Positions 1 through 64,000 of a stretch of DNA of 64,000 bases are shown here, piece by piece. How positions within the stretch are numbered: the stretch's first letter is position 1; every line of letters starts with the position of its first letter. This DNA comes from Burkholderiales bacterium. GTDB taxonomy: Bacteria; Pseudomonadota; Gammaproteobacteria; Burkholderiales; SG8-41. Under the pieces are notes generated by a model that saw only the letters and a list, made by a program, of their open reading frames with translations, did not search any database and was not told the DNA's origin. The stretch lies in contig JAUXMZ010000008.1 of assembly GCA_030683105.1 (NCBI GenBank), positions 4,268 to 68,267 of the forward strand. Direction: 5' to 3'. A program made the position numbers and the translations under genes.

Positions 1-1199
1 AGGTAATACGCGGACATCGCCATCGGCGGCGTCAGAAACGAGGTCTGCAGATTGAGCGCGACCAGGATCCCGAAGAACAGCGGATCGATGTTGAAGTGCG
101 GCAGCAGCGGCAGGAAGATCGGCACGAAAATGATGATTATCTCGCTCCATTCCAGCGGCCAGCCCAGCAGAAAAATGATGACCTGGGCCATCAGCAGAAA
201 GCCCAGCGGCGACAGATCGAAGCTGAGCACGAAATCCTTGATCAGCCCTTCGCCGCCAAGATAGGAAAACACCGAGGAGAAGGTCCACGCGCCGACGAAC
301 AGCCAGCACACCATGGCCGTGGTGCGGGCAGTGAGAAACACCGCTTCCTTGAGCCGCATCCAGGTCAGTGCGCGATAACCCGCTGCCAGCAACATCGCGC
401 CGGACGCCCCCACCGCGGCGGCCTCGTTGGGCGTGGCGAGCCCAAACAGAATGGAACCGAGCACCGACATGATCAGGACGGCGAGCGGGAAAAACGAGGT
501 GGACAGCATTTTCACCACGGCCATGAACGGAATTTCGGTCTGGCTCTTCGGCAGCTTGGGGGCAAGTTTGGGATTGATCACCACCCGCGTGATCACGTAG
601 ACCATGTAGAGGCCGGCCAGCAGGAAGCCGGGAATCAGCGCGGCGGCATACAGTTTCACCACTGATACCGCTGCCGTGGCTCCGTATACGATCAGCATGA
701 TGGACGGCGGGATCAGGATGCCGAGCGTGCCACCGGCGCAGATCACGCCCGCCGACAATTTTTCGTCGTAGCCCGCCTTGAGCATCGCCGGAAACGCCAG
801 CAGCCCCATCAATGTCACTACGGCGCCGACAATGCCCGTGGCCGTGGCAAACATCGCGCAAGTCGCGAGCGCCGCCACTGCCATCGATCCCGGCACGTGG
901 CGGGCCGCCACCTGCAGGCTGTGAAACAGTTTGTCCAGGATATTCGAGCGCTCGATGACGTAGCCCATGAACAGGAACAGCGGTACCGCAATGAGCACGT
1001 CGTTGTTCATCACGCTGAATGTGTTCTGCGTCAGCAGGTAAAATACGCGGCTGTCGAAAAAATCCTGGCCGGGCTGGTAATAGGCGTAGAACCCGAAGCC
1101 CACGCCCATCGCGATCAGCGTGAAAGCAATGGGGAAACCCAGCATGATGATGAATATGAACGCGCCCAGCATGAACAGGGCGACTTCAGGGTTGCTCAT
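1..1199 (-). CDS. TRAP transporter large permease subunit (DctM family), partial; 3' end leaves the window
   Basis: Absent from the ORF track because it runs off the window. Manual translation from ATG 1199-1197 gives MSNPEVALFMLGAFIFIIMLGFPIAFTLIAMGVGFGFYAYY..., a hydrophobic DctM-like N-terminus. The start overlaps the DctQ stop (TAATG). Confidence 0.8.
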   Translation of the reverse strand, partial: MSNPEVALFMLGAFIFIIMLGFPIAFTLIAMGVGFGFYAYYQPGQDFFDSRVFYLLTQNTFSVMNNDVLIAVPLFLFMGYVIERSNILDKLFHSLQVAARHVPGSMAVAALATCAMFATATGIVGAVVTLMGLLAFPAMLKAGYDEKLSAGVICAGGTLGILIPPSIMLIVYGATAAVSVVKLYAAALIPGFLLAGLYMVYVITRVVINPKLAPKLPKSQTEIPFMAVVKMLSTSFFPLAVLIMSVLGSILFGLATPNEAAAVGASGAMLLAAGYRALTWMRLKEAVFLTARTTAMVCWLFVGAWTFSSVFSYLGGEGLIKDFVLSFDLSPLGFLLMAQVIIFLLGWPLEWSEIIIIFVPIFLPLLPHFNIDPLFFGILVALNLQTSFLTPPMAMSAYY

Positions 1200-1807
1200 T
1201 ACGCCTTTCCTTTAGCAGCTTGGTCATGTGTGCCGGCACCGCCGCCCGCTTTCTGCAGGAGCAGTATGGATTCCAGTTCCTCGACGTCGTGCAACTGCCT
1301 CGGCCAGCGCCCGATCTTCAGGCAAAGAATGCAGCGGATCACCTGCGCCACCCCCTGTATCCAGAGCAGGATTGCCGCTATCGGTATCATCGCCTTGAGC
1401 TGATAGATGGGAACGCCAATCGGACTGTTGACGCTCACTTCAAGGACGCGAAGCGAATCGGCCGCGTAGCCGTATCCGGCAATCACCAGCGCTGTGACGC
1501 CCGGGAAGAAAAAGATGAAATACAGCACGAGTTCCACGCCCGCCTGCCAACGGGCCGGCCACAGCCGGTAGAACACGTCGCCGCGCACATGCGCGTTGCG
1601 CGACAGCGCGTAGGCTCCCGACATGATGAACAATCCGCCATACAGGATGTAGCTCAGGTCGAATGCCCAGCTGGTAGGATTATTCAGGGCGTAACGCACG
1701 AATACCTCGTACGTGGTGCCAAAGGTGAGAATGATGATGAGCCATCCAAATGCATGGCCCACCGACTTGCTCAACTGATCGATGCCGAGAAGAATTCGAT
1801 TAAGCAT
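1199..1807 (-). CDS. TRAP transporter small permease subunit (DctQ family)
   Basis: 202-aa ORF with four hydrophobic segments, located between the DctP-like and DctM-like genes. Confidence 0.85.
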   Translation of the reverse strand: MLNRILLGIDQLSKSVGHAFGWLIIILTFGTTYEVFVRYALNNPTSWAFDLSYILYGGLFIMSGAYALSRNAHVRGDVFYRLWPARWQAGVELVLYFIFFFPGVTALVIAGYGYAADSLRVLEVSVNSPIGVPIYQLKAMIPIAAILLWIQGVAQVIRCILCLKIGRWPRQLHDVEELESILLLQKAGGGAGTHDQAAKGKA

Positions 1808-1833
1808 TAGGTTATGTCCGAATGGACAACGAT

Positions 1834-1867
1834 CAAAAAATGGGGCGGCGCATCACTGCACCGCCCC
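1834..1867 (-). terminator. Intrinsic terminator/attenuator hairpin between the binding-protein and permease genes
   Basis: On the minus strand: GGGGCGG, a 12-nt loop, CCGCCCC (1842-1848 pairs with 1861-1867), followed by ATTTTTT (1835-1840). Confidence 0.55.
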
Positions 1868-1900
1868 CTCAGATTATAACCGTCACTGCCTCTGTCGCGG

Positions 1901-3106
1901 TTAGAAGCCGAGCTTGCCGAAAATGTGCTCGTAGCCCCGCTTGTAATCCGCCTCGTTGAAATAGTGATAGTAACCGACCCGCTTCGCCCACGCGTGCTGC
2001 GAGGCGACCACCTTCTTGAAGAACGGGTCTTCGTCGCTCAATTTCTTGGTGATGACGTCCCAGGCCTTGATCTGGGCGTCGAAGATCGACTGAGGCGTGC
2101 GGATCACGTTGACCTTGTGCTTGGTTTTCAGTTCCTGCAGGTCACGCGAGTAGTTGTCCATGCCGGTCCACATGTTGGAGGAGTTGGCCGCCTCGGCGCC
2201 ATAGCGCAGAATCGCCTTCAGATCGGCCGGCAGCGACTCGTACTTCTTCTTGTTGAACAGAATCTCGAAGAACTCCATCGCCTGGTGGTAGCTGCCCATC
2301 ATGTAGTTCTTGGCGACGTCCTGCGCACCGAAGCGCATGTCGGAAGTCGGGTTGTTGAACTCAAAGGCCTCGATCACTCCGCGTTCCATCGCCGGAACGA
2401 TTTCGCCGCCGGGCAATTGCGTCACCTTGACGCCCATCGCCTGCATCAGGTCGGCGGCCAGCCCCACGGTGCGGTATTTGAGGCCATTCAAATCCGCTGC
2501 CGATTTGACCGGCTTCTTGAACCAGCCGAGCGGCTGGGTCGGCATCGGCATCGCAAAAAAGCCCACCACGTCCAGCCCCAAGTTCTGCAGCAGTTCCTGA
2601 TACAGTGCGAGGCCGCCGCCGCGATAAATCCACCCCAGGTTCTGGTCGGCGTTATTGCCGTTGATGGGGCCGGAGCCGAACAGGGAAGCGACCTTGCTCT
2701 TGCCGTACCAGTAGACCGTCACCTGGTGCCCGGCGTCGAGCACACCCTTGTGAACGGCATCCATCACCTCGAAAGGCTTCACCACCGAGCCCGCGACGAG
2801 GTAGTCAATTCTCATGCGCCCGCCGGCCATCTCGTTGACGCGATTGACGTATTCCTCCGCCATTTCGTTGAAGATGTCCTTCGCGCCCCAGGCGCCCTGC
2901 ATTTTCAAAACCACAACCGAAGGTTTCACAACGACTGCGGGTGCGGCGGGGGCCGGTGCGGCAGCTTTGGGCGCAGGTTCTTCCTTCTTTCCACATGCTG
3001 CCAGTGCCACAGCAGAAGCAGTTGCTGCCGCACCTAACAGGAACTTGCGGCGGAACGTGCTGGGTTTCACTTCAGGGGATTGATCTTCGAGCAGTTTCTT
3101 GATCAT
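1901..3106 (-). CDS. TRAP transporter substrate-binding protein (DctP-like) with Tat-like signal and lipobox
   Basis: 401-aa ORF. N-terminus carries TFRRKFLLGAAATASAVALAAC (RR motif plus LAAC lipobox), then a Pro/Ala-rich linker, then a DctP-like body. Adjacent to the DctQ/M genes. Confidence 0.85.
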   Translation of the reverse strand: MIKKLLEDQSPEVKPSTFRRKFLLGAAATASAVALAACGKKEEPAPKAAAPAPAAPAVVVKPSVVVLKMQGAWGAKDIFNEMAEEYVNRVNEMAGGRMRIDYLVAGSVVKPFEVMDAVHKGVLDAGHQVTVYWYGKSKVASLFGSGPINGNNADQNLGWIYRGGGLALYQELLQNLGLDVVGFFAMPMPTQPLGWFKKPVKSAADLNGLKYRTVGLAADLMQAMGVKVTQLPGGEIVPAMERGVIEAFEFNNPTSDMRFGAQDVAKNYMMGSYHQAMEFFEILFNKKKYESLPADLKAILRYGAEAANSSNMWTGMDNYSRDLQELKTKHKVNVIRTPQSIFDAQIKAWDVITKKLSDEDPFFKKVVASQHAWAKRVGYYHYFNEADYKRGYEHIFGKLGF

Positions 3107-3172
3107 TATTGCCTCCTAAGACGTGGTTGCTGAAAACCTAGTGTTACTTCCTCATGATACTTATATTTGCAC

Positions 3173-3187
3173 AGCAAAGCATTTGCC
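3173..3187 (-). promoter_or_regulatory. Candidate sigma-54 (-24/-12) promoter for the TRAP operon
   Basis: The reverse complement reads GGCAAATGCTTTGCT. GG and GC have the spacing of the TGGCACG-N4-TTGCW consensus. It lies about 65 nt upstream of the DctP-like start. Confidence 0.3.
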
Positions 3188-3383
3188 TTTAACACTGCGG
3201 AGGGGCGTATTTCAGGATGTGCAATGCTCTTCTGCTAATTGGTAATCCTATACCTGAGTATCCGCAAAATCAAGCTTGTAAGCACTCCGCAGCCTTTTGA
3301 TCATTCTAGCGCCGAAGCCTTACGAAAAACTGACTGGCGTGGTCGGGATTAAATCCGATGCCCCACGCTTATCACACGTTCTG

Positions 3384-5063
3384 CTATAGATAGTAGAGCA
3401 GCAGGTATCCGAGGAGTAAAACCATAGCCCAGAGCGCCATGCGGCCCGTAGGCCATGAACTTCCCGCGCCCATTGCGCTGGATTGCCGGAGCAGCCCCAT
3501 TCCCCACTGTTCCATCCGCTTGCGCGCCGCGACTTCAAAATCACGGCCTGCCCGGGAAATACCGGCAACAGACTCACGCGCAAGCCCCCTGAACAACACC
3601 CGATACAACCAATCGACATCGAGCGTCAAAGTGAGCGTGCGGCGCAAATAGTTCAGCATCACGAAAAACGCCAGCCCGGAAAACAACAGCAGCTGAAGCT
3701 GGGTGACCACGTGCGCCCCGGTGTACGGCTCGTAGTGCACCGCGTATGGCAGCAACGCATAAAGCGGTCCGGGGAACACGCCCAGCCCGATGCACAACGC
3801 CGCAAACAGGATCATCGCCCACTGCATGTTGCGCGGCGGATCCGGAGGCCGTAATCCCGAGTCCTTCTGGAAGAAAACGAACCACGGAAACTTGATGCCG
3901 GCATGCAGGAACACGCCCGCCGAGGCAGCAGCCAGCATCAGCCATACGTAAAACAGGTGCTCATCGGCCGCCGACTGCGAGATCATGGACTTGCTGATGA
4001 AGCCGGAGGTCAGCGGAAACGACGAGATGGCGAGCGCGCCGACGATGCCGCATATCGCGGTGACCGGCATGCTCTGGAACAGTCCGCCCAGATCGGTGCA
4101 CTTGCGCTTCCCGACCATAAACAGCACCGATCCCGCCGACATCAGCAGCAAGGCCTTGTAAATGATATGAGTGAAGGCATGTGCGGCGGTGCCATTTAGC
4201 GCCATTTCTGTGCCGATGCCTATGCCCGTCACCATGAATCCGACCTGGTTGACGATGCTGTAGGCCAGAATCCGGCGCATGTCGTTCTCGAGCAACGCGT
4301 AGACGATGCCATAGAACACCATGAACAACCCGATATAAATCAGCAGCTCGGTCCCCGGGAACCCGCGCAGCAGCACATAGACCGCGGTCTTGGTGGTGAA
4401 CGCCGACAGGAATACCGTGCCGCTCCACGATGCTTCGGGATAAGCATCGGGCAGCCACGCCGACAACGGCGGAGCTCCGGCATTGATCAGGAATCCTGCC
4501 AGGATCAGCCAGTGTGCAGGCGAATCGAGCGTCATGCGCGTGAATTCGATCGTTCCGAACTCGGCAACATGGCCGGCGATCCCCGCCATCAGAATCACGC
4601 CTCCGAGCAAATGTATCATCAGATAGCGCAGGCTGGCGCGGTAAGCGCTGCCCCCCGCGCTCCAGATCACTAGCGTGGAGCCGATCGCCATCAACTCCCA
4701 GAAAACGAACACTGTAATCAGGTCGCCGGCCAGCGTGACGCCGATCGCCGCGCCGGCATAGAGCAGGGCCGCCGGCAGTTCCAGCGGGCTTTTCTGGTTG
4801 AGGGCAAACAGCGCGCCGCCGAACGCCATCATTGCGAAAATGGTGGCGAACAGCCGCGACAGCCTGTCACCAACGATCAGCGTCAGCTGGTAATCGAGAA
4901 AGGGGACGCTCCAGGCTACGCCGTCAGGCACCTGCCACACCAGATACAGCACCAGCACGGGCACGCCAAGACTGACCGTGGAGCGCGCCATGCCGCGCAA
5001 CGCCAGCAGCAGCAGCGCGCCTGCGATCAGCACCAGCCCGGGATGCATTACGAGGCTAGTCAT
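3384..5063 (-). CDS. MrpD/NuoL-M-N family antiporter-like subunit with a C-terminal extension (Mrp-like locus 1)
   Basis: 559 aa, multi-TM. Family motifs WLPDAYPEA and HAFTHIIYKALLLM. An extra ~65-aa tail (DVDWLYRVLFRGL...) ends in one more TM helix. 8-nt overlap with the 84-aa ORF. Confidence 0.9.
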   Translation of the reverse strand: MTSLVMHPGLVLIAGALLLLALRGMARSTVSLGVPVLVLYLVWQVPDGVAWSVPFLDYQLTLIVGDRLSRLFATIFAMMAFGGALFALNQKSPLELPAALLYAGAAIGVTLAGDLITVFVFWELMAIGSTLVIWSAGGSAYRASLRYLMIHLLGGVILMAGIAGHVAEFGTIEFTRMTLDSPAHWLILAGFLINAGAPPLSAWLPDAYPEASWSGTVFLSAFTTKTAVYVLLRGFPGTELLIYIGLFMVFYGIVYALLENDMRRILAYSIVNQVGFMVTGIGIGTEMALNGTAAHAFTHIIYKALLLMSAGSVLFMVGKRKCTDLGGLFQSMPVTAICGIVGALAISSFPLTSGFISKSMISQSAADEHLFYVWLMLAAASAGVFLHAGIKFPWFVFFQKDSGLRPPDPPRNMQWAMILFAALCIGLGVFPGPLYALLPYAVHYEPYTGAHVVTQLQLLLFSGLAFFVMLNYLRRTLTLTLDVDWLYRVLFRGLARESVAGISRAGRDFEVAARKRMEQWGMGLLRQSSAMGAGSSWPTGRMALWAMVLLLGYLLLYYL

Positions 5064-5310
5064 CGCGTTCCTCGTAATAGGTATCGGGCCGCTTGAGCAC
5101 CAGGCCGATCAGTTTGGCAGTCAAGATCATAGCCGCGCACGCCGCAAAACCGTACCAGGCATTGAAACCGAAAGTGCCGTCTATGCCAAAGTGCGCTTCA
5201 TGCTCGATGAAAAACTCGGCGGCGACGGTCGCAGCGAGCACGATGATAAAAAGCCACCACAGCTTCTTGATCGTCTCGGGGCGTGTGAGCCAGTGCTGCT
5301 GCATGATCAA
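5056..5310 (-). CDS. Small two-TM membrane protein embedded in Mrp-like locus 1
   Basis: 84-aa ORF with two hydrophobic helices and an acidic tail. ATGA overlap with the upstream D-like gene and 8-nt overlap with the downstream one. No family recognised. Confidence 0.6.
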   Translation of the reverse strand: MIMQQHWLTRPETIKKLWWLFIIVLAATVAAEFFIEHEAHFGIDGTFGFNAWYGFAACAAMILTAKLIGLVLKRPDTYYEERDD

Positions 5311-6773
5311 ACTCCCGCCAGCTGGCGCGCCAGCTCCAGCGGGACTTCAGGGAAGAAAAACAGGGCGACGGTGCCCAGCGCGGTCAAGGTAAGCGCCGCC
5401 ACCATGGGCCAGGGGGCTTCACCATGCGCGTGATGGCCATGGCCGTCGGCCGGCGGGGCCACGAAGAAGGCACGATAGATGATAGGCAGAAAATACCCGG
5501 CATTTAGCAGGGTGCTGGCAATGATAACAAACACCGCATTCCATTGTTCGGTCCCCATCGCGCCCTGCAGTATGTACCATTTGCTGATGAACCCGGCAGC
5601 AGGCGGCAGCCCGATCATCGACAGCGCGCCGACGGCAAACGCACCCATCGTCCACGGCATGCGCCGGCCGATGCCGGCAAGCTGGCTGACCTCGGTCTTG
5701 TGCGCGGCGGTGTAAATCGCGCCGGCCGCGAAAAACAGCGTGATTTTGCCCAAAGCGTGGGCCGCAATGTGCAATGCCGCGCCAACTATCGACAATGGGG
5801 TGAGCAACGCCGCCGCCAGCACCACATACGACAGTTGGCTGACTGTCGAATAAGCCAGCCGGCGCTTCAGATTGTCCGAACGCAGGGCGACAATGGAAGC
5901 GGCAATGATGGTAAAACCGGAAATGAACGGCAGCCAGTCGACGCTCCGCAATCCGGAGATTTCTTCGACGCCGAAGACGTAGACCACAATTTTCACCACC
6001 GAAAACACCCCGGCCTTGACCACCGCCACCGCGTGCAGCAGGGCGGAGACCGGTGTCGGCGCCACCATCGCCGCCGGCAGCCAGCGGTGAAACGGCATGA
6101 CCGCCGCTTTGCCGATGCCGAATATGAATAACGCCAGCAATACGCCGAGCATGGCATTGCTAGCCCTGCCCTTGAGTATGCCGCCTACGGCGAATTCCAG
6201 GGTTCCCGCAAGCTGCCAGGTCCAGACGATGCCCACCAGCAAAAACACGGTGGATGTGCCGATCAGCATTCCGAGGTAGATGCGCCCTGATCGCCTGGCA
6301 TCCTCGGTCCCGGCGTGCGTCACCAGCGGGTAAGTGATCAGCGTCAGCGCCTCGTAGAACAAGAACAGCGTCAGCAGATTGCCGGCGAACGCGATGCCGA
6401 CCGCACTGGCCAGCGCGCCGGCGAAACAGACATAGAAGCGCGTCTGATGCTTCTCGTTGTTGGCGCGCATGTAACCGATCGAGTACAGGGAATTGACGAT
6501 CCACAATCCCGACGCAATCAGGCCGAACAGCATGCCGAGCGGTTCTACTTTGAATTTCAGGGCGAGGCCCGGCATCATTTCCAGCAGCGTCACCTCCGGT
6601 CGCTCTCCGGCGAGCACCAGCGGGGTGAGCGACGCCGCCAGCAGGAACAAGATTCCCGCCGTGACCAGCGTGATGGTTTCGCGCACGTTGGGCGCGCGAT
6701 GCGCGGCGGCGATCAGCGCCGCCCCGATCAGGGGGACAGCCAGCGCGAGCAGGATGGTCGCGGCCGGCGTCAT
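5307..6773 (-). CDS. MrpD-like antiporter subunit (locus 1, second copy)
   Basis: Motifs HRWLPAAMVAPTPVSALLHAVAVVKAG and HIAAHALGKITLFF. The ORF-track start at 6854 is rejected in favour of MTPAATILLALAV at 6773, which forms an ATGA overlap with the upstream stop. Confidence 0.9.
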   Translation of the reverse strand: MTPAATILLALAVPLIGAALIAAAHRAPNVRETITLVTAGILFLLAASLTPLVLAGERPEVTLLEMMPGLALKFKVEPLGMLFGLIASGLWIVNSLYSIGYMRANNEKHQTRFYVCFAGALASAVGIAFAGNLLTLFLFYEALTLITYPLVTHAGTEDARRSGRIYLGMLIGTSTVFLLVGIVWTWQLAGTLEFAVGGILKGRASNAMLGVLLALFIFGIGKAAVMPFHRWLPAAMVAPTPVSALLHAVAVVKAGVFSVVKIVVYVFGVEEISGLRSVDWLPFISGFTIIAASIVALRSDNLKRRLAYSTVSQLSYVVLAAALLTPLSIVGAALHIAAHALGKITLFFAAGAIYTAAHKTEVSQLAGIGRRMPWTMGAFAVGALSMIGLPPAAGFISKWYILQGAMGTEQWNAVFVIIASTLLNAGYFLPIIYRAFFVAPPADGHGHHAHGEAPWPMVAALTLTALGTVALFFFPEVPLELARQLAGV

Positions 6774-8251
6774 CGAATGCCCTGCAGCAGCGTTTGCGCA
6801 GCCCGTGCCGCCCCGTCTACCGTGAGCGTGGTATCGAGCCCGAAATAAAAGCACGCCGCGATCATCAGCAACGCCGGAACCAGCATTTCAAGCGGCGCCT
6901 CTTTCAGTTGCGCGGTTTTTGCATCCGGCTCGCGGAAATACGCGGCCTCGACGAAACGCCAGACGTAGACCACCGCCAGCAGCGAACTGAGCATGATCGC
7001 GAGCGCAATCCACCACTGGCCGCTCTCCAGCGCTGCGAGCACTAGATACCACTTGCTGATGAAACCTGCGGTCCCCGGCGCGCCGATCAGGCTTAAGCCC
7101 CCGAGCACGATACCGAAGGAGGTGAATGGCATCACGCGCGCGATGCCGCCGATGTTGTCGAACCGGATGCGTCCCAGGCGCAGGGCGAAGCAGCCCAGCA
7201 ACATGAACAGCGCGCCCTTGGTCAGCGCATGATTGAACAGATGGACGATGCCCCCGGTCAGACCAGTTACGGAATCGAAGCTGATCCCCAGCGTGATGTA
7301 GCCGATCTGTGCCACGCTCGAATAGGCAAACAGCCGTTTCAGGTCGCTCTGGATGATGGCGATGGCGGATGCGATGAACATCGCGGCAAGCGACAGCAGG
7401 AGCAGGATCTGGCCCATTGGCAGCGCATAAAATATCGCGCTTTCACCGTATATCGAATAGTAGAAGCGCAGCAGCACATAGACCGATACCTTGGTGGCGG
7501 TTGCCGCCAAAAACGCGGTGACGGCGGACGGCGCATAGGCATAGGCGTTGGGCAGCCACAGGTGCAGCGGAAACAGCGCAAGCTTGAGGCAGATGCCGAC
7601 GGTGATGAATGCCAGCGCCGCCAGCACCGCCCGCACTTCGGTCACGCCGGCCAGGCGTTGCGCCATATCAGCCATGTTAAGCGTGCCCGTCATCAGGTAC
7701 AGCAGCCCTACGCCGATTATGTAAAAAGTCGCGCCGATGGTGCCCATGATCAGATACTGATACGAGGCCATCAACGCCCGCCGGTCGCGCCCCAGCGCGA
7801 TCAGCGCATAGGACGACAGCGAGGAGATTTCGAGGAAGACGAACAAATTGAAGGCATCGCCGGTGGCGGCGATGCCGAGCAACCCTGCGAGGCACAGTGC
7901 AAACAGGCTGTAGAACAGGTAGTGCTGGTGGGCCGGCAACTCGGCCGCCACGCTGGCGCGGCTGTAAATCACCACCACCGCGGCAATCAGCGATACCAGA
8001 ACCAGCACAAAAGCGTTGACGCGGTCGATGCGGTACTCGATGCCCCACGGCGGCGGCCAGCTGCCGATGGCATAAGAAATCACGCTGCCGTCGGCGACCT
8101 GGGCCAGCAATGAGAGCGAAATAAAGAGTCCGGTCCAGCTTACGATCACCGCCAGCAGCCAGGCGGGAGCGCCGCGCCGCAGCAGCACCATGAGGGGCGC
8201 AGCCATCAGCGGCAGTACTACCTGCAGTATGGGAAAATGCTGCGCGATCAC
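6770..8251 (-). CDS. MrpD-like antiporter subunit (locus 1, first copy)
   Basis: 493 aa. Motifs HLWLPNAYAYAPSAVTAFLAATATK and HLFNHALTKGALFM. 4-nt overlap with the MnhC-like gene. Confidence 0.9.
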   Translation of the reverse strand: MIAQHFPILQVVLPLMAAPLMVLLRRGAPAWLLAVIVSWTGLFISLSLLAQVADGSVISYAIGSWPPPWGIEYRIDRVNAFVLVLVSLIAAVVVIYSRASVAAELPAHQHYLFYSLFALCLAGLLGIAATGDAFNLFVFLEISSLSSYALIALGRDRRALMASYQYLIMGTIGATFYIIGVGLLYLMTGTLNMADMAQRLAGVTEVRAVLAALAFITVGICLKLALFPLHLWLPNAYAYAPSAVTAFLAATATKVSVYVLLRFYYSIYGESAIFYALPMGQILLLLSLAAMFIASAIAIIQSDLKRLFAYSSVAQIGYITLGISFDSVTGLTGGIVHLFNHALTKGALFMLLGCFALRLGRIRFDNIGGIARVMPFTSFGIVLGGLSLIGAPGTAGFISKWYLVLAALESGQWWIALAIMLSSLLAVVYVWRFVEAAYFREPDAKTAQLKEAPLEMLVPALLMIAACFYFGLDTTLTVDGAARAAQTLLQGIR

Positions 8252-8634
8252 GCCGGTTTGCTTGTCGCTGTGTTTGGGAAAACGGGCGTTTTATCCAAAT
8301 CGAGGATCTCGTCCTCCTCGATGCTGCCGTAGGCTTCGCGGATGCGCACGACCAGCGCCAGGCCCAGCGCGAGCGTCGCCACCCCCACCACGATCGCGGT
8401 CAGGATAAGCACGTGCGGCAGCGGATTGGAATAGAGCCCGTACTGCTCGGCGATGATCGGCGCAGTGCCGCCGATCAGCTTGCCGGGAACGATGTACAGC
8501 AGATAGACCGAAGTCTGGAAAATGCCGAGTCCGACCAGCTTTTTGATGAGGTTGCCGCGCGCGATGACAATGTAAAGGCCTGCAATCGCGAGAAAAATCG
8601 TGATCCAGTAGCTGAAATGGCCGGCAATAGTCAT
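8248..8634 (-). CDS. MrpC/MnhC (NuoK-like) subunit, locus 1
   Basis: 128-aa three-TM protein in the position between the B and D subunits. 4-nt overlaps on both sides. Confidence 0.85.
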   Translation of the reverse strand: MTIAGHFSYWITIFLAIAGLYIVIARGNLIKKLVGLGIFQTSVYLLYIVPGKLIGGTAPIIAEQYGLYSNPLPHVLILTAIVVGVATLALGLALVVRIREAYGSIEEDEILDLDKTPVFPNTATSKPA

Positions 8635-9062
8635 GCGTCTTCCACATCCTGGCCGCGGCTGGCGAACATGTAGAAAATTTTCAGCATGACCCCCGACACG
8701 GTGATGAACACGCCGGCCTCCACCCAGAAGATCCCGCGCTCCTCCCCGTGCACCGGATCGCGAGCGAGCACGAAATAGTCGAGGTAATTGCCTCCCAGCA
8801 ACAGGCCCGCCACCCCGACACCGGCATAGAGCAGCACGCCCGCCGCGATCATGGCCTCGGCCAACCGGTCTGGCACCACCGTGCGCGCGTCGGGCAAACC
8901 GAAAATGATGGCGTAAAAAATGATCGCCGCGGCCGCAATCACCCCAGCCTGGAAGCCGCCGCCCGGCCCGAAATCGCCATGGAACAGCACATAAATCGCA
9001 AATAAAATAATAAACGGAATCAACAACTTGAATATTACCCGCAAGACCAGATAGTCTTTCAC
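8631..9062 (-). CDS. MrpB/MnhB-like subunit (C-terminal part, MbhF-like), locus 1
   Basis: 143 aa containing GPGGGFQAGVIAAAA, typical of the MnhB domain. Confidence 0.8.
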   Translation of the reverse strand: MKDYLVLRVIFKLLIPFIILFAIYVLFHGDFGPGGGFQAGVIAAAAIIFYAIIFGLPDARTVVPDRLAEAMIAAGVLLYAGVGVAGLLLGGNYLDYFVLARDPVHGEERGIFWVEAGVFITVSGVMLKIFYMFASRGQDVEDA

Positions 9063-9574
9063 CGCAAGGCTCCTTTCTTGCGTCCGCGCAAACGCCGCAG
9101 CAGTGCGATCACGCCGATCCCGGCCGTGAACACCACTGTGGTTTCGCCGAGCGTGTCATAGCCCCGGTAACTCGCAAGTACCGCGGTGACGATGTTGGGC
9201 ACGCCGGTTTCGCGCAGTCCGTCGCGGATGTAACGCGGGGCCACATGTTGATGGATGGGCGCGGCGGGATCGGAGAATGCCGGCAGGCCCAGCGTGCCGT
9301 AAACCAGCACCGCACCGGTGGCGACGGCGACCAGCAGCGGCAGAAACGGCCTGTGCAGCGGTTTCGTTTCGACGCCTTTGCTCAGATGCAGGGCGCTCAG
9401 GAGCAGCACCGTGGAAATGCCAGCGCCCACTGCCGCCTCCGTCATCGCGACATCGACCGCGTCGAGCGCCACCAGCACCGTCGCCATCAGAAAGCTGTAG
9501 ATGCCGCCCAGGATGACGACCGCGAACAGATTGCGCTGGCCAGCGATCACGATGGCGACCGCGGCCATCATCAC
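9059..9574 (-). CDS. DUF4040 (MbhD-like) fused to the N-terminal MnhB segment (MbhE-like), locus 1
   Basis: 171 aa. N-terminal DAVDVAMTEAAVGAGIS block, then NIVTAVLASYRGYDTLGETTVVF, as in the MrpA C-terminus/MrpB N-terminus. Confidence 0.75.
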   Translation of the reverse strand: MMMAAVAIVIAGQRNLFAVVILGGIYSFLMATVLVALDAVDVAMTEAAVGAGISTVLLLSALHLSKGVETKPLHRPFLPLLVAVATGAVLVYGTLGLPAFSDPAAPIHQHVAPRYIRDGLRETGVPNIVTAVLASYRGYDTLGETTVVFTAGIGVIALLRRLRGRKKGALR

Positions 9575-9591
9575 CAGCAGCGCGCTAATGA

Positions 9592-9921
9592 TTACGGATT
9601 CGATGATTCGCTCCTGTTTGCGGCAAGCACCGGTTTCACGCCGCGTACAAAAGCCGCTTTCGCCAGCGCATGCGTCGCGGTCGGACTGGTGAACAATATG
9701 AGCAGGCCGATGATCAGCAGCTTGACCGCGATCAGCGTGAATCCCGCCTGCATTACCAGTCCGGCCAGGATCAGGCCCGCGCCGAGCGTATCGGTCACGC
9801 TCGCCGCGTGCATCCGCGTGAAAAAATCAGGCATGCGAACCAGGCCCAGTGTGCCGATCACGCAAAAAATGCCGCCACAGACGAGACAGGCCCAACTGGC
9901 GATATCGACGATGGCGGTCAT
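9592..9921 (-). CDS. MrpG/MnhG subunit, locus 1
   Basis: 109 aa containing GTLGLVRMPDFFTRMHAASVTDTLG, the characteristic MnhG motif. Confidence 0.85.
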   Translation of the reverse strand: MTAIVDIASWACLVCGGIFCVIGTLGLVRMPDFFTRMHAASVTDTLGAGLILAGLVMQAGFTLIAVKLLIIGLLILFTSPTATHALAKAAFVRGVKPVLAANRSESSNP

Positions 9922-10205
9922 TTCCCCTGTCCGATTTCCGTGTCTCCCGGTTCGCCCAGGTCGCCGTATTGAAAATACTTGAGCACCGCGATTGTGCCGA
10001 TCACATTGAGCAGGCCGTAAACGATCGCGAGATCGAGAAAGTCCGGGCGGCCGGTCAAAAATCCGAGCACCGCCAGGAGCAGAACCGCAACCGTGCCTAT
10101 GGTGTTTGCCGCCTGCGCACGGTCGAACACCGTAGGTCCGAGAAATGCGCGCACCAGCGCCAGCACCAGCGCCACCAGCAACCCCGCCGCGGCCGCGGTG
10201 AACAT
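9918..10205 (-). CDS. MrpF/MnhF subunit, locus 1
   Basis: Start reassigned to MFTAAAAGLLVAL at 10205 (95 aa, three TM). The ORF-track 189-aa N-terminal extension is Arg-rich and overlaps MnhE. TGATG junction with the MnhE stop. Confidence 0.8.
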   Translation of the reverse strand: MFTAAAAGLLVALVLALVRAFLGPTVFDRAQAANTIGTVAVLLLAVLGFLTGRPDFLDLAIVYGLLNVIGTIAVLKYFQYGDLGEPGDTEIGQGK

Positions 10206-10681
10206 CAGTCCGCCCCCTCGAAGCGGGTCACGCGCCGGTCCATTTCCCCCGACTGCAGGCCGGCGGCGCCCTCGCAGGTCAGCGCGTGCACCAGAATTTC
10301 GCCCTGCTTCACATCCACCGAGATCGTGCCGGGAGTAAGCGTGATCGAATTGGCATAGGTAACGACACCGACCGCTGTCTTCTGTGTAGTCTTGACCCGG
10401 ATCAACGTGGGACTGATCGGCAGGCGCGGATTGACGATGATCCTGGAGACATCCCATGCGCTCTTGACGATTTCCTTGAACAGCCACGGCCAGTAGGCGA
10501 GAACGCGCGCGCCGAGGTGAATCGGATGGCTCTCACGATCCACCACGTCCATGCGGCGCGCCACAAACACCGCGGCCAGCGCCGAACACAATCCGCTGCC
10601 GATCAGAAACGGGGTGAACAATCCCGACAGCAGCAGCCAGAAGGCGAACAGCGTCAGAGTGAGGCTGATGATGTAACTCAC
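10205..10681 (-). CDS. MrpE/MnhE subunit, locus 1
   Basis: 158 aa with two N-terminal TM helices followed by a soluble domain. First gene of the locus. Confidence 0.8.
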   Translation of the reverse strand: MSYIISLTLTLFAFWLLLSGLFTPFLIGSGLCSALAAVFVARRMDVVDRESHPIHLGARVLAYWPWLFKEIVKSAWDVSRIIVNPRLPISPTLIRVKTTQKTAVGVVTYANSITLTPGTISVDVKQGEILVHALTCEGAAGLQSGEMDRRVTRFEGAD

Positions 10682-10950
10682 GCCAGGATTCGGAAGATTG
10701 GATTCGTTTTAATAATGTTCCGGCGATGGTTGCCGGTTCCCTTACCGCGCAATTTTAAGGATAGTGGCGCCGCTTTACAACTCTCTGGCGGCCATGATTG
10801 TACCGTACCGGATGACGCGGGCCGCAAGATTCGTTATTATTTGGCTGGACGCGCTGCCGGTTTTGTTTCTGTCGTGCGACGGCGGTATCGGGCTGTCTGA
10901 AGCGTTCAGTGGCGGCCATCCCCTTCACGGCAACAACACTTTCTGCCGAC

Positions 10951-13731
10951 ATGACGCTGCCTATCATCATTCTCCTGCCACTGCTCGCGGGAACCGTTCT
11001 GGCGCTGGCTGCGGCGCGCTTTGGCCGCAATGCGGCCGCCTGGGCGGTCGCCGCGGTCGCCGGCGCCAGTCTCGCGCTCACCCTCCTGGAAATGCCGGCG
11101 GTGCTTGCCGGGCGACCGCTCATCGTGAGCTGGGAGTGGCTGCCCTCGATCGGTCTCAACTTTTCGTTCCGCCTCGATGGCCTGGGCCTGATGTTCGCCC
11201 TGCTGATTCTCGGCATCGGCCTGCTCATCATCCTCTACGCCCGCTATTACCTGTCTCCGGCCGATTCCATAGGAAAATTCTATTCGCTGCTTATGCTGTT
11301 CATGGCGGCGATGCTGGGCATCGTGCTGACCGAGAACCTGTTGTTATTGTTCGCATTCTGGGAACTCACCAGCCTCTCCTCGTTCCTGTTGATCGGCTAC
11401 TGGAGCCACAGTGCCGAAGCGCGCCGGGGCGCGCGCATGGCGCTCGCCGTCACCGGCGGCGGCGGACTGGCGATGCTGGCCGGTTTCCTCCTGATCGGCA
11501 ACATCGCCGGCAGCTACGAACTGTCGGCGGTGCTGGACGCGCGCCAGGCGATCCATGACCACCCGCATTACACGCTCGCGCTTGTGCTCGTGCTGATCGG
11601 TGCGTTCACCAAGTCCGCCCAGTTTCCATTTCACTTCTGGCTGCCGGAGGCGATGGCGGCCCCGACCCCCGTCTCCGCCTATCTGCATTCAGCCACCATG
11701 GTCAAAGCCGGCGTGTTTCTGCTGGCACGGCTCTACCCGGTGCTCGGCGGCAGCATCGAGTTCGAATACATAGTGAGCACGGTGGGGCTGGTCACGCTGG
11801 TGTTCGGGGCCTACGTCGCGATGTTCAAACACGACATCAAGGGACTGCTCGCCTATTCGACGATCAGCCATCTCGGTCTGATCACTTTCCTGCTCGGCCT
11901 CGATTCCCCCCTGTCGGCGGTTGCCGCGGTATTCCACATCGTCAATCACGCCACGTTCAAGGCTTCGCTGTTCATGGCGGCGGGCATCATCGATCACGAA
12001 TGCGGCACCCGTGACATGCGTAAATTGAACGGGTTGTGGAAATACATGCCGCACACCGCCACGCTCGCCATGGTGGCGGCGGCATCGATGGCAGGCGTGC
12101 CGCTGTTCAATGGTTTCCTGTCGAAGGAAATGTTCTTCGCCGAAGCGCTTGAACTGAACCATCTCGCTCTGCTGGGCCATGTGGCGCCAGTCGCGGTGAC
12201 TTTCGGCGGCATCTTCAGCGTCGCTTATTCTCTGCGCTTCATCCACGACGTGTTTTTCGGCGGCGAGCCGAGCGGGCTTGCCCGGATACCGCACGAACCG
12301 CCGCGCTACATGAAAATGCCGGTCGAGGTGCTGGTGGTGGTATGCATCGCGGTCGGCGTGCTGCCCGCCTATACGGTCATGCCGCTGCTCGCGGTGGCCG
12401 CGCGGGACGTGGTCGGCGGACCGCTGCCGCCGTACGACATCGCGATCTGGCACGGCTTCACGCTGCCGTTGCTGATGAGCGCGATCGCGATCGTCGGCGG
12501 CGTGATCATGTACTGGCTCCTGCAACGCAAGTTCAATCTTCAACTGCACGCCCCCGCCAGCTTAAATGCGCGCCTGCTGTTTCAGAACAGCCACGACGGA
12601 CTGGTCCGCCTGGCTGCGGCGCTGACCGCCGGACTGCAAAACGGCTCGCTGCAACGCTATCTGGCGCTGCTGGTCACGTCCATCATCGCGCTTGGCGCGT
12701 GGCCGTTTCTCCAGAACGGTTACCACGCGGGCAATGCGGCGCTCACCCCTGCCAACGGGCTGGCTGCAGCGGTATGGGCGATGACTCTTGTGGCCGCGGC
12801 GGCCAGCGTGCTGCTACACCGGGAGCGTTTTACCGCGGTGATACTGGTCGGCGTGGTGGGACTGGCCGCCGCCCTCACCTTTGCCTGCTTCTCCGCGCCG
12901 GATCTCGCCCTTACCCAATTCTCGGTGGAAGTCGTCACTACCGTACTGCTGCTGGTGGCGCTCGCGCTGCTGCCGCAGACCGACCCCGCCGAGTCCCGGC
13001 CCGCGCGCAAGTTCCGCGATGCCGTGCTCGCACTCGCCGCCGGCGCGGGTGTCGCAGCGCTGGCCTGGGCAGTGCTCACGCGGCCACATGAAACCATCTC
13101 GTGGTTTTACCTCGGGGAAAGCGTGCCAGCGGGCGGCGGCAGCAATGTTGTCAACGTCATTCTGGTCGATTTCCGCGGCTTCGACACCTTCGGCGAGATC
13201 ATCGTGCTCGGCATCGCCGCGGTCGGCGTATTCGCGCTGATGGATGGGATGCGCGCAACCCGCGCGGCGCAGGCAGCCGGGAGCGCCCCGCTGCTGCTCT
13301 CGGTCGCCGCTCGGGCATTGCTGCCGTTCGCGCTGCTCGTGACCGCCTTCATCTTCCTGCGCGGGCACAACCTGCCCGGCGGCGGCTTCATCGCCGGGCT
13401 CGTTACCGCGGTCGCGCTGGTCATGCAGTATATGGCCGACGGGTTCTCCGCCACCACGCGCAGGCTGCGCCCCGATTACACGCGCGTGATCGGCTGGGGC
13501 ATCATGACGGCGGGCGTTACCGGTGTGGCGAGCTGGGTGTTCCGCGCGCCTTTTCTCACCAGCACGCACGGCCATCCGCGGCTGCCGGTGGTGGGTGAAG
13601 TGCCGCTCGCGAGCGCAGCCGTCTTCGATCTCGGCGTCTACCTCGCTGTGGTCGGCGCAACCCTGCTCACATTGTCCGTAATCACGGGGGCAGGCCGGCA
13701 CGCGCCCGCTCCGGCACAGGAGAAGGTCTGA
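10951..13731 (+). CDS. mrpA: Fused MrpA/MrpB subunit of the canonical Mrp antiporter (locus 2)
   Basis: Motif HFWLPEAMAAPTPVSAYLHSATMVKAG. C-terminal MrpB-like block NVVNVILVDFRGFDTFGEIIVLG. Start taken at MTLPIIILLPLLAG; the ORF track allows GTG at 10909. Confidence 0.9.
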   Translation: MTLPIIILLPLLAGTVLALAAARFGRNAAAWAVAAVAGASLALTLLEMPAVLAGRPLIVSWEWLPSIGLNFSFRLDGLGLMFALLILGIGLLIILYARYYLSPADSIGKFYSLLMLFMAAMLGIVLTENLLLLFAFWELTSLSSFLLIGYWSHSAEARRGARMALAVTGGGGLAMLAGFLLIGNIAGSYELSAVLDARQAIHDHPHYTLALVLVLIGAFTKSAQFPFHFWLPEAMAAPTPVSAYLHSATMVKAGVFLLARLYPVLGGSIEFEYIVSTVGLVTLVFGAYVAMFKHDIKGLLAYSTISHLGLITFLLGLDSPLSAVAAVFHIVNHATFKASLFMAAGIIDHECGTRDMRKLNGLWKYMPHTATLAMVAAASMAGVPLFNGFLSKEMFFAEALELNHLALLGHVAPVAVTFGGIFSVAYSLRFIHDVFFGGEPSGLARIPHEPPRYMKMPVEVLVVVCIAVGVLPAYTVMPLLAVAARDVVGGPLPPYDIAIWHGFTLPLLMSAIAIVGGVIMYWLLQRKFNLQLHAPASLNARLLFQNSHDGLVRLAAALTAGLQNGSLQRYLALLVTSIIALGAWPFLQNGYHAGNAALTPANGLAAAVWAMTLVAAAASVLLHRERFTAVILVGVVGLAAALTFACFSAPDLALTQFSVEVVTTVLLLVALALLPQTDPAESRPARKFRDAVLALAAGAGVAALAWAVLTRPHETISWFYLGESVPAGGGSNVVNVILVDFRGFDTFGEIIVLGIAAVGVFALMDGMRATRAAQAAGSAPLLLSVAARALLPFALLVTAFIFLRGHNLPGGGFIAGLVTAVALVMQYMADGFSATTRRLRPDYTRVIGWGIMTAGVTGVASWVFRAPFLTSTHGHPRLPVVGEVPLASAAVFDLGVYLAVVGATLLTLSVITGAGRHAPAPAQEKV

Positions 13732-14081
13732 TGGAATTTCTGCTTGCGAGCGCCCTGGGCGTGACCACCGCATGCGGCGTCTATCTGCTGCTGCGGGGAC
13801 GGACTTTCCCCGTGGTGCTGGGATTGTCGCTGCTGTCTTATGCCGTCAACGTATTCATCTTTGCGATGGGGCGGCTCGCGGTGAACGCCCCGCCGGTGAT
13901 CGCCCCGAATGCCGCAACCTACAGCGACCCCCTGCCGCAGGCGCTGGTGCTCACGGCCATCGTCATCGGTTTCGGCATGACCGGCTTCGTCATGGCGCTC
14001 GCGGTGCGGGCGCGCCACGAGACCGGCAGCGACCACGTTGATGGCGCCGCGGCGGCGCACGAGAAGGCGCACGTCCGATGA
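13731..14081 (+). CDS. mrpC: MrpC subunit
   Basis: 116-aa NuoK-like protein. The start overlaps the mrpA stop. Confidence 0.9.
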   Translation: MEFLLASALGVTTACGVYLLLRGRTFPVVLGLSLLSYAVNVFIFAMGRLAVNAPPVIAPNAATYSDPLPQALVLTAIVIGFGMTGFVMALAVRARHETGSDHVDGAAAAHEKAHVR

Positions 14082-15622
14082 ACCACATGGTCATCCTTCC
14101 GGTAGTGCTCCCGGCGCTTGCGGCGGCCCTGATGCTGGCGCTGGGAAAAACGCGCCCGGCCGTGCAGCGAGCAGTCGGCCTTGCCTGCACCGCGCTGCTC
14201 TTCGCCGTTGCGGCAACGCTGCTCGCGCAGGCGCCATCGGACATGCCGCAGGTCTATGCGCTCGGCAACTGGCCGGCCCCGTTCGGCATAGTCATGGTGG
14301 CGGATCGCCTGTCCGCGCTGCTGGTTGCGCTCACCGCGCTGGTCGCACTCGCGGCACTCGCCTACGCCGCACAGGGTTGGGACAACCGCGGCAGGCACTT
14401 TCACGCCCTGTTCCAGTTCCAGTTGATGGGGATAAACGGCGCATTCCTGACCGGGGATCTGTTCAATCTTTTCGTGTTTTTCGAGGTTATGCTGATCGCC
14501 TCTTACGGGCTGTTGCTGCACGGACTGGGCGCGCCGCGCCTGCGCGCCGCGCTGCATTACGTTGTCATTAATCTCGCCGCATCGGCGGTATTCCTGATCG
14601 CGGTGAGCCTGCTCTACGGCGTCACCGGCACGCTCAACATGGCGCACCTGGCGGAACGCGTGGCGCAGGTTCCGCCGGCCGACGTGGCATTGGTCAGAGC
14701 GGCGGGATTGATGCTGCTCGGAGTGTTCGCCGTGAAAGCGGCGCTGTTTCCGCTTTATTTCTGGCTGCCCGCCGCTTATAGCAGCGCCTGCGCGCCGGTC
14801 GCCGCGCTGTTCTCAATCATGACCAAGGTCGGCGTCTACGCCATCATCCGCGTCACCACCCTGATTTTCGGCGGAGACACAGGCGCCGCGGAGCTAACCT
14901 CGCCGTGGCTGCTGCCGGCCGCGCTCGCCACGCTGGTCCTGGCCGCGCTCGGCGCGCTCGGCGCGGAACGCTTCACGGGACTGATCGCCTATCTCACGGT
15001 CGCCTCGGTCGGCACCATGCTTGCCGCGGTAGCGGCCGGCGGCGCCGCCGCGCTTTCCGGAGCGCTGTTCTATCTCGTTCACAGCACGCTCGTCATCGCC
15101 GCGCTTTTCCTGCTGGCGGAACTCCTTGGGCGCCAGCGCGGCATCGCCGCCGATACGCTCCGTGCGGGCCCGGCGCTGCTGCAGCCCGCTCTGCTCGGCC
15201 TGGTCTTCCTGCTGGGCGCTGCCAGCGTTGCGGGCGTGCCCCCTTCTTCGGGCTTTCTCGGCAAGCTGATGATACTGAAAGGCACCCAGGACGCGACGGC
15301 GGTCGCCTGGATCTGGAGCATCCTCCTGGGCGCAAGCCTGATCACGCTGGTAGGCTGCGCGCGCGCAGGCAGCATCCTGCTGTGGAATATCGCCGCGCCG
15401 CAGCCGGCGGCCGATGCGGCCCCGGCCCGGCCCGGTGAATGGCTGCCGCTGGCAACGCTGCTCGCCGGCGCGGTGCTGATGGTGGTGTTTGCCGCCCCTC
15501 TGAAACGCTACGCCGACGCCACCGCTGCGGAACTCCTATCCCGCACCGCCTATATTGCCGCGGTACTCGGGCCCGGACAGGATCGCGCGCCGCGCGCACT
15601 CGGAAAAGGAGGCGGCACATGA
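14078..15622 (+). CDS. mrpD: MrpD subunit
   Basis: 514 aa. Motif YFWLPAAYSSACAPVAALFSIMTK. 4-nt overlaps with both neighbours. Confidence 0.9.
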   Translation: MNHMVILPVVLPALAAALMLALGKTRPAVQRAVGLACTALLFAVAATLLAQAPSDMPQVYALGNWPAPFGIVMVADRLSALLVALTALVALAALAYAAQGWDNRGRHFHALFQFQLMGINGAFLTGDLFNLFVFFEVMLIASYGLLLHGLGAPRLRAALHYVVINLAASAVFLIAVSLLYGVTGTLNMAHLAERVAQVPPADVALVRAAGLMLLGVFAVKAALFPLYFWLPAAYSSACAPVAALFSIMTKVGVYAIIRVTTLIFGGDTGAAELTSPWLLPAALATLVLAALGALGAERFTGLIAYLTVASVGTMLAAVAAGGAAALSGALFYLVHSTLVIAALFLLAELLGRQRGIAADTLRAGPALLQPALLGLVFLLGAASVAGVPPSSGFLGKLMILKGTQDATAVAWIWSILLGASLITLVGCARAGSILLWNIAAPQPAADAAPARPGEWLPLATLLAGAVLMVVFAAPLKRYADATAAELLSRTAYIAAVLGPGQDRAPRALGKGGGT

Positions 15623-16107
15623 AGCGCTGGCTGCCGTTTCCATTACTGTCGGCCGTGCTCGCCGCCGGCTGGCTTGCGCTGGTAGGAGAGGCCTCCATCG
15701 CCCATCTGCTGCTCGGGGGACTGCTGGCGCTGGCGATTCCTCTTGTCGCCGCGCCATTCCTAGATCATCTGCAGCACGTTGTCGCGCCGGGAGCCGCGGT
15801 GCGGCTGCTTTTTCTCCTGATCCGGGACATCGTGCTTGCCAACATTGCGGTCGCGCGCCTGGTGCTCGGCCCGGAAGCCAGGCTGCGGCCGGCGTTCGTT
15901 TCGGTCCCGCTCGCGTTGAGCCACCCGCAATCGATCGCGCTGCTCGCCAGCATCATCACCATGACGCCCGGCACGGTGTCCGCCGATCTGGCTCCCGACC
16001 GCCGCACGCTCCTGGTGCATGCGCTCGATTGCGCCGACCCGGCGCGGCTCGTCGCGGACATCAAACGCCGCTATGAACAACCCCTGCTGGAGATTTTCGG
16101 ATGCTAG
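15619..16107 (+). CDS. mrpE: MrpE subunit
   Basis: Start reassigned to MKRWLPFPLLSAV at 15619 (ATGA overlap with the mrpD stop). The ORF-track start at 15439 lies inside mrpD. Confidence 0.85.
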   Translation: MKRWLPFPLLSAVLAAGWLALVGEASIAHLLLGGLLALAIPLVAAPFLDHLQHVVAPGAAVRLLFLLIRDIVLANIAVARLVLGPEARLRPAFVSVPLALSHPQSIALLASIITMTPGTVSADLAPDRRTLLVHALDCADPARLVADIKRRYEQPLLEIFGC

Positions 16108-16370
16108 CATCTGCCACCAACATCGCCCTCGGCGCCATCGGCCTCGCGTTCGTGCTGTGCCTGCTGCGGCTCGCGCGCGGCCCCAGCGCCGCCGACCGCA
16201 TCCTTGCGCTCGACACGCTCTACATCAATGCCGTGGCGCTGCTGATCGTGCTCGGCATACGCATGGCGAGCACGTTCTACTTCGAAGCGGCGCTGCTGAT
16301 TGCATTGATGGGTTTTGTCGCCACCGTGGCGCTTGCCCGCTACCTCGCTCATGGCAATGTGATGGACTGA
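16101..16370 (+). CDS. mrpF: MrpF subunit
   Basis: 89 aa, three TM. Block RLARGPSAADRILALDTL is typical of MrpF/PhaF. Confidence 0.85.
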   Translation: MLASATNIALGAIGLAFVLCLLRLARGPSAADRILALDTLYINAVALLIVLGIRMASTFYFEAALLIALMGFVATVALARYLAHGNVMD

Positions 16371-16382
16371 GGAGACCGGAAA

Positions 16383-16709
16383 ATGATTATCGAGATCGCG
16401 GTATCGGCGCTGCTGATGGTAGGCAGTTTCTTCATGCTGGTGGGAGCCATAGGCCTCGCGCGCCTGCCGGATTTCTTCATGCGGCTGCATGCGCCGACCA
16501 AAGCCACCACGCTTGGCGTGGGCAGCATGTTGCTCGCGTCGATGCTCTATTCGCTGCAGGACGGACCGAGCCTGCACGAACTACTGATCGTGCTGTTCCT
16601 GTTCCTTACCGCGCCGGTGAGCGCGCATCTGCTGGCGCAAGCGGCGCTTAAGCTCAAACTCAGGTCACGCGCGCCGATGCCCGGGGATTTTCCGCGGCTC
16701 CCGGACTAG
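16383..16709 (+). CDS. mrpG: MrpG subunit
   Basis: 108 aa containing GAIGLARLPDFFMRLHAPTKATTLG. Confidence 0.85.
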   Translation: MIIEIAVSALLMVGSFFMLVGAIGLARLPDFFMRLHAPTKATTLGVGSMLLASMLYSLQDGPSLHELLIVLFLFLTAPVSAHLLAQAALKLKLRSRAPMPGDFPRLPD

Positions 16710-16874
16710 TATCCAGCCGCCATGCCTGCTGCGCTGACGTTATAGCGCCTGCGCGCGCCTCGGCAGCTGCGCGACGAAATAGGCGATCACCTTCTGATCG
16801 CGATTGCCGATCTGACGGACTTCCTGGCCATCTGGGGTTGCACGGGATCGGGCCGTTCGCATGAGGCCGGATGC

Positions 16875-17774
16875 TCATTGCCCGGCCGTCATTTTCACCA
16901 CCAGAACATCGCCCCCGGATTCGTGAATGACGTGCATGGCGACGCTACCCAGCAGCATGTAGGACAGCTCGGAGCGCCCCTGCCCCCCGATCGCGATGAG
17001 ATCCGCATCGAAGTCCCGCGCGCACTGCAGGATCACGGCCGGGGCGTAGCCGTGCCGCACGCTGCCTGACAGGGCACGGCCGTTTTCCGGGAGGCTGCGC
17101 AGAAAATCCGCCATGCCGGCCTCGGCCTCCCGGCGGGCAAGGTCCTGATAATGGCGAAAAACATCCTCCGAAACGCCGCTGTAGCGCATCTTGCTCTCGA
17201 ACGGCACCTCGTAGACATGCAGCAGACGGATGTCCGCCGCGGGAAAAAACCGCAATGCCGTCTCCAGCGCATGCCGCGATGTCGGCGAGAAATCCACCGG
17301 CACCAGAACGCGGGAATAATCCTCCAGCGGCTCGCGTTTGACGATCAGGAACGGCCCGCGCCCCTGCCGCACGATTTTCTGCGCGGTCGTGCCGAGCAGC
17401 AGTTCCTGCAGGAAATTTTCCCCATGGGCTCCGATCACGACGAGATCGCATCCCGTGCTTTGCGCATAGGCCGCGACTTCATCGCGCGTGGCGCCGATGC
17501 CGACGTGAAACGCGGCGCTTATGCCGTGCCTGGCGCGGATGCCGGCCGCCATCCCCCCGAGGTCATTGCGCGCGGCATCCACCAGCCGCTGCTCGACCGC
17601 GAGCGGATGTTCGATCAGGATCCGCCTGATGGCTTCCAGAGGCAGCCGGCCCATCACGTGCAACAGGCTGAGTTCCGCACCCCAGGCACGGGCCATTCGC
17701 GCCGCCCGCTCAATTGCCATCCCGGCGCGCGGCGAAAAATCGGTCGCGACGACAATCCGTTTTTTGTCGGTCAT
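16875..17774 (-). CDS. Tandem-domain universal stress protein
   Basis: 299 aa with two USP-like halves (IVVATDFS... and VLVPVDFS...), each ending in a G-x2-G-x9-GS-like block. 4-nt overlap with the Kef-like gene. Confidence 0.85.
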   Translation of the reverse strand: MTDKKRIVVATDFSPRAGMAIERAARMARAWGAELSLLHVMGRLPLEAIRRILIEHPLAVEQRLVDAARNDLGGMAAGIRARHGISAAFHVGIGATRDEVAAYAQSTGCDLVVIGAHGENFLQELLLGTTAQKIVRQGRGPFLIVKREPLEDYSRVLVPVDFSPTSRHALETALRFFPAADIRLLHVYEVPFESKMRYSGVSEDVFRHYQDLARREAEAGMADFLRSLPENGRALSGSVRHGYAPAVILQCARDFDADLIAIGGQGRSELSYMLLGSVAMHVIHESGGDVLVVKMTAGQ

Positions 17775-19444
17775 GGTTGCCTCTTCATGGTTGCCAGATC
17801 ACCCGCTATGGTACGCGCCGCAAAATCCGCGGCGTCGGAGTACGGGGACAGCACGCGGTCCACTCCGGCTGCCGCCAGCGCCCGGCTGTCGCTGTCGGAA
17901 TGCGCGGCCATCGCGACGCGGCCGCCATAGCCGTGATGGCGCAGCGCCTTCAGCAGCGCGAGGTTGATCTCGGCCTGCGGCAGCGTGCTGACGATCCATC
18001 GCAGGCGGCCCAGCGGCAGGGCCTGTGGAAATTCGGGGTCCTCTGCGTCCCCGAAGTTTACCTTGAAGCCCTGGCGGCGGCGCTGCCGCACCGCCTCGGG
18101 ATCGAAATCGACGCCGAGCACGCGCACATCTTGCGCCTGTAACTGCGAAGCCAGCCGAGCCCCGTAGCGCCCGAGCCCGTAAATCACGACGTCCGCCGCA
18201 TCGCTCGCCGCCTGCCGGCGCTCCATGGCAAGTTCGCGAAACGGATTAGCGCGCTCGAAGACATCCAGCCAGCGGGCAATGCGGCCGTACAGCTGATGAG
18301 AGTAAAGAATCAGGTAAGTCGAAAGGGTGATCGTCACCAGCCCCACCAGCGTTACCAGGCCGAGCGTTTCCACGCCGACGTGGCCCAGAGTGATGCCCAT
18401 GGCCACGAAGATTATGGAGAACTCGCTGATCTGGGCGACCGTCAATCCCGCGAGAAAACCGGTGCGCTTGCGATAGCCCATATAGCCCATGATGGCCATG
18501 ACGATCAGGGGATTGCCTATCAGAACGAAAAGGGAAAACGCCCCCGCTGCGGGGAGTTCCTGCCCCAAAGTGGAAAAATCCAGCCTGGACCCCATGTCGA
18601 CAAAGAAAAATAAAAGCAGAAAATCACGAATGCTGACGAGGCGGGTGCTGATCGCCTCGCGATAGGTCGTCGAAGCCAGCGAGAACCCCGCCAGAAACGC
18701 GCCGACTTCCTTGCTGAAACCCAGCACCTCGCCCAGCGCCGCGAAAGCGGTCCCCCAGGCGATGGCGAAAATCAGCAGTAATTCCTGCGAACGGGCGAGC
18801 TGGTGCAACAGCCTCGGCAGAACATAGCGCATCAGCAGGGCAATCACCGCTCCCGCGCCGCCGATCTTCAGCACGAGCAAAGCCGCATTCAGGAGCAGGC
18901 CATGCTCCCCGGAGGCCGCATGTGAGCCTAGCAGCATCATGGCAATGACCACGGCAATGTCCTGCACGATCAGAAAGCCCATGGCGATGCGGCCGTGCAG
19001 CGAATCGATTTCCCGCTTGTCGGACAGGAGTTTGACAATGATGATGGTGCTGGAGAAGGTCAGGGCAACGGCGACATAGAGCGCCTTGACATGCGTCATG
19101 CCGAACGCGATGGCGATCAGGTAGCCGAACACGATCGTAAACGCAAGCTGCCCGAGCCCGGTTGCCAGCGCCACGGGCCCGAGATTCTTCACCAGGTGCA
19201 GGTCGAGCTTGAGTCCGACGACGAACAACAGCACCGTCACGCCGACCTGGGCGAGCAGATCGATCTGGTCGTGCGACTCAACCCATCCCAGCGCTGCCGG
19301 CCCGACCAGGATGCCGGTCATGAGGAATGCGATGATCAGCGGCTGGCGCAGGCGGACGGCGATCACCCCGATAATGGCCGCGATCGCGAGCAGGGCAGCG
19401 AACTGCTGGTAGTTTTCGCTCACGGCCGCCCCCGCCCCCGGCAA
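17771..19444 (-). CDS. Kef-type cation:proton antiporter (CPA2) with a C-terminal KTN/TrkA-N domain
   Basis: 557 aa. About 12 TM segments of Na+/H+-exchanger type, then the Rossmann motif VVIYGLGRYGARLA. Confidence 0.85.
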   Translation of the reverse strand: MPGAGAAVSENYQQFAALLAIAAIIGVIAVRLRQPLIIAFLMTGILVGPAALGWVESHDQIDLLAQVGVTVLLFVVGLKLDLHLVKNLGPVALATGLGQLAFTIVFGYLIAIAFGMTHVKALYVAVALTFSSTIIIVKLLSDKREIDSLHGRIAMGFLIVQDIAVVIAMMLLGSHAASGEHGLLLNAALLVLKIGGAGAVIALLMRYVLPRLLHQLARSQELLLIFAIAWGTAFAALGEVLGFSKEVGAFLAGFSLASTTYREAISTRLVSIRDFLLLFFFVDMGSRLDFSTLGQELPAAGAFSLFVLIGNPLIVMAIMGYMGYRKRTGFLAGLTVAQISEFSIIFVAMGITLGHVGVETLGLVTLVGLVTITLSTYLILYSHQLYGRIARWLDVFERANPFRELAMERRQAASDAADVVIYGLGRYGARLASQLQAQDVRVLGVDFDPEAVRQRRRQGFKVNFGDAEDPEFPQALPLGRLRWIVSTLPQAEINLALLKALRHHGYGGRVAMAAHSDSDSRALAAAGVDRVLSPYSDAADFAARTIAGDLATMKRQP

Positions 19445-19450
19445 ATCCGG

Positions 19451-20044
19451 TCATGAAAGCAGACCAGCATCCCGCCCTCTCACGCTTGCGACCAGCGACA
19501 ACAGTTCCGGTTCGGAGAAAAATCCGCCGCATCCGGCGTGCGCGTCCGAGGATATTTTCCAGCCCGTCGGGCTACGGTGCACGGTGGCAACGCAATGCGC
19601 CGTGCATTGCCCGAGAGCGGTGAGATCGAGCCGGATCCATTCACGTTCGCTGACGCGATCGCTGATATGACAAGACGCGCCACGGATCCCGCTGAAAGCA
19701 CGGCCCGTGGCGCTGGCCACGACAAAAGCAATCGTGGAAACCGCCGCCGGCAGCGCCTCCAGGAAAACGAAAATCCTTTCATCATCCCACTCGCTCGCCC
19801 CCGTTCGCGCGTCGCCGGTATGGATGACGCTGCCATTGGCGTTGCGCGGGCGGCCGGGATGAATGATCTCCAGCGCGCGGCGTTGCCCGTCGTACAGCAC
19901 GCACAGCGCATCCAGGTTCGCGGGATTGGCGGACCCTCCCTCTTGCGGCGGGTCCCAGTGCAAACCCATGACGATCTCTTTCAGATCGAGTGCCGCATCG
20001 GCGTACACGTGATCCCGCGGGTTCGCATGATCATTGATTCCCAT
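19451..20044 (-). CDS. TerD-domain stress protein
   Basis: GLHWDPP and DLDALCVLYD blocks are typical of TerD. Start set at MGINDHANP (GGAGGAG upstream). ATG at 20047 or the ORF-track start at 20062 are alternatives. Confidence 0.75.
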   Translation of the reverse strand: MGINDHANPRDHVYADAALDLKEIVMGLHWDPPQEGGSANPANLDALCVLYDGQRRALEIIHPGRPRNANGSVIHTGDARTGASEWDDERIFVFLEALPAAVSTIAFVVASATGRAFSGIRGASCHISDRVSEREWIRLDLTALGQCTAHCVATVHRSPTGWKISSDAHAGCGGFFSEPELLSLVASVRGRDAGLLS

Positions 20045-20206
20045 CATTTCTCCTCCACACAACCATGTCAGACCGTAAATTGCTCTCCGGCATACCAGCT
20101 TGGGGACTGCTTATGCCGGCCCTCAAGTCCTTCGTCACCAGCGAACCGAAGGGGACGCTAGCCGCCTTGGCCATCTTACCGCATCGAGCCGCCGCACTTC
20201 GGGCAC

Positions 20207-20758
20207 TCAAGAGGAGTTCGAGCCTTGACCAGTATCCCTCCGGGTTCGCCAGCGCCGCCAGGTATGCCAACGCCAAATCAGGTCGATCAACAGGTAGGTC
20301 AGGAAACCAGCGAAACAAGCCATCACAAACAGACCGACCAGCAACGGCTTCCCCAAGGCAGCGATACGCTGCACTATCGTCTTTTCGGAAACAGCGCTGG
20401 CGGAAGTCGCCGGATCATCCGACGGCAATGAAGTTTCGCCGGTAATCCAGCTTCCCAACTGGAAAGCGGCGTAATAGAGCGGTCCGAAAGTTACCGGATT
20501 CGAAATCAGCGTACTCGCGGCAGCAGCGGGTAGATTCGCCCGCAGGACAATAGCGGCTGCGGCGGTCAGGGGAATTTGTGCCAGCGGAATCAGCAGTCCG
20601 AAAAACACTCCGATTGCAACGCCCAAGGCGACACCGCGCCGAGACCAGCGCCACAGTTTTGGATGTTCCATCCAAACTGACAACCACCGCAGCCACCGGC
20701 TGGTCAAGAGAGCCTCTCGACTCGGGATCAGGCTGCGCAACCGCTCCGGCCAGCTCAC
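20207..20758 (-). CDS. DUF2062-family membrane protein
   Basis: 183 aa. Block RGVALGVAIGVFFGLLIPLAQIPLTAAAAIVLRANLPAA matches my memory of DUF2062. GTG start forms a GTGA overlap with the diguanylate cyclase stop. Confidence 0.65.
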   Translation of the reverse strand: MSWPERLRSLIPSREALLTSRWLRWLSVWMEHPKLWRWSRRGVALGVAIGVFFGLLIPLAQIPLTAAAAIVLRANLPAAAASTLISNPVTFGPLYYAAFQLGSWITGETSLPSDDPATSASAVSEKTIVQRIAALGKPLLVGLFVMACFAGFLTYLLIDLIWRWHTWRRWRTRRDTGQGSNSS

Positions 20759-21627
20759 GATTCCGCCCCCGAAAATGTGCGCTGCTGAACGCGATTACGG
20801 CCGCCGTTCTTCGCTTCGTACATCAGGGCATCGGCTTGCGCCAGAGCGCTGTCGAAATCGTGTGGCGCAAAATCATAGCTGGCAACGCCGATACTGAATG
20901 TCACGGGCCAGCACTGTTCGCGCATCGCGGCAAGCAGCCTTTGCCTGAGCTTTTCGGCGTAGGACATGGCGGATGACGCATTCATGTCCGGCAACAGCAG
21001 GGCGAACTCGTCGCCGCCCAGTCGTCCGGGTACGTCGCTCTCGCGCACGTGCGACCGTATCACCTGGGCGACCGTCACCAGCAATTGGTCGCCGGCGTCA
21101 TGTCCCAGTTCATCGTTGATCTCCTTGAACTTGTCGATGTCAATGAACACCGCTGTAACCGGCACGGCCTGTCGCCGTGCCTGAGAAAAGGCGCGCCTGC
21201 CGCGCTCATGGAATTCTCGGCGGTTGGGCAATTGCGTCAGGGAGTCCTCGCTCGCCAGCTGCGTCACGCGTTGCAATACGCGCCGCATTTCACCCAGCAG
21301 CCAGGCGCCGCCAAGAAAGATCGCCAGCCGCATGCCGCTATTGAACAGCAACGGAAAGGGATCGGCTTGCTCGGCCGCAAGTATGCGGTCAGCAATAAAC
21401 CACACCACGGCGGCCAGCAGCGCGAGACCATAGCCGGCACGCGCGCCGAGAAACCAGGCGACGAGCAGTACAGGCAGAATGAACAGTACATGGAATTCGT
21501 AGGCCAGGCCGGTCAGCGTGTGCAGGTACCCGATGCCCAACGCGAGTGCTGCGGAACCCGCAAGAATGCCCGTGCGCGCCGACACGCCGGGTTGCCATTG
21601 CCATAACATTACTTCTTTAACCTTCAT
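20755..21627 (-). CDS. Membrane-anchored diguanylate cyclase (GGDEF domain)
   Basis: 290 aa. About five N-terminal TM helices, then a GGDEF domain with GRLGGDEFALLL. ATGA overlap with the last MrpD-like gene of locus 3. Confidence 0.9.
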   Translation of the reverse strand: MKVKEVMLWQWQPGVSARTGILAGSAALALGIGYLHTLTGLAYEFHVLFILPVLLVAWFLGARAGYGLALLAAVVWFIADRILAAEQADPFPLLFNSGMRLAIFLGGAWLLGEMRRVLQRVTQLASEDSLTQLPNRREFHERGRRAFSQARRQAVPVTAVFIDIDKFKEINDELGHDAGDQLLVTVAQVIRSHVRESDVPGRLGGDEFALLLPDMNASSAMSYAEKLRQRLLAAMREQCWPVTFSIGVASYDFAPHDFDSALAQADALMYEAKNGGRNRVQQRTFSGAES

Positions 21628-23135
21628 GGCATCGCTCCGACATACTCGCGCCCGGCGATGAGTTGCGCCCAGGCAAGCGGGCTGACTTCGGTGTCGGCGA
21701 AGATGCCGGCCGCCAGTGTCGCCGCAGCGGTCACCAGCGGCGGCAGCAGCAGCAGCCAGGCGGTTTCACGCCAGCCGTGGGCCGGTATGTGCTCGCCGGA
21801 CCAGGCCACCGGCGCTTGGTGAAACCAGGCGCGCCAAAGGATGGGCAGAAAATAGACGGCATTGAGCAGGCTGGAAGTCCACAGCACCCAGATCGCCCAC
21901 TCCATGCCGGCAGTCTGCGCGCCGTCGGAAAGCCAGGCCTTGCTGACGGCGCCGGCGGTGAGCGGCACCCCCATCATGCTCAGCGCGGCGATCGAGAAGG
22001 CCACGGTGGTGAGCGGCATGCGTCGCCCCGCGCCATCCATTTCGCTCACCTTGTGGATGCCCAGGGTCTCGGCGTAGTTCCCAGCGCAAAAGAACAGCGT
22101 GATCTTCATGATGCCCTGATGCACCAGGTGCACCAACCCTCCAACAGTGCCGATGGGGCCGAACAGGGCCACACCGAGCACGATGTAGGACACCTGGCTG
22201 ACAGTGGAATAGGCGAGTCGCCTCTTGAGGTCATCCTGGAACAGCGCGCGCAGGCTGCCCCAGATAATGGTGACGGCGGCGACCACGGCGAGCGGCGCCA
22301 GCAGTTCGAGCGACTGGGCGAACTCGACGCCATAGACCTCGTAGACGATGCGGGCGATGCCGAAGGCGCCGGCCTTGACCACGGCGACCGCGTGCAACAG
22401 GGCGGACACCGGCGCCGGCGCCACCATGGCCTGGGGCAGCCAGCCGTGCAGCGGCACCAGCGCCGCCTTGACGCCGACGCCGGCGATCAGCAGCAAAAAG
22501 ATTAACTGGAGCTGTCCCGCATGCGCCTGGCCGAGGGACGCGACAAAGCCGCCGTGGGCGAAATCCGCCTGACCGGCCAGGCTGTGCAGCCAGACGATGC
22601 CGGTCAGCAGCAAGGCCCCGCCGCCTAGCGTGTAGGCCAGGTAGATCGTGCCGCCCTTCATCGCCTGATTGGTGCCGCGATGCACCACCAGCGGGAAGGT
22701 GGACAGCGTCAGCAACTCATAGAACACGAAGAAGGTGAACAGGTTGCCGGCCATGGCAATGCCCATGGTCGCGGTGACGCACAGGCTGAAAAAGCCGAAG
22801 AAACGGCTGCGGCGCGGCGCGCCTTCCAGGTAGCCGATCGCATAGAGCGTCGTCAACAGCCAGAGGATGGCCGACAGGGTGATGAACAGCAGCCCCAGCG
22901 CATCTGCTTTGAAGACGAGATCGAGGCCGGGCAGGACCGCATAGCGGACGCCGTAGTCCTCGCCGGCATGCACGCCGGCGAGCAGGATGCCGACGAGCAC
23001 GAGCTTCGCCACGGCGCCGAGCAGGTTGAGCGTCGTGCGCGTACCGATCCAGGTCTCCGGCAGGATGAAGATGACCAGGCCGGGCAGGAGCGACGAGGCC
23101 AGCACCGCAAGCGGCAGGGCTTCGTTGATCGTCAC
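21624..23135 (-). CDS. MrpD-like antiporter subunit (locus 3, second copy)
   Basis: Motif HGWLPQAMVAPAPVSALLHAVAVVKAG. Start reassigned to GTG at 23135 (VTINEALPLAVL; GTGA overlap). The 724-aa ORF-track extension overlaps the upstream gene. Confidence 0.85.
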   Translation of the reverse strand: MTINEALPLAVLASSLLPGLVIFILPETWIGTRTTLNLLGAVAKLVLVGILLAGVHAGEDYGVRYAVLPGLDLVFKADALGLLFITLSAILWLLTTLYAIGYLEGAPRRSRFFGFFSLCVTATMGIAMAGNLFTFFVFYELLTLSTFPLVVHRGTNQAMKGGTIYLAYTLGGGALLLTGIVWLHSLAGQADFAHGGFVASLGQAHAGQLQLIFLLLIAGVGVKAALVPLHGWLPQAMVAPAPVSALLHAVAVVKAGAFGIARIVYEVYGVEFAQSLELLAPLAVVAAVTIIWGSLRALFQDDLKRRLAYSTVSQVSYIVLGVALFGPIGTVGGLVHLVHQGIMKITLFFCAGNYAETLGIHKVSEMDGAGRRMPLTTVAFSIAALSMMGVPLTAGAVSKAWLSDGAQTAGMEWAIWVLWTSSLLNAVYFLPILWRAWFHQAPVAWSGEHIPAHGWRETAWLLLLPPLVTAAATLAAGIFADTEVSPLAWAQLIAGREYVGAMP

Positions 23136-24568
23136 GAGGCGCCTCCCATGGCCGGCACGCCCAGCAGTTGCATCAACTCGACACCGCGCAGACCGAGCAG
23201 CACGCTGGCGGCGGCAAGCAGCAAGGCCATCCATTCCAGCATGCGCGGTACCGGCCGTACATCGCCTACCGGCGCAAGCAGGAAGGCCTGGCGCAGCACG
23301 CGGAACACATACACGGCCGCCAGCAGGCCGCCCGCAAGCGCCGCGACCGCGATGATCCAGTGTCCCTGCGCCAGCGCCGCCTCGATCAACTGCCACTTGG
23401 CCAGAAAGCCTGCCGAGGGCGGCAGCCCCATGAGCGTGATGCCGGCCAGACCAAAGGCGAACAGCGTCAGAGGCAGCTGCTGCGCCGCACCGGCGAGGCC
23501 TTCGACCGTATCCTGGCCGGTGGCCTCGATGAGCACGCCCGCCGCGGCGAACATCGCGGCCTTGGCCAGTCCATGCGCGTACGCCTGCATGATGCCGGCC
23601 TGCAAGGCCCCCTCGGTAGGCAACAGCGGAAAGATCAGGAACAGGTAGCCCAGTTGCGCTACGGTCGAGTACGCCACCAGCATCTTGATACGCCGGGCGC
23701 AGATCGCCTGGTACGAACCCCAGAATATCGCCGCCGCGCCCAGCAGCGCCGGCAGCCAGGCGATGATCCCGGCAAGCGGGGCAAAGGGCCCAAGCCACAG
23801 ACGCAGGATCAGGTAGAACGACGCCTTGACCACGAGGGCGGAAAGCAGCGCCGAAACCGGCGCCGGCGCCCCGCCGTGGGCGGGCGGCAGCCAGAAGTGG
23901 AAGGGAAACAGCGCGGTCTTGAGCATCAGGCCCGCCAGCATCAAACCGCCGGCCAGCCTGACGACGTCCGGTGCTTCGGCTGTCACCAGAGGCAGCAATG
24001 TCGGGATGGACACCGTGCCGTAGGCGCCGTAGATCAGCGCCACGCCCAGCAGATAGGCGCCGGAGCCCAGCAGCGTGGCAAACAGGTAACGCAACGCGGC
24101 GGTAATCTGCTTTGCTCCGCCGCCGGCGGCGACCAGGCCCACGGCTGCGAGCCCGACCAGTTCGAGCGTGACGTAGAGGTTGAAGAGGTCGGCCGAGAGA
24201 AACAGGGCATTGAGGCCGGCAATCAGGAAGCCGGCCAGTGGCCAGAAATAGCGGGCTTCCGCCGCATATGACGCAAAATAGGTCCGCGCGTAGATCGCCA
24301 GCGGCAAGACGACGACTTGCGTCAGCAGCAACATCGCGACGGAAAGACCATCGGCTGCGAGGTCGATCCCCAGCGGCGCCCCCCAGCCGCCGATGGCATG
24401 CGCACCGGCGCCGGAATCGTTCAAACCGGCGGCCAGTTGCAAGGCAAGCAGAAGTTGCACGGCGAGGCCTGCAATTGCCGGTCGTGCGCCGCGCCCAGGA
24501 CCGAGCAGGAAAGCGAAGCAGGCCCAGGCGAGCGGCAGCACGATCAGCCAGACCATGGGATCAATCAT
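23132..24568 (-). CDS. MrpD-like antiporter subunit (locus 3, first copy)
   Basis: 478 aa. Motif HFWLPPAHGGAPAPVSALLSALVVKAS. Confidence 0.9.
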   Translation of the reverse strand: MIDPMVWLIVLPLAWACFAFLLGPGRGARPAIAGLAVQLLLALQLAAGLNDSGAGAHAIGGWGAPLGIDLAADGLSVAMLLLTQVVVLPLAIYARTYFASYAAEARYFWPLAGFLIAGLNALFLSADLFNLYVTLELVGLAAVGLVAAGGGAKQITAALRYLFATLLGSGAYLLGVALIYGAYGTVSIPTLLPLVTAEAPDVVRLAGGLMLAGLMLKTALFPFHFWLPPAHGGAPAPVSALLSALVVKASFYLILRLWLGPFAPLAGIIAWLPALLGAAAIFWGSYQAICARRIKMLVAYSTVAQLGYLFLIFPLLPTEGALQAGIMQAYAHGLAKAAMFAAAGVLIEATGQDTVEGLAGAAQQLPLTLFAFGLAGITLMGLPPSAGFLAKWQLIEAALAQGHWIIAVAALAGGLLAAVYVFRVLRQAFLLAPVGDVRPVPRMLEWMALLLAAASVLLGLRGVELMQLLGVPAMGGAS

Positions 24569-24863
24569 CGTCCGCCACGGGCAACTCCATTTTCCCCGTC
24601 AGCCCATGAAAACGGCGTACCAGGCCCAGCGCGAGCGCGGTGGCCGCGACGGCGACGACGATGCCGGTCAGCACCATCGCCTGCGGCACCGGATCGGCTG
24701 CGTCGCTGCGCTGGGCCAGGCCGACGAGGACAAGAAACGCCCCGCTTCCCATCAGGTTGAAGGCGAGTATGCGGCGCAGCAGGTGGTCGATAAGCAGCAC
24801 GCCGGCGACGCCCATGGCGAACAGGGCGGCGCCGGCAAACGCGAAGATCAGACCGCTGGTCAT
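24561..24863 (-). CDS. MrpC/MnhC (NuoK-like) subunit, locus 3
   Basis: 100 aa, three TM, in the position between the B and D subunits. Confidence 0.8.
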   Translation of the reverse strand: MTSGLIFAFAGAALFAMGVAGVLLIDHLLRRILAFNLMGSGAFLVLVGLAQRSDAADPVPQAMVLTGIVVAVAATALALGLVRRFHGLTGKMELPVADDD

Positions 24864-25516
24864 GATTCGCCTCCGTCGTCATCCGACAGGAACAGGAACA
24901 AACCGGCAAGAATGAGCCCCAGCGAGATGGTGAGCCCGGACTCGATCAGGAGGATCAGCGCGCCGGCATGGGCCGGCGGATAGCGCAGCAAACCGCCTTC
25001 GATCAGCAACACCGCCGCGACGGCGAGGAAGACCAGAAATCCGCCTGACAAACCCCAGCGCAGGCGGACCCTGGGCTGCCTCCACCCGGGCATCAATCCG
25101 GTCAGGTGCAGCAACACCGCCGATGCGGCCAGTACGGCGCCCGCCTGAAAGGCCCCGCCGGGCCGGAATGCGCCGGCCCAGAGCAGGTAGATTGCAACGA
25201 TCGCCATCAGCGGTGCGGCGATCCGCGCCAGCATTTGCAGCAAGGGATCCATCGGTCCGACGGCGCCGCTTTCCCGTTGATTGCCGACAGCCAGAATACC
25301 CAGCAGGGCGAGCAGCAGTACGGCGATTTCGAGCAGGGTGTCGTAGGCGCGGAAATTCAGCAGCACCGCCGTGACGGGGTGTTCAACGCCGCTGGCCGCG
25401 AGATTTGCCGCCACCGACGGGCGCAGGTCGATCGCGGCGGGCCCCAGATCGCCCATGGCTGCGAGCAGCGCGACGATGAAAGCCAGGGCGGCGCCCACGA
25501 CGGCGATGCGCTTCAT
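24860..25516 (-). CDS. MrpB/MnhB subunit (full length), locus 3
   Basis: Start reassigned to MKRIAVVGAALAF at 25516. Contains VTAVLLNFRAYDTLLEIAVLL and RPGGAFQAGAVLA. Confidence 0.8.
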   Translation of the reverse strand: MKRIAVVGAALAFIVALLAAMGDLGPAAIDLRPSVAANLAASGVEHPVTAVLLNFRAYDTLLEIAVLLLALLGILAVGNQRESGAVGPMDPLLQMLARIAAPLMAIVAIYLLWAGAFRPGGAFQAGAVLAASAVLLHLTGLMPGWRQPRVRLRWGLSGGFLVFLAVAAVLLIEGGLLRYPPAHAGALILLIESGLTISLGLILAGLFLFLSDDDGGES

Positions 25517-25779
25517 TTCTTCGCCTCCGTTCCCGCACCGCGTCGTCGCAGCGCGCCGTAGGCATCGAGCAGCAGGGCGCCGGTCAACCCGGCGCCGATG
25601 GCGGCCTCGGCCAGGCCGAGGTCCGGCGCCGAGAGCCGCGCCCACGCCAGGGCCATCAGCAGGCCGAAAGCGATGAACAGCACAATGGCCCGGTCGAGCC
25701 GGGGTGTCGTGAGCGCGCCCCAGCAACTCCACAGCAGGCTTGCGGCGAGCAACAGGTCGAAAGCGAGGCCTACATTCAT
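25513..25779 (-). CDS. DUF4040 (MbhD-like) subunit, locus 3
   Basis: 88 aa containing DLGLAEAAIGAGLTGALLL. 4-nt overlaps on both sides. Confidence 0.7.
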   Translation of the reverse strand: MNVGLAFDLLLAASLLWSCWGALTTPRLDRAIVLFIAFGLLMALAWARLSAPDLGLAEAAIGAGLTGALLLDAYGALRRRGAGTEAKK

Positions 25780-26078
25780 GTATCTTCCCGCCGCCAGGGT
25801 CGGATGCCCAGCGCGTCCGCGCGGCGGGCGATGGCATAGCTGATGCCGGCGCTGGCCGCCAGCGCCAGCGGCCAGATCAACAACAGTTTCAAGGCTACGG
25901 CCAAACTTTCCGCCTGCAGGGCCAATCCCAGCACTATGCAGCCGAGCCCCAGGTTGTCGGCTTTTGCCAGGGCATGCAGCCGGCTGTAGACATCAGGAAA
26001 GCGCAGCAGCCCGACGGTGCCGGAAAAATAGAAAAAAGCGCCCATGCAAAGCAGCACGATGCTGGCGATCTCAATCAT
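25776..26078 (-). CDS. MrpG/MnhG subunit, locus 3
   Basis: Start reassigned to MIEIASIVLLCMG at 26078. Contains GTVGLLRFPDVYSRLHALAKADNLG. Confidence 0.8.
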   Translation of the reverse strand: MIEIASIVLLCMGAFFYFSGTVGLLRFPDVYSRLHALAKADNLGLGCIVLGLALQAESLAVALKLLLIWPLALAASAGISYAIARRADALGIRPWRREDT

Positions 26079-26346
26079 GTGGCTTCTTCTCCCCGGCATG
26101 CCAGGCACGCCCGGCAAAGGCGACGCCGGTGATTGCGGCGAGCAACGCGAGAACCAGCGCGACATCGACGAGTTCATGTCCGGCGCCGGCATGGGCCAGC
26201 AGCACGAGGATGCCCACGCCCGTGCTGCCGAACAGCAGCGCCACCAGCATGCGGTCGGCGGCGGTTGGCCCGCGCGCGGCGGCCAGCAGCGCGACGATCA
26301 GATTGACCAGCAGAAACAGGGCGAGCGGAAATTCGATACCGGTCAT
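26071..26346 (-). CDS. MrpF/MnhF subunit, locus 3
   Basis: 91 aa, three TM, containing AARGPTAADRMLVALLFG. Confidence 0.8.
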   Translation of the reverse strand: MTGIEFPLALFLLVNLIVALLAAARGPTAADRMLVALLFGSTGVGILVLLAHAGAGHELVDVALVLALLAAITGVAFAGRAWHAGEKKPHD

Positions 26347-26813
26347 GGCTGCTCTCTGAATATCACCTCAATCCGGGCTTCCAGCGCCCGAACCGCCACC
26401 GCAATGGGCATGCGCGCATCGAGGACGTGCAGGCGCAGCCGATCCCCTTCGAGCCGCACGCCGAGAGAGCCGGGCATCAGCCCGAGCGCGTTGACCATGA
26501 GGATGCGCGCTGCGCCGGACCGGAGGGACAACTGCATCTCCAGCATATCCGGCTGCAGCGCCTGGCGTCCGCGCAATGCGATCAGCGCCACTTGCGCCCC
26601 GCCGCGCACCGAATTCCAGATGAAATACCCCATAAAAGCGAACAGGCCGGCTACGCTGATCCGCCCCGATGCCGGCAGCAACAGGCGGACGCTTGCCCAT
26701 AGCGCAACGGCGACCGCGATCGCGCCGAGCCCCCAACTTCCCGCGCGACCCTCGGACAAGATCCACCACAGCAGCGCGAACAGGATGCCGCGCCTCAGAA
26801 GCGCAGCGGTCAT
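26343..26813 (-). CDS. MrpE/MnhE subunit, locus 3
   Basis: 156 aa. N-terminal TM pair then a soluble domain. First gene of the locus. Confidence 0.75.
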   Translation of the reverse strand: MTAALLRRGILFALLWWILSEGRAGSWGLGAIAVAVALWASVRLLLPASGRISVAGLFAFMGYFIWNSVRGGAQVALIALRGRQALQPDMLEMQLSLRSGAARILMVNALGLMPGSLGVRLEGDRLRLHVLDARMPIAVAVRALEARIEVIFREQP

Positions 26814-26856
26814 TGCCCTGTCCCGCTGGCGCCGATGGCGAAAATAATGCCGATGC

Positions 26857-27389
26857 TCAATGTAAGCCGCCTGCCGCTAACTCTGCTCTTTCATACCGTC
26901 CGGCCCGTGACTGAACCGGATGCGTTCGGGCGCGCTGGTTCCCCCCTGTCATGACGAAACTCATCGCTTCCTCTATGGTCCAGTCGGTTTGCACGACATC
27001 GGAAAGCGGCACGATCTCGATGTAGCCCGAAGTCGGATTCGGCGAGGTCGGCACATAGACGACGGCGAGTTCCCGCCCGGTCGTCTCGTCATGCATGATC
27101 TTGGTGACAAAGCCGACCGCCTTCATTTCCGGCGTCGGAAAACTGTCTGGAAAGCCGAATCCAACAGCCAGGACGACAGGGTTTCGGAGACCGGCGCGAC
27201 CAGACGGGCGGCGGCGCGCAACAACGTCGTGCCGGCGCCGGCGAGAATGCCAAGCAGAAAATCAAATACCAGCCAGGTCACCCACAGGGGGGCGACCGTG
27301 AAGAACCCAATCAGAATGTGGCGCGCGAAATGGCGCTTGCCCGGTGCATTGCCCGGCGGAGTATCTTTTTTTCCCCTTCCAGTGTTCAT
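26857..27389 (-). pseudogene. DUF502-family membrane protein, split into two ORFs (27123-27389 and 26857-27126) and lacking the central region
   Basis: The N-terminal ORF has the DUF502 TM1 block (ILIGFFTVAPLWVTWLVFDFLL). The C-terminal ORF has GFVT...VYVPTSPNPTSGYIEIVP. The two are in different frames with an ATGA junction. The usual middle segment of about 40-80 aa is missing. Confidence 0.5.
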
Positions 27390-27505
27390 CGTTGCCTTTC
27401 TTGATTGGTTGGATCACTACGTTTACATTCGGCCGATTCCCGCCCATAGTTATCATCATCGGCATACACGTGATCCTGCGGGTTCACATTATTATTGACC
27501 CCCAT
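27386..27505 (-). other. 39-codon ORF whose 5' leader and first ~16 codons duplicate the TerD gene start
   Basis: Manual translation: MGVNNNVNPQDHVYADDDNYGRESAECKRSDPTNQERQR. By eye, roughly 80% nt identity over about 70 nt with 19990-20062 (GGAGGA...ATGGG.ATCAAT...AACCCGC.GGATCACGTGTA.GCCGAT). Its TGA overlaps the DUF502 ATG. Confidence 0.4.
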
Positions 27506-27581
27506 CGCTCTTCCTCCACTTCACTCCGTCCTTCAGTGCTTTTCATTTCAGGAGTTTGTCGGGGCTAAGTCCAGCAAACTC

Positions 27582-30311
27582 CTAGGCGTGTCCAAGCCGC
27601 CTGCGCAACAGCCATTTTTCGCCTTCCACTATAAAGAAGATCAATATTGCACACAGGATGACGCGCAGCCACGCGGCAGCGTCGATGTCTCCGGTGCCGA
27701 ACCACGCCTGCATGATGCCGGCGTAGCTGAACAGCAATTGCAGCGGCAGCAGCACCGCGATCGCAATCAACACATAGCGGTTGCCGAAGAATCCCTGCCG
27801 GGAAAGCACCGAGGCATATATGTAGCGGCTGTTGAACAGATAGACCATTTCCCCTACTACCAGCATGTTGACGGCGACGGTGCGCGCCGCCTCGATCGTC
27901 ATTCCCCGCTCCAGCTCCCACAGGAACAACCCGAAGCACGCGGCCACCAGCAGCACCGAAACGAGGACGATGCGCCAGACCAGGAAGCCGGACAACAGCG
28001 GCTCGCCGGGCGCGCGCGGAGGACGCCGCATCACCTCCCCCTCAGGCGGCTCGAAGGCAATGGCGAGCGACAGCGTTACCGCGGTAACCATGTTGACCCA
28101 CAGGATCTGCACAGCCGTAATCGGCAGCGCCAGACCCAGGAGAATCGCGATGAGGATCACCCCCGCCTCGCCGCCGTTGGTCGGCAGGATGAACAGGATC
28201 GCCTTCTTCAGGTTGTCGTAGATGGTGCGGCCCTCTTCGACGGCATGCGCGATGGAGGCGAAATTGTCGTCGGCGAGCACCATTTCCGCCGCCTCCTTCG
28301 CCGCCTCGGTTCCCTTCAATCCCATCGCCACGCCGACATCGGCACGCTTGAGCGCCGGCGCGTCGTTGACGCCATCCCCGGTCATCGCCACGATTTCACC
28401 TTGCGCCTGCAGCGCCTGCACCAGGCGCAGCTTGTGCTCGGGGCTGGCGCGCGCGAACACGTCGGTACGTGCCGCCGCATCCCTCAACTGCGCATCGTCC
28501 ATGTGCTCGAGGTCGGCGCCGGAGAGCGCGGCCGCGCCGTCGCCGATGCCGAGTTGCGCGCCGATCGCGCGCGCCGTGATCACATGATCCCCGGTGATCA
28601 TCTTGACGCGAATGCCGGCGGCGCGGCACAGTCCGATCGCCCTGATCGCCTCCTCGCGCGGCGGATCGATGATGCCGACCACGCCGAGCAGCGTCAGGCC
28701 CTGCTCAACGTCGGCAAAACGCAGTTCGCGCCGCCCGTCCTCGCAGGCCCGGAACGCGAGGGCCAGCACGCGTTGCCCCGCCGCCGCCAGCCGCTCGATG
28801 TGCTTGTGCCAGTTTGCCAGATTGAGCGGATGATCGCTGCCGCCGCGGCGTTCCCGGCTGCACATGTCGAGCACGCGTTCCGGCGCGCCCTTGACGTACA
28901 CAAACCCGTGGCCGGCATGGTCGTGGTGCAGCGTGGCCATGAAGCGATGCTCGGACTCGAACGGGATGGAATCGATTCTCGGCAGCGCTTTGGACTCGGA
29001 TTCCGCGTCCAGGCCCGCCTTGAGCGCGAGGGTGAGCAGCGCGCCTTCGGTGGGATCTCCTTCCATGTGCCAGACACCACCCTGCTCGCGCAAGGTGGCA
29101 TCGTTGCACAAAAGCGCTGCGCGCGCGACCTCGGCGAGAGCGGCATCCTCCTGGGGCAGCACGTCGGAACCGCCGCGGCTGAAACCGCCTTCAGGCGCGT
29201 AGCCTGCGCCGCTCACCTCGCAGGCATCGTCCCCCGTCACCACGCTCTGCACGGTCATCTCGTTGCGGGTCAGCGTGCCGGTCTTGTCGGAGCAGATCAC
29301 CGTTACCGAGCCCAGCGTTTCCACCGCCGGCAGGCGCCGGATGATGGCGCTGCGTTGCGCCATGCGCTGCACGCCGATCGCTAGTGTGATGGTCATGATC
29401 GCCGGCAACCCTTCGGGTATCGCTGCCACCGCCAGCCCGACCACCGCCATGAACATCTCGGTGGCGGAATAGTCGCGCAGCAGCACGCCGAAAGCGAAGG
29501 TCGCCGCCGAAAAACCGATGACTGCGAGCGTCAGCCAGCGCCCGAACTGCTCCATTTTGCGCAGCAGCGGGGTCGTTACCTGCTCGACTTGTCCGATCAG
29601 CGTGCTGATGCGCCCGATCTCGGTCGCCTGCCCGGTCGCCGCCACCACACCCCGCCCCTGGCCATAGGTGACCAGGGTGCCGGAGTAAGCCATGCAAAAA
29701 CGGTCGCCCAGCACGGCTTCGGCCGCGACCGGCGCCGGCGTTTTCTCCACCGGCTGTGATTCGCCGGTCAGCGCCGCCTCCTCCACACGCAACGATTTGG
29801 TTTCCAGCAGCCGCACATCGGCTGGCACCTTGTCTCCGGATGCGAGCAGCACGATATCTCCCGGCACCAGTTCCTCTGCCGCGATCTCGTGTCGCGCGCC
29901 GTCACGCATTACCAGCGCGTGCGGTGACAGCATGCTACGGATGGCTTCGAGGGCTTTTTCGGCCTTGCCCTCCTGGATAAAGCCGATCACCGCGTTGATG
30001 ATCACCACGCCTGCAATCACACCCGTGTCGACCCAATGCCCGAGCGCGGCGGTAACCAGCGCCGCGGCAAGCAGCACGTAGATCAATGCGTTGTGGAATT
30101 GCAGCAGAAATCGCGCCAGCGGCCCGCGCCGCTGTGGCGGCTTGAGGCGGTTTGGTCCGTAGACTTCGAGACGGCGCCGTACCTCGGGTTCGCCCAGGCC
30201 GCTTTCCGTGACATCGAGCCTGTCCAGAATTTCGTTTCGGGGCAGCGCATGCCACGCCACGGCCTGTTGTCGTTCATCCATCCTGGTAACGGAGCGGGTA
30301 TTCATTTGCAA
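27582..30311 (-). CDS. P2-type cation-transporting P-type ATPase
   Basis: 909 aa. Motifs [26 protein letters not shown] and PEGLP in TM4. Confidence 0.9.
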
Positions 30312-30379
30312 AACCGTATATTATTAAGTTGTTGATAATAAACATTTTTTAAGACGCACCCACTCCCCGTAGGCGCTGC

Positions 30380-30808
30380 CTATCGGGAACCGGGCGGCGC
30401 ATGCAGGCTCGCGAGGTAATCCACCATGGCCTGCAACTCCTGCTCGGGCAGTGCCGCGTACGACTGCTTCATCCTGGCAACGGCCGCGGAAAGGCGCGGC
30501 CGCACCCTGTCCGACGCGACCATCCAGTCGCGAATGGCGTCCGGCGCCAGCCGCCGGCCCACGCCGTCGAGCGGGCTGCGCGGATTGCCCTGGCCGCCGA
30601 TGGCATGGCAGCCGGCGCAACCGTTTCTGTCATACGCAGCCCGTCCGGCCGCAACGGCCGGCGACTGGAATTGCGGCACAGGCTCTTGCACCTCAGGCCG
30701 AACTTCCTGCGGCCCCGGCGCGTTATGCACAAGGCTGAAAACCGCCGCGAGTCCCACGACGATCAGCGCGGTCAGCGCCGCCAGACTTTTAGCAAGCAGT
30801 TCACGCAT
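30380..30808 (-). CDS. Membrane-anchored monohaem cytochrome c
   Basis: Start reassigned to MRELLAKSLAALTALIVVGLAAV (one TM). Single CAGCH haem-binding motif. Starts 4 nt after the upstream stop. Confidence 0.75.
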   Translation of the reverse strand: MRELLAKSLAALTALIVVGLAAVFSLVHNAPGPQEVRPEVQEPVPQFQSPAVAAGRAAYDRNGCAGCHAIGGQGNPRSPLDGVGRRLAPDAIRDWMVASDRVRPRLSAAVARMKQSYAALPEQELQAMVDYLASLHAPPGSR

Positions 30809-30812
30809 CGCG

Positions 30813-32132
30813 CTAGACCCACTCGAAAAGTTCGCTGTGAATCTGCGCGGACCGGATGCCGAGCGCCGCAAGCCATTTTTCGGCTGATTGCGTCATCGCG
30901 GTGGGTCCGCAGAGGAAGTAGTGCATCTTGCCGCGGTCCGCGGGCAGGTGCCGCTCCAGCATCGCCTGCGTGAGCAGGCCGCGTTCACCGTCCCAGCCTT
31001 CAGATGGCTCGCCCAGAATGTGGACTACGCGCAGATTCAGCCGCCCGGTGAGCGCATCCAGTTCCTCGCGATACAGTGTCCGGTCCCAACGCCGGTTGCC
31101 GTAGAACAACACCAGCGGCCGCCGGTCGCCGCGGTCGGCCAGCGTGCGCAGCATGCCCATGATCGGCGCGATGCCGATGCCGCCCGCAACGAACACGCAG
31201 CCCGGCGCCCGGGGATGCCGGTCTGTCGAGAAAGCGCCGTAAGGGCCGTCGAGAAAAGCCTGCTGTCCCGGCGCCGCGTTCATCCCCGAACGGGTGAAAT
31301 CGCCGACAGCCTTGATGCCGAATTCGATGGTTCCGGCGCGCGCGGCGCTCGAGGCGATGGAAAACGGGTGTTCCCTGAGCGCAAACGGCGAGGCGCCCAG
31401 CGTCAGCCACGCGAACTGCCCGGGCTGAAACCGCATGCCACCGTGGCCTTCCGGCTCGAGGACCAGGGTATAGGCATCGCCCCGTTCGCGCCGCACCTCG
31501 GCCACGCGGTACGGCTTGCGCAGCGTCAGCCAGGGCCGGACCAGCCGCACATGGCCGATGAGCGCGATCCAGAACAGACCATAGCCGGTCCACAGCGCCT
31601 GCTTCCAGTCCGTGTCGATATAGTACCCGGTGCCGACCACATGCCAGAGCGCGAGGCCTAACGCGACGGTCGCAACCAGCGCGTGTGTCCAGCGCCACAG
31701 GTCGTAATCGATTCCGAAACGCCGCCGGGCGAGCGAACTCGCGATAAGGAGCGCGAACAGCGCCAGCGCCGCCCGGCCCGCGGACATGTGCGCCGGCGCA
31801 TCCAGAGGGTTCGCGCTGCCCAGCACTGCCGGATTATCGAAGCGGATAATGAAATAGTGCAGGGCCGCGATCGCAAGCGCGAAAATCGCAAGAAAACGGT
31901 GAAAGTAGTAGATGATGTCGATCCCGAACGGCATCGTCGCGCGGCGGAACCGCGCGGTAAGAATGAACTGCACGCCCATCATCGCGAGCGCCGCGAACCC
32001 CAGCGCCATCGCAAAATCCCACCAGAACCCGCCGGGCGGCGGCACCGGGCCGAGGAGTAGTGCGAAAAGCGGCGCCGTCACCACCGCCAGATAGGCGAGG
32101 AGCCAGGATATCGCCGACAGCAGCGGGCTCAT
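30813..32132 (-). CDS. Ferric-reductase-like transmembrane domain fused to an FAD/NAD(P)-binding domain (bacterial NOX-like flavocytochrome)
   Basis: 439 aa. Six TM segments with conserved His residues, then HPFSIASS (FAD) and GGIGIAPIMGML (NAD(P)H) motifs. Confidence 0.8.
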   Translation of the reverse strand: MSPLLSAISWLLAYLAVVTAPLFALLLGPVPPPGGFWWDFAMALGFAALAMMGVQFILTARFRRATMPFGIDIIYYFHRFLAIFALAIAALHYFIIRFDNPAVLGSANPLDAPAHMSAGRAALALFALLIASSLARRRFGIDYDLWRWTHALVATVALGLALWHVVGTGYYIDTDWKQALWTGYGLFWIALIGHVRLVRPWLTLRKPYRVAEVRRERGDAYTLVLEPEGHGGMRFQPGQFAWLTLGASPFALREHPFSIASSAARAGTIEFGIKAVGDFTRSGMNAAPGQQAFLDGPYGAFSTDRHPRAPGCVFVAGGIGIAPIMGMLRTLADRGDRRPLVLFYGNRRWDRTLYREELDALTGRLNLRVVHILGEPSEGWDGERGLLTQAMLERHLPADRGKMHYFLCGPTAMTQSAEKWLAALGIRSAQIHSELFEWV

Positions 32133-32138
32133 TGGATA

Positions 32139-32591
32139 TTACTTCACCAGTGTCACGGGTACGCTGGACAGGCGCACTACTCTGGCCGCAACCGAACCCA
32201 GCACGAGATTACCCACCGCGCCCAGGCCGCGCGTACCCATCACGATTTCGCCGCAACCCAGGCCCGCCGCCTGGTTGACGATGGTATCCGCCACAGCGCC
32301 CGTCACGACGAGCACCTTGTGTGGCACCAGCGCCCCGACCAGCACCTCGCGTGCTTCATTCACTGCGTGTTCCGCCTCGCATCGACGCGCCTCCTGCGAC
32401 ATTTCCGCAGTCACCAGCGCCGAGACCTCGCCGCTTTTGAACGGTGGCTGCACGTGCAGCAGATGTATGGTGCCATCGTAGCCGGATTTCAGCCGCGCGA
32501 TCGCGTGGCGTACCGCCCGCACTCCCGCCGCAGACCCGTCAATAGCCACGAGAATGTCTGCGCACATTCCAAGCGCGCTTGGTTTCGGCAT
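32139..32591 (-). CDS. Universal stress protein (single domain)
   Basis: Start reassigned to MPKPSALGMCADILVAIDGS. C-terminal GTRGLGAVGNLVLGSVA block. The ORF-track N-terminal extension is Arg/Cys-rich. Confidence 0.8.
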   Translation of the reverse strand: MPKPSALGMCADILVAIDGSAAGVRAVRHAIARLKSGYDGTIHLLHVQPPFKSGEVSALVTAEMSQEARRCEAEHAVNEAREVLVGALVPHKVLVVTGAVADTIVNQAAGLGCGEIVMGTRGLGAVGNLVLGSVAARVVRLSSVPVTLVK

Positions 32592-32652
32592 GAGATTTAC
32601 GCTCAGTCGATGAGAAGTTTGAAAGGCATGCAGCCACACCCGGTACGAAGGT

Positions 32653-33141
32653 TCAGCCGCGCGGCTTGGGACCGGCCTTCTCCTTTTGCTGCTCTTCGGG
32701 CTCGAGCCAGCGCGACACCGGCAGATCCTGCTTGGGATTGCTCGGCCAGTGCAGGTACTCGGTGCGCAACCGCCCGTCCCGGACCGCAACCTTGCGGGTT
32801 TGTGTCTTGCCCTCGTAGACCGCGCTCACCGCATAAGTTCCTGCAGGCAGTTTCGCCATGAAGAACGGGCCGTCGGCGACATGCTCGATCACGGTCTTCC
32901 CGCCGCCATCCTTGATCGCCACGGCGACGTCAGCCAGGTAATTGCCTTCGACCAGGGTGAACACCAGTTTGAGATTGAATTCCTTCTCGCGCGCCTTGAG
33001 ACGTTCCTCCGAATCCACGCCGACACCGCCGGAGACGTACGACACGCCGTTTTTCTCGAAGACTTTTTCCGGGAACCCCTGCGCCATCGCCAGGGTTGCA
33101 AAAATCATCACCGTCAATCCGAACCATCTGATATGTCGCAT
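32653..33141 (-). CDS. Secreted hypothetical protein (beta-sandwich, carboxypeptidase-regulatory-like region suspected)
   Basis: Signal peptide MRHIRWFGLTVMIFATLAMAQG. The segment LPAGTYAVSAVYEGKTQTRKVAV resembles CarboxypepD_reg-type strands. Function not supported further. Confidence 0.5.
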   Translation of the reverse strand: MRHIRWFGLTVMIFATLAMAQGFPEKVFEKNGVSYVSGGVGVDSEERLKAREKEFNLKLVFTLVEGNYLADVAVAIKDGGGKTVIEHVADGPFFMAKLPAGTYAVSAVYEGKTQTRKVAVRDGRLRTEYLHWPSNPKQDLPVSRWLEPEEQQKEKAGPKPRG

Positions 33142-33280
33142 TATTGTTCTCCTTTGCTCGTTGACTTCCCGCATTAAAGGACAAAAGGCACATCTGATGG
33201 TTCCAACTTAGTCCTGCCGCGCGAAACATTGTTTGACGCAAATCAACAAACAGTTTGTCGGAGCCAAGCCCGACAAACTC

Positions 33281-34045
33281 CTAGCCGGTTTTTTTCTTCG
33301 CCAGGTCGAGAAACTGCGAGAGCAGATCCATGGGCACGGGAAAAACGATGGTCGAACTCTTGTCGCCGGCGATGCTGCCCAGAGTCTGCAGGTAACGCAG
33401 CTGCATGGCCTGGGGTTCGCGCGCCAGCATTTGCGCCGCTTCGAGAAGTTTCTCCGCCGCCTGCAGTTCACCCTCGGCATGAATCACCTTGGCGCGCCGC
33501 GCGCGCTCCGCTTCGGCCTGTTGCGCGATTGCACGCACCATGGAGGCATCGATGTCGATATGTTTGATCTCGACATTGGCCACCTTGATACCCCAGGCGT
33601 CGGTCTGAGCGTCCAGAATTTTCTGGATATCGAGATTGAGCTTGTCGCGCTCGGCCAGCATCTCATCGAGTTCGTGCTTGCCGAGCACGGCGCGCAGCGT
33701 GGTCTGCGCCAGCTGGCTGGTGGCCTCGAAGAAATTTTCCACCTGGATGATCGCCCTCTCCGGGTCGAGGACGCGGAAATAAATCACCGCGTTGACCTTC
33801 ACCGAAACGTTGTCGCGCGAAATCACGTCCTGGCTCGGCACGTCCATCACGATCGTGCGCAGATCGACGCGCACCATCTGCTGGATCGCCGGAATGACCA
33901 GGATCAGACCCGGGCCCTTGACCTTCCAGAAACGGCCAAGCATGAACACCACGCCGCGCTCGTATTCGCGCAGGATGCGGAACGATGCGACGACCAGCAG
34001 CGCGAGCAGGAACAGAATACCGCCTATGCCAAAATCCCAGAACAT
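33281..34045 (-). CDS. SPFH/band-7 (stomatin-like) protein
   Basis: 254 aa. N-terminal TM, then a PHB/SPFH domain and a coiled-coil [22 protein letters not shown] lies 6 nt upstream of the ATG. Confidence 0.9.
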
Positions 34046-34062
34046 GATTTGCCTCCAATATT

Positions 34063-34330
34063 AGAAGTTGTCTCAAAAACATTTAAAACCTGATGAAACC
34101 GCCGATGGACGCCGATGAATTCTTTTTAATACCTTCTTTTCAACACCCGCTCGACGGGTGCGCTTGACGGGTACGCCGATAAAACCCACCTGGCACGGTG
34201 ACTACGGGTAATAAATCAGATAATAAAAACAAATGCGTTATGTTCAAGGCGCCCTCTGTGGATTTTCGGTTCCGGTAGTCATCGGCGTTCATCGGCGGCT
34301 AATAATTTGGTTTTTGAGACAGGCTCTAGT
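34063..34330. repeat. Composite palindromic intergenic repeat, copy R1 (GCCGATGAAC-armed)
   Basis: Left end AGAAGTTGTCTCAAAAAC...AAAACCTGATGAAACCGCCGATGGACGCCGATGAA. Right end TCATCGGCGTTCATCGGCGGCTAATAATTTGGTTTTTGAGAC. AT-rich core. Nearly collinear with copy R7. Confidence 0.85.
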
Positions 34331-34364
34331 ATTCGTGCATATGCATGGAAGCACATTTGCACCT

Positions 34365-34405
34365 TTCTCCCCTCGGGAGAAGGGCCGGGGATGAGGGTTG
34401 CGCAT
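34365..34405. repeat. Isolated hairpin module (TTCTCCCCTCGGGAGAA...GGGGATGAGGG) of the repeat family, just downstream of the nfeD stop
   Basis: Reverse-complement match to the CCCTCATCCCTGACCCTTCTCCC...GGAGAAGGG module seen in copies R2, R4 and R8. Confidence 0.6.
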
Positions 34406-34407
34406 CA

Positions 34408-35874
34408 TCACGGATTATTGCGATGTCCCGCAGTTTGATCCGATTCAGGTTCGACGCTGAGCGTCAGCCCGTCGATAGCGGTGACGCGGATTTTCTGCCC
34501 CCGCGCGAGCGGCACGCGGCTCACGATGCGCCAGTTCTCGCCATGAACCCGCGCCCAGCCTTCGCCCTGCATGTCGTCGAGCACCTCGCCGCGGGCACCG
34601 ATCATATCCTCGCTGCCGCTGACCACAGGCCGCTTGCGCGCCCTGGCCGCCATCGCCACGATGGCGAACACGATCAGCGCGCTGGCCAGCGCCAGGGTCA
34701 CCGTGAAGGACAGCGGCACCGCGTAACCGCCCGCCTGCGGCTCGATCAGGATTACCGAGCCGAAGACCAAAGCGATGGCGCCGCCGATTCCGAGCGCGCC
34801 GAAACTCGGTAAAAACGCTTCGGCTATGATGAACGCCAGCCCCAGCAGTATCAGTCCGAGTCCCGCATAGTTGATCGGCAGCATCTGGAATGCGTACAGC
34901 GCCAGCAGCAGGCAGATCGCGCCGACCACGCCCGGCAGAATAAAGCCCGGGCTCATGAACTCGTAGATCAGGCCGTAAATGCCGATCATCATCAGTATCA
35001 TCGCCAGGCTGGGATCGGCGATCACCGCCAGCAGCCGGCTGCGCCAGTCGGGCTCGATGGCAACCACTGCGGCCCCCTCGGTCTTGAGGGTTCGCTCCAC
35101 GCCCTGTATCGTGACTTTTCTGCCGTGCACCTGCTTGAGCAGATCACTGATGTCGTGCGCGACGATATCGGTCACCTTGAGTTTATGCGCCTCGGCCGCC
35201 GACAGGCTCACCGCTTCGCGCACCGCGCGCTCGCCCCATTCGGCGTTGCGGCCGCGCAATTGCGCCAGGCTGCGGATATAGGCGGCGGCATCGTGTATCT
35301 GTTTCTCAGTCATGGTGCTTTTGGGCGCCGCTCCCGGCTTGGATTCGGCATCTTTTTTATCAGCCTTTTCCTTTCCGTCCTTGAGCTTGTCGTCGCGCGG
35401 CGCCTCCTTGCCGGGTTCGGAGCCGGGCATGATGCCGATCGCCACGGGGGTTGCTGCGCCCAGATTGGTTGCCGGCGCCATCGCCGCAATGTGGCTGGCA
35501 TAAAGGATGTAGGTCCCGGCGCTTGCGGCTCGCGCGCCGCCGGGCGCGACAAAGGTCGCCACCGGTACCGGCGATGCCAGGATCTCCTTGATGATCTTGC
35601 GCATCGCCGTATCGAGACCGCCCGGGGTGTCGATCTTCAGGATCACGAGTTCCGCCCCCTGCTCGGCGGCCTGGCGTATGCCGCGTACCGTGTAGTCTGC
35701 GGTGGCCGGACTCACCGCGCCTTCGAGCGTCAAGACCACTACCGGCGCTGCTTGCGCGGCTTGCCCCGCCGCCCATAACACAATGCCGAGGAACACACCG
35801 ATCCACCCCTCCCGCCTGGACTTGGCAGCAAGGCTTCGGTAAAGATATGGCCACATTGGAATCGGAGCTTTCAT
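34408..35874 (-). CDS. NfeD-family membrane-bound serine protease (long form with ClpP-like domain)
   Basis: 488 aa. Signal/TM, ClpP-class protease domain, about five TM helices, and a C-terminal NfeD beta-barrel (VHGENWRIVS). Upstream of the stomatin gene, as in known NfeD/SPFH pairs. Confidence 0.85.
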   Translation of the reverse strand: MKAPIPMWPYLYRSLAAKSRREGWIGVFLGIVLWAAGQAAQAAPVVVLTLEGAVSPATADYTVRGIRQAAEQGAELVILKIDTPGGLDTAMRKIIKEILASPVPVATFVAPGGARAASAGTYILYASHIAAMAPATNLGAATPVAIGIMPGSEPGKEAPRDDKLKDGKEKADKKDAESKPGAAPKSTMTEKQIHDAAAYIRSLAQLRGRNAEWGERAVREAVSLSAAEAHKLKVTDIVAHDISDLLKQVHGRKVTIQGVERTLKTEGAAVVAIEPDWRSRLLAVIADPSLAMILMMIGIYGLIYEFMSPGFILPGVVGAICLLLALYAFQMLPINYAGLGLILLGLAFIIAEAFLPSFGALGIGGAIALVFGSVILIEPQAGGYAVPLSFTVTLALASALIVFAIVAMAARARKRPVVSGSEDMIGARGEVLDDMQGEGWARVHGENWRIVSRVPLARGQKIRVTAIDGLTLSVEPESDQTAGHRNNP

Positions 35875-35937
35875 GGTTATAGGACAGGGTTTACAGCCAC
35901 AAGTTTCTCCTCATATCACATACTGACCATGCCCGCT

Positions 35938-36272
35938 GCGCTTAGAACCCGTTAGGAAATCAAATAAATTTGCCGCCGATGAACGTCGATAGACGCCGAT
36001 GAAAATCTAAAATTCCAAGTTGTCATTACACCGGGAAAGAATATAACCAACTGTTTTTATTTGTTATTAATGGGCATTAGTGGTAACTGATTATTGAAGT
36101 TGGCTTGATCGGCGTTCGATCCCTCTCTCCCGACCTCTCTCCCAAAGGGAGAGAGGAGGCAATTGTTTCCCTTCTCCTTCCTGGATACCGAAGGGTAGGG
36201 GCTTCATCAGAAGGGTCAGGGATGAGGGCCGGGCGGTTACATTGGTCCTGGTCTTTTTGAAATGCGCTCTTA
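35938..36272. repeat. Composite repeat copy R2 (inverted relative to R4)
   Basis: Contains GCCGATGAAC-type 10-mers (35973-36002), an AT-rich core, and the module CCCTCTCTCCCGACCTCTCTCCCAAAGGGAGAGAGG...GGGTCAGGGATGAGGG...GCGCTCTTAGG. Its terminal TAA is the MscS stop codon. Confidence 0.85.
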
Positions 36273-37163
36273 GGAAACGGGAGGCGTAACGTTTTTGACC
36301 TCGAGAACGCCGCTGCGGATATGCAAATCACGCTGCGGGAACGGAATCTGGATTTTATGCTCCGCGAACTTGTCGTAAATCGCGAAGTTCAAGGCACTGA
36401 TCAGCTTGTTCGGTTTGGTGACGAGGGTCCGGCTCCAGCAGCGCAGTTCAAAACTGAGCGAACTGTCTCCAAAGCCCAGGAAACGCACCGCCGGTTCCGG
36501 CTGGCTGAGCACGTCCACGTTTTCCTTCGCCACTTCGAGCAGCACTTTTTCGACCAGCCGCGCATCGCTGCCATACGCCACACCCACCGGGATCTTGAAG
36601 CGCAGCTTGTCGTCGTTGTATTTCCAGTTGACGACATTTTCAGTTATGAACTTCGAATTTGGCACGATCACGGTGATGTCGTCATTGGTCAGCACCTTGG
36701 TGCTGCGCGCGCCGATTTCCATTACGTCCCCCGAAACGTCACCGACCTCGATGCGGTCACCAACTTTGATCGGCCGCTCGAACATGATGACCAGCCCGCT
36801 GATGAAATTGCCGACGATATTCTGCAGGCCGAAACCGACGCCGATGCCGACCGCGCCGGCCAGCACGTTGAGCGTGGTGAGGTTGATGCCGACGGTCTGA
36901 ATGATCACCACGAAACCGATGATCAGCACTATATAACGCGTGATCGTACCCACCGCATGGCGGGCACCGAGATCGAGACCCGTATTGGTCAGGATACGCT
37001 CGGACAGCCAGTAGCGAATCCAGCCCGCCACATAAAACAGCAACACGACCAGGATCAGCAGGTAGACCAGGGTCCACAGCGTCACCTGGGTCTGCCCGAT
37101 GGAGAAAAGCGGGACGGCGAGAATGTCCTTGATCTTGCCCAGCCACTGCATCAGCGTATCCAT
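36270..37163 (-). CDS. Small-conductance mechanosensitive channel (MscS family)
   Basis: TM helices then an MscS beta-domain (GDRIEVGDVSGDVMEIGARSTKVLTNDD). Start set at MDTLMQWLGK, with AGGAGA 5 nt upstream. The ORF track allows 37205. Confidence 0.85.
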   Translation of the reverse strand: MDTLMQWLGKIKDILAVPLFSIGQTQVTLWTLVYLLILVVLLFYVAGWIRYWLSERILTNTGLDLGARHAVGTITRYIVLIIGFVVIIQTVGINLTTLNVLAGAVGIGVGFGLQNIVGNFISGLVIMFERPIKVGDRIEVGDVSGDVMEIGARSTKVLTNDDITVIVPNSKFITENVVNWKYNDDKLRFKIPVGVAYGSDARLVEKVLLEVAKENVDVLSQPEPAVRFLGFGDSSLSFELRCWSRTLVTKPNKLISALNFAIYDKFAEHKIQIPFPQRDLHIRSGVLEVKNVTPPVS

Positions 37164-37244
37164 GCCTGTCTCCTGTGCCTCCAACCAGCCGCGGACGGCG
37201 CGCACCGCAACGGCGAGAATCGGATATAACTGATTGTTTTGTAA

Positions 37245-38090
37245 TTACTTTTTAAATGACGCCCAGCGCCCGATCAGCGTCTGGTAGGCAGTTGCTGGCT
37301 TATATTCGCGGGCACACTGCGCAGCGGCCAGGAATTCGTGCAGTATCGGTGTGCCGTCGAGCTGACCCGGATTATTCGGGTCATGGAATTCGGGGTGCCA
37401 CTGCAGGCCCACCACGTAGCCGGGACCGCGCCAGCGGATCGCCTCGACGATATTATCCGGCACCGCCAGCGCCTCGACGGCGAAATCGCGCCCAAGATCT
37501 TTCACCGCCTGATGGTGGATGCTGTTGACGCGCACGGTTTGCCGGCCCGGGTAGAGTCGCGCCAACCCGGAGCCTTCAACCAGGGAAATCTCATGATAGT
37601 TCTGGTCATAGGCAGCGACGTTGTGATGCTCCAGCTCATCGCCATGCTGGTGCATGATGTCCTGGTAGAGCGTGCCGCCGTAAGCGACATTGATCAACTG
37701 CAGCCCGCGGCAGATGCCCAGCACCGGTTTTCTGGCAGCAACGAACGCCTGCACCAGGTCCATTTCGTACATGTCGCGTATGCGATCGCCGTCCCATTCT
37801 GTCTTGAGCGACGTCTCGCCGTAAGTGATCGGGCTGATGTCGGCGCCGCCCTGCAGCACCAGCCCGTCCAGCGACGCGACATAATCCGCGACACGAATGT
37901 TGCCGCGGCGCAGCAGCCCGCCGCCCTCGATAGACGGAATCATGAAGACCAGCGCATTGGCCGTCATCAGCCAGTGCGCAATCGACTGCTCCAGATACTG
38001 CAAAGTCTTGCCGCGGAAACCCAGTTCCTGGGGCACCTTGTGCAAAAAACGCGGCGACAATCCGATTTTCAGCGGTTGGGTCATGGCCAT
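37245..38090 (-). CDS. Gamma-glutamyl hydrolase-type class I glutamine amidotransferase (peptidase C26, PuuD-like)
   Basis: 281 aa. Nucleophile elbow GICRGLQLIN and LQWHPE histidine motif. Second in-frame ATG at 38084. Confidence 0.8.
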   Translation of the reverse strand: MAMTQPLKIGLSPRFLHKVPQELGFRGKTLQYLEQSIAHWLMTANALVFMIPSIEGGGLLRRGNIRVADYVASLDGLVLQGGADISPITYGETSLKTEWDGDRIRDMYEMDLVQAFVAARKPVLGICRGLQLINVAYGGTLYQDIMHQHGDELEHHNVAAYDQNYHEISLVEGSGLARLYPGRQTVRVNSIHHQAVKDLGRDFAVEALAVPDNIVEAIRWRGPGYVVGLQWHPEFHDPNNPGQLDGTPILHEFLAAAQCAREYKPATAYQTLIGRWASFKK

Positions 38091-38160
38091 CTACTTAGCC
38101 AACAAAAAATTAACCGGCGGTTTCATCGGTTTTGATCTTTTTGATATGCGCTCTTAGAGT
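38091..38160. repeat. Minimal (~70 bp) derivative of the repeat family, copy R3
   Basis: CTACTTAGCC...TTAACCGGCGGTTTCATCGGTTTTGATCTTTTTGATATGCGCTCTTAGAG. Matches the terminal ~45 nt of R4 plus a GGCTAA-type end. Confidence 0.7.
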
Positions 38161-38167
38161 CCCGATG

Positions 38168-39307
38168 TTACGGGCTCTCGGCCGCACGCCCCATCCACAA
38201 ATCGCTCTGCAGGCGCACGACGTCATTAAAAGAATTGTAGCGCTTATACGTCTCGCGCAGCCAGCGGGCATCGCTGCGACCGGTTTCGATATCGGCGGCA
38301 AGCGCCTGCAACGCAGCGCCATTGCCCAGTTCGGCGGCGTGGCGCTCGATACGCCGAAGCGTGGCGAGCACGTCCTCGCGCAGACCTACGCTATGCTGGG
38401 TGTGGGCATCGACCAGATTGCCGGCCAGCCCGTAACGGCACGCCTGGAAGCGGTTGTGACTGTAGACTAAATAGATGTCAGGTGACGGCATATGTGGCCG
38501 CTCGGCGAGCAGGTAGCAGGCCAACGACTGGACATAAGCCGCCAGCAACGCCGCGCGTTCCACCGTGAGCGGCGTGTCGAACACCCGGACCTCGACTGTT
38601 CCATATTCGGGCTTGGGACGAATGTCCCAGTAGATATCTTTCAGGCTTTCGATGATGCCAAAACCGCGCATCTTGTCGATGTACGCAACGAACTCGCTCC
38701 AGGACTGCACGAAGGGCGCATGCCCGGACAACGGGAAGGCATTCACCGTGTTCAGGCGTGACGACTGATAGGCCGTGTCCTGCCCCTCCTGAAACGGCGA
38801 GGAAGCCGACAACGCGATGAAATGCGGCACGTAGCGCGCCAGCATGTGGATCAGATACATCGCGTCATCGCCACCGGGACAACCGACGTGCACGTGCTGC
38901 CCGAAAATGGTGAACTGTTTGGCTAGGTAGCCGTAGACGTCGAGCAGGCGCTTGAAGCGTTCCGTGGGATAAATGCGCCGGTCGCTCCAGTTGTGGAACG
39001 GATGGGAGCCGCCGCCGGCTATGCGCACATTGAGCCGCTCCGCCGCCGTTACCATCGCATCGCGGATCTGCCGCAGTTCACTCACCATCGAGTCGTGATT
39101 CCGATGCACAGAAGTGTTCAGCTCAACCATGCTCTCGGTAATTTCCGGTTTGATTAATCCCGGATGAGAATTTTTCTCCAGCAGCCCAATAAGATCTGCC
39201 GCATCGCGGGCCAGGTTAAAGTCGCGCGAATTGAGTATCTGCAGTTCGAGTTCGACGCCGACGCTGCATTCATGGGAAGATTTGAACTCCATCTGACTTT
39301 CGCTCAT
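38168..39307 (-). CDS. ybdK: Carboxylate-amine ligase, glutamate-cysteine ligase family 2 (YbdK-like)
   Basis: 379 aa. N-terminal VGVELELQI and the overall GCS2 pattern. ATGA overlap with the upstream CPA2 gene. Confidence 0.8.
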   Translation of the reverse strand: MSESQMEFKSSHECSVGVELELQILNSRDFNLARDAADLIGLLEKNSHPGLIKPEITESMVELNTSVHRNHDSMVSELRQIRDAMVTAAERLNVRIAGGGSHPFHNWSDRRIYPTERFKRLLDVYGYLAKQFTIFGQHVHVGCPGGDDAMYLIHMLARYVPHFIALSASSPFQEGQDTAYQSSRLNTVNAFPLSGHAPFVQSWSEFVAYIDKMRGFGIIESLKDIYWDIRPKPEYGTVEVRVFDTPLTVERAALLAAYVQSLACYLLAERPHMPSPDIYLVYSHNRFQACRYGLAGNLVDAHTQHSVGLREDVLATLRRIERHAAELGNGAALQALAADIETGRSDARWLRETYKRYNSFNDVVRLQSDLWMGRAAESP

Positions 39308-40515
39308 TGCTGCTTTTCTTCGTTGGTTTCACCCGCCTGTTTCAACGCAAACTGCACGGCGATCGGGCCGAGCAGTTCCAGGATCAGCACCGCGGAGAGC
39401 ACGATCGCCGAGAGCTTGACGCCGAATTCCGGATACAGATCCGCCGTGCCCTGCACCATGACCAGCGCCGTGCTCGACATCGGCGTGAGCGCGATGCACA
39501 GCAACCCGGCGCTGCCCGCGCGCACGCCGGAAAAATGAGTGAGGCTCAGCACGCCGATCGACTTGCCGGCGAAGCGCGCCAGGATGTAGACCAGCGCCAG
39601 ACCGCCGCCGGCGGCCATCTCGGAGAGCTGCAGACTGGCCCCGCCGATCACGAACAGCACCACGAAGAACAGCTGCCCGACGCGGCCGGTGTCTACCGCC
39701 ATCAGGTCATGGCGCCGGTCGAGATTGCGAACCATCACGCCCAAGGCAAGCAGCGCCAGCAGCACCGACAGCTCGAGCATTCGGGCTGCCCCTACCGTAA
39801 CGGCAACCAGCGCCAGCAACAGCACGAGGTGACGCTCCGCGCTTTTGCACAGCCAGCGCGCCAGCAGCAGCGCAAGCATGCAGGCGGCATAGCCCAGGGC
39901 CAGCGAGCCGGCCAGCATGTACATCGGATGCAGCGCCACCGTGATCCATCCGGCCTGGTATTCGTGGTGGACCCCCGACAGCAGCATGGTCATCAACACG
40001 AAAGCAATCACGCTGTTGATCGCAACCAGGTTGAGCGCGCGTTCGGTGACCTGGCCTTCGGCGCGCAGTTCCTGGGATACCAGCATCACCACGGCCGGCG
40101 AAGTGGAAACGCCGATCGCGGCGGCCACCGCGGCAAATAACGGTTTGACGTCGAAATAAACCAGCGCGAAATACATAAAAGCGAACGACAGCGCGCTTTC
40201 CAGCACGCCGGTAGCCAGCAGCCAGCGGTCTTTTTTAAGCCAGGTGACATCGAGCCGGCGGCCGAGTTCGAACAGAACGAGACCCAGCGCAATATCGACA
40301 AAGATCCTTGCCTCGGCGATCAGTTTATCGTCGAGCAGCCCGGAGCCGCTGGCGCCAAGCAGCATGCCCATCAGCACGTAGCCGGTGATGCGCGGCAAAT
40401 GAAGCAAGCGCTTGACGAGTTCGCCGCCGATCAGACCGGCGAGCAGCAGCAATCCAAACAGCGCAAGCGGGTTGGCGGGAAACGGAAGCTGCGGCAGAAA
40501 ATCGAGATACGTCAT
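39304..40515 (-). CDS. Cation:proton antiporter (CPA2 membrane domain only, no KTN domain)
   Basis: 403 aa with about 12 TM segments. N-terminal LLLAGLIGGELVKRLLHLPRITGYVLMGMLLG is typical of Kef/NapA-type exchangers. Confidence 0.8.
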   Translation of the reverse strand: MTYLDFLPQLPFPANPLALFGLLLLAGLIGGELVKRLLHLPRITGYVLMGMLLGASGSGLLDDKLIAEARIFVDIALGLVLFELGRRLDVTWLKKDRWLLATGVLESALSFAFMYFALVYFDVKPLFAAVAAAIGVSTSPAVVMLVSQELRAEGQVTERALNLVAINSVIAFVLMTMLLSGVHHEYQAGWITVALHPMYMLAGSLALGYAACMLALLLARWLCKSAERHLVLLLALVAVTVGAARMLELSVLLALLALGVMVRNLDRRHDLMAVDTGRVGQLFFVVLFVIGGASLQLSEMAAGGGLALVYILARFAGKSIGVLSLTHFSGVRAGSAGLLCIALTPMSSTALVMVQGTADLYPEFGVKLSAIVLSAVLILELLGPIAVQFALKQAGETNEEKQQ

Positions 40516-40716
40516 AGCGGGCGATCCACGTTGTTCGGCACTTGGGCGTGCCGCCTCCTGTCAACGTCTGCTTGCCGAGCGATGCCTGCGTCGATCCTCG
40601 ATATCAGACGCAAAGCACTGGGCATTATTTGTTAAAGTTATTTTAATCAGACCGCGCATGCAGGAAAAGTTCCCGCCCGGCCGCGATCCACGGCAGCAAT
40701 GGTAAACAGGCACTAG

Positions 40717-41382
40717 TCAGGGCGCAAGAATGATGTGCACGCGATACGGGCCGTGCGCGCCGAGGGTGACAGTCTGTTCGATATCGGCGGTGCGCGAGGG
40801 ACCGGAAATGAAATTGACCGCGCGCGGCAAGTGCTCAAATTCAGCGCGCAGCAGTTCCCAGGCGTCTTCCATGCCGCGCACGATGCGCGTTTTGTGCACA
40901 ACGGCGATATGGGTCTCCGGCAGCAGGCTCACCGCAGCGGGCGTGTGCGGCCCGGAAAGCGTCATCAACGTGCCGGTCTCGGCGATGGCGCAAAAAGCTC
41001 CGGTGATGCCCACCAGGTCGTCACCGCGCGCGTTGCGCGCCTCGACCTCCATCCCGCTGCCCGCCCAGTCGAGGCCGGTGAATTCCTGCCAGCACACGGC
41101 GCGCAGCGGCAGATTATTCTCACGCAGATAGACGGCGGTTGCCGCCGGTATTGCGCTGTCCGATCCGATCTCATGCCAGGTGCTGGCAAGATCCAGGGCG
41201 CGCTCGCGAAAGCGCGTGACCAGCTCCCCGTCAGATGCGGGACGCGGGCTCTGCGGGTGCGCGCGAATATGCGCGCGCACGGCTTCGCGCTCCGCATCAT
41301 CCGGCACGCCGCTTCTGCCTTGCGCCGCACGAATGCGCGAAAGAATCGCCTTGCGCGCGGCGCTGTTTTCTTCACTCTTCAC
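40717..41382 (-). CDS. lutC: Lactate utilization protein C (LUD domain)
   Basis: 221 aa, LutC/YkgG-like. GTG start lies inside a heptamer repeat. Confidence 0.75.
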   Translation of the reverse strand: MKSEENSAARKAILSRIRAAQGRSGVPDDAEREAVRAHIRAHPQSPRPASDGELVTRFRERALDLASTWHEIGSDSAIPAATAVYLRENNLPLRAVCWQEFTGLDWAGSGMEVEARNARGDDLVGITGAFCAIAETGTLMTLSGPHTPAAVSLLPETHIAVVHKTRIVRGMEDAWELLRAEFEHLPRAVNFISGPSRTADIEQTVTLGAHGPYRVHIILAP

Positions 41383-41405
41383 CCTTCACCCTTCACCCTT
41401 CACCC
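41371..41405. repeat. Tandem heptamer TTCACYC x5 spanning the mmsA stop and the lutC start
   Basis: ttcactc ttcaccc ttcaccc ttcaccc ttcaccc. The mmsA TGA (41400-41402) and the lutC GTG (41380-41382) are both repeat units read on the minus strand (GGGTGAA). Confidence 0.9.
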
Positions 41406-42920
41406 AAGAGTGGGCATGTTGAGGCCGGGTGCGGCGACATCGCCCGCCGGCCAGCGCGTGGTCACGACCTTGGTGCGGGTATAGAAGGTGACGCCTTCCA
41501 TGCCGTGCACGTGCAGGTCGCCGAACAGCGAATTCTTCCAGCCGCCAAACGAGAAAAACGCCATCGGCACGGGGATCGGGACATTGACGCCGACCATCCC
41601 CACTTCGATCTCGTTCTGAAAGCGGCGTGCCGCGCCGCCCGAGCGCGTGAAAATCGCGGTGCCGTTGCCGTAGGGGTTGCTGTTGACGAGTTCGATCGCT
41701 TCATCGAAGGTATTCACGCGCAACACCACCAGCACCGGGCCGAAGATCTCGTCCTTGTATATCGTCATCTCGGGGGTGACGTGGTCGAACAGCGATGCGC
41801 CCAGAAAAAAACCCTGCTCGTGGCCGGCAACCTTGGCGCCGCGGCCATCGAGAACGAGTTTGGCGCCTTCGCTCACACCCTTGTCGATGTAGCTCGCGAC
41901 CTTGTCGCGGTGAACCCGCGTGATGAGCGGGCCCATCTCGACGCCGTGCTGGTCGCCCGGCCCGATCGGCAGCTTCGCCGCTTTCATGCGGATTTTTTCC
42001 ACCAGCGCATCACCCGCATCGCCCACGGCCACCACTGCGGAAATCGCCATGCAGCGCTCGCCGGCGGAAACGTAACCCGCACCGATCAGCGCATCCGCCG
42101 TGAAATCGAGATCGGCATCGGGCAACACCACGGCGTGATTCTTCGCGCCGCCCAGCGCCTGCACCCGCTTGCCGTGCCGCGCCGCGGTCTCGTATACGTA
42201 CTTGGCGATCGGCGTCGAACCCACGAACGACAACGCCTTGATATCGGCATGAGTGAGTATTGCGTCCACCGCCTCCTTGTCGCCGTGCACGACGTTGAAT
42301 ACGCCGTCGGGCAGTCCCGCTTCTTTGAACAGTTCCGCCATGAGCATCGAAGCCGACGGCACCTTTTCGGAAGGTTTCAGCACGAACGTGTTGCCGCAGG
42401 CGATCGCCACCGGAAACATCCACAGCGGCACCATCACCGGAAAATTGAACGGGGTGATGCCGGCGCACACGCCTATCGGCTGTAGCATGGAATGGCAGTC
42501 GATGCCGCGCCCGACGTCCTCGGCATGCTCGCCCTTGAGCAAATGCGGCACGCCGCTTGCGAACTCGACCACCTCTATGCCCCGCTGCAGCGAGCCCGCC
42601 GCATCGGCGAGCGTCTTGCCGTGCTCCTCAGTGATGAGCCGCGTGAAATCCTGGCGATGCGCCTCGAGCAGTTCACGAAAACGCGTCAGGATACGCGCGC
42701 GCCGTATCGACGGCGTGGCGCGCCATTCCGGAAAAGCGGCTTGGGCCGCCGCCACTGCGGCGTTGATGTCGGCGCTGTTGCACAACGGTACGCGGCGCAC
42801 CGTTGTTCCGTTCGCCGGATTGGTCACGTCACCGAAGCGCTTGCTGGTGGCCGCCTGTTTTTTGCCGTCGATCCACAGCGCAATGGTTTCAGTGCTGTGT
42901 ATGTCCGCTGGTTTATTCAT
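41400..42920 (-). CDS. mmsA: CoA-acylating methylmalonate/malonate-semialdehyde dehydrogenase
   Basis: Aldehyde dehydrogenase fold with FPVMVPLWMFPVAIACGNTFVLKPSE and catalytic GERCMA. Start set at the second ATG (AGGAG 6 nt upstream). The ORF-track ATG at 42926 abuts the SD. Confidence 0.85.
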   Translation of the reverse strand: MNKPADIHSTETIALWIDGKKQAATSKRFGDVTNPANGTTVRRVPLCNSADINAAVAAAQAAFPEWRATPSIRRARILTRFRELLEAHRQDFTRLITEEHGKTLADAAGSLQRGIEVVEFASGVPHLLKGEHAEDVGRGIDCHSMLQPIGVCAGITPFNFPVMVPLWMFPVAIACGNTFVLKPSEKVPSASMLMAELFKEAGLPDGVFNVVHGDKEAVDAILTHADIKALSFVGSTPIAKYVYETAARHGKRVQALGGAKNHAVVLPDADLDFTADALIGAGYVSAGERCMAISAVVAVGDAGDALVEKIRMKAAKLPIGPGDQHGVEMGPLITRVHRDKVASYIDKGVSEGAKLVLDGRGAKVAGHEQGFFLGASLFDHVTPEMTIYKDEIFGPVLVVLRVNTFDEAIELVNSNPYGNGTAIFTRSGGAARRFQNEIEVGMVGVNVPIPVPMAFFSFGGWKNSLFGDLHVHGMEGVTFYTRTKVVTTRWPAGDVAAPGLNMPTLG

Positions 42921-42926
42921 CGCCAT

Positions 42927-43248
42927 CTCCTAAGAGCGCATATCAAAAAGATCAAGACCGATGTAACCGCCCGGCCCTCATCCCTGACCCTTCTCCCCTG
43001 GTGGAGAAGGGAAACAATTGCCTCCTCTCTCCCTTTGGGAGAGAGGTCGGGAGAGAGGGATCAAACGCCGATGGATTCACTTTTATACCCGCTCGACGGG
43101 TACGTCGATCGAACCACGTCAAAAGCTTCTGCAGCCAATGATAAATATTAATATATAAAACAACCGGTTATACTCCATCTCCGGGTAATTACAACTTGGA
43201 ATTTTGAATTTTCATCGGCGTTCATCGGCGGCTAATTTTTACTTTGCA
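42927..43248. repeat. Composite repeat copy R4
   Basis: CCTAAGAGCGCATATCAAAAAGATCAAGACCGATGTAACCGCCCGGCCCTCATCCCTGACCC...GGGAGAGAGGTCGGGAGAGAGGGATC, then an ACCCGCTCGACGGGTAC hairpin module, an AT-rich core, and TTCATCGGCGTTCATCGGCGGCTAAT. Confidence 0.85.
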
Positions 43249-43250
43249 GT

Positions 43251-44660
43251 TTACCCTTTGCGTATTTTCTGACTATACAGTTCACGAAACGTTTTGCCCT
43301 GCGGCGCCGGCATGTCGCGGCCGGCGGTCCAGCCGCCACCCAGTGGTAAATGGTGTATCCGTTTTTCCGCGCCGCCCATGTACGCCAGCATGCGCGCGCC
43401 TATACGCGACAGGACCGCGTAAAGCGCTGGATGACGGGCGGTCCATCCCCACAGAGCCAGGCCCAGTTTTTCCGGCCACGGCTTCAGGCCCCGCTCGAAC
43501 TGCCGTTCGCGCAGCTTGCGCATCAGGTCCGGCAGCGGAATCTTGACCGGACAGACCACTCCGCACTGGTTGCACAGTGTAGAGGCATTGGGCAGATCGA
43601 GCGCATTCTCGATGCCGACATAGGACGGAGTAAGAATCGAGCCCATCGGCCCCGGGTACACCCAGCCGTAAGCATGGCCGCCGACGCTCTGGTAGACCGG
43701 GCAATGGTTCATGCATGCGCCGCAGCGGATGCAGCGCAGCATAGCCTGCATGTCGCCGCCGATGAGTTTAGTGCGGCCGGCGTCGACCAGGATGATATGG
43801 AAATGCTCCGGACCATCGAGGTCGGCGGCGTCTTTGACGCCGGTGTTGACCGAGATGTAATTGGTGATCGTCTGGCCGGTGCCATGGCGCGGCAGCAGCC
43901 GCAGCAGTGTCGTCGCATCCTCCAGTGTGGGCACCACTTTCTCTATGCCCGTGATCGCCACATGCACGCGCGGCAGCGTCGTTACCATGCGCCCGTTGCC
44001 CTCGTTGGTGACGATCAGCGTCGACCCGGTCTCGGCGACGATGAAGTTGGCGCCGGAGATGCCCATGTCCGCCGACAGGAAATGCGGCCGCAGAATCTCA
44101 CGCGCCTCGCGGCACAAATCAGGTATCCGGGTTTTGCGCGTAAGCTTATGTTTTTCCTCGAAAAGATCCGATACATCCTCCTTGCTCTTGTGCACCACCG
44201 GGGCAACGATGTGAGACGGCGGTTCGTGCGCGAGCTGCAGGATGTATTCGCCGAGATCGGTTTCGATGACTTCGATGCCCGCCGCCTCCAGCGCATCGTT
44301 GAGCGCGCACTCCTCGCTCACCATCGATTTCGATTTTGCGGCCTTGCGCACGCCGTAGCGCACCGCGAGTTCGCACACGATGCGATTGGCTTCTTCGGCG
44401 GTTTCCGCCCAGTGCACCACCGCGCCGCGCGCCGTGGCGTTTGTTTCGAATTCTTCGAGATAGACGTCGAGGTTGGCAAGCGCGCGATCGCGAATCTCGG
44501 CGGCGGCGGTGCGGATGGCCTCGAAGTTGTCGAGCTCGGCGACGCGGTCAGCACGCCCCTTGACGAAATTGCCCTGCAGCTTCCTGAGCGCGGCCTGCAG
44601 CTTGACGTCGGCGAGCTTCTCGCCGGCGCGCGCTTTGAAATTCATGGACGTAACTTGCAT
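43251..44660 (-). CDS. lutB: Lactate utilization protein B (4Fe-4S cluster protein)
   Basis: 469 aa. Ferredoxin-type motifs CIRCGACMNHCP and CNQCGVVCP. Confidence 0.85.
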   Translation of the reverse strand: MQVTSMNFKARAGEKLADVKLQAALRKLQGNFVKGRADRVAELDNFEAIRTAAAEIRDRALANLDVYLEEFETNATARGAVVHWAETAEEANRIVCELAVRYGVRKAAKSKSMVSEECALNDALEAAGIEVIETDLGEYILQLAHEPPSHIVAPVVHKSKEDVSDLFEEKHKLTRKTRIPDLCREAREILRPHFLSADMGISGANFIVAETGSTLIVTNEGNGRMVTTLPRVHVAITGIEKVVPTLEDATTLLRLLPRHGTGQTITNYISVNTGVKDAADLDGPEHFHIILVDAGRTKLIGGDMQAMLRCIRCGACMNHCPVYQSVGGHAYGWVYPGPMGSILTPSYVGIENALDLPNASTLCNQCGVVCPVKIPLPDLMRKLRERQFERGLKPWPEKLGLALWGWTARHPALYAVLSRIGARMLAYMGGAEKRIHHLPLGGGWTAGRDMPAPQGKTFRELYSQKIRKG

Positions 44661-44783
44661 AAAAACCTTAAGCCACAGAGGTCACAGAGGATTCTTTTCA
44701 ATACCCGCTTGACGGGTACACAGAGAACGACCCGAATCAGACCACGCACATACTCTGTGATCTCTGTGTTCTCTGTGGCTAAT
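44661..44783. repeat. CACAGAG-armed repeat, copy R5; fills the entire lutA-lutB spacer
   Basis: AAAAACCTTAAGCCACAGAGGTCACAGAGG, then the ACCCGCTTGACGGGTAC module, then CTCTGTGATCTCTGTGTTCTCTGTGGCTAAT. The lutA TAG lies in GGCTAAT, and the lutB ATG abuts the other end. Confidence 0.85.
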
Positions 44784-45513
44784 CATTGCCATCTGTTCCT
44801 GCGAGGACCTCGGCAACATGCAGCACCTGCGTTTTCATGTCGCCGCGCCGGCGCAGCCGGCCTTCGATATTGAGCATGCACCCCAGGTCGCCAAGCACCA
44901 GCGCATCGGCGCCGCTCGCCGCGACATTGTTGCACTTGTTGTCTGCCAACCGCGTCGATATCTCGCCGAACTTGACGGCGAAGGTGCCCCCAAAGCCGCA
45001 GCACACTTCCGCCTCCTCCATTTCCTTGAGCTTCAATCCCTGCATCTTCGCGAGCAACTGGCGCGGCTGCGACTTCACGCCCGCTTCGCGCAGGCCCGAA
45101 CAGGAGTCATGATAGGTCACGGTTCCATCAAAGCGCCCCGGCACCTGCTCAAGCCTGGCGACATTGACCAGAAAATCAGTCAGTTCGTAGGTGCGCCCGC
45201 ATAACCGCTTGATGCGTTCGAGTTCTTCGGGCTGGTCGGAGAACAGATCCGGGTAGTGCGCGCGTATCATGCCGGCGCAGGAGCCCGAAGGCGCGACCAG
45301 ATAATCGCAGGCCTCAAACTCATTCAGCACCTTGCGCGCCAGCGCCTGTGCAGAGGCGCGGTCGCCCGAGTTGTAACCGGGCTGGCCGCAGCAGGTCTGC
45401 GTTTGCGGCACGACGACCTCGCAACCGGCGGCTTCCAGCAGCTTCAAGGCTGCAAAACCGATGCTGGGGCGGAACAGATCGACGAGACAGGTGACGAAGA
45501 GGCCGACGCGCAT
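44779..45513 (-). CDS. lutA: Lactate utilization protein A (CCG-domain Fe-S oxidoreductase)
   Basis: 244 aa with two CCG motifs (TCCGQPGYNSG and VCCGFGGTF). Confidence 0.85.
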   Translation of the reverse strand: MRVGLFVTCLVDLFRPSIGFAALKLLEAAGCEVVVPQTQTCCGQPGYNSGDRASAQALARKVLNEFEACDYLVAPSGSCAGMIRAHYPDLFSDQPEELERIKRLCGRTYELTDFLVNVARLEQVPGRFDGTVTYHDSCSGLREAGVKSQPRQLLAKMQGLKLKEMEEAEVCCGFGGTFAVKFGEISTRLADNKCNNVAASGADALVLGDLGCMLNIEGRLRRRGDMKTQVLHVAEVLAGTDGND

Positions 45514-45713
45514 TATTCAAAACCATTATTAGCCACAGAAGATCATTATCCCAGAAAACAGGTAATGGAACCGCTGATGCCGGTCCTGACAAAGGGACGC
45601 AGATCAAAAGCATTTGCCACAGAGAGCACAGAGGTCACAGAGAAAAGGAAAATCTTTCCCGTTTTTTGTTGTTTCTCTGTGTCCTCTGTGACCTCTGTGG
45701 CTAAAAAGGTTTG
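45514..45713. repeat. CACAGAG-armed repeat, copy R6
   Basis: AAAACCATTATTAGCCACAGAAG...GCCACAGAGAGCACAGAGGTCACAGAG...CTCTGTGTCCTCTGTGACCTCTGTGGCTAAAAAGGTTT. Confidence 0.8.
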
Positions 45714-45741
45714 GGGGGGTGGCGGATCTGAATCCCAGGCC

Positions 45742-48684
45742 TCAGCGCTCCCAGGCAGGCGCGCCGCCGGGTTCGATGCCGTATTGCTTCATCGCTTTGG
45801 ACACGGTAGTCCGCGGCACACTGCTTTCATCTGCAAGCGCGCTCAACGCGGCGATGACCACGTGCGCGGCGCTGACCGCGAAGAAATCGCGCAATGCCGC
45901 GCGCGTATCGCTGCGGCCGAAGCCGTCGGTGCCCAACGTCACATAACGGCGCGGCACATAAGGCCGGATCAGGTCCGGCACGGCGCTCACATAATCGCTG
46001 GCGGCGATGACGGGCCCGGCCGTATCTGCAAGGCATTGTCCTACATAGCTCGTACGCGGTTTGGCTGCGGGACTGCGGCGATTGTGGTGCTCGACCGCCA
46101 TGCCGTCGCGCCTGAGTTCGGTGAAACTGGTGACGCTCCACACATCCGCCGCCACGCCCCAATCCTTTTCCAGCATTTCGGCCGCGGCGATGACTTCGCG
46201 CAGGATGGTGCCGCTGCCCAATAGCTGCACGCCCGCCTCCCGCCTCCCGCCTCCCGCCTCCCTATACGGATACATGCCGCGCAGAATGCCTTCGATCACA
46301 TGTTGGCGCGTCTGTGAAGCCTCGCGCGACGAATCTCCCCTCTCCTGCGCATTAGCGTGGGAGAGGCGCGCCGGAGCGTGGAGCAGGGGCCCCTCCTTTG
46401 GGGATGCGACCGCAGAGGTGCGCATAAGCACGCGGGGATCCGGCGCGCTGCATCCCTCTGCGGGGTCGCATCCATCGCCCAAGGCCGACGGAACCTGCTC
46501 CGCCCTCCGCGGGCTCGGGGGAGAGGGCTCGCCGGGCAGTGCCGGATGGACGTAGTTCTCGTTCATCACCGTTATGTAATAGAACGCGTCCTCCTGTTCT
46601 TCCAGCATGCGGCGCATGCCGTCCTGCACGATCACCACCAGCTCATAGCCGAAACACGGATCGTAAGCGCGGCAGGTCGGAATCGTGGACGCGATCAGGT
46701 GGCTCGAGCCATCCTGGTGCTGCAGACCCTCGCCCGAGAGCGTGGTGCGGCCGGCGGTCGCGCCCAGCAAAAAGCCGCGCGAGCGCATATCGGCCGCCGC
46801 CCAGATCAGGTCGCCGATGCGCTGAAAGCCGAAGATCGAATAAAAAATATAGAACGGCAGCATGGGCGTGCCATGCGCCGAGTAGGCGGTCGCCGCCGCG
46901 AGCCACGATGAAATCGCGCCGGCTTCGGTGATGCCCTCCTCGAGTATCTGGCCGTCCTTCGCCTCCTTGTAGTACAGCAGTTCGTCGCGGTCCTCGGGTT
47001 CATAGAGCTGGCCGACCGCGGAGTAGATCGCAACCTGGCGGAACAACGCCTGCATGCCGAAGGTGCGCGCCTCGTCGGCGACGATAGGCACGATGCGCCT
47101 GCCTATGGCCGGATCCTTCAGCAGTTGCGACAGCAGACTGACGAACACCATGGTGGTCGACTGCTGGCGAGCGCCCGAGCCCTGCAGCGTTTTCGTAAAA
47201 CTCGACAGCGCCGGCACTTTCAGTTTCGGCGCCGTAGTCAGGCGCACCGGCAGATGACCGCCCAACGCCTTGCGGCGTGCATGCAGGTACTTGATTTCAG
47301 CACTGCTGTCGTCGGGCTTGTAGAAACGCAGCGCGCACACGTCCTGATCAGACAGCGGCAGCGAGAAGCGGTCACGGAAGGCGATCAGCGCCTCGTCTTC
47401 GAACTTCTTCGCCTGGTGCGAGGTCATTTTGCCCTGCCCCCAGTGCCCCATGCCATAGCCTTTCTTGGTCTGCGCCAGAATCACCGTGGGCTGGCCCTTG
47501 TGGTTCAGCGCGGCATTATAGGCGGAGTAAATCTTGACCGGGTCATGCCCGCCGCGGCGCAGGCGGTCGATGTCCTCGTCCGAGAGATGCGCCACCAGCT
47601 GCTGCAGTTCGGGATACTTGTTGAAGAAATTCTCGCGGTTGAAGCGGCCGTCGGTCGCCGCATACTTCTGGAACTCCCCATCCACCGTCTCGTGCAGGCG
47701 CTCGAGCAACACGCCGTCGTGATCGCGCGCGAACAACGGGTCCCAGTCCGAGCCCCACAACAGCTTGATCACGTTCCAGCCGGCGCCGGCAAACAGCCCT
47801 TCGAGTTCCTGGATCACCGAACTGTTGCCGCGCACCGGGCCGTCCAGCCGCTGCAGATTGCAGTTGACGACGAAAATCAGGTTGTCGAGCCGCTCGCGCG
47901 CCGCGAACGCGAGGCCCGCGAGTGCCTCGGGCTCGTCCATCTCGCCGTCGCCGACGAACGCCCACACTTTGCGGCCCGCAGTCTCAAGGATGCTGCGGTT
48001 TTCGAGATAGCGCATGAAACGCGCCTGATAGATCGCGTTGATCGGACCCAGCCCCATGGAGGCGCACGCAAACTGCCAGAAGTCCGGCAGCAGCCACGGA
48101 TGCGGATAGGAGCTCAACCCCCTGCCGCCGGTCTCGCGCCGGTAGTGGGCGAGATGCGCCTCGTCCAGCCTGCCTTCGAGAAACGCTCGCGCGTAGACGC
48201 CGGTCGCCGCGTGCGGCTGGAAATAGATCACGTCCCCGCCGCGCTCGGCGGCACGGTCACCATGCGCCGCGCGGAAAAAATGATTGAAGCCGACTTCAAA
48301 CAGATCAGCGATCGACGCGTAGGTGGCAATATGCCCGCCCAGATCGGGATGCTCACGGTTGGCGCGCGCCACCATGGCCAGCGCATTCCAGCGCACCAGC
48401 GCGATCAGCCGCGCTTCAAGGTCGGCATTGCCGGGAAACTGCGGCTGGTCTTCGAGTGAAACGGTGTTGCGGTACGGCGTATTGACCACCGAAGGCAGCG
48501 GCACGCGCTGCTGGCGCGCGTGATCGAGCAGCCGCTTCAACACGAAGGTGGCGCGCTCGCGGCCTTCACTCTCGACTATGGCATCGAGCGCGTCCAGCCA
48601 CTCGCGGGTTTCGATGGGATCGGGATCGGCGGCGCGCGAGGCCGGCTCCCTCGGGGTCTGCTGATATTGCGACATATCGGTCAT
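45742..48684 (-). CDS. aceE: Pyruvate dehydrogenase E1 component (homodimeric AceE type) carrying a ~72-aa in-frame insertion
   Basis: Collinear with my recollection of E. coli AceE (DPIETREWL..., GTDGFGRSD...) except for the insert. Start set at MTDMSQYQ. The ORF-track ATG at 48705 directly abuts repeat R7. Confidence 0.9.
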   Translation of the reverse strand: MTDMSQYQQTPREPASRAADPDPIETREWLDALDAIVESEGRERATFVLKRLLDHARQQRVPLPSVVNTPYRNTVSLEDQPQFPGNADLEARLIALVRWNALAMVARANREHPDLGGHIATYASIADLFEVGFNHFFRAAHGDRAAERGGDVIYFQPHAATGVYARAFLEGRLDEAHLAHYRRETGGRGLSSYPHPWLLPDFWQFACASMGLGPINAIYQARFMRYLENRSILETAGRKVWAFVGDGEMDEPEALAGLAFAARERLDNLIFVVNCNLQRLDGPVRGNSSVIQELEGLFAGAGWNVIKLLWGSDWDPLFARDHDGVLLERLHETVDGEFQKYAATDGRFNRENFFNKYPELQQLVAHLSDEDIDRLRRGGHDPVKIYSAYNAALNHKGQPTVILAQTKKGYGMGHWGQGKMTSHQAKKFEDEALIAFRDRFSLPLSDQDVCALRFYKPDDSSAEIKYLHARRKALGGHLPVRLTTAPKLKVPALSSFTKTLQGSGARQQSTTMVFVSLLSQLLKDPAIGRRIVPIVADEARTFGMQALFRQVAIYSAVGQLYEPEDRDELLYYKEAKDGQILEEGITEAGAISSWLAAATAYSAHGTPMLPFYIFYSIFGFQRIGDLIWAAADMRSRGFLLGATAGRTTLSGEGLQHQDGSSHLIASTIPTCRAYDPCFGYELVVIVQDGMRRMLEEQEDAFYYITVMNENYVHPALPGEPSPPSPRRAEQVPSALGDGCDPAEGCSAPDPRVLMRTSAVASPKEGPLLHAPARLSHANAQERGDSSREASQTRQHVIEGILRGMYPYREAGGGRREAGVQLLGSGTILREVIAAAEMLEKDWGVAADVWSVTSFTELRRDGMAVEHHNRRSPAAKPRTSYVGQCLADTAGPVIAASDYVSAVPDLIRPYVPRRYVTLGTDGFGRSDTRAALRDFFAVSAAHVVIAALSALADESSVPRTTVSKAMKQYGIEPGGAPAWER
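46234..46261. repeat. Tandem heptamer CGCCTCC x4 inside the aceE coding sequence
   Basis: cgcctcc repeated four times. On the coding strand it encodes REAGGGRREAG in a loop that differs from E. coli AceE. Confidence 0.9.
46311..46526. repeat. Palindrome-rich ~216-nt segment inserted in frame in aceE
   Basis: Nested inverted repeats: TCTCCCCTCTCC/GGGAGAGG, GGATGCGACCGCAGAGG/CCTCTGCGGGGTCGCATCC and GAGCAGG/CCTGCTC. Translates to the low-complexity PSPPSPRRAEQ...SSREASQ, which is absent from E. coli AceE. Confidence 0.7.
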
Positions 48685-48705
48685 GGCATTTCTTTCCTGA
48701 TCCAT

Positions 48706-48915
48706 AGAAGTTGTCTCAACAATATTTAAAACCTAATGAAACCGCCGATAGACGCCGATGAATGCCGATGACCATCAAGACCAAAAAATACACAGCACAG
48801 TTTATAAACATAATGCATTGTTTTATATAATATTTATTGTCTACGGTCACGGTGCCAAGCGGATTTATCGGCGTTCATCGGCGGTTAATGCTTTGGTTTT
48901 TAAGACAGGTTCAAG
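48706..48915. repeat. Composite repeat copy R7 (GCCGATGAAC-armed; core inverted relative to R1)
   Basis: Ends are collinear with R1 (AGAAGTTGTCTCAA...AAAACCTAATGAAACCGCCGATAGACGCCGATGAATGCCGATGA and TTATCGGCGTTCATCGGCGGTTAATGCTTTGGTTTTTAAGAC). The core at 48808-48859 matches the reverse complement of 34191-34245. Confidence 0.85.
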
Positions 48916-49018
48916 AGATCATGATAGGCAGTTCGCGGACGCACGGGATTTTGTTTTTGGGTAGAATAGGCCGTTAAATCAACAGATCATGCTGTTTTTT
49001 ATATTTTATAAAAATAAT

Positions 49019-49489
49019 ATGCCTGATTTAAAGCTTGACCGGATAGATCATAAAATCCTCGATTCACTGCAGAACGATGCCCGCATCACCAACGTCGAAC
49101 TCGCGAAAAAGGCGGGGCTGTCACCCTCGCCCTGCCTGCAGCGCGTGCGTGCGCTGGAAAAAAGCGGCCTGATCAGCCGCTACGTGACGCTGCTTAACCC
49201 GCTGGCGCTCGGGCTCACGGTCAGCGTGTTCATTCAGGTCAGCCTGGAAAAGCAGGTCGAGCGCGCGCTCGAAGTGTTCGAGAAAGCGATCCAGTCGCGG
49301 CCTGAAGTGATGGAATGCTACCTGATGACGGGAGACGCGGATTATCTGCTGCGCGTCGTGGTGCCCGACGTGCAGTCGCTAGAGCGCTTCATCGTCAACT
49401 ATCTGTCGAAAATTCCCGGCATCGCCAGCATCAAATCGAGCTTTTCGCTGAAGCAGGTCAAATACAAGACGGCGCTGCCGCTCGCCTGA
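49019..49489 (+). CDS. lrp: Lrp/AsnC-family transcriptional regulator
   Basis: [47 protein letters not shown] aligns with the E. coli Lrp HTH as I recall it. Start set at ATG 49019. Confidence 0.85.
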
Positions 49490-49493
49490 CTGC

Positions 49494-50477
49494 TCAGCTT
49501 ACTTTCCACGGCCGCAGGTAATCGAGCCGGTCGGCGGAATGCACGATGACGTGCTTCACGGTTTTATCGTGCAGCACATGCAATGTGATATCGGCGCCCG
49601 CCTCGCCGCTTGCCCATAGCCTCTGATAGAACTCGCCCTGATCACCTATGGCCTGACCGCCCACGCCCAGGATGACATCACCCCGGTGCAGTCCTGCCAG
49701 CTCAGCCGGCGACTCCGGCAGGACGCCGGTCACGGCAAGATGTCCTTCGATCGCTTCGGAATACACGCCCAGCCAGGGACGCGCCGGCCCACGGCGGCGC
49801 CCGGTCGCGACAAGATCGTCGAGCACCGGTTTGAGCAGGTCGATGGGCACGAACATGTTGCCGGGAAAGGCAACGCCCGCGTCGACTGAGTCGCCCACCC
49901 ACAGCGAGCCGATGCCGGCCAACCCGCCTGTGGCATCGATCAGCGCCGCGCCACTGTGCTCGCCGCGCGGTGGGGCTGCAAAAATCGCATCCTCGAGCAT
50001 GTATTCCCACCAACCGGTGAAGCGCCGCCGGGACACGACGCAGGCACGCGAGCAACCACCGGCGCCCGGATGCGTGGCGACCGACACGCTGTGCAATTCC
50101 TCGACTGCAGACGAATCGCCCAAGACCAACGGTTGGCTCGCCACCTGCGGCTGGCTTCTGAGCAGGCCGAACCCCGTGGCATGATCGAATCCGGCCACGG
50201 TCGCCGGAAACACGCGGCCGTCGCGCGTCACCACCAGAATCGATGCCGCTTCAAGGATCAAATACCCGATGGTAAGGATGAGCCCGTCAGCGCCGATCAC
50301 CACACCCGTGCCCTCGCGCTCCGCGCCCAGGGTAGCCGCCGTGCGCGCGCCCGCTACCGCCTTGATGCTGAGCTTCACCACTGCATCCAGCTGCGCGTCA
50401 TCCACCTCCCCGCCCGGCGTCGGGCTGTAGGTGGCGCGCCACGCTGATAACGCCGCATTAAAAAAAGACACGGTCAT
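49494..50477 (-). CDS. Trypsin-like (S1C) peptidase domain plus PDZ domain protein, no signal peptide, catalytic triad possibly degenerate
   Basis: 327 aa. HSGAAL corresponds to the GNSGG serine motif. The expected TNxHV and DxAxL positions read TIGYL and GFGLL. The C-terminal PDZ-like block is GLHRGDVILGVGGQ. Confidence 0.7.
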   Translation of the reverse strand: MTVSFFNAALSAWRATYSPTPGGEVDDAQLDAVVKLSIKAVAGARTAATLGAEREGTGVVIGADGLILTIGYLILEAASILVVTRDGRVFPATVAGFDHATGFGLLRSQPQVASQPLVLGDSSAVEELHSVSVATHPGAGGCSRACVVSRRRFTGWWEYMLEDAIFAAPPRGEHSGAALIDATGGLAGIGSLWVGDSVDAGVAFPGNMFVPIDLLKPVLDDLVATGRRRGPARPWLGVYSEAIEGHLAVTGVLPESPAELAGLHRGDVILGVGGQAIGDQGEFYQRLWASGEAGADITLHVLHDKTVKHVIVHSADRLDYLRPWKVS

Positions 50478-50488
50478 GGGTAGATTCA

Positions 50489-50530
50489 GTGTTGAGTGTT
50501 GAGTGTTGAGTGTTGAGTGTTGAGTGTTGA
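50489..50530. repeat. Tandem heptamer GTGTTGA x6 between greB and the peptidase gene
   Basis: gtgttga repeated six times exactly, 11 nt upstream of the peptidase-like start codon. Confidence 0.95.
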
Positions 50531-50562
50531 GATCGGTCGCTCACGGGCTCGGCACTGGTCTG

Positions 50563-51123
50563 CTACGGAATTATTTTATCCGGAGTCTGGTAGCGCACAC
50601 TGATGATTTCAATTTCCTGCTCGCCTGCCGGTGTGTGCAGGATCACCGTATCCGCTTCTCGCTTGCCGAGCAGCGCCCGCGCAATCGGCGATACCCAGCT
50701 GACGTGGCCGCGGCCGGTGTCGACCTCGTCGGTGCCGACGATGGTGACCGTATGCTCCTCTCCCGCACCATCGGCCCAGGTCACGGTCGCGCCGAAATAG
50801 ACCCGGTCGCTCTCGCCCTGTGCCGCAGGATCGACCACCACCGCAAGCTCCAGACGCTTGCCCAGAAAATGTATCCGGCGATCGATTTCACGCAGGCGTT
50901 TCTTGCCGTAAATATAGTCGCCGTTCTCCGAGCGGTCGCCGTTGGACGCCGCCCACGAAATCACCTTGACCAATTCCGGGCGCTCGACATTGAGCAGATG
51001 CGTGAGTTCATGCTTGAGCCGCGCATGGCCGGTCGGGGTGATGTAATTTTTATCCCTGGCAGCCGGCGGCTCGTGCAACTTGGCCTTGCCAGTTGAAACC
51101 ACGCCTGATCTTGCTCGAGTCAC
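50563..51123 (-). CDS. greB: Transcription elongation factor GreB
   Basis: NYITPTGHARLKHELTHLL...GDRSENGDYIYGKKRLREIDRRIHFL matches the Gre coiled-coil and acidic tip. About 25-aa N-terminal extension. Confidence 0.85.
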   Translation of the reverse strand: MTRARSGVVSTGKAKLHEPPAARDKNYITPTGHARLKHELTHLLNVERPELVKVISWAASNGDRSENGDYIYGKKRLREIDRRIHFLGKRLELAVVVDPAAQGESDRVYFGATVTWADGAGEEHTVTIVGTDEVDTGRGHVSWVSPIARALLGKREADTVILHTPAGEQEIEIISVRYQTPDKIIP

Positions 51124-51267
51124 AGTCCTTATATTCCTTTATAATCATATACTTATGTAACGACAACCGCACCGCACTCTGATCGACTACCCCCATTTAT
51201 ACATTGTTGCGGAAAATTTCATCATATAAAATCCAGTCCACAACATAAAGCCTACAACATCCGCTTA

Positions 51268-52035
51268 GTGAAAGAAAAAACAACAAAATCCTCCATCCAG
51301 GTCATCGAACGCATGATGCACCTGCTCGATACGCTCGCCCAGCACAGTGCGCCGGTCAACCTGAAGCAACTCGCGCTCGAGACCGGGCTGCACCCGTCAA
51401 CCGCCCACCGTATTCTGGGCGTGATGGTGGACAACCGGCTGGTCGACCGCATCGAGCCCGGCACCTACCGTCTGGGAATACGACTGCTCGAACTCGGCTC
51501 CCTGGTCAAATCGCGCATCAGCGTGCGCCAGGAGGCCCTGCCCCATATGCAGATTCTGCACCAGTCCCTGGGCGAAACCATCAACCTGTCGGTGCGGCAC
51601 GCCGATGAAATGGTTTACATCGAGCGCACTGCCGCCGGCAGCTCTATGATGCGCGTGGTGCAGATCATAGGCGCCCGCGCCCCGCTGCACATCACCGCTG
51701 TCGGCAAGATATTTCTTGCGATGGACCTGCCGCAAAACATCACCGATTACATCAAACGCACCGGGCTCCCCAGGTTCACCGAGCACTCGCTGACGGATGC
51801 CGCAAGCCTGACTGGCGAACTCGAACGCATCCGCGAACAAGGCTATGCCTGCGACAATGAGGAAGCCGAAAAAGGCGTGTCGTGCATCGGCGCCGGCATC
51901 TACAATGACGAAGGCCGCCTGGTTGCGGGATTATCGGTATCCGCGCCGTCGGACCGGTTGAAAAAGGCGTGGGCGGCACAGGTCAAGCAAACCGCTGAAA
52001 ACATCTCGCATGCGATCGGGTATCGCGGGTGCTGA
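51268..52035 (+). CDS. IclR-family transcriptional regulator
   Basis: 255 aa. N-terminal winged HTH (SIQVIERMMHLLDTLA...LKQLALETGLHPSTAHRIL) and a C-terminal IclR effector domain. GTG start. Confidence 0.85.
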   Translation: MKEKTTKSSIQVIERMMHLLDTLAQHSAPVNLKQLALETGLHPSTAHRILGVMVDNRLVDRIEPGTYRLGIRLLELGSLVKSRISVRQEALPHMQILHQSLGETINLSVRHADEMVYIERTAAGSSMMRVVQIIGARAPLHITAVGKIFLAMDLPQNITDYIKRTGLPRFTEHSLTDAASLTGELERIREQGYACDNEEAEKGVSCIGAGIYNDEGRLVAGLSVSAPSDRLKKAWAAQVKQTAENISHAIGYRGC

Positions 52036-52574
52036 ACGAACATCTCGTCTTTCTCGATCTCGAAACCACCGGCTCCAGCGCCATCCGCGACCGCATCACC
52101 GAAATCGGTATAGTTGAAGTCAGGCAGGGGCGCGTACTCGGTGAGTGGGCTACGCTGGTCAACCCCGGAGTGGATATCCCCCCCATGATCCAGTCCCTGA
52201 CCGGCATCACCGACAAGATGGTGGCGCGCGCACCGCGCTTTTCTGATATCAGCGGCGAACTGCTCAAACGCATCGACGGCAAGCTGCTGGTCGCACACAA
52301 CGCCCGTTTTGACTATGGCTTCCTGCGCAACGAATTCGAGCGCATCGGCATACACTACATCTCGCGCGTGCTGTGCACGGTCAAGCTCTCGCGCCGGCTG
52401 TTCCCCCACCACCAGCGCCACAATCTCGATATCCTGATAGAACGCCATGGCATCACCTGCGATGCGCGACACCGCGCGCTGGGTGACGCACGGGTGCTGT
52501 GGCAGCTCACGCAATGCTGGCACCGCGAACTGGATGCCGCCACCATCGCCAGCGCGGCCGAACTCGCCGCTTGA
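52029..52574 (+). CDS. DEDDh 3'-5' exonuclease (DNA polymerase III epsilon-like)
   Basis: Exo motifs FLDLETTG, HNARFDYGFL and HRALGDA. Overlaps the IclR stop by 7 nt. Confidence 0.85.
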   Translation: MLNEHLVFLDLETTGSSAIRDRITEIGIVEVRQGRVLGEWATLVNPGVDIPPMIQSLTGITDKMVARAPRFSDISGELLKRIDGKLLVAHNARFDYGFLRNEFERIGIHYISRVLCTVKLSRRLFPHHQRHNLDILIERHGITCDARHRALGDARVLWQLTQCWHRELDAATIASAAELAA

Positions 52575-52607
52575 CAGCGCACGGCGCCGGGGTTTGCCCC
52601 GGCAAAG

Positions 52608-52934
52608 CCCTAAGAGCACATTTCAAAAAGACCCAGACCGATGTAACCGCCCGGCCCTCATCCCTGACCCTTCTCCCGGAAGGAGAAGGGGAACAATTGC
52701 CTCCTCTCTCCCTTTGGGAGAGAGGTCGGGAGAGAGGGATCGAACGCCGATAAACGCCGATGAAAAAGCAAATAGACAGGATTATCAGGATTTAACAAAA
52801 AACATTATATAAATCATGTAAATATTGTTAATTCTGTCTATAGTTTTCGCTCTTGATCTTATCCGCGTTTATCGGCGTTTATCGGCGTTTATCAGCGGCT
52901 GATTTATTTCATTTTGTTAGAGCTCTAAGGAGAG
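52608..52934. repeat. Composite repeat copy R8
   Basis: CCCTAAGAGCACATTTCAAAAAGACCCAGACCGATGTAACCGCCCGGCCCTCATCCCTGACCC...GGGAGAGAGGTCGGGAGAGAGGGATCGAACGCCGATAAACGCCGATGAA, then an AT-rich core, then four 10-mers (52861-52900), then GTTAGAGCTCTAAGG. Confidence 0.85.
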
Positions 52935-53034
52935 CGTCATCCTGGAACTACCGAAGCAAATTGTCCGCGTTACGCAGCGCCCCGACGGCATCGAACTGTA
53001 TTTCCCGCCGCTGCGCGCACCTGAAGTTGCAGTC

Positions 53035-53511
53035 TTGCTGGGAATGTTCGGCGGCGTATGCATTCTGCTGCCGCTGCTGGCGGTCTCCGCTCTGATGTCG
53101 TCCGGCGGCAGCGTAGCCTACGGGCTGCTGACCATCGCTTTGGCGGGCAGCTTTGTGGCGCCGTTTCCGGTTTTTGGCGCCGTGTTCGTTGCACTCGCCG
53201 TGTACTTGCTGGCCAACTCACTGACAGTCACCGCCAGCCCCGCGGCAATCCGCAGTGTGCGCAGCATATTCGGCATCTGCCTGCGCCGGCGCGAAATCAA
53301 GCGCGAAGATATCGCCGCTATCGAAGACCGGATTGCGGCCAAATATCAGAGCCTGTTCAGCGCCGCACCGCAGTTCCAGCTTATCGCGCGCCACGCCACG
53401 CAGCCCAAATTGAGCGTGGTGGTCGCCGAAAACCTGGCGGGAGAAGCCATGATGGCGCAGGTTCGCGACCTGATCGCCGGCCATGCCGGAGTGGATGTCC
53501 GGCGCGAGTAA
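53035..53511 (+). CDS. Hypothetical two- or three-TM membrane protein; true start may lie upstream at 52939-52942
   Basis: 158-aa ORF from TTG. The same frame is open back to TAG at 52918 and reads ILELPKQIVRVTQRPDGIELYFPPLRAPEVA, preceded by AAGGAG (52927-52932). Confidence 0.55.
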   Translation: MLGMFGGVCILLPLLAVSALMSSGGSVAYGLLTIALAGSFVAPFPVFGAVFVALAVYLLANSLTVTASPAAIRSVRSIFGICLRRREIKREDIAAIEDRIAAKYQSLFSAAPQFQLIARHATQPKLSVVVAENLAGEAMMAQVRDLIAGHAGVDVRRE

Positions 53512-53523
53512 TTAAATGCTTGC

Positions 53524-53629
53524 AACAAGACCAAACACATTAACCACCGATGAATTCTTTTCAATACCTTCTTTTCAACACCCGCTCGACGGGTGCGCTT
53601 GACGGGTACGCCGATATACTGGTCTTGTT
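53524..53629. repeat. Partial repeat copy R9 (hairpin module) between convergent genes
   Basis: 53546-53616 matches 34112-34182 with only a few mismatches (GATGAATTCTTTT.AATACCTTCTTTTCAACACCCGCTCGACGGGTGCGCTTGACGGGTACGCCGAT). Flanked by the 10-bp inverted repeat AACAAGACCA/TGGTCTTGTT. Confidence 0.8.
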
Positions 53630-53644
53630 CTTTCGACCCGCGCG

Positions 53645-53878
53645 TCAGTGATAGACCACCGGCACCGTGAGCAGGACGTCGAAACTGCCGAGAAACTCGT
53701 CGATATGTTCGACGGACGGATCTTCGGCGATCACCGCATTCATCGATTGCGCAAACTTCTCTGCCATGTCTCCGGAAAAGAAGGTGCCGCGCGAGGCCAG
53801 TTTATCGACCAACTCCAGGCCCTGCCCTGCCGCATATTCGGCGACCCAGTAGTTGTCGCTGTTGTAGACTATGTTCAT
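53645..53878 (-). CDS. DUF3567-family small protein
   Basis: 77 aa. MNIVYNSDNYWVAEY...IDEFLGSFDVLLTVPVVYH matches the DUF3567 pattern as I recall it. Confidence 0.7.
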   Translation of the reverse strand: MNIVYNSDNYWVAEYAAGQGLELVDKLASRGTFFSGDMAEKFAQSMNAVIAEDPSVEHIDEFLGSFDVLLTVPVVYH

Positions 53879-53978
53879 ATAAATTTCCGCCTGTATCGAT
53901 TAACGCGCCGCACCCACTTTCGCTGACAGCCTGTTTACGCTGCCGCAATAACGGTTCGCCAAACCAATATGGGGCGGA

Positions 53979-54878
53979 TTACGGGAATATCAAGCGCCGG
54001 CGCAACCGGCTCAGGGCGATTCCGGAAAGGATCAGGATGAGCCCGGTATAGGCATTGACACCGGGCGTCTCGCCCAGCAGCGCCACCCCCAGGAACACGG
54101 CCACGACCGGGACACAGTAATTCACCATCGACATGAAGGTGGGTCCCGCGGAATCGATGAGCTTCAGATAGACCAGCGTCGCTATTGCGGTGGGGCCGAT
54201 CCCGATCCAGATCACGGCCCAGAACGAAGCCGGGCTCGGCGCAAGCTGCCACGGCTGATCGACCACGAGCGCAATCGGCAGACTGATCGCCGCCGCGATG
54301 GTAATGATGGCGGCGGATGCCACCATCACGTTGCCCGCAAGCTTGACGCGCACCAGCACGCTCTGCGCCGCGAAGCACATCGCACCCGCCAGCACCGCCA
54401 GCTGGGCCAGGATGTGACGCCCCGATCCGCCCAGCCCGGTCAGCGCTGCCGGCTCCATCAGCACCACGATCCCCACGAACCCCAGCACGAAACCCGCAAC
54501 GCGGTTGCGGGTCATCCGCTCGCCGGTAACGAAAAAATGGGCCAGCACCAGTGTCGTGAGCGGCATGATCGCCATCAGTATCCCCGCGAGCGCGCTGTCT
54601 ATGGCCCGCTGTCCCCACGCGATGAGCATGAACGGCAGCGAATTTCCGACCACGGCGACCGCCGCATACATGAGCCAGATGCGTCCGGGCGGGGGAAAGC
54701 GGTAACCGAGGGCGAGCACCACGGCGACGAGTATCAGCGCGCCGATCACGAGCCGAGCCGCGACCAGCGTCGCCGGCGGCACGGTGGCCACCCCCAGCTT
54801 GATGAACATGAAGTTCGAACCCCACAGCACCACCAGTGCGGCGAGCAGCGCCCAGTCTTTTATCCCACGGTAATTCAT
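53979..54878 (-). CDS. DMT-superfamily transporter (two EamA domains)
   Basis: 299 aa with ten hydrophobic segments and duplicated EamA-like halves. Confidence 0.8.
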   Translation of the reverse strand: MNYRGIKDWALLAALVVLWGSNFMFIKLGVATVPPATLVAARLVIGALILVAVVLALGYRFPPPGRIWLMYAAVAVVGNSLPFMLIAWGQRAIDSALAGILMAIMPLTTLVLAHFFVTGERMTRNRVAGFVLGFVGIVVLMEPAALTGLGGSGRHILAQLAVLAGAMCFAAQSVLVRVKLAGNVMVASAAIITIAAAISLPIALVVDQPWQLAPSPASFWAVIWIGIGPTAIATLVYLKLIDSAGPTFMSMVNYCVPVVAVFLGVALLGETPGVNAYTGLILILSGIALSRLRRRLIFP

Positions 54879-54905
54879 TGTTTTTATATTAATTCAGTAA
54901 TGAAT

Positions 54906-55042
54906 CAAAACCTTTAAGCCACAGAGAACACAGAGAACACAGAGAACACAGAGGAGAACAAACAACGAAATGCGACTCGCACCTGCTTTTTAATACTATT
55001 TTTCATATTTTCTCTGTGATCTCTGTGTTCTCTGTGGCTAAT
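54906..55042. repeat. CACAGAG-armed repeat, copy R10
   Basis: AAAACCTTTAAGCC, then (ACAGAGAAC) x3-4, an AT-rich core, then TCTCTGTGATCTCTGTGTTCTCTGTGGCTAAT. Confidence 0.85.
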
Positions 55043-55058
55043 ATGTGTGGGGGTAATC

Positions 55059-56513
55059 TTACGTAACCCGAAAAACGGTCATCATGCCGCCATGCTGGTG
55101 CGCCAGAATGTGACAGTGGAACATCCAGTCGCCGGGATTGTCGGCGACAAACGCGATATCGACGCGCTCGCGCGGCCCCATCAGCACGGTGTCGGCCCAT
55201 TCACGGTAGCGCGTCGGCCGGCCGTCGCGCGCGATCACCCGGAACACGTGACCGTGCAGATGTATCGGATGCGGCCAGGAGGTTTCGTTGTTCATTGCCA
55301 GCACAACGCTTGCGCCGCGCTTGAAGGTCAGCAGCGGCGCATGTGCGTGTTCCTTGACGGTGATGCCGTTGATGGCCCACGCGAGCCCGTGCTGACGCGC
55401 GAGCGTGGACAATGGCAGACGCTTGCCCTCCAGCTCCGCCTCGCGCAGGGTGCCCATGGCGCCGCCCTGGAACAGAATGTCATGACGTACGGCGCGCGCA
55501 AGATCCGGCTCCGGCAGCGGATTGGGCGCGAGCAGCACCGGCGCATCCAACGGTTTCGAGCGCAGCGGCGCTTCATCATTGTAAGCCAGCGCGATTACGC
55601 GCTGCACGCGGCGCGGGTTGGCATCGTCGTTGATGTCGTGGCGGCTGCCCTGTGCCTGCATGCAGTCGAGCACCAGATCGACGCGCATGCCCGGGCCCAG
55701 TTCAAGGCCGTCTGCCGGCGCGCTGTGCGGCTCCACCGCCTGGCCGTCGCAGGCGATCACTCTCGGCTCGTGCCCCGGAAATCGCAGCAGGAAAATGCGC
55801 GCCACCGCGGCATTGATCAGGCGCAGACGGATGCGCTCGCCGCTGCGCACCGCGAACGTGCCGTCGGCGGCGGTGAATTTGCCGTTCACCGTCACCGTAT
55901 TGCCGATGCGCCCGGCGTGGGCCATCTCCATGAGGTTGTCGAAATCCCCGCGCTGCTGCGCATCGGGCATCAGCTGCCAGTCCGACAGCACCCAGGTCAC
56001 GTCGCGGTCCACGCGTATCGGTTCGCGCTCTTCGACGATAAAAGCGCCATAGAGGCCGCGCGCCACCTGCTCGTGGCCGCGCAGGTGCGGGTGATACCAG
56101 TAGGTGCCGGCATCGGGCAGCGAAAATTCGTAGACGAAGCGCCCGCCTTTCGCAACCGGCGGCTGCGTCAGGTGCGGCACGCCGTCCATGGCGTTGGGCA
56201 CGCGCAGCCCGTGCCAGTGCACCGTGGTTTCCTCGGTGAGCCGGTTCTCGACGATGATGCGCGCGGTCTCGCACTGCCTGAAGCGCAGTTCGGGCCCCGG
56301 CACCGCGCCGTTGAAACCCCAGATTTCAGTTTCGGGATAGTCGGGAACCAGGCGCTGCTTTGCCGGCGCCGCAGTAAGCGTGACGGCGCGCGGCGCGGCG
56401 GCCGCCTTATGCGTAATCAGCGGCAACAGCGGCGCCGCGGCGAGGGTTTTCAGGACGGTTCGGCGCAAGATTCTCATGACAGCCGGGGAGGATAGCATGC
56501 TGCGCGGCGGCAT
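55059..56513 (-). CDS. Multicopper oxidase with Tat signal
   Basis: Copper-site motifs HWHG, HPIHLHGH and HCHILAHQHGGMM. N-terminal RRTVLKTLAAAPLL. ATG at 56477 is an alternative start. Confidence 0.9.
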   Translation of the reverse strand: MPPRSMLSSPAVMRILRRTVLKTLAAAPLLPLITHKAAAAPRAVTLTAAPAKQRLVPDYPETEIWGFNGAVPGPELRFRQCETARIIVENRLTEETTVHWHGLRVPNAMDGVPHLTQPPVAKGGRFVYEFSLPDAGTYWYHPHLRGHEQVARGLYGAFIVEEREPIRVDRDVTWVLSDWQLMPDAQQRGDFDNLMEMAHAGRIGNTVTVNGKFTAADGTFAVRSGERIRLRLINAAVARIFLLRFPGHEPRVIACDGQAVEPHSAPADGLELGPGMRVDLVLDCMQAQGSRHDINDDANPRRVQRVIALAYNDEAPLRSKPLDAPVLLAPNPLPEPDLARAVRHDILFQGGAMGTLREAELEGKRLPLSTLARQHGLAWAINGITVKEHAHAPLLTFKRGASVVLAMNNETSWPHPIHLHGHVFRVIARDGRPTRYREWADTVLMGPRERVDIAFVADNPGDWMFHCHILAHQHGGMMTVFRVT

Positions 56514-56528
56514 CCACCGCGGTCATCA

Positions 56529-56975
56529 TCAGCGTCTGTCAGCACAACACTTCGGTTTGCATCCGCAGTCGCCGTCCGGCGTGCCGGGCCCGATTGACCG
56601 GGACGCGGCAATCAGCGCTGCCTCCAGGATGAGCTCCGGGGGAATAGCCTCGAATACCGCGTTTCCCATCTCTATCGTCCGGCATTCGGAATCGCCGCAA
56701 ACCGAACAGCAGGGACTGCTTGCCACCCGCGCGCCCAGCCACTCCTCGATGGGCTTGCCGGCAATCCAAACGCGGTTCGATTGGGACGGATCCGCTTTGA
56801 ATGTGTCCGCGTCCATTTCCCTGGTTTCGAGGGCAGGCTTGATCCCCAGGGGTTGAAGGACCTGTTCCAGCTTCGCGACGGCTTGTCGCAATCCCTCGTG
56901 CGTGGCGCCGCACCGGTCACACGTCCGCCCCCCGGAGTCGATCAACCGCTGCCAGACTATCGACAATGTTTTCAT
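56529..56975 (-). CDS. DUF2703-like cysteine-rich protein
   Basis: Start reassigned to MKTLSIVWQRLIDSGGRTCDRCGATHEGL. Additional CCSVCGDSEC and C-terminal CGCKPKCC clusters. Confidence 0.6.
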   Translation of the reverse strand: MKTLSIVWQRLIDSGGRTCDRCGATHEGLRQAVAKLEQVLQPLGIKPALETREMDADTFKADPSQSNRVWIAGKPIEEWLGARVASSPCCSVCGDSECRTIEMGNAVFEAIPPELILEAALIAASRSIGPGTPDGDCGCKPKCCADRR

Positions 56976-57039
56976 GATGGCCTCGCTTTCATGTCCGGCA
57001 TCAAAGTAAATCAGAATTCGCGCACCCTGCGAGGCGCGC

Positions 57040-57996
57040 TCAGTAACCGCGGTTGCGGTCGACCACGGTCGCCAACGGCATCCCCGCCAGAAAGAGCCGC
57101 GCATTTTCCACAAATATCTCAGCGACGCTTGCGTCGCGCGCCGGGTGCAACCCGCCGATATGCGGCAATACCGTAATACCCTCGGTCGTCCAGAACGGAT
57201 GGTCGGCCGGCAAAGGCTCCTTGCGGAACACGTCGAGCACGGCGCCGGCGATGGTTTTCGAGCGCACTGCCCCGATGAGATCGGCATCGACGATCAGCGC
57301 GCCGCGCGCGAAATTCAAAAGATAAGCACTGGACCGCATGACACGAAAGCGCCGCGCATCCATGAAGTTCTCGGTCTCGGTCGTCGACGGCAGCAGCAGC
57401 AGGACAAAATCGGATGCGCCGAGCACCTCGTCGGTCGCCTCCTGCGGATAAACGGTGGCCACGTGCGCGATGGGCCCGGGCGAGCGCTTGGTGCCGATGA
57501 CCGTCATCTCAAGCGCCGCGGCCTTGCGCGCCAGTTCCTGCCCGATCGCGCCCAGACCGAGAATGCCCAGGGTCTTGCCGGCGAGCGGCTCCGAGATGCG
57601 CCGGGTCCAGCGGCTATCACGCTGATCGAGCGCGCACTGCAACAGCGGTTTGGTCAGAAAAAACAGCGCAGCCAGAATGTTTTCCGGCATCTGCACGCGA
57701 TGCGAGCCACGCGCACAGGTCAGGACGACGTCATGATTCAGACCGGGGCTCGCCAGCCACTGGTCCATGCCGGCTGTCACGCTCTGGATCCAGCGCAACC
57801 GCGGCATGCCGGCGAACAGCCCGGGCGCCGGCCGCCAGCCGAGCAGCACTTCGCAGCGCGTCGCGACAGCGGCGGGGATAACCTGGTCGGCGCGCACGCC
57901 ATGCAGTTCGAACCGGTCGGCAAGACCGGCACGCGCCAATGCCTGCTCATAGATGGCCGCTTCGTTCATCCACAGCACACAGACTGGCTTGCTCAT
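57040..57996 (-). CDS. D-2-hydroxyacid dehydrogenase family protein (NAD-binding)
   Basis: 318 aa. Rossmann motif GILGLGAIGQELARK and the downstream NFARG...D and PH catalytic blocks. Confidence 0.85.
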   Translation of the reverse strand: MSKPVCVLWMNEAAIYEQALARAGLADRFELHGVRADQVIPAAVATRCEVLLGWRPAPGLFAGMPRLRWIQSVTAGMDQWLASPGLNHDVVLTCARGSHRVQMPENILAALFFLTKPLLQCALDQRDSRWTRRISEPLAGKTLGILGLGAIGQELARKAAALEMTVIGTKRSPGPIAHVATVYPQEATDEVLGASDFVLLLLPSTTETENFMDARRFRVMRSSAYLLNFARGALIVDADLIGAVRSKTIAGAVLDVFRKEPLPADHPFWTTEGITVLPHIGGLHPARDASVAEIFVENARLFLAGMPLATVVDRNRGY

Positions 57997-58103
57997 AAGC
58001 GGGACGGCGCCAATCCGGCGGGGCCGGAGGAGACAGATTGCGGTTTATTCATCTTCGCATTATTGCATCATCCGGCAAAGGCAGCCTAAAACCGATATGT
58101 TAA

Positions 58104-59507
<1,404 letters not shown>

Positions 59508-59567
59508 AACGGGGCCCGCGAGCTGGCCAGTGCGCTACACTGAGCCTCGCCCATGGAAATACTGTAA

Positions 59568-60116
59568 CTATTTGTTAGTATTGATATTTTTGTCTGCGCG
59601 CTGCTTCTTGGCGCTGCCTGCTTCCACCCACAGGCTGAGCTCTTCAGGCATGGGCGGCGGCGCGCCTTCATAACCCAGCAACGCGGTCAATTCCAAATTG
59701 CTCACCCGGCCCTGTTTGCTCAGTACCAGGGCTTTGACGAAGGCGTGGGCATGGAGCACGCCGCCGACCTCGAACTTCTGTTCGATATAGAGGTATTTCT
59801 CGTCCCAGGTCACGATGCGCGTGACGAGGGTAAACTTTTGGAGCGGCGCCAGCGGCCGTATGAAGTTGATCTCCGCTGCCGCCAGCACCGGCATCCAGCG
59901 CCGCTTCATGAACACGCGCGACAGTCCGAGTTGCGCCGTGAGATGCACGCGCCCCAGATCCATGAACGACAGGTAGCGCCCGTTGTTCATGTGCAGGTTG
60001 AGGTCGCAGTCGTTGGGCAGCACGCGAAACGCCACGCGCGAAGCATCGAACAGCCCGCCCCGCGCCAGCCCCATGATCCGGAACAGCAGCAGGAACAGCC
60101 GCAGATAAAGATTCAT
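59568..60116 (-). CDS. Hotdog-fold acyl-CoA thioesterase-like protein
   Basis: 182 aa. RVLPNDCDLNLHMNNGRYLSFMDLGR resembles the 4HBT-type thioesterase core. Confidence 0.6.
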   Translation of the reverse strand: MNLYLRLFLLLFRIMGLARGGLFDASRVAFRVLPNDCDLNLHMNNGRYLSFMDLGRVHLTAQLGLSRVFMKRRWMPVLAAAEINFIRPLAPLQKFTLVTRIVTWDEKYLYIEQKFEVGGVLHAHAFVKALVLSKQGRVSNLELTALLGYEGAPPPMPEELSLWVEAGSAKKQRADKNINTNK

Positions 60117-60126
60117 GGCGAGGCGC

Positions 60127-60768
60127 CTAGGACGACTTGGCGCGGTGCCTCAGGTACTCCACCACACCCGGCATGATGGACAGAATGATGATGCCGATGA
60201 TCACCAGCGTCAGGTTCTGCTTGATGATGGGGATATTGCCGAAGAAAAACCCGGCATAGAGCAACGACACCACCCACAGCACGGCACCGCTGATGTTGTA
60301 GCCGAGGAAATGACGGTAGGTCATGCTGCCCATGCCCGCGACGAACGGCGCATAAGTGCGGATGATGGGCACGAAGCGCGCAATGATGATGGTCTTGCCG
60401 CCGTGGCGCTCGTAGAACTCGTGCGCGCGGTCGAGATGCCTGCGGTTGAGCCAGACCGAGTTTTCGTAGTGAAACACCTTCGGCCCGAGGTACTGCCCCA
60501 CCCAGTAATTGACGGTATCGCCGAGAATGGCGGCGATGATCAGCAGCAGCGCCAGCAGATGCACATCCATGCCGCCGGCGGCGGCGACAGTGCCGGCCAC
60601 GAACAGCAGCGAATCCCCGGGAAGGAACGGCGTGACGACCAGTCCGGTCTCGCAGAAAATGATCAGAAACAGGATCAGGTAGATCCAGACACCGTAATTG
60701 CTCACCAGCCATTGCAGGTGGCGGTCCAGATGCAGCACGATATCGAAGAAGGTGGCGATTAATTCCAA
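60127..60768 (-). CDS. DedA-family membrane protein
   Basis: 213 aa. Signature [12 protein letters not shown] and [11 protein letters not shown]. Confidence 0.85.
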
Positions 60769-60780
60769 GCGGCCGGCCGC

Positions 60781-61710
60781 CTATACGGTTTCAGCCGCGG
60801 GTTTCTTCTCGGTCTTGACCAGGTCCTCGCGCGACACCCCGAGCCACATCACCAGGGGACTCGCCACCAGCACCGAGGAATAGATGCCGAACAAAATGCC
60901 TATGGTCAGCGCCAGCGCAAAGTAGAACAGCGTTTCGCCGCCGAACACCAGCATGGCCAGCACCATCAACTGGGTCGAGAAGTGGGTAATGATGGTGCGC
61001 GACATGGTGCGGGTGATGGCATTGTCGATCACCTGCTGCACGCTCGCCTTGCGCATCTTGCGGAAATTCTCGCGCACGCGGTCGAACACCACCACCGATT
61101 CGTTGACCGAATAGCCGAGGATGGCGAGCACTGCTGCCAGCACCGGCAACGAGAATTCCCATTGAAATATCGAGAAAAACCCGAGGATGATCACCACGTC
61201 GTGCAGGTTGGCGACGATCGCGGCCACGCCGAATTTCCACTCGAAACGCAGCGCCAGATAAGCCACGATGCCGAGCGACACGAACAGCAGGGCGAGCGCG
61301 CCCGCTTCAAACAGCTCCTTGCCGACCTGGGGTCCCACGAACTCGACACGGCGCACATCAACCTTCGGCTCGTCCTTCCTGAGCTCCTGCAGCACGGTTT
61401 CCGAGAGCATGGCGCTGGTCACGCCCTGCTTCACCGGCAGCCGGATCAGCACGTCGCGCGACGAGCCGAAATTCTGCACCGCGGCATCGGTGAAGCCCAG
61501 GCGCGCGACGGCGTCGCGGACCTTGTTCAAATCGGCGGGTTGCGAATAAGATACTTCCATCACCGTGCCGCCGGTGAAATCAACGCCGAAATGCAGCCCC
61601 TTGGTGGACAGCGCTATCACCGCGACCAAGAACGTGAGTATGGAAATCACGTTGAAGATCAGCGCGTAGCGCATGAACGGGATGTCACGCTTTATTCTGA
61701 AAAATTCCAT
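60781..61710 (-). CDS. secF: Protein translocase subunit SecF
   Basis: 309 aa containing GVDFTGGTVMEV and six TM segments. Downstream of secD. Confidence 0.95.
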   Translation of the reverse strand: MEFFRIKRDIPFMRYALIFNVISILTFLVAVIALSTKGLHFGVDFTGGTVMEVSYSQPADLNKVRDAVARLGFTDAAVQNFGSSRDVLIRLPVKQGVTSAMLSETVLQELRKDEPKVDVRRVEFVGPQVGKELFEAGALALLFVSLGIVAYLALRFEWKFGVAAIVANLHDVVIILGFFSIFQWEFSLPVLAAVLAILGYSVNESVVVFDRVRENFRKMRKASVQQVIDNAITRTMSRTIITHFSTQLMVLAMLVFGGETLFYFALALTIGILFGIYSSVLVASPLVMWLGVSREDLVKTEKKPAAETV

Positions 61711-61800
61711 GACTATTCCTAGAATGCGTAAGGCGGGAGCGGTGAGCAGTGAGCTGTAAAAATCATTTGTCGTAAGTCCTCTTTGCCTGCTGCCTGCCGC

Positions 61801-63690
61801 TTACTCTGTCTTTTCGGCGCCCGGCTTCCATACCTGGCCGATTGAAATGTGATCGATCTTGCGTTGCCTGCCGTAGTAGAAATTGGCGATGGCGCGCGAA
61901 AACATCACCGCGCTGAAAATCGAGGTCAGGATGCCCAGACACAGCACCACCGCGAAACCCTTGACCGGCCCCGAACCGAAGGCGAACAACGCCAGCCCGG
62001 CGATCAACGTGGTGATGTTGGAATCGAGAATCGTGCCCCAGGCGCGCTCATAACCGGTGTGTATCGCCGCCTGAGGCGTATTGCCGTTGCGCAATTCCTC
62101 GCGTATGCGCTCGTTGATCAGCACGTTGGCATCAATCGCCATGCCGATGGTAAGCGCAATGCCGGCCATGCCGGGCAAGGTCAGCGTCGCCTGCAGCATC
62201 GACAGCAGCGCCACCAGGAAAAACACGTTGGCGGCGAGCGCGATCACCGAAAACACGCCGAACAAGGCGTAATAGAAAATCATGAACACCATGATGGCGG
62301 AAAAGCCATAAAGCGCGGAATTGAAACCGATGCGGATGTTCTCGGCGCCGAGCGAGGGGCCCACCGTGCGCTCCTCGATGATGTCCATCGGCGCCGCCAG
62401 GGCGCCTGCTCGCAGCAGCAGCGACAAGTCCTTGGTTTCCTCGGTGCTCTTGAAACCGCTGATCTGGAAGCGCGCACCCAGCTCGGACTGGATCACGGGC
62501 GCGGTCAGCACCTCGGGCTTGCCGCGGTCGATCAGCAGGATCGCCATGCGGCGCTTGACCGATTCGCGCGTGACCTGCGTGAAAATGCGCGCGCCCTGGG
62601 CGTCGAGCGTGACGCTGACGATAGGGCGCTGGTCCTGCTGGTCGAAACCCGGGGACGAATCCGTGAGACGGTCGCCGGTGATGATGACCTGCTTGTTCAG
62701 CAGCAGCGGCTCCTTGCCGCCATCGCGCTGCACGTAAAACAGCTCGGTGCCGAAGGGCACCTGGCCGTTGATGGCGAGCTCAATTTTCTGGGGATCGTAA
62801 TTTTTTGAGGACGCATCGCCCGCGTGCGCATCGACCATGCGCACTTCGAGCGTCGCGGTGCGCCCGAGTATATCCTTGGCCTTGGCGGTATCCTGCACGC
62901 CCGGCAATTGCACCACCACGCGGTCCGAGCCCTGCTGCTGAATGATGGGTTCGGCCACGCCCAGTTCGTTGACGCGGTTTCTCAAGGTGGTGATATTCTG
63001 GTCCAGCGCGAATTTCTCGGCCTGGGTTTTTGCATCGAGTTTGAGCGCCGCAACGATCAGGTACTCACCGCCGGCATCCTGGGTCTTGAGGTCGAGATCG
63101 GGCATTATTTTGCCGATTTCCGCCTGCCCCTTGTCGCGCATTTCACGATCGCGGAACCGGACGGTGATGCTCTGGCCGTCGCGGTTGATGCCGCTGTACT
63201 GGATGCGCTTGTCGCGCAGCGCGCTGCGGATGTCTCCGACGAAAGACTCCAGCCGCTTGGTCAGCGCGGCCTTCATGTCGACCTGCAGCAGGAAATGCAC
63301 GCCGCCGCGCAAATCCAGGCCCAGGTACATCGGCAGCGCGCCGATCGCAGTCAGCCAGTTCGGGCTGTTGGACAACAGGTTGAGCGCCACCACGTAATCT
63401 TCGCCCAGCTTGGCCTGCAACAGGTCTTTGGCCTTGATCTGGGCATCGGTGTCGCGCAAGCGCGCCTTGACGCTGCTCGGATCGATGAAAATCCTGTCAG
63501 CCACCAGATTACCCTGCTTGAGCGCCTCCTCGACGCGGCCCATGAGCGCGGCATCGGCTTTGAGGCCGTGCTTGATCGGAGAGACCTGCACCGCCGGCGC
63601 CTCGCCATAGAAATTGGGCAGGGTATAGAGCAGTCCCACCACCAGCGCAACGACGATGAGTATGTTTTTCCAGAGCGGGTAACGGTTCAT
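61801..63690 (-). CDS. secD: Protein translocase subunit SecD
   Basis: 629 aa. MNRYPLWKNILIVVALVVG N-terminus, a large periplasmic domain and a C-terminal six-TM block. Confidence 0.95.
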   Translation of the reverse strand: MNRYPLWKNILIVVALVVGLLYTLPNFYGEAPAVQVSPIKHGLKADAALMGRVEEALKQGNLVADRIFIDPSSVKARLRDTDAQIKAKDLLQAKLGEDYVVALNLLSNSPNWLTAIGALPMYLGLDLRGGVHFLLQVDMKAALTKRLESFVGDIRSALRDKRIQYSGINRDGQSITVRFRDREMRDKGQAEIGKIMPDLDLKTQDAGGEYLIVAALKLDAKTQAEKFALDQNITTLRNRVNELGVAEPIIQQQGSDRVVVQLPGVQDTAKAKDILGRTATLEVRMVDAHAGDASSKNYDPQKIELAINGQVPFGTELFYVQRDGGKEPLLLNKQVIITGDRLTDSSPGFDQQDQRPIVSVTLDAQGARIFTQVTRESVKRRMAILLIDRGKPEVLTAPVIQSELGARFQISGFKSTEETKDLSLLLRAGALAAPMDIIEERTVGPSLGAENIRIGFNSALYGFSAIMVFMIFYYALFGVFSVIALAANVFFLVALLSMLQATLTLPGMAGIALTIGMAIDANVLINERIREELRNGNTPQAAIHTGYERAWGTILDSNITTLIAGLALFAFGSGPVKGFAVVLCLGILTSIFSAVMFSRAIANFYYGRQRKIDHISIGQVWKPGAEKTE

Positions 63691-63788
63691 AGGCTGGCGC
63701 GTGAAGGGAGAAGGGTCAAGGGTGAAGGGAACAAACCGAAAGCATCATTCCCTGCCCTTCACGCATTCACCCTTCACCCTTCACTCCT
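63691..63788. repeat. Heptamer-armed hairpin (GTGAAGG-type) filling the yajC-secD spacer
   Basis: Left arm GTGAAGGGAGAAGGGTCAAGGGTGAAGGGAAC. Right arm TTCCCTGCCCTTCACGCATTCACCCTTCACCCTTCAC. Same heptamer as at 41371-41405. Confidence 0.8.
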
Positions 63789-64000
63789 TTAATCGATATT
63801 CTTGATGGTGCCCTTGGGCAGCAGCGTCTGTACCGCCGGGCGCTGCACATGGATCTCCACGCCGTTGGCGATTTCGAGCGTCACGTAGTTTTCATTGATT
63901 TTGCTGAGTCGACCCAGCACGCCGCCCGATGTAATCACCTCGTCGCCTTTTTGCAGGGCGTCGATCATGGTCTTGTGCTCCTTGGCGCGCTTCATCTGCG
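63789..64000 (-). CDS. yajC: Preprotein translocase subunit YajC, partial (N-terminus beyond the window)
   Basis: KRAKEHKTMIDALQKGDEVITSGGVLGRLSKINENYVTLEIANGVEI matches the conserved YajC C-terminal region. The N-terminal TM helix is missing from the window. Confidence 0.85.
   Translation of the reverse strand, partial: QMKRAKEHKTMIDALQKGDEVITSGGVLGRLSKINENYVTLEIANGVEIHVQRPAVQTLLPKGTIKNID

Follow-up and report, generated by a model that had tools for sequence, protein, structure and literature searches.

A 64,000-nucleotide fragment of a Burkholderiales genome, referred to here as the window, carries three neighbouring Mrp-type cation/proton antiporter operons, one standard and two of the "Group 3" kind. 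We consider it probable that these are three stand-alone Mrp (CPA3) antiporter operons, of which locus 2 is a Group 2 system and loci 1 and 3 are Group 3 systems with a split MrpA.

Gene content and organization of the three loci

All 24 genes proposed in an earlier sequence-only reading are present, at the coordinates it gave or within a few codons of them (ORFs and Pfam), and each of the gene families it had assigned to loci 1 to 3 was identified by Pfam and NCBIfam profile searches (Table 1). The fused mrpA(B)-C-D-E-F-G arrangement of locus 2 was borne out by the same searches, with MrpA being the fused A-B form and the locus also matching NCBIfam PRK12666 at 629 bits, above its cut-off. 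In locus 1, the order E-F-G...D-D-(84 aa)-D stands, whereas the gene described as DUF4040+MnhB-N reads MbhD+MbhE by Pfam. Likewise, the order E-F-G-DUF4040-MnhB-C-D-D holds for locus 3, except that its MnhB gene further carries a weak MbhE part. The longest ORFs of locus 3 G, B, C, and D2 are mis-started or mis-framed, and the coordinates taken are those matching the profiles. Four proteins of locus 1 score above the NCBIfam equivalog cut-offs of antiporter subunits.

The genes overlap by 1 to 8 nt at nearly every junction of each locus, as had been claimed: 1, 4, 4, 4, 4, 4, 4, and 8 nt in locus 1 (with a 17-nt gap at one junction), 1, 4, 4, and 7 nt in locus 2 (with a 12-nt gap at one junction), and 4, 8, 4, 4, 4, 8, and 4 nt in locus 3. 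These tight overlaps point to subunits of a complex that may be co-translated. Loci 1 and 2 diverge from a spacer of 227 to 269 bp, set by the choice of mrpA start and in keeping with the earlier estimate of about 230 to 270 bp; the sigma-70-like sites lie at 10812-10840 on the plus strand and 10780-10752 on the minus strand, and no Rfam match was found in this spacer. The neighbours in the window are ion-homeostasis genes, including a CPA2/Kef-like transporter, a P-type cation ATPase, Usp, and a second Na_H_Exchanger. A DUF502 gene in the neighbourhood is disrupted. The translational coupling of locus 3 extends into the GGDEF and DUF2062 genes that follow it; they are probable accessory genes on its transcript, and a GGDEF homologue lies immediately downstream of D2 in 8 of 71 related loci.

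Table 1 Features of the three loci and their flanks, in window coordinates
Feature	Coordinates	Strand	Evidence
Locus 1, 10 genes, E-F-G-[MbhD+MbhE]-MnhB-C-D-D-(84 aa)-D	3384-10681	-
MrpE-like subunit, 158 aa	10205..10681	-	Pfam MNHE E=5e-31
MrpF-like subunit, 95 aa	9918..10205	-	Pfam MrpF_PhaF 7.9e-17
MrpG-like subunit, 109 aa	9592..9921	-	Pfam PhaG_MnhG_YufB 7e-27; TIGR01300 above cut-off
MbhD+MbhE fusion, 171 aa	9059..9574	-	Pfam MbhD 9.5e-15, MbhE 1.8e-12; NCBIfam PRK12504 183 bits vs cut-off 141
MrpB/MbhF-like subunit, 143 aa	8631..9062	-	Pfam MnhB 5.9e-29; NCBIfam PRK12508 174 bits vs cut-off 120
MrpC/NuoK-like subunit, 128 aa	8248..8634	-	Pfam Oxidored_q2 1.1e-19; NCBIfam NF005624 125 bits vs cut-off 95
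D1, 493 aa, MrpD/MbhH/MbsH-type	6770..8251	-	Pfam Proton_antipo_M 2.6e-60
D2, 488 aa, antiporter-like subunit	5307..6773	-	Pfam Proton_antipo_M 1.4e-55
84-aa protein, predicted two-TM	5056..5310	-	ORF; two hydrophobic segments
D3, 559 aa, terminal antiporter-like subunit	3384..5063	-	Proton_antipo_M; NCBIfam PRK12668 695 bits vs cut-off 564
Divergent spacer, loci 1/2	10682..10950		one sigma-70-like (promoter-like) site per strand
Locus 2, canonical Group 2 mrpA(B)-C-D-E-F-G	10951..16709	+	Pfam
MrpA, 926 aa	10951-13731 (alternative start 10909)	+	Proton_antipo_N/M + MbhD + MbhE + MnhB; NCBIfam PRK12648 1334 bits vs cut-off 1104
C	13731-14081	+
D	14078-15622	+
E	15619-16107	+
F	16101-16370	+
G	16383-16709	+
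Locus 3, 8 genes, E-F-G-MbhD-[MbhE+MnhB]-C-D-D	21624-26813	-
MrpE-like subunit, 156 aa	26343..26813	-	Pfam MNHE 3.6e-23
MrpF-like subunit, 91 aa	26071..26346	-	Pfam MrpF_PhaF 5.8e-6, 27.1 bits vs cut-off 23.3
MrpG-like subunit, 100 aa	25776..26078	-	Pfam PhaG_MnhG_YufB 1e-24
MbhD-like subunit, 88 aa	25513..25779	-	Pfam MbhD 1.2e-16; AEAAIGAG motif
MbhE+MnhB fusion, 218 aa	24860..25516	-	Pfam MnhB 1.8e-12; MbhE 9.6e-4, below cut-off
MrpC/NuoK-like subunit, 100 aa	24561..24863	-	Pfam Oxidored_q2 1.8e-17
D1, 478 aa, MrpD-type	23132..24568	-	Pfam 3.5e-54
D2, 503 aa, second antiporter-like subunit	21624..23135	-	Pfam 5.3e-53
GGDEF diguanylate cyclase	20755-21627	-	Pfam; 4-nt overlap with locus 3 D2
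DUF2062 gene	20207-20758	-	Pfam; 4-nt overlap with GGDEF gene

MrpA domains and antiporter modules in loci 1 and 3

Loci 1 and 3 had been described as having no MrpA. While neither contains a full-length mrpA gene, all MrpA domains are encoded as separate genes, and MrpA is split in these loci, not missing. This follows from the alignment of the MrpA-C and MrpB parts, from the TM8 motif and scores of D2, and from the extension and structural matches of D3. Over their entire length, the MbhD+MbhE+MnhB concatenates of both loci can be aligned with the final 330 residues of locus 2 MrpA(B), with the DTxGE and PGGxFxAG motifs kept in their MrpA-C/MnhB proteins. In locus 1, the MbhD+MbhE fusion is the equivalent of the MrpA C-terminal domain (TM17-21), is colinear with locus 2 MrpA ~610-775, and carries the MBH-type TEAAVGAG motif as well as YDTLGE. 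In locus 3, the MbhD-like subunit is equivalent to the first part of this domain, and the MbhE+MnhB fusion, which is colinear with locus 2 MrpA(B) and contains YDTLLE and PGGAFQAG, represents the end of MrpA-C together with MrpB. The MrpA carboxylates D792/E796 and E706 are reportedly essential for activity (PMC7419157); the equivalents of D792/E796 are found as DTxGE in loci 1 and 3, and the equivalent of E706 is at the MBH-type position.

The D2 proteins of loci 1 and 3 are counterparts (45% identical), both without a lateral helix, and share the MrpA/NuoL-type TM8 motif LLHAxxxVKAG, which reads PTPVSALLHAVAVVKAG in locus 1. Both give better scores with locus 2 MrpA than with locus 2 MrpD (145 versus 59 bits for locus 1 D2 and 154 versus 91 bits for locus 3 D2). 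Judged by its sequence, the 14-TM locus 1 D2, with NdhF, MbhH, NuoL, and MrpA as its top PDB matches, leans towards the MrpA-N/NuoL type. The matches of locus 3 D2 are mixed, comprising MbsH and MbhH (the two best), NdhF, MrpD, and NuoL, and D2 cannot be assigned cleanly to the MrpA/NuoL type. The top PDB sequence matches of locus 1 D1 are MbsH (230 bits), MbhH (210), and MrpD (193), and that of locus 3 D1 is MrpD (7qru_D, 175 bits). Both loci keep the TM5 Glu, TM7 Lys, and TM12 Lys in their D1 and D2 proteins, and locus 1 D1 also has the TM8 Lys.

The extension of D3 is predicted to consist of TM15, a 46-residue amphipathic charged helix, and TM16, and the AF2 model has helices H449-473, H484-529, and H539-558. 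Foldseek placed MrpA (7qru_A and 6z16_A; MrpA TMq 0.75) at the top for this model, followed by NdhF/NuoL, and the top PDB sequence match is MbsH'. A lateral-helix subunit is absent from locus 3 altogether. In contrast to MrpA, MrpD, MbhH, and MbsH', which possess the TM7 Lys, D3 has an Asn at this position (N194) that is invariant across 57 homologues; because this Lys is absent, D3 may be something other than a conventional proton pump. The 84-aa protein encoded beside D3 matches nothing in Pfam, NCBIfam, or the PDB and is unrelated to MrpC. Its homologues form 788 clusters at 50% identity (E<=1e-3), its gene is likewise placed between D2 and D3 in loci L080, L081, L082, and L084, and it is a conserved member of locus 1-type operons.

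Different antiporter-subunit stoichiometries of three and two had been suggested for loci 1 and 3, respectively. Since the MrpA N-terminal domain and MrpD already give canonical Mrp two antiporter-like modules, the two of locus 3 are the canonical number and only locus 1, with three, deviates.

Distribution and autonomy of the Group 3 operons

The layouts of loci 1 and 3 are real, yet common, already named, and routinely annotated. The term Group 3 Mrp covers systems without mrpA and with one or more mrpD (PMC5703873, PMC8415708, PMC7784846), and NCBI annotates proteins of these types as Na+/H+ antiporter subunits. Of 63 genome loci drawn from several phyla, 58 are colinear with the eight-gene order of locus 3, with isolates including Stutzerimonas, Pseudomonas, Azonexus, Thiorhodococcus, and Geomobilimonas, and the exact 10-gene order of locus 1 recurs in four other genomes (Accumulibacter, a Hyphomicrobiaceae MAG, and two further contigs). 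The sequence-only reading had allowed that such architectures might prove both common and functionally characterized; they are largely common, whereas characterization reaches them only through distant members. The stand-alone mrpEFGBB'CD of the archaeon Pyrococcus furiosus has Na+ as coupling ion (PMC8415708), and mrpCD1D2EFGAB of the cyanobacterium Aphanothece halophytica confers Na+/H+ antiport (PMC5703873), both being distant from loci 1 and 3.

The MbhA-H-like order E-F-G-MbhD/E-B-C-D noted earlier is present in both loci, and this identity with mbhA-H, together with the best sequence matches of locus 1 D1 and D3 to MbsH and MbsH' of sulfane sulfur reductase, would fit the membrane arm of a redox-driven complex (MBH/MBS/Mbx/Ehr-like or "green complex I"-like) in one or both loci, with the soluble/quinone module encoded elsewhere in the genome. 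We regard this as very unlikely. No NuoB, NuoD, NuoH, NuoI, MbhJ-N, or hydrogenase families were detected in the scanned window regions, in agreement with the earlier claim that no such partner lies nearby, and none stand beside the homologous operons of seven annotated contexts that are independent of one another, whereas the redox genes of known MBH, MBS, and FHL systems are co-operonic. Moreover, D2 and D3 of locus 1 occupy the place where the MBH redox module docks, and neighbours differ from genome to genome around an intact operon, the pattern expected for an autonomous unit. Across unrelated genomic surroundings, both types of operon are preserved as autonomous units.

That one or both extra loci are functionless, decaying or redundant paralogues is hardly credible. 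Three systems of the same superfamily do lie within 23 kb, and the disruption of the adjacent DUF502 gene hints at decay. However, loci 1 and 3 have all 18 of their genes intact, with starts that are coupled, key residues are retained, and orthologues from many genera share 50-85% identity, with operons still colinear. The paralogues of loci 1 to 3 are ancient; the D-like proteins do not stem from recent duplication, sharing 27-45% identity among themselves and with locus 2 MrpA and MrpD.

Proposed mechanism and transported ion

In loci 1 and 3, the MrpA C-terminal domain would be supplied by the MbhD/MbhE-like protein(s), and separate antiporter-like proteins of 14-16 TM would stand in for the N-terminal pump domain. 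Locus 3 would then provide every domain of canonical Mrp (E, F, G, B, A-C, C, the MrpD-type D1, and the second pump D2), and locus 1 would add to it the conserved 84-aa two-TM subunit and the terminal module D3 with its predicted TM15/lateral helix/TM16 clamp typical of MrpA/NuoL. Such a three-pump chain would resemble the complex I NuoN-M-L arm, but without a redox module. The proton-motive force would drive H+ inward through the antiporter-like subunits, presumably along the chain of conserved TM5 Glu, TM7 Lys, TM8 Lys/His, and TM12 Lys, and H+ entry would be coupled electrostatically to the export of Na+ (or K+) via the MrpA-C/C/B/E/F/G module. The extra module of locus 1 would increase the H+ per cation ratio.

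It is possible, although unlikely, that loci 1 and/or 3 are real Mrp-type ion translocators that differ from ordinary PMF-driven Na+ extruders in direction or cation. Na+ influx could drive H+ extrusion for acid/pH control, as proposed for the stand-alone Mrp of P. furiosus, whose deletion strain shows increased sensitivity to acidification, not to salt (PMC8415708). Alternatively, K+ or Ca2+ could be transported, given that the Mrp of Thermomicrobium roseum exchanges Ca2+ for H+ and Sinorhizobium meliloti Pha1 is reportedly K+-related (PMC5703873). The invariant Lys-to-Asn change would agree with D3 being a cation path and not a proton path. In addition, conserved Asp no. 2 of MrpF (D35 in A. 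flavithermus) aligns with Asn in locus 1, where Asp no. 1 is retained, and with Leu in locus 3, and the occurrence of three Mrp systems and two CPA-type exchangers in one neighbourhood suggests division of labour, not redundancy. However, the MrpA-C Na+-site carboxylates are retained in the way seen in Na+/H+ Mrp and MBH, and nothing in the sequence of loci 1 and 3 specifies direction or ion. A different direction or ion is a refinement of the split-MrpA antiporter explanation, not a contradiction of it. Modestly new points of these loci are the 84-aa subunit family, which lacks annotation, and the Lys-to-Asn change in D3.

Gene content and surroundings of the three Mrp loci

An ORF listing with start refinement, followed by Pfam scans, recovered all three Mrp-type loci described in the sequence-only reading. 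In the profile-HMM check proposed there, loci 1 and 3 each matched MNHE, MrpF_PhaF, PhaG_MnhG, MbhD, MbhE, MnhB, Oxidored_q2, and at least two Proton_antipo_M proteins, the antiporter-like ("pump") subunits numbered D1, D2, and D3 in operon order. Each cluster encodes the complete set of Mrp domains, namely the N-terminal pump domain of MrpA (MrpA-N), its C-terminal domain (MrpA-C), and B, C, D, E, F, and G, with locus 2 in canonical form. By its sequence, locus 2 MrpA is a fused MrpA-MrpB, which makes this operon a Group 2 Mrp, and the NCBIfam equivalogs PRK12648 and PRK12666 exceed their cut-offs in the locus. Nearly all junctions are overlaps of 1-8 nt, as had been noted, the exceptions being a 17-nt gap in locus 1 and a 12-nt gap in locus 2. 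Loci 1 and 2 do diverge from a common spacer, measured at 227-269 bp versus the earlier estimate of about 230-270 bp, with one promoter-like site on each strand. Database proteins identical to those of the window are labeled "Na(+)/H(+) antiporter subunit D" and "subunit B". No Rfam family matched at gathering score anywhere in the window, and no tRNA was found. A known RNA or riboswitch in the locus 1/2 spacer or upstream of locus 3 was considered and rejected, as the spacers gave chance-level matches only (E<=1).

Positions of the Mrp loci and of neighboring features in the window
Feature	Position	Strand	Content
Locus 1	10681 to 3384	-	MNHE, MrpF, MrpG, MbhD+MbhE fusion, MnhB, Oxidored_q2 (MrpC/NuoK-like), Proton_antipo_M 493 aa, Proton_antipo_M 488 aa, 84-aa ORF without family, Proton_antipo_M 559 aa (Pfam)
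Locus 1 D3	3384-5063	-	Asn at the TM7 Lys position (residue 194)
84-aa two-TM protein	5056-5310	-	between D2 and D3 of locus 1
Locus 2	10951-16709	+	926-aa MrpA (Proton_antipo_N/M + MbhD + MbhE + MnhB), then C, D, E, F, G (Pfam)
Locus 3	26813 to 21624	-	MNHE, MrpF, MrpG, MbhD 88 aa, MbhE (weak)+MnhB fusion 218 aa, Oxidored_q2, Proton_antipo_M 478 aa, Proton_antipo_M 503 aa (Pfam)
Membrane-anchored GGDEF diguanylate cyclase and DUF2062	20207-21627	-	successive 4-nt overlaps with the last gene of locus 3
DUF502 remnants	26857-27389	-	overlapping ORFs of 88 and 89 aa, two ends of one gene, just upstream of locus 3
Ion-homeostasis neighborhood	16875-20062 (-), 27582-30311 (-), 32139-40515		including P-type cation ATPase, second Usp, NfeD
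TerD, CPA2/Kef-like (+TrkA_N), tandem-Usp unit			gaps or overlaps of 6 and 4 nt
GCS2 and second Na_H_Exchanger genes			overlap of 4 nt

The neighboring genes encode a TRAP transporter, two Usp proteins, a CPA2/Kef-like exchanger with TrkA_N, TerD, DUF2062, and GGDEF proteins, a P-type cation ATPase, a ferric-reductase-like protein, NfeD, GCS2, and a second Na_H_Exchanger. Many of the 79 related loci taken from other genomes have homologues of the ATPase, Usp, Kef, GGDEF, and Group 2 Mrp genes near the locus 3 type operon, in shuffled order. A Group 2 Mrp operon adjoins the locus 3 type operon in L022, L047, and L069, and in a Gallionella MAG (L039) a locus 1 type operon, a P-type ATPase gene, and a locus 3 type operon are adjacent, so the window is not the only place where several Mrp systems lie close together. 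The genes that follow locus 3 suggest a link between the antiporter operon and c-di-GMP signaling; in 8 of 71 related loci, the gene immediately after D2 encodes a GGDEF homologue. On the other side of locus 3, the DUF502 gene is probably a pseudogene, because about 200 nt of its middle are missing relative to intact homologues such as that of L061. The same split is present in an independent Logan contig (L086), and 12 of 59 related loci have an intact DUF502 gene immediately upstream of MrpE.

Separate pieces of MrpA and the D1 and D2 subunits

Loci 1 and 3 had been described as lacking MrpA, which holds for the full-length gene and fails for its domains, all of which are present as separate pieces. 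According to Pfam, no protein in either locus joins Proton_antipo_M with MbhD/MbhE, and under the Group 1/2 definition (full-length mrpA and the order A(B)CDEFG) locus 2 qualifies as Group 2 and loci 1 and 3 do not. The last 330 residues of locus 2 MrpA(B) align end to end with the concatenated MbhD/E and MnhB of locus 1, and likewise with the concatenated MbhD and MbhE/MnhB of locus 3. Both alignments keep the MrpB motif PGGxFxAG and the DTxGE motif, which holds two of the three MrpA carboxylates reported to be essential for activity. In A. flavithermus, the residues of MrpA-C reported as essential are E706, D792, and E796, and D29 and D35 are the conserved MrpF aspartates (PMC7419157). Loci 1 and 3 keep the first of these aspartates, and in place of the second locus 1 has Asn and locus 3 has Leu. 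Both loci also have the Glu of the MbhD-type helix, in the MBH-style context (T/A)EAAxGAG. Taken with the matches of D2 and D3 described below, these alignments indicate that the domains of MrpA are present, and therefore that the "missing MrpA" is a split gene rather than a lost function.

Canonical Group 1/2 Mrp (6Z16, 7D3U, 7QRU, and locus 2) shares with loci 1 and 3 all domain types, a colinear MrpA-C/MrpB region, the proton-path Glu and Lys residues, and DTxGE. However, its gene order is A-B-C-D-E-F-G, its MrpA is a single protein of 800-950 aa, its MbhD-helix Glu occupies the Mrp-type position (QxxVE) rather than the MBH-type position (TEAAxGAG), and it has the second MrpF Asp that loci 1 and 3 lack. 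The numbers of antiporter-like subunits given earlier, three in locus 1 and two in locus 3, are correct as counts, but two is the canonical number, and locus 1 alone has an extra subunit.

The classes of the D subunits were judged from NCBIfam profile scores, PDB phmmer rankings, motif comparison, and structural search. All seven antiporter-like proteins of the window are 27-45% identical in pairwise comparison, which excludes a recent duplication of locus 2 mrpD, an origin that had been named as refuting the earlier reading. The closest pairs cross the loci (45% between the D2 proteins of loci 1 and 3, and 35% between their D1 proteins), implying two anciently distinct subunit types common to loci 1 and 3. 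Locus 1 D1 scores 230 bits with MbsH, 210 with MbhH, and 193 with MrpD, and locus 3 D1 scores 175 bits with MrpD; on these sequence matches, the D1 proteins are of the MrpD/MbhH/MbsH type. The D2 proteins have 14 TM helices without a C-terminal extension, score two- to three-fold higher with locus 2 MrpA than with locus 2 MrpD, and have in common with MrpA a longer, His-containing TM8 motif, PxPVSALLHAxxxVKAG. Because their PDB rankings are mixed (NdhF, NuoL, and MrpA beside MbhH and MbsH), we regard D2 as leaning toward MrpA-N rather than proven to be of that class. Locus 2 MrpA and MrpD, like the D1 and D2 proteins of loci 1 and 3, all have the TM5 Glu, TM7 Lys, and TM12 Lys; the exception is the TM7 position of locus 1 D3.

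Locus 1 D3 and the 84-aa protein

Locus 1 D3 matches the NCBIfam equivalog PRK12668 with 695 bits against a cut-off of 564, and its top PDB sequence match is MbsH'. Its C-terminal extension of 110 residues aligns with the MrpA region comprising TM15, HL, and TM16. An AlphaFold2 model built on a 57-sequence alignment (pLDDT 72.9, pTM 0.75) predicts helices at residues 449-473, 484-529, and 539-558. The middle helix, 46 residues long, is charged and non-hydrophobic, with a mean Kyte-Doolittle hydropathy of -0.40, 9 K/R, and 5 D/E. In a Foldseek search with this model, MrpA came first (7qru_A, TMq 0.75; 6z16_A), followed by NdhF, NuoL, and ND5, and all of these lateral-helix proteins outranked MrpD and NuoM. 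The lateral helix of NuoL is considerably longer than the roughly 46 residues modeled in D3. At the TM7 Lys position, D3 has Asn within the motif NAGAPPLSAWLP. This Asn is invariant in the 57-sequence alignment and was found in 108 of 110 motif matches among the 120 homologues listed, whereas the equivalent residue is Lys in MrpA, MrpD, MbhH, and MbsH' and Glu in MbsH.

The 84-aa two-TM protein belongs to a family of 788 clusters at 50% identity with E<=1e-3, or 234 with E<=1e-10, all members of which are annotated "hypothetical protein". The family has no relative in Pfam, NCBIfam, or PDB; for the window protein itself, the best PDB match was no better than E=0.28, and no Pfam match was consistent. 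A family member lies between the same two antiporter-like genes in all four of the other contexts examined. A divergent second MrpC was considered because a review writes cyanobacterial clusters as mrpCDCD, and it was rejected when hhalign against an MrpC alignment gave a probability of 0.5%.

Distribution, known relatives, and proposed function

The sequence-only reading had called for a survey of other genomes and had held that it would be refuted if the architectures proved common and already functionally characterized as ordinary Na+/H+ antiporters. Both layouts are common. A genome scan with locus 3 D2 found at least 539 relatives, and the best 79 of these loci carry a D2 that is 72-85% identical to it. 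Among these 79 are Betaproteobacteria (Thiobacillus, Dechloromonas, Accumulibacter, Rhodoferax, Methylotenera, Gallionella, and Nitrosospira), Gammaproteobacteria (Stutzerimonas, Pseudomonas, Thiorhodococcus, and Thiohalocapsa), Desulfobulbaceae/Desulfoarculaceae MAGs, and a Geomobilimonas isolate. Of the 63 loci whose upstream sequence was long enough, 58 show the full order E-F-G-MbhD-MbhE/B-C-D1-D2 as a colinear operon, and median subunit identities across the colinear operons are 53-77%. Such high identities across classes and phyla, isolates included, point to horizontal spread of the locus 3 type operon. A search of plasmids found no close (>67% identical) copy of locus 3 D2, but related three-D Group 3 operons do occur on them: a mobilizable 39-kb plasmid of Rhizobium rosettiformans (L085, NZ_CP032409.1) carries a related E-F-G-(MbhD..B fusion)-NuoK-D-D-D operon between IS elements. 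Locus 1 D3 has more than 8000 database relatives at E<=1e-20, a count that is a lower bound. The exact 10-gene order of locus 1, including the 83-84 aa gene, was found in Accumulibacter ACC007, a Hyphomicrobiaceae MAG, and two other long contigs, and the neighbors of the operon are unrelated from one of these four contexts to another.

Ten of 71 locus 3 type operons continue after D2 with a third antiporter-like gene (500-556 aa) whose start overlaps the D2 stop (L069, 11500-13002; L017, L033, L060, L061, L062, L072, L075, L078, and L079). Members of this operon family therefore differ in their number of pump modules, with two in the window and three in about one-seventh of the operons elsewhere. 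The third protein is 27-37% identical to each D-like protein of the window and so represents another clade; in L078, its C-terminal stretch resembles, by eye, an amphipathic helix followed by a TM segment. In L010, L017, L019, L064, and L070, a P-type ATPase gene separates the best D2 match from the remaining operon, which suggests that these D2 genes are rearranged or orphan, and L017 has two D2-like copies (77% and 80% identical). The comparison of loci had hinted that some other genomes place a lone D2-like gene immediately before a Group 2 mrpA, but a strict adjacency test found no such case.

Group 3 Mrp is defined by an irregular order without mrpA and with one or several mrpD genes (PMC5703873; PMC8415708). 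Loci 1 and 3 fit this definition, having no mrpA, at least one mrpD-like gene, an irregular order, and the other domains. They are stand-alone, Mbh-ordered operons of a known and common class, whose proteins NCBI already names as Na+/H+ antiporter subunits. A similar layout is that of the stand-alone Mrp of P. furiosus, mrpEFGBB'CD (PF1147-53), which has been deleted and studied and uses Na+ as coupling ion (PMC8415708). Like loci 1 and 3, it lacks an mrpA gene and an adjacent redox module (PMC8415708), and its order E-F-G, MbhD+MbhE fusion (MrpB), MbhF/MnhB-like (MrpB'), C, D has exactly the fusion pattern of locus 1. However, it has one antiporter-like subunit, compared with two in locus 3 and three plus the 84-aa protein in locus 1, and the archaeal relatives are distant from the proteins of this bacterial host, with MbhH and MbsH scoring 104-230 bits.

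As given in the published gene orders, the Aphanothece halophytica cluster mrpCD1D2EFGAB, which confers Na+/H+ antiport in E. coli, and the Mrp-like cluster mrpCDCDEFGBB of Synechocystis (PMC5703873) resemble loci 1 and 3 as Group 3 clusters with two mrpD-like genes and short MrpA/B-like pieces, but they place C-D-D first and A/B last. The Group 3 Mrp of "Ca. Nitrospira alkalitolerans" has two extra NuoL/NuoM-like genes after mrpD, read as additional antiporter subunits (PMC7784846); known from genome annotation and likened here by description, it resembles locus 1 in that mrpD is followed by added mrpA/mrpD-like genes. In Thermodesulfovibrio sp. N1, an MnhBCDEFG cluster of nine genes lacks the A subunit (PMC5165239).

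The order E-F-G-D/E-B(F)-C(G)-D(H) of loci 1 and 3 does match the MbhA-H membrane arm, as had been noted, and the top sequence matches of locus 1 D1 and D3 are MbsH and MbsH'. Loci 1 and 3 could accordingly be the membrane arm of a redox complex whose partners are encoded elsewhere. Unlike MBH and MBS, however, they have no NiFe-hydrogenase-like module MbhJ/K/L/N or anchor MbhM (homologues of NuoB/C/D/I/H) nearby. No NuoB, NuoD, NuoH, or hydrogenase family occurs among the window neighbors, and in seven other contexts that contain homologous operons, precomputed Pfam or deposited annotation likewise shows no redox-module genes, which bears out the earlier claim on this point. Because the operons are autonomous in many contexts, the redox-arm explanation is improbable. 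In gene content and in the D3 model, the three pumps of locus 1 with their predicted terminal lateral-helix subunit would mimic NuoN-NuoM-NuoL of complex I, although locus 1 has no NuoA, NuoH, or NuoJ genes as such.

By homology with the solved Mrp and MBH structures, the E, F, G, B, MrpA-C, and C proteins would form the cation path, and D1 would take the place of MrpD and MbhH, docked on MrpC and the MrpA-C domain. D2 would stand in for MrpA-N, and locus 1 D3 would cap the chain and extend its amphipathic helix and TM16 back across D2. The gene of the 84-aa protein lies between those of D2 and D3, and a plausible site for the protein is the interface of these two subunits. Proton uptake through the pump modules, driven by the PMF, would be coupled through the Glu/Lys chain to extrusion of Na+ or K+, and the third module of locus 1 would raise the H+/cation ratio. 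This simple pump reading needs caution, as the sequences have Asn for the TM7 Lys of D3 and lack the second MrpF Asp in both loci. That the loci are decaying is most unlikely, given that the genes are intact, coupled, and conserved. We tentatively propose, as one possibility, that the locus 1 type is an autonomous 10-subunit Mrp resembling the complex I arm, with three antiporter-like modules, a Lys-less terminal lateral-helix subunit, a hitherto undescribed 84-aa two-TM subunit, and an H+/cation stoichiometry (or division of ion paths) unlike that of a two-module Mrp. Transport of another ion, or in the reverse direction, is a live refinement of the antiport mechanism set out above, though a rather doubtful one.

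The finding itself is ordinary, adding one more genome in which Group 3 Mrp operons stand beside a canonical one, as in many others. What remains notable is the locus 1 type with its three modules, a small subunit that is widely conserved yet unannotated, and a terminal pump that lacks the lysine. If the proposal for locus 1 is true, the three neighboring systems would divide the pH, salt, and PMF regimes among themselves, and the operons would offer a redox-free natural test bed for module number versus stoichiometry in the complex I superfamily. Since the literature searched yielded neither a structure nor a biochemical study for any bacterial Group 3 Mrp that has two or three pump modules, these operons are convenient candidates for relating module number to H+/Na+ stoichiometry across the Mrp, MBH, and complex I superfamily.

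Follow-up and report, generated by a model that had tools for sequence, protein, structure and literature searches.

A diguanylate cyclase gene overlaps the last gene of an Mrp-type antiporter operon and may couple cation/pH homeostasis to c-di-GMP

Why should the gene for a c-di-GMP synthase be joined by overlapping reading frames to the genes of an ion-translocating complex? The question was raised by an earlier reading of the letters alone (the sequence-only reading) of the 64,000-nucleotide stretch of Burkholderiales DNA analysed here (the window), and every element which that reading described at Mrp-like locus 3 was found in its place (Table 1). In a run of ten minus-strand genes, from mrpE (26813) to the DUF2062 gene (20207), each overlaps the next by 4 or 8 nt, with zero intergenic space. 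The stop of mrpD2 and the start of the diguanylate cyclase (DGC) gene share the ATGA at 21624–21627, and the DGC stop and DUF2062 start share the GTGA at 20755–20758; farther downstream, the 6-nt gap between the TerD and Kef genes is present and the Kef and USP genes have an ATGA in common (17771–17774), both as had been described. The spacer between the DUF2062 and TerD genes required amendment: it is 144 bp long, as claimed, only if TerD starts at TTG 20062, and 159 nt long with the more likely start, an ATG at 20047 that follows a GGAGGAG. The hairpin with an 8-bp stem reported within it is present, with a 17-nt loop; since it lacks a T-tail and the spacer is no more prone to fold than its shuffled versions (z = −0.62), this hairpin is not a recognisable terminator, and no terminator was called in the spacer. 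The cyclase gene, overlapping mrpD2, appears to stand last in the operon of a multi-subunit sodium/proton antiporter, followed by DUF2062.

Table 1. Genes and other features of locus 3 and its surroundings (positions in the window).
Feature	Position	Strand	Evidence and remarks
P-type cation ATPase	27582–30311	−	upstream of locus 3, same strand
Disrupted DUF502 gene	26857–27389	−	two overlapping ORFs, 27123–27389 and 26857–27126
MrpE/MnhE subunit	26343–26813	−	Pfam MNHE 3.6e-23; ATGA overlap with mrpF
MrpF subunit	26071–26346	−	Pfam MrpF_PhaF 5.8e-06; 8-nt overlap with mrpG
MrpG subunit	25776–26078	−	Pfam PhaG_MnhG_YufB 2.5e-24; 4-nt overlap with MbhD-like gene
MbhD-like small subunit	25513–25779	−	Pfam MbhD 1.2e-16; NCBIfam DUF4040 1.9e-12, under the model's cut-off
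MbhE/MnhB-like subunit	24860–25516	−	Pfam MnhB 3.9e-12, MbhE weakly; NCBIfam models of antiporter subunit B under cut-offs
MrpC (NuoK-like) subunit	24561–24863	−	Pfam Oxidored_q2 1.8e-17
MrpD1, MrpD-type antiporter-like subunit	23132–24568	−	Pfam Proton_antipo_M 3.5e-54
MrpD2, second antiporter-like subunit, NuoL/MbhH/MrpA-N-terminal type, last Mrp gene	21624–23135	−	Pfam Proton_antipo_M 5.4e-53 and Proton_antipo_N
Diguanylate cyclase (DGC), 290 aa	20755–21627	−	Pfam GGDEF 2.6e-44
DUF2062 membrane protein, GTG start	20207–20758	−	Pfam DUF2062 3.9e-40
DUF2062–TerD spacer	20048–20206	−	sequence; holds 8-bp hairpin 20087–20119
TerD-domain protein	19451–20047	−	Pfam TerD 8.1e-22
Kef-type CPA2 cation/proton antiporter, C-terminal KTN (TrkA_N) domain	17771–19444	−	Pfam Na_H_Exchanger 1.3e-50, TrkA_N 2.9e-19
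Tandem universal stress protein (USP)	16875–17774	−	Pfam Usp, two domains, 1e-52

What complex does locus 3 encode? Its genes predict a complete Mrp-type (CPA3) monovalent cation/proton antiporter with an irregular, group 3/Mbh-like order, E-F-G-MbhD-MbhE/B-C-D1-D2, in which the MbhD-like subunit is the counterpart of part of the MrpA C-terminal module and the MbhE/MnhB-like subunit that of the remainder of this module plus MrpB. The closest solved structure to MrpD1 is Bacillus pseudofirmus MrpD (7qru_D, 3.1e-50), and MrpD2, whose GTG start overlaps the D1 stop and whose orthologs are 503–505 aa long, has its best solved relatives in subunit H of MBS and MBH, NdhF, NuoL, MrpD and MrpA. Like group 3 Mrp clusters, exemplified by the cyanobacterial mrpCD1D2EFGAB of Aphanothece halophytica (review PMC5703873), locus 3 contains every Mrp module, has two genes of mrpD type and “A/B” subunits that are small and split, and is irregular in order; its EFG-A′B-C-D1-D2 is a circular permutation of the Aphanothece C-D1-D2-E-F-G-A-B. 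It differs from the Aphanothece cluster in having the order of the Mbh/Mbs membrane arm and a betaproteobacterial lineage, and from described group 3 clusters in that its last gene, judging from the overlaps, would be translationally coupled to an appended DGC gene, often with DUF2062. The order E-F-G-MbhD-MbhE/B-C-D is likewise that of the Pyrococcus MBH/MBS membrane arm (MbhA-H; PDB 6cfw, 6u8y), but locus 3 is without hydrogenase or sulfane-reductase module genes and has a second antiporter-like subunit instead; on gene content it appears to be an antiporter and not a respiratory complex.

The second question is whether the appended protein is likely to make c-di-GMP, and what might control it. 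Residues 1–125 (21253–21627) form a DUF4118-like membrane domain of four TM helices and a stalk helix, and residues 126–279 (20791–21252) the GGDEF domain. The sequence-only reading had left the state of the active site and I-site to be checked, and both are intact and invariant across aligned orthologs: the GGDEF motif lies at 21004–21018 and a RESD I-site five residues upstream of it at 21034–21045, and in 25 orthologs the GGDEF signature is invariant, as are D163, D165, K168, N171, D180, R202, K273 and R277, which align with metal-/GTP-binding positions of active cyclases. The DGC family is tight (~283 aa, 60–75% identity, Betaproteobacteria); the protein met none of the NCBIfam equivalog models, and only the GGDEF domain model passes. 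An AF2 model (pLDDT 86.7) has four TM helices, stalk and GGDEF fold, and Foldseek matched it to the active DGCs WspR, PleD and SiaD. Sequence and model together predict a dimer-forming cyclase of active type with an I-site. The same I-site would allow the protein to bind c-di-GMP, and the GGDEF domain might instead be a catalytically inactive receptor for c-di-GMP or GTP that modulates the antiporter; the invariance of the signature and binding positions in the 25 orthologs and the match of the fold to active enzymes make this scarcely credible.

The match of the window DGC to Pfam DUF4118 falls short of threshold (E = 0.23), while 14 of 60 checked relatives of its TM domain match that family (best 7.7e-09). 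Because such relatives carry different outputs (GGDEF, HisKA/HATPase or SpoIIE) in addition to these matches, the domain is a modular input domain, and the four helices are best described as a putative divergent DUF4118-type module, the sole input module of the protein. In the AF2 model it has no periplasmic loop and practically no extramembrane loops, and the invariant polar residues H36, E44, H46, D80, N96 and R100 lie in the bundle's outer half. Membrane-anchored DGCs whose genes accompany those of their functional partners, such as DgcN/YfiN, SiaD, WspR and AdrA, resemble this protein in the active-type GGDEF domain with I-site, predicted dimeric state, stalk helix and embedding in an operon; unlike them, it has a different input domain, and its partner operon is that of an ion antiporter and not of an exopolysaccharide or chemosensory system.

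The above features describe one genome, but is the junction a property of the family? An ortholog survey covered 63 ortholog-bearing loci (L081–L143), and neighbours were counted over 41 non-redundant DGC clusters. The sequence-only reading held that absence of the adjacency from all related genomes would indicate chance juxtaposition; in 18 of the 41 clusters the DGC gene directly follows mrpD2 and shares the 4-nt overlap seen here, and in 3 more it ends a group-2 Mrp operon. Several other clusters adjoin NhaA plus a P-type ATPase, a Na/Ca exchanger, a Na/Pi cotransporter, MgtC or Kef-USP. As a control, an Mrp-like gene lies within 10 kb of 1 of 80 unrelated GGDEF loci (Fisher p = 2.8e-11, a value that overstates the significance because the ortholog clusters lack phylogenetic independence). 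Several DGC clades have the mrpD2 context, and many relatives from groundwater and wetlands repeat it. Of the three-gene adjacency, the Mrp/GGDEF part is conserved, whereas DUF2062 follows the DGC gene in only about a quarter of the clusters.

To call the synthase “hard-wired” into the operon, as had been proposed, is too strong, since mrpD2 orthologs of at least 80% identity occur without it. Such close orthologs lacking an adjacent DGC gene were found in Thiorhodococcus, a Desulfoarculaceae MAG and Comamonadaceae, and where one related lineage has the DGC gene, another has 299 nt at precisely that position; because of these orthologs, the DGC is an accessory and not a core Mrp subunit, and dispensable for this Mrp type. 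This presence/absence polymorphism at one site, the heavy shuffling of the island among relatives, a start ATGA that partly reflects a conserved Met-Lys/Asn/Arg N-terminus, and the relatedness of the counted clusters would all suit a mobile accessory gene inserted again and again, without functional link, into a stress island that rearranges fast, its mrpD2 overlap being inherited from one ancestral insertion. We regard this as very doubtful, since DGC genes away from mrpD2 still adjoin cation transporters or USP/CBS stress genes and not random ones, two different Mrp architectures are involved, the adjacency persists down to 52–61% DGC identity in several clades, and the generic GGDEF control gave the low count above.

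Might the DGC instead be a physical partner of Mrp? Coupled translation would place it beside the nascent antiporter, its bundle would dock on the terminal antiporter-like subunit, and its activity would report antiporter conformation or turnover and not a free ionic cue. In the 18 clusters it is the gene of the last, peripheral antiporter-like subunit that is overlapped, deletion variants always keep the last 260–305 bp of mrpD2 along with the DGC gene, the outer-leaflet polar residues are invariant, and the essentially loop-free TM domain of the model would require sensing to be intramembrane. On the other hand, natural variants without any intact mrp gene retain the DGC, which therefore can work without Mrp; mrpD2 orthologs of >80% identity lack it; and members of the family also follow DUF502, USP, P-type ATPase, Na/Ca exchanger or Na/Pi cotransporter genes, where no single partner is kept. 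A docking partnership accordingly seems rather unlikely.

Several of the flanking genes recur in relatives. Pfam DUF502 matches the C-terminal half of the disrupted gene, in which ~68 residues are missing and the frame changes at the junction (tblastn with L081, L123 and L124 DUF502 proteins); in relatives this operon opens with an intact ortholog, which precedes mrpE in L115, L123, L124 and L141. DUF2062 proteins form a tight ortholog family, and their gene lies closely 3′ of the DGC gene in at least 9 clusters, with a 4-nt overlap (L087, L124, L128), gaps of 3–53 nt (L094, L106, the L104 cluster (L107/L109/L110), L113, L126) or 159 nt (L111), and farther downstream in L081, L095 and L127. 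TerD is present only in the window and absent from all 63 ortholog-bearing loci, which suggests a lineage-specific addition. The Kef protein matches the NCBIfam KefC and YbaL models under their cut-offs, and Kef-USP pairs recur in varying orientation (L081, L091, L093, L104, L106, L112, L114, L116, L124, L148). DUF2062, DUF502, Kef-USP, the Na/Pi cotransporter and the P-type ATPase are recurrent but shuffled members of one ion-homeostasis neighbourhood.

In that neighbourhood c-di-GMP could act locally, by binding the Kef-coupled USP, or Kef or Mrp directly, and so regulate cation/proton transport as c-di-AMP does in Firmicutes. The roughly ten Kef-USP loci, the nucleotide-binding motif G-2x-G-9x-G[ST] in both USP domains (aa 115 and 263) and the precedent of Staphylococcus aureus KdpD, whose USP domain binds c-di-AMP (PMC4686210) and whose DUF4118 membrane domain is a distant relative of the DGC input domain, agree with this. 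KdpD, with its USP and DUF4118 four-helix domains, resembles the present system in its four-TM input with minimal loops, its link to monovalent cation homeostasis, the presence of a USP protein nearby and the part played by a cyclic dinucleotide. The DGC, however, has a GGDEF output and would make a dinucleotide rather than be regulated by one, the messenger is c-di-GMP and not c-di-AMP, the USP forms a protein of its own, coupled to Kef, and the window DGC matches DUF4118 only below threshold. The USP motif is moreover that of generic ATP binding, none of the known c-di-GMP-binding domains or motifs was identified, and Kef-USP and a P-type ATPase flank this Mrp type without a DGC in Thiorhodococcus; local action is quite improbable.

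The best overall explanation, to which we give a probability of about 0.55, is that a signalling gene for a DGC was grafted onto the 3′ end of mrpD2 and couples cation/pH homeostasis to c-di-GMP. Owing to the overlap between the mrpD2 stop and the start codon of the DGC gene, and with the mrp and DGC genes presumably co-transcribed, the cyclase would be produced only during expression of the antiporter operon and in matching amounts, which would be under ionic or alkaline stress. (The window stems from a groundwater metagenome for which no RNA runs were found, and the one RNA-labelled dataset spanning the junction in a relative has a flat, DNA-like depth indistinguishable from DNA carry-over.) Its activity would be set by the membrane domain, whose six polar residues probably sense an ionic cue close to the membrane, such as pH, Na+/K+ or membrane potential; the long TM4/stalk helix would relay it to the GGDEF domain, and the RxxD I-site would cap output through product feedback. 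The resulting c-di-GMP would link cation/pH homeostasis to c-di-GMP-controlled behaviour; no c-di-GMP effector was recognised near the locus. The sequence-only reading knew of no described Mrp/c-di-GMP link, and our literature search found none published; the recurrent arrangement suggests that salt/pH balance and c-di-GMP signalling are connected in these bacteria in a way so far undescribed.

The genes of the third Mrp-like locus were listed anew by ORF listing, translation and profile searches, with each junction derived afresh, and the gene list of the sequence-only reading, all on the minus strand, was borne out. From mrpE to the DUF2062 gene, ten same-strand genes follow one another with zero intergenic space and are joined only by 4-nt (ATGA or GTGA) or 8-nt overlaps; among these are the two overlaps claimed earlier, ATGA between mrpD2 (the last Mrp gene, encoding the second antiporter-like subunit) and the gene for the membrane-anchored GGDEF protein (DGC below), and GTGA between the DGC and DUF2062 genes. 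The 6-nt gap between TerD and the Kef-type antiporter and the ATGA overlap of the latter with the tandem USP gene were also found as described. The spacer between DUF2062 and TerD, previously given as 144 bp, is 159 nt long, and is 144 nt only if TerD starts at a TTG codon. The hairpin with an 8-bp stem reported there is real and has a 17-nt loop; a role of hairpin or spacer as terminator or regulatory RNA was considered and rejected, as there is no T-tail and no terminator call and the fold has z = -0.62 against shuffled sequence. A sigma-70 promoter scan returned 3 sites against 1.7 expected, of which the single minus-strand site overlaps the TerD start and none lies within the 3' end of mrpD2.

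Features of the Mrp-like locus and its surroundings (window coordinates)
Feature	Position	Strand	Basis or content
mrpE	26343-26813	-	Pfam MNHE
mrpF	26071-26346	-	Pfam MrpF_PhaF
mrpG	25776-26078	-	Pfam PhaG_MnhG_YufB
MbhD-like subunit	25513-25779	-	Pfam MbhD
MbhE/MnhB-like subunit	24860-25516	-	Pfam MnhB, plus weak MbhE
mrpC	24561-24863	-	Pfam Oxidored_q2
mrpD1	23132-24568	-	Pfam Proton_antipo_M
mrpD2	21624-23135	-	Pfam Proton_antipo_M + Proton_antipo_N
mrpD2/DGC overlap	21624-21627	-	ATGA
GGDEF protein (DGC), 290 aa	20755-21627	-	Pfam GGDEF
DGC/DUF2062 overlap	20755-20758	-	GTGA
DUF2062	20207-20758	-	Pfam DUF2062
Hairpin	20087-20119		
TerD	19451-20047	-	profile search
Kef-type CPA2 antiporter with TrkA_N	17771-19444	-	Na_H_Exchanger + TrkA_N
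Tandem USP	16875-17774	-	two Usp domains
DUF502	26857-27389	-	two overlapping ORFs
Upstream flank	27582-37205		
Second Mbh-order Mrp cluster	3384-10681	-	
Apparent group-2 Mrp cluster	10909-16709	+	phmmer MrpG match at 16383-16709

Every Mrp subunit module (A-N, A-C, B, C, D, E, F and G) is encoded in the cluster according to Pfam. The nearest solved structure to MrpD1, the MrpD-type subunit, is MrpD itself (7qru_D, 3.1e-50), and MrpD2 has its best solved relatives in subunit H of MBS and MBH, behind which NdhF, NuoL, ND5, MrpD and MrpA come intermixed; because of these relatives and its Proton_antipo_N match, MrpD2 can be read as the equivalent of the MrpA N-terminal antiporter module (NuoL/MbhH/MrpA-N type), and the MbhD and MbhE/MnhB genes as taking the place of MrpB and of the MrpA C-terminal part. 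Group 3 Mrp clusters contain every subunit in irregular order, typically with two mrpD genes (PMC5703873), and locus 3 likewise has all subunits in the irregular order E-F-G-MbhD-MbhE/B-C-D1-D2 with two mrpD genes. Written as E-F-G-A'-B-C-D1-D2, this order is a circular permutation of the cyanobacterial group-3 order mrpCD1D2EFGAB (PMC5703873) and is the same as that of the Mbh membrane arm. A respiratory complex of the Mbh/Mbx type was rejected, the cluster being without hydrogenase or redox module genes, and since redox module genes are absent, locus 3 is an antiporter as judged by its gene content.

The DGC has a GGDEF domain that far exceeds the relevant cut-offs (PF00990, 151.3 bits vs 23.8; TIGR00254, 156.8 bits vs 37.4), and it corresponds to no NCBIfam equivalog. 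The active site and I-site, whose integrity the sequence-only reading had proposed to check, are intact, with GGDEF at aa 204-208 and RESD (aa 195-198) five residues upstream. In an alignment of 25 orthologs the GGDEF motif and the I-site residues R195 and D198 are invariant, as are D163, D165, K168, N171, D180, R202, K273 and R277, eight positions that we take to align with the metal- and GTP-binding positions of PleD. A search of 5.8 billion proteins placed the orthologs in a tight family of ~283 aa with 60-75% full-length identity, and the named sources are metagenome-assembled genomes (MAGs) of Gallionella, Sideroxydans, Sulfuricella, Azonexus and Rhodocyclaceae. Foldseek with the AlphaFold model found a canonical GGDEF fold matching WspR, PleD and SiaD; when the whole protein was searched, the GGDEF domain alone was matched.

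In the same AlphaFold model (pLDDT 86.7) the N-terminal part of the DGC forms four TM helices (15-39, 42-60, 62-87 and 90-~112) connected by loops of 1-2 residues, and TM4 extends as a long stalk helix into the GGDEF domain. The membrane-embedded polar residues H36, Y43, H46, D80, N96 and R100 are invariant in the 25 orthologs, and E44 is >90% conserved. By the positive-inside rule the N-terminus should be cytoplasmic, and the invariant polar residues would then lie in that half of the helix bundle which spans the outer leaflet. A profile of this membrane domain matched 3,598 representative proteins at E <= 1e-3, and 60 relatives that were checked carry GGDEF (50/60), HisKA/HATPase (7-8/60) or SpoIIE (1/60) domains; a search of PDB sequences with the TM-domain profile yielded nothing significant. 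The DGC itself scores 11.7 bits (E = 0.23) against DUF4118 (PF13493), below the gathering score of 28.4 bits, and one ortholog covers the whole model at 15.3 bits (E = 0.017), also under 28.4, while 14/60 of the remote relatives match DUF4118 (best 7.7e-09). Since its own score falls below threshold while remote relatives match, the membrane domain is, on this profile evidence, a divergent DUF4118-type modular input domain and not a formal member of the family. We liken it to the input domain of KdpD, which is of the DUF4118 type.

The sequence-only reading had proposed that the DGC is hard-wired into the Mrp operon and had suggested a survey of relatives. A scan with a membrane-domain alignment recovered 55 ortholog loci from metagenomes and five contig look-ups added eight more; the loci were annotated by phmmer with the window's proteins, and their DGCs were clustered at 95% identity into 41 clusters. 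In 18/41 clusters the gene immediately before the DGC is an mrpD2 ortholog with the same 4-nt overlap, so the adjacency does recur, and where contigs are long enough the full E-F-G-MbhD-B-C-D1-D2 series precedes the DGC (e.g., L083, L087, L088, L104, L124, L128 and L131). In 3/41 clusters the DGC instead terminates a group-2 Mrp operon that runs mrpA'CDEFG-DUF502-DGC (L081), mrpA'CDEFG-USP-DGC (L095) or mrpA'CDEFG-P-type ATPase-DGC (L093). The gene 5' of the DGC in several remaining clusters is another ion-transport or stress gene; for example, L089 has NhaA plus a P-type ATPase, L129 a Na/Ca exchanger, L133 a Na/Pi cotransporter, L098 MgtC, L086 and L096 CBS, L138 USP and L112 carbonic anhydrase (with Kef-USP downstream). 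At L115:5463-10004, three antiporter-like genes in a row (D1-D2-D2') precede the DGC, whose start lies in GTGA, not ATGA.

As a control we used 80 paralogous GGDEF loci (<=39% identity) from a scan with a full-length DGC alignment, which picks up generic GGDEF patterns; within 10 kb, an Mrp-like gene, USP, DUF2062 and DUF502 each occur in 1/80. Mrp context in 21/41 clusters versus 1/80 controls gives a Fisher p = 2.8e-11, a value that overstates independence because the DGC clusters are related. A neighbour-joining tree scatters the mrpD2 context over several DGC clades, and within the window DGC's own clade the other members have relocated to different ion-transport contexts.

MrpD2 exceeds the DGC by far in both conservation and breadth of occurrence. 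Its best 120 matches (P0392-P0510 among them) are 80-90% identical and come from Betaproteobacteria, including Comamonadaceae, and also from Thiorhodococcus, a purple sulfur gammaproteobacterium, and a Desulfoarculaceae MAG; identity this high across these groups suggests that this Mrp type spread horizontally and recently. Four of these matches were looked up in their genomic context. The DGC is absent from the Thiorhodococcus locus (L148, with a convergent USP-Kef pair plus a P-type ATPase), from the Desulfoarculaceae locus (L149, with a PQ-loop gene after mrpD2) and from the Comamonadaceae loci L150/L151, which have 299 nt where the 87% identical L083 has a 942-nt DGC segment. In these two lineages the presence or absence falls at one and the same site, between mrpD2 and gcvT (L083:9965-10906 vs L150:6269-6567), with flanks 81-87% identical. 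The fourth look-up, L152/L153, ends the operon with a DGC and has a Na/Ca exchanger gene between D1 and D2; this inserted gene overlaps mrpD2 by 4 nt (L152 and L153:6904-8004).

Deletion variants (L110, L117-L120, L122 and L141, compared with L104) display the converse arrangement. Six independent wetland contigs have kept USP, the DGC and DUF2062 together with the final ~305 bp of mrpD2 and lack the remaining mrp operon, and in one more contig mrpE runs straight into the final ~260 bp of mrpD2, followed by the DGC. The retained 3' end of mrpD2, common to both kinds of deletion, might hold signals for DGC expression. Because mrpD2 loci without a DGC exist and the deletion variants keep the DGC without most mrp genes, the DGC is an accessory cassette at the mrpD2 3' end; Mrp does not need the DGC, and the DGC is not strictly Mrp-dependent. 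Two DGC orthologs 3' of mrpD2 (L142:593-1423 and L143:2448-3281) appear to be split into two fragments with an in-frame stop and are probable pseudogenes.

The DUF2062 protein (PF09835, 137.6 bits vs a gathering score of 27.4) lies closely 3' of the DGC in nine clusters or more, and in L087, L124 and L128 the two genes overlap by 4 nt as they do in the window. Elsewhere its orthologs adjoin an Ion_trans channel gene or a Na/Pi cotransporter, and we read DUF2062 as a likely general companion of ion transporters. Its AF2 model is of low confidence (pLDDT 68, pTM 0.40), and in the literature found DUF2062 is named solely as an effector domain of Brucella or within annotation lists. At three loci where no DGC adjoins them (L146, L147:9148-10558 and L144:8117-10540), DUF2062 orthologs sharing 63-67% identity with the window's protein lie beside the gene of an Ion_trans cation channel of the voltage-gated type. 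The Kef protein combines Na_H_Exchanger (172.7 bits) with a C-terminal TrkA_N domain (69.9 bits) and falls under the NCBIfam KefC, KefB and YbaL equivalog cut-offs, and the Kef-USP pair recurs upstream, downstream or convergently in ~10 loci. Both Usp domains of the tandem USP carry the G-2x-G-9x-G(S/T) nucleotide-binding motif (aa 115 and aa 263) that marks the UspFG/MJ0577 type. TerD was found in this window only among the annotated DGC-ortholog loci. DUF502 is the first operon gene in several relatives; the window's copy, directly upstream of mrpE, lacks ~68 residues and has a frameshift relative to the intact L081, L123 and L124 genes, and is a probable pseudogene or assembly error.

Further upstream, the flank of locus 3 encodes a P-type cation ATPase, cytochrome c, a ferric-reductase-like flavoprotein, USP, NfeD and MscS; the first three of these also stand upstream of the L083 mrp operon. 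The window's second Mbh-order Mrp cluster (E-F-G-MbhD/E-B-C-D-D-84 aa-D-like) is followed by TRAP dctPQ, not a DGC. The apparent group-2 cluster, assigned only from an MrpA-length ORF, ORF sizes and the phmmer MrpG match, has a 940-aa MrpA' followed by C-D-E-F-G and converges on the USP gene. The region from ~3 to 37 kb of the window is an ion/osmotic-stress island.

Co-transcription from mrpE to DUF2062 is inferred from the gene overlaps and their conservation. The window's source runs, from a groundwater metagenome, are of DNA type with no RNA runs. A wastewater run labelled metatranscriptome (X26) contains a 2,108-nt contig of a ~93% identical relative that starts 104 nt inside mrpD2, spans the mrpD2/DGC junction, crosses the DGC and extends 1.2 kb further; its depth of ~1,190 compares with ~1,170-1,355 for the mrp contigs, and because depth is flat and similarly high over unrelated upstream genes, DNA carry-over is possible. 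The contigs of a run of unstated type (X22) are short and of low depth.

The best-supported reading of these data is a DGC, predicted to be active and product-inhibited, whose DUF4118-like input domain lies within the membrane and which would be co-expressed with a group-3 Mrp antiporter, to which it is probably translationally coupled. Such coupling would tie c-di-GMP output to the response to ionic or alkaline stress, and cues for the membrane domain might be pH, Na+/K+, membrane potential or the antiporter itself. KdpD binds c-di-AMP through its USP domain (PMC4686210), and on this precedent the conserved Kef-USP pair is a candidate c-di-GMP receptor. A more far-reaching proposal, which we consider unlikely, is that c-di-GMP directly regulates monovalent cation/proton transport in these Betaproteobacteria, the Mrp-coupled DUF4118-GGDEF cyclase sensing periplasmic pH, Na+/K+ or how the antiporter is working, with the c-di-GMP it makes gating Kef and/or Mrp via the conserved tandem USP and its nucleotide-binding domains; if true, c-di-GMP would here have a circuit equivalent to the c-di-AMP/KdpD-USP/CpaA one of Firmicutes. 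Second-messenger control of K+/Na+/H+ homeostasis is established c-di-AMP territory, the usual topics of c-di-GMP are motility, biofilm and the cell cycle, and to our knowledge Betaproteobacteria are largely without c-di-AMP.

Mrp operons are known, as are operon-embedded membrane DGCs; what appears new is their conserved coupling, which was not found in the searchable literature, where Mrp together with diguanylate cyclase, c-di-GMP or GGDEF gave unrelated co-mentions only. The divergent DUF4118-like input domain, DUF2062 and DUF502, three uncharacterised families, all repeatedly accompany ion transporters and so gain a genomic context. The carriers are environmentally abundant iron- and sulfur-cycling Betaproteobacteria, and in them a conserved DGC at the end of an Mrp operon offers a testable entry from ionic or alkaline stress to c-di-GMP.

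Follow-up and report, generated by a model that had tools for sequence, protein, structure and literature searches.

The locus raises the question of what it is that fills the spacers between its genes. In the window, by which we mean the whole stretch of 64,000 nt that was analysed, ten AT-rich intergenic copies of a modular repeat (R1 to R10, Table 1) fill the spacers of the called genes; they lie where the initial annotation had listed them, and their GC content is 39-47% versus 62% for the window. The host is an uncultured groundwater Burkholderiales. Within the first 34 kb, the AT-rich spacers show neither arrays nor palindromes, in agreement with the earlier statement that no composite copy occurs there, and no ORF tested between 30 and 57 kb yielded a transposase domain, in line with what had also been stated. 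The reading that we favour, and hold to be fairly probable, is that the copies are non-autonomous, gene-less mobile palindromes (MITE/REPIN-like) that colonise the spaces just 3' of stop codons, with a mosaic build as in BIME and BOX repeats and a kinship to the cyanobacterial STRR heptamer arrays. They matched no Rfam family and no named repeat family. The initial annotation had not picked up five relatives of these copies, namely the small G/C-rich hairpin, the two single 7-mer arrays, the aceE insertion, and the 7-mer palindrome at 63.7 kb.

Table 1. Repeat copies and related features of the window, in order of position.
Feature	Position	Strand	Description
R1	34064..34326	.	263-nt MITE-like element
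Small G/C-rich hairpin CCTTTCTCCCCTCGGGAGAAGGGCCGGGGATGAGGG	34360..34397	.	Short relative of the 145-nt block
R2	35938..36272	-	145-nt C/G-rich double-hairpin block, type A arrays, and AT-rich core
R3	38091..38160	-	Remnant, two outer frames only (…GATGAAACCGCC/GGTTAATTTTTT…)
Single array (CTTCACC)x5	41363..41405	.	Between ALDH and lutC
R4	42927..43248	+	Composite element
R5	44661..44783	-	Type B (CACAGAG+2) palindrome with hp13, between lutA and lutB
R6	45514..45741	-	Outer type B frame pair AAAACCATTATTAGCC … GGCTAAAAAGGTTTG
aceE insertion	46232..46535	-	In-frame insertion of ~75 aa in aceE (pyruvate dehydrogenase E1)
R7	48707..48912	.	Second R1-family copy, divergent Lrp/aceE spacer
Single array (AGTGTTG)x6.3	50488..50531	.	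Upstream of a DegP-like gene
R8	52608..52934	+	Full composite, R2 type, CTAAG flanks
R9	53524..53629	.	10-bp perfect inverted repeat AACAAGACCA, between convergent genes
R10	54906..55042	-	Type B palindrome, arms of 4 and 3 units
7-mer palindrome	63695..63790	.	GAAGGGT-type inverted arms

The inverted arms consist, depending on the copy, of tandem 10-mers or of CACAGAG-type units, as had been read from the sequence, and the array counts are far above expectation: 12 matches versus 0.34 expected for the type A arrays (GCCGATGAAC-type 10-mers, searched as GCCGATRAACGCCGAT with up to two mismatches), and 12 versus 0 for the type B arrays (9-mers of CACAGAG+2, searched as CACAGAGNNCACAGAG). In type A, the "+" matches lie without exception to the left of the "-" matches. 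The claim that all copies share an outer frame was overstated and holds for about half of them. The frame is visible by eye in R1, R5, R6, R7, and R10, the pattern AAAACC-N2-9-TTARCC matches just three ends (R1, R6, and R7; 0.01 expected), and the ends of R2, R3, R4, R8, and R9 are different. Nor can one speak of a constant backbone, which is in part the stop codon and the SD/start region of neighbouring genes: the stop codon of lutA is the TAG of the TTAGCC end of R5, while the other end (GGCTTAAGGTTTTT) abuts the ATG of lutB, with GGTTTT immediately 5' of it.

That the elements are modular, and that the two arm types belong together, is well borne out. The hairpin block ACCCGCT(C/T)GACGGGT is found at 34.15, 43.09, 44.70, and 53.58 kb, as had been described, and this module, hp13, separates units both in type A arms (R1, R4, and R9) and in type B arms (R5). 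The TTAGCC/GGCTAA ends are common to copies of both types, a hybrid arm in the related MAG L044 runs from type A into type B units, and the two units align as C[G/A]C[C/A]GA[T/-]GAA. In close relatives, different unit types occupy one and the same gene junction. A C/G-rich block and an AT-rich core are the other interior modules. In the stem of hp13, a G:C pair has become C:G by compensatory change, and the module is also found inside direct arrays whose units are of four unrelated types (GCCGATGAAC, CACAGAGAA, CGAACCA, and AGGCGGG); one array with hp13 inside sits within a coding gene.

R1 carries terminal inverted repeats (TIRs; GAAGTTGTCTCAAAAAC / GTTTTTGAGACAGGCTC, 17 nt in R1-type copies), with TA on either side (34062-63 and 34327-28). 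Inside it are type A decamer arrays in subterminal position (34100-34118 and 34279-34297), hp13 (34139-34176), and an AT-rich core. R1-type TIRs with TA flanks also occur in the MAGs L059 and L076; the TIR GAAGYTRTCTCRAAAAC is preceded by TA in these two, in R1, and in R7, and TA lies 3' of the right end in R1, L059, and L076. R7 shares its 60-nt ends with R1 (88% identical) and has a different core. The ~145-nt C/G-rich block was correctly assigned to R2, R4, and R8, whose 70-80-nt blocks are 92-99% identical. CTAAG direct repeats flank R2, whose orientation is opposite to that of R4 and R8. In R4, an outer piece (CTAAGAGCGCAT…GACCGAT) supplies the SD (AGGAG) of the ALDH gene, and a simpler element orthologous to R4 is found in L120. 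Among the type B copies, R5 and R10 match at 100% over their right arms, and the frame pair of R6 encloses an inner palindrome at 45612-45706. The loops of R5, R6, and R10 are unrelated despite identical arms, which simple copy-and-paste does not predict.

A comparison with S2, a conspecific genome that is 96.8% identical to the window, shows empty and filled sites directly. The alignment breaks exactly at R1, R2, the R4 interior, R5, R7, R8, R9, and R10, and the presence/absence polymorphism in close strains that had been envisaged is real: eight of the ten copies are either missing from S2 or replaced there. The spacers measure 91 nt in S2 versus 362 nt in the window at R1, 67 versus 395 nt at R2, and 152 versus 460 nt at R8; R7 and R10 are likewise missing. 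The region 34057-34407 around R1 is replaced by 80 nt in four other strains, and the 274-nt R4 interior (42963-43236, bounded by GTAACCGCC…GGCGGCTAAT) is missing from S2 and from strains X2, X4, and X7. Where the window has R9, S2 shows no element but a classical terminator with a GC stem and T8. Three junctions common to S2 and the window hold different unit types. Between lutA and lutB, S2 and L120 hold a GCCAAG-type element in place of R5; in distant relatives this spacer is 0-20 nt long, and it is filled in this lineage alone. The single array at the ALDH/lutC junction corresponds in S2 to a GACGAGA-type palindrome, and the one upstream of the DegP-like gene to an ACGAACC array with hp13. 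The aceE insertion, composed of short palindromes and (GGAGGCG)x4, is absent from S2 and S3 and present in L120 with hp13 inside the array and the reading frame intact. R6 is kept in S2, S3, L120, and L122, with its loop inverted in S2, L120, and L122, and its hairpin is kept across five lineages. The palindrome at 63695-63790 is kept in S2 with one change.

R3 was rejected as a palindromic element (fold z-score -0.5). At the same junction, S2 holds an intact 283-nt element with flanks identical to those in the window, and R3 is a collapsed remnant of an element. In R9, the inverted repeat encloses a single type A unit and a doubled hp13; its match to R1 is 99% identical and its fold z-score is -3.2. 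Loop inversion (R6), interior collapse (R3), and nesting are rearrangements at the DNA level. Read depth in the source run is 156-237 over R4 and R5 versus 9-19 in the flanks (~10-20x), and in other metagenomes the excess over elements is 20-35-fold.

Long imperfect hairpins are predicted, with fold energies of -48 to -61 kcal/mol and z-scores of -5.6 to -9 (R5, -53.1 and -5.6; R6, -52.8 and -9; R10, -60.9 and -8.7; the palindrome at 63695-63790, -48.3 and -5.7). Where both neighbours were called, 81 elements lie between co-directional, 15 between convergent, and 12 between divergent genes, versus 480, 143, and 186 background spacers (p=0.0025). The median distance from the stop codon to the start of the element is 20 nt, and in 90 of 99 elements purines predominate in the 5' arm. 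A fold-energy bias to the transcribed strand was looked for and none was found (sense favoured in 41 elements, antisense in 39). The elements probably act as intercistronic hairpins.

In the build that we propose, the outer layer would be an A-tract/T-tract frame with stop codons (TTAGCC … GGCTAA), enclosing two inverted arms, each of 2-6 tandem units of 7-10 nt with the 5' arm purine-rich, and a variable interior that may nest the hp13 mini-hairpin, the C/G-rich double hairpin, or the AT-rich core. Movement would occur in trans, by DDE transposases encoded elsewhere; the flanking repeats suggest IS630- or IS5-like enzymes. These repeats vary by family (TA, CTAAG, AT) and are short, so that they may be partly chance or the palindrome itself, and the bare decamer palindromes of Acidobacteriota have neither TIR nor TSD outside the arrays. 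A transposase was looked for in the window, in S2, and between distant array pairs, and none was found, which counts against a mobile element. Unit number and arm mismatch may arise by replication slippage among unit variants. Inserted elements would be tolerated, and perhaps used, because they supply stop codons, a putative hairpin that terminates or protects the transcript from upstream, and an SD-like end for the gene that follows.

It is also conceivable, if unlikely, that the spacers are made in place by the host in the manner of STRR, slippage amplifying units where they stand and local inversion-duplication making the palindromes with no mobility; the likeness of units across loci would then stem from a mutational bias common to them or from selection for a hairpin. 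The partnerless single arrays (41363-41405 and 50488-50531), the freely varying unit number, the wealth of unit types (more than 40 occur as inverted array pairs), and the unrelated loops on identical arms all fit such an origin, and comparable STRR heptamer hairpins lie between cyanobacterial genes (PMC2670836). However, non-tandem blocks of 70-145 nt (the C/G-rich block, the R1/R7 60-nt ends, and hp13) are found again, 88-99% identical, at unlinked loci, the R1-type TIR with TA flanks is found in three different MAG species, and whole elements are cleanly present or absent between 96.8%-identical strains.

The arms might instead serve as rows of sites bound by a sequence-specific protein (for example a transposase, nucleoid protein, or regulator), with each unit type answering to a different protein, which we judge improbable. 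In the Burkholderiales genome of the window the repeats are small, fast-changing, and spacer-filling, and the decamer type spans distant bacterial phyla, with inverted pairs of its arrays present in Acidobacteriota, Planctomycetota, Lentisphaerota, Pseudomonadota, and other groups. One decamer maintained across phyla, with a 10-bp period equal to one helical turn, would suit a binding site, and the mobile-palindrome reading does not account for this identity. In 64 type A elements, C1, C3, and G5-A6-T7 are kept, as is A10 in the two outer units, and positions 2, 4, and 8 vary; the conservation of G5-A6-T7 is partly built in, the GAT core being the criterion for picking units. At the variable positions there is no covariation between arms (0.60 versus a null of 0.58, and 0.55 versus 0.58), so that the type A motif, and not arm pairing, is conserved. 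Yet elements entered this set by way of an exact 18-mer in one of their arms, and a few ancestral variants (outer GATGAA, inner GATAAG) shuffled out of register by slippage would fit equally well. The initial annotation had proposed sites for different sequence-specific proteins; with dozens of unit types at periods of 7, 8, 9, and 10 nt, up to six of them within 6 kb in L076, this would require too many cognate proteins, and no candidate protein was found nearby.

We give little credence to a dedicated machinery that generates or swaps arrays of short units at the borders of genes, for instance through an enzyme that acts on hp13-type hairpins or on the TTAGCC/GGCTAA ends, the arrays being its product and not transposon passengers. 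The placement of hp13 within four unrelated direct arrays (one in a coding gene), its compensatory stem change, and the three junctions that differ in unit type between 96.8%-identical strains would fit, and the spread of TAACTGA repeats across phyla "with no evident mechanism" is an existing puzzle (PMC4679880). But the comparative evidence is a handful of cases per pattern, a candidate gene was not found, and nesting of small repeats in one another (BOX/RUP/SPRITE, BIME) and allele replacement by homologous recombination can yield the same pattern. That the elements are assembly or binning artefacts is scarcely credible: all source genomes are metagenome-assembled and short-read assemblies break at elements (a contig ends inside R3), but the elements are present in independent assemblies from different studies, including contigs up to 7.3 Mb, in two independent S2 records, in one isolate genome (a Nostoc), and as orthologous copies across five lineages.

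Several known systems come close to the elements, and the statement that they are unusual for MITE/REP families is half right, since mosaic repeats (BIME, BOX) and heptamer STRR hairpins were already known. Bacterial MITEs include Correia of Neisseria, with TA target duplication, promoters, RNase III sites, and inversion, and Chunjie of Geobacter, which sits within an operon (PMC10969869). Like these, the window elements are small, ORF-less, multicopy, intergenic, hairpin-folding, and variably present between strains, with TIRs and TA flanks in the R1 family, loop inversion, and operon insertion without breakage (lutA-R5-lutB). Unlike them, they have arms of 7-10-nt tandem-unit arrays in many dialects in place of a unique TIR, interiors that are unrelated between copies, and no known parent IS. 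REP/REPIN/BIME elements are paired with RAYT transposases (PMC3116915, PMC3733652). The likeness lies in extragenic palindromes 3' of genes, mosaics of few modules, and the REP-sized hp13 hairpin (6-bp stem), whereas the window's stems end without a GTAG or CGTC tag, its arms are tandem arrays of 25-45 nt, and a RAYT gene was not seen.

Heptamer arrays are described as STRR in heterocystous cyanobacteria, with a hairpin between the cistrons hupS-hupL (PMC2670836), as intergenic TAACTGA arrays in Beggiatoaceae, Cyanobacteria, and Bacteroidetes (PMC4679880), and as GGGNATC arrays in Xanthomonas and Nostoc (PMC4692102). They share with our elements tandem units in co-directional spacers near stop codons, depletion between divergent genes, possible intercistronic hairpins, stop codons on one strand with the other strand open, and a patchy cross-phylum spread for which the means of transfer is not known. 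The units here differ in that most are 8-10 nt long, that they are regularly paired in inverted orientation, have defined ends, and form part of TIR-bearing and composite elements, and that their hosts (Burkholderiales, Acidobacteriota, and Planctomycetota) are lineages without earlier description. BOX of Streptococcus pneumoniae and the BrickBuilt MITE of Porphyromonas gingivalis are modular repeats (PMC4596501). They resemble the window elements in modularity, a variable count of an internal tandem module, mutual nesting, and promoter-like core hexamers, but their tandem module is central and direct, whereas the tandem units of the window form two inverted arms. Eukaryotic foldback and CACTA elements, as an analogy only, have inverted arms or subterminal regions of short tandem repeats as seen here, although they are kilobase-sized and their transposases are known.

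The repeats are a real feature of the window and no artefact. This chromosomal segment of 62% GC carries Mrp antiporter operons, SPFH/NfeD, MscS, lutA-lutB-ALDH-lutC, aceE, greA, a multicopper oxidase and SecDF (genes were called with a simple codon-usage caller, which reproduced the Pfam-supported genes), and its sequence is also found in groundwater, sediment, soil and cave metagenomes. Proteins that share 90% clusters with those of the window carry the name 'Burkholderiales bacterium' MAG. All ten copies listed by the initial annotation (R1-R10) are present as AT-rich stretches (39-47% GC) that fill whole spacers. Their arms are of two kinds: type A, built of tandem decamers, with 12 two-unit matches to a GCCGATGAAC-like decamer against 0.34 expected and the forward match always left of the reverse one; and type B, built of 9-mers (CACAGAG plus two nucleotides), with 12 matches against 0 expected. 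The two units can be aligned as C[G/A]C[C/A]GA[T/-]GAA. The mini-hairpin module hp13 and the 145-nt block, a C/G-rich double hairpin in R2, R4 and R8, lie where they were first placed; no transposase domain is detected in the ORFs tested between 30 and 57 kb; and the AT-rich spacers of the first 34 kb, said to hold no composite copy, indeed have neither arrays nor palindromes. Other claims have to be narrowed. The supposedly constant frame AAAACC…TTAGCC is significantly enriched (3 matches against 0.01 expected), but only about half of the copies have it. R3 is an unstructured remnant, and R9 has one unit only. The list was also incomplete, with extra relatives elsewhere in the window, including one inside aceE.

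Coordinates of the repeat elements, their modules and the compared stretches
Feature	Genome or locus	Coordinates	Remark
R1	window	34064-34326
R2	window	35938-36272
R3	window	38091-38160
R4	window	42927-43248
R5	window	44661-44783
R6	window	45514-45741
R7	window	48707-48912
R8	window	52608-52934
R9	window	53524-53629
R10	window	54906-55042
Extra relatives	window	63695-63790; 41363-41405; 50488-50531; 34360-34397
hp13	window	34139; 43081; 44697; 53574
hp13	L105	2791; 2884; 3777
hp13	L120	2518	inside aceE
hp13	L059	~3190
G/C-rich hairpin modules	window	42975-43060; 52655-52738; 36105-36230; 34360-34397
Sigma-70-like hexamer pairs	window	34220-34247; 36040-36067; 48829-48858; 52804-52831	R1, R2, R7, R8
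R6 loop	window	45612-45706
R6 loop	L211	9795-9915	S2
R6 loop	L213	9810-9930	S3
R6 loop	L120	3095-3215
R6 loop	L122	290-400
aceE insertion	window	46232-46535	minus strand
aceE insertion	L120	2400-2560
Multicopper oxidase deletion	window; L211	54889-57039; 1041-1416
Gene-gain spacers	window; L211; L213	40474-40723; 14682-20304; 10748-15059
Hybrid arm	L044	2320-2470
Three right-arm types in a row	L206	1840-1990	viral contig
Decamer array	L119	5680-5744	MAG labelled 'uncultured archaeon'
Decamer array	L032	1570-1600	isolate Nostoc sp. LEGE 06077

Like MITEs, the elements are small (106-335 nt), contain no ORF and are repeated within the window. R5, R6, R10 and the element at 63.7 kb fold into long hairpins with one or two unpaired bases in every unit (-48 to -61 kcal/mol; z-scores -5.6 to -9). 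R1 and R7 have 60-nt ends in common and differ in their cores, and R2, R4 and R8 are composite elements. Stop codons lie in the element ends: the TAG of TTAGCC is the stop codon of lutA, and the opposite end of R5, GGCTTAAGGTTTTT, adjoins the lutB ATG, the AAAACC of the initial annotation being the reverse complement of GGTTTT at the lutB side. Sigma-70-like hexamer pairs are seen in the AT-rich cores of four elements; the best is TTAACA-16-TATAAT in R8, and those in R1, R2 and R7 face the downstream gene. Over the whole region promoter-like hexamers number 12 against 6.2±2.9, and those in the AT-rich cores are a weak lead.

The comparative evidence is the decisive part of the case. Looking for identical SPFH and Lrp proteins did not lead to a related strain, and two relatives were reached via protein cluster members. 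One is the conspecific genome S2 (GCA_973365745.1, present in a JGI metagenome as well), which matches the window at 96.8% identity over 13.7-17.3 kb; the other is the more distant S3 (GCA_942492335.1), at 88% identity. The close-strain comparison proposed by the initial annotation gave an S2 alignment that is interrupted exactly at R1, R2, the R4 interior, R5, R7, R8, R9 and R10. R1, R2 and R8 are missing in S2, the R9 site holds an ordinary terminator with a GC stem and T8, and R3 is a collapsed form (AACCGCC|GGTTAA) whose S2 counterpart is an intact 283-nt element. The replacement of R1 and the deletion of the 274-nt R4 interior were confirmed by contigs from four further metagenomes, which show a 20-35-fold excess of depth over the elements; in the source run, the elements are covered 10-20 times as deeply as their flanks (reads of at least 97% likeness). 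The element at 63.7 kb is conserved.

At three junctions the unit type itself differs between the window and S2: CACAGAG plus two nucleotides versus GCCAAGNN at lutA|lutB, (CTCAACA)x6 versus an ACGAACC array with hp13 at greA|degP, and GGTGAAG versus a GACGAGA-type palindrome at ALDH|lutC. A metagenome scan with LutA yielded 80 syntenic loci. The lutA|lutB spacer measures 0-20 nt in distant relatives, with stop and start codons overlapping; in this lineage it is occupied by elements of differing units, namely GCCAAGNN in four loci (L120, L151, L176 and L136), GCGGATGAAC in L187 and ACCAAGGC in L190. R6 is conserved, and its loop points one way in the window and S3 and the other way in S2, L120 and L122, with all five versions still folding (-42 to -52 kcal/mol). 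The flanks remain collinear although the loop is flipped between lineages, so the inverted arms undergo repeated recombination or template switching.

Transposon hallmarks are clear in the R1 family, where a 17-nt terminal inverted repeat, GAAGYTRTCTCRAAAAC, is found in R1 and R7 and in loci of two other MAG species (L059 and L076), there with TA on both sides. At R2 and R8 the match between the ends is weak (about 6 nt, GAGCNC). The flanking repeats, candidates for target-site duplications, are only 2-5 nt long: TA at both ends of R1 and its counterparts in L059 and L076, CTAAG at R2, R8 and R3, and AT around the R4 interior, which has the ends TAGCCGCC…GGCGGTTA. Empty sites are seen in S2 in diverged form, for example with CA for TA at the R1 site. 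The window, about 60 kb of S2 and about 200 retrieved loci revealed no cognate autonomous IS whose ends match those of the elements. The repetition, the clean presence/absence, the terminal inverted repeats, the nesting and the hairpins are covered most simply if the elements form families of mobile palindromes that are non-autonomous and, in the manner of BIME or BOX elements, mosaic. The arms would be subterminal tandem units that slippage expands, contracts and shifts out of register, and mobilisation would occur in trans, perhaps by IS630- or IS5-like enzymes, as only the TA and CTAA(G) flanks suggest.

The placement of the elements is biased toward co-directional genes (81 co-directional, 15 convergent and 12 divergent pairs, against 480, 143 and 186 for background spacers; p=0.0025), and the median distance is 20 nt from the preceding stop codon to the start of an element and 41 nt from its end to the following start codon. 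Of 99 elements, 90 have a purine-rich 5' arm, as do 45 of the 53 that are not of type A (p=2e-7). Given this placement and polarity, the A/T-tract frames and the S2 terminator at the R9 site, the elements may serve as intercistronic or bidirectional hairpins, and they could be tolerated through the stop codons and SD-like ends that they bring. Across all loci, a stop codon follows GA in 74% of type A units (TGA 299, TAA 162 and TAG 34 of 670). Given the period of 10 nt, a run of three units puts stops into all frames of the entering strand, and the other strand stays open until GGCTAA; the same property is reported for TAACTGA repeats (PMC4679880). Stop codons as the explanation of the variable GAT-NN positions were rejected, the departure from independence being weak.

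Among 64 type A elements the unit core is nearly invariant, and the units grade from GATGAA on the outside to GATAA(G) on the inside, one arm having been ascertained by an exact 18-mer and the units picked by GAT, so that the invariance of G5-A6-T7 is by construction. At the variable positions the two arms of these 64 elements show no covariation, being no more alike than arms of separate elements (0.60 versus 0.58; 0.55 versus 0.58). On the transcribed strand the mini-hairpins of the arms gain no extra stability (sense 41 versus antisense 39), and G:U-specific selection at the RNA level was therefore rejected.

The arrays reach far beyond this lineage. An exact 18-mer of two decamers is found in more than 118 stretches of GTDB genomes, and in most of the matches listed an array has its inverted partner at a distance of 10-400 nt; the matches come from Acidobacteriota (Bryobacterales/Solibacter), Planctomycetota, Lentisphaerota, Alpha- and Betaproteobacteria, Desulfobacterota, FCPU426, a Nostoc isolate and one MAG labelled archaeal. 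The array-bearing contigs are up to 7.3 Mb long, and the odd labels ('Streptomycetaceae', archaeon) may be binning errors. Cataloguing all retrieved loci with TRF gave 109 pairs of inverted arrays, whose units are 7-10 nt long and fall into more than 40 types, such as CGCCAAGA, CACGGAGA, CACAAAGAA, ACAGGATTA, CGTGAAT, AAGGATG, GTGATAA and AGTGTTG, and six unit types stand in one 6-kb stretch of L076. One element of L044 has a hybrid arm in which type B units follow type A units.

Direct arrays with the hp13 module, TTCTTTTCAATACCCGCTTGACGGGTA, inside them are made of four kinds of unit: type A in R1, R4, R9 and the S2 element at the R3 site, type B in R5, CGAACCA in S2, and AGGCGGG within aceE of L120. 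In a variant, ACCCCCTTGAGGGGT, a G:C pair has become C:G and the stem is retained; in other MAGs the stem ACCCG…CGGGT becomes ACCCC…GGGGT, a compensatory change that retains the pairing. Mobile palindromes leave unexplained this association with four array types, the identity of decamers between phyla and the unrelated loops on identical arms. Another reading is that the GCCGATGAAC decamers shared by Acidobacteriota, Planctomycetota, Lentisphaerota and Pseudomonadota, the 40 or more dialects and the STRR/TAACTGA heptamers form one widespread unrecognised system, whose arrays are written, exchanged or mobilised by dedicated trans-acting machinery, acting for example on hp13-like hairpins or on the TTAGCC/GGCTAA ends. 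Such machinery, which would be a new kind of mobile system, would account for the cross-phylum spread and for the different unit types at the same junction in conspecific strains; we nevertheless think it improbable.

The non-autonomous palindromes also had to be set against known systems. REP/REPIN elements are imperfect palindromes of 20-40 nt with GTAG or CGTC at one end (PMC3733652); neither tag is conserved here, the arms are tandem arrays of 25-45 nt that end in GGCTAA/TTAGCC, and the window holds no RAYT (Y1 transposase) gene. Integron attC sites are recognized by RYYYAAC…GTTRRRY cores near an integron integrase; the ends here are TTAGCC/GGCTAA or TAACC/GGTTAA, an occasional GTTAAAT fits the core, and no integrase is present. 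Stable hairpins between A- and T-tracts recall terminators, and a simple scan (3-8-nt loop, blind to long-loop hairpins) calls none. At the gathering threshold, Rfam gives no match in the window and one tRNA across 20 loci; below it, including an E-value threshold over 33.9-55.2 kb, only generic miRNA-hairpin look-alikes appear. Tandem units of 7 nt, the length typical of STRR in heterocystous cyanobacteria, are present at 41363, 50488 and 63695; the main units of the window are 9-10 nt long and the host belongs to the Burkholderiales. The unit sequences presumably also differ from STRR1-3.

Among named repeat families, a keyword literature search found none with tandem-unit inverted arms, and a search by unit sequences returned unrelated primer and shRNA matches only. 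The closest described phenomena are the STRR heptamer hairpins between cyanobacterial cistrons, of unknown function, for which roles in transcript stability or translational coupling were proposed (PMC2670836); the TAACTGA arrays common to Beggiatoaceae, Cyanobacteria and Bacteroidetes, transferred "with no evident mechanism" (PMC4679880); the GGGNATC arrays between aligned ORFs, close to stop codons (PMC4692102); the MITEs Correia, Chunjie and BrickBuilt (PMC10969869, PMC4596501); and REP/REPIN (PMC3733652). The elements described here combine features of the array, MITE and REP classes. To these they add inverted arms with units of 8-10 nt, a large number of dialects and a very rapid turnover.

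Also dismissed were an autonomous element between distant inverted arrays, as the intervening ORFs are housekeeping genes; carriage by phages, with only 7 matches in 2.9 million viral contigs, 4 of them true arrays representing three distinct sequences (L208 and L210 are identical over the compared stretch); and carriage by plasmids, R1 having no plasmid match. In the viral contig L206, three right-arm types, all different, follow one another, and each of them has GG(C/T)TAA at its end.

To our knowledge, the STRR, TAACTGA and GGGNATC intergenic repeats have been known for decades, with neither their function nor their means of spread established. The present locus lends itself well to comparative study. 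Nearly all small spacers differ between conspecific genomes, which lets insertions, replacements, inversions and collapses be followed at single-base level; one family bears clear marks of a transposon, and one decamer is common to several phyla. If the elements are intercistronic hairpins with their own stop codon and ribosome-binding site, they would provide a general route to uncouple or rewire operons. On the practical side, they disrupt short-read assemblies and lead MAG annotation to call small ORFs that are spurious.

In several unrelated MAGs (L048, L143, L127 and L154), too, arrays are found together with G-rich/C-rich hairpin modules of the GGGAGAGGG…GGGTGAGGG type. Motifs of this kind are common in the intergenic DNA of many Proteobacteria. 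The aceE gene of the window has an in-frame insertion of about 75 aa, with short palindromes and (GGAGGCG)x4, similar to the intragenic palindromic elements of Rickettsia; it is missing in S2 and S3, and L120 has it with hp13 within the array and the gene still in frame. Gene content varies as well. Most of the multicopper oxidase gene and a DUF2703 gene are deleted in S2, leaving a 56-aa C-terminal remnant beside EamA. A 5.7-kb block with trehalose synthesis genes, an MscS gene and a DUF5752 gene lies between lutC and the Na+/H+ exchanger in S2, and a TRAP transporter (dctPQM) is inserted between lutA and lutB in S3; the repeat-bearing spacers are therefore also sites of gene gain.
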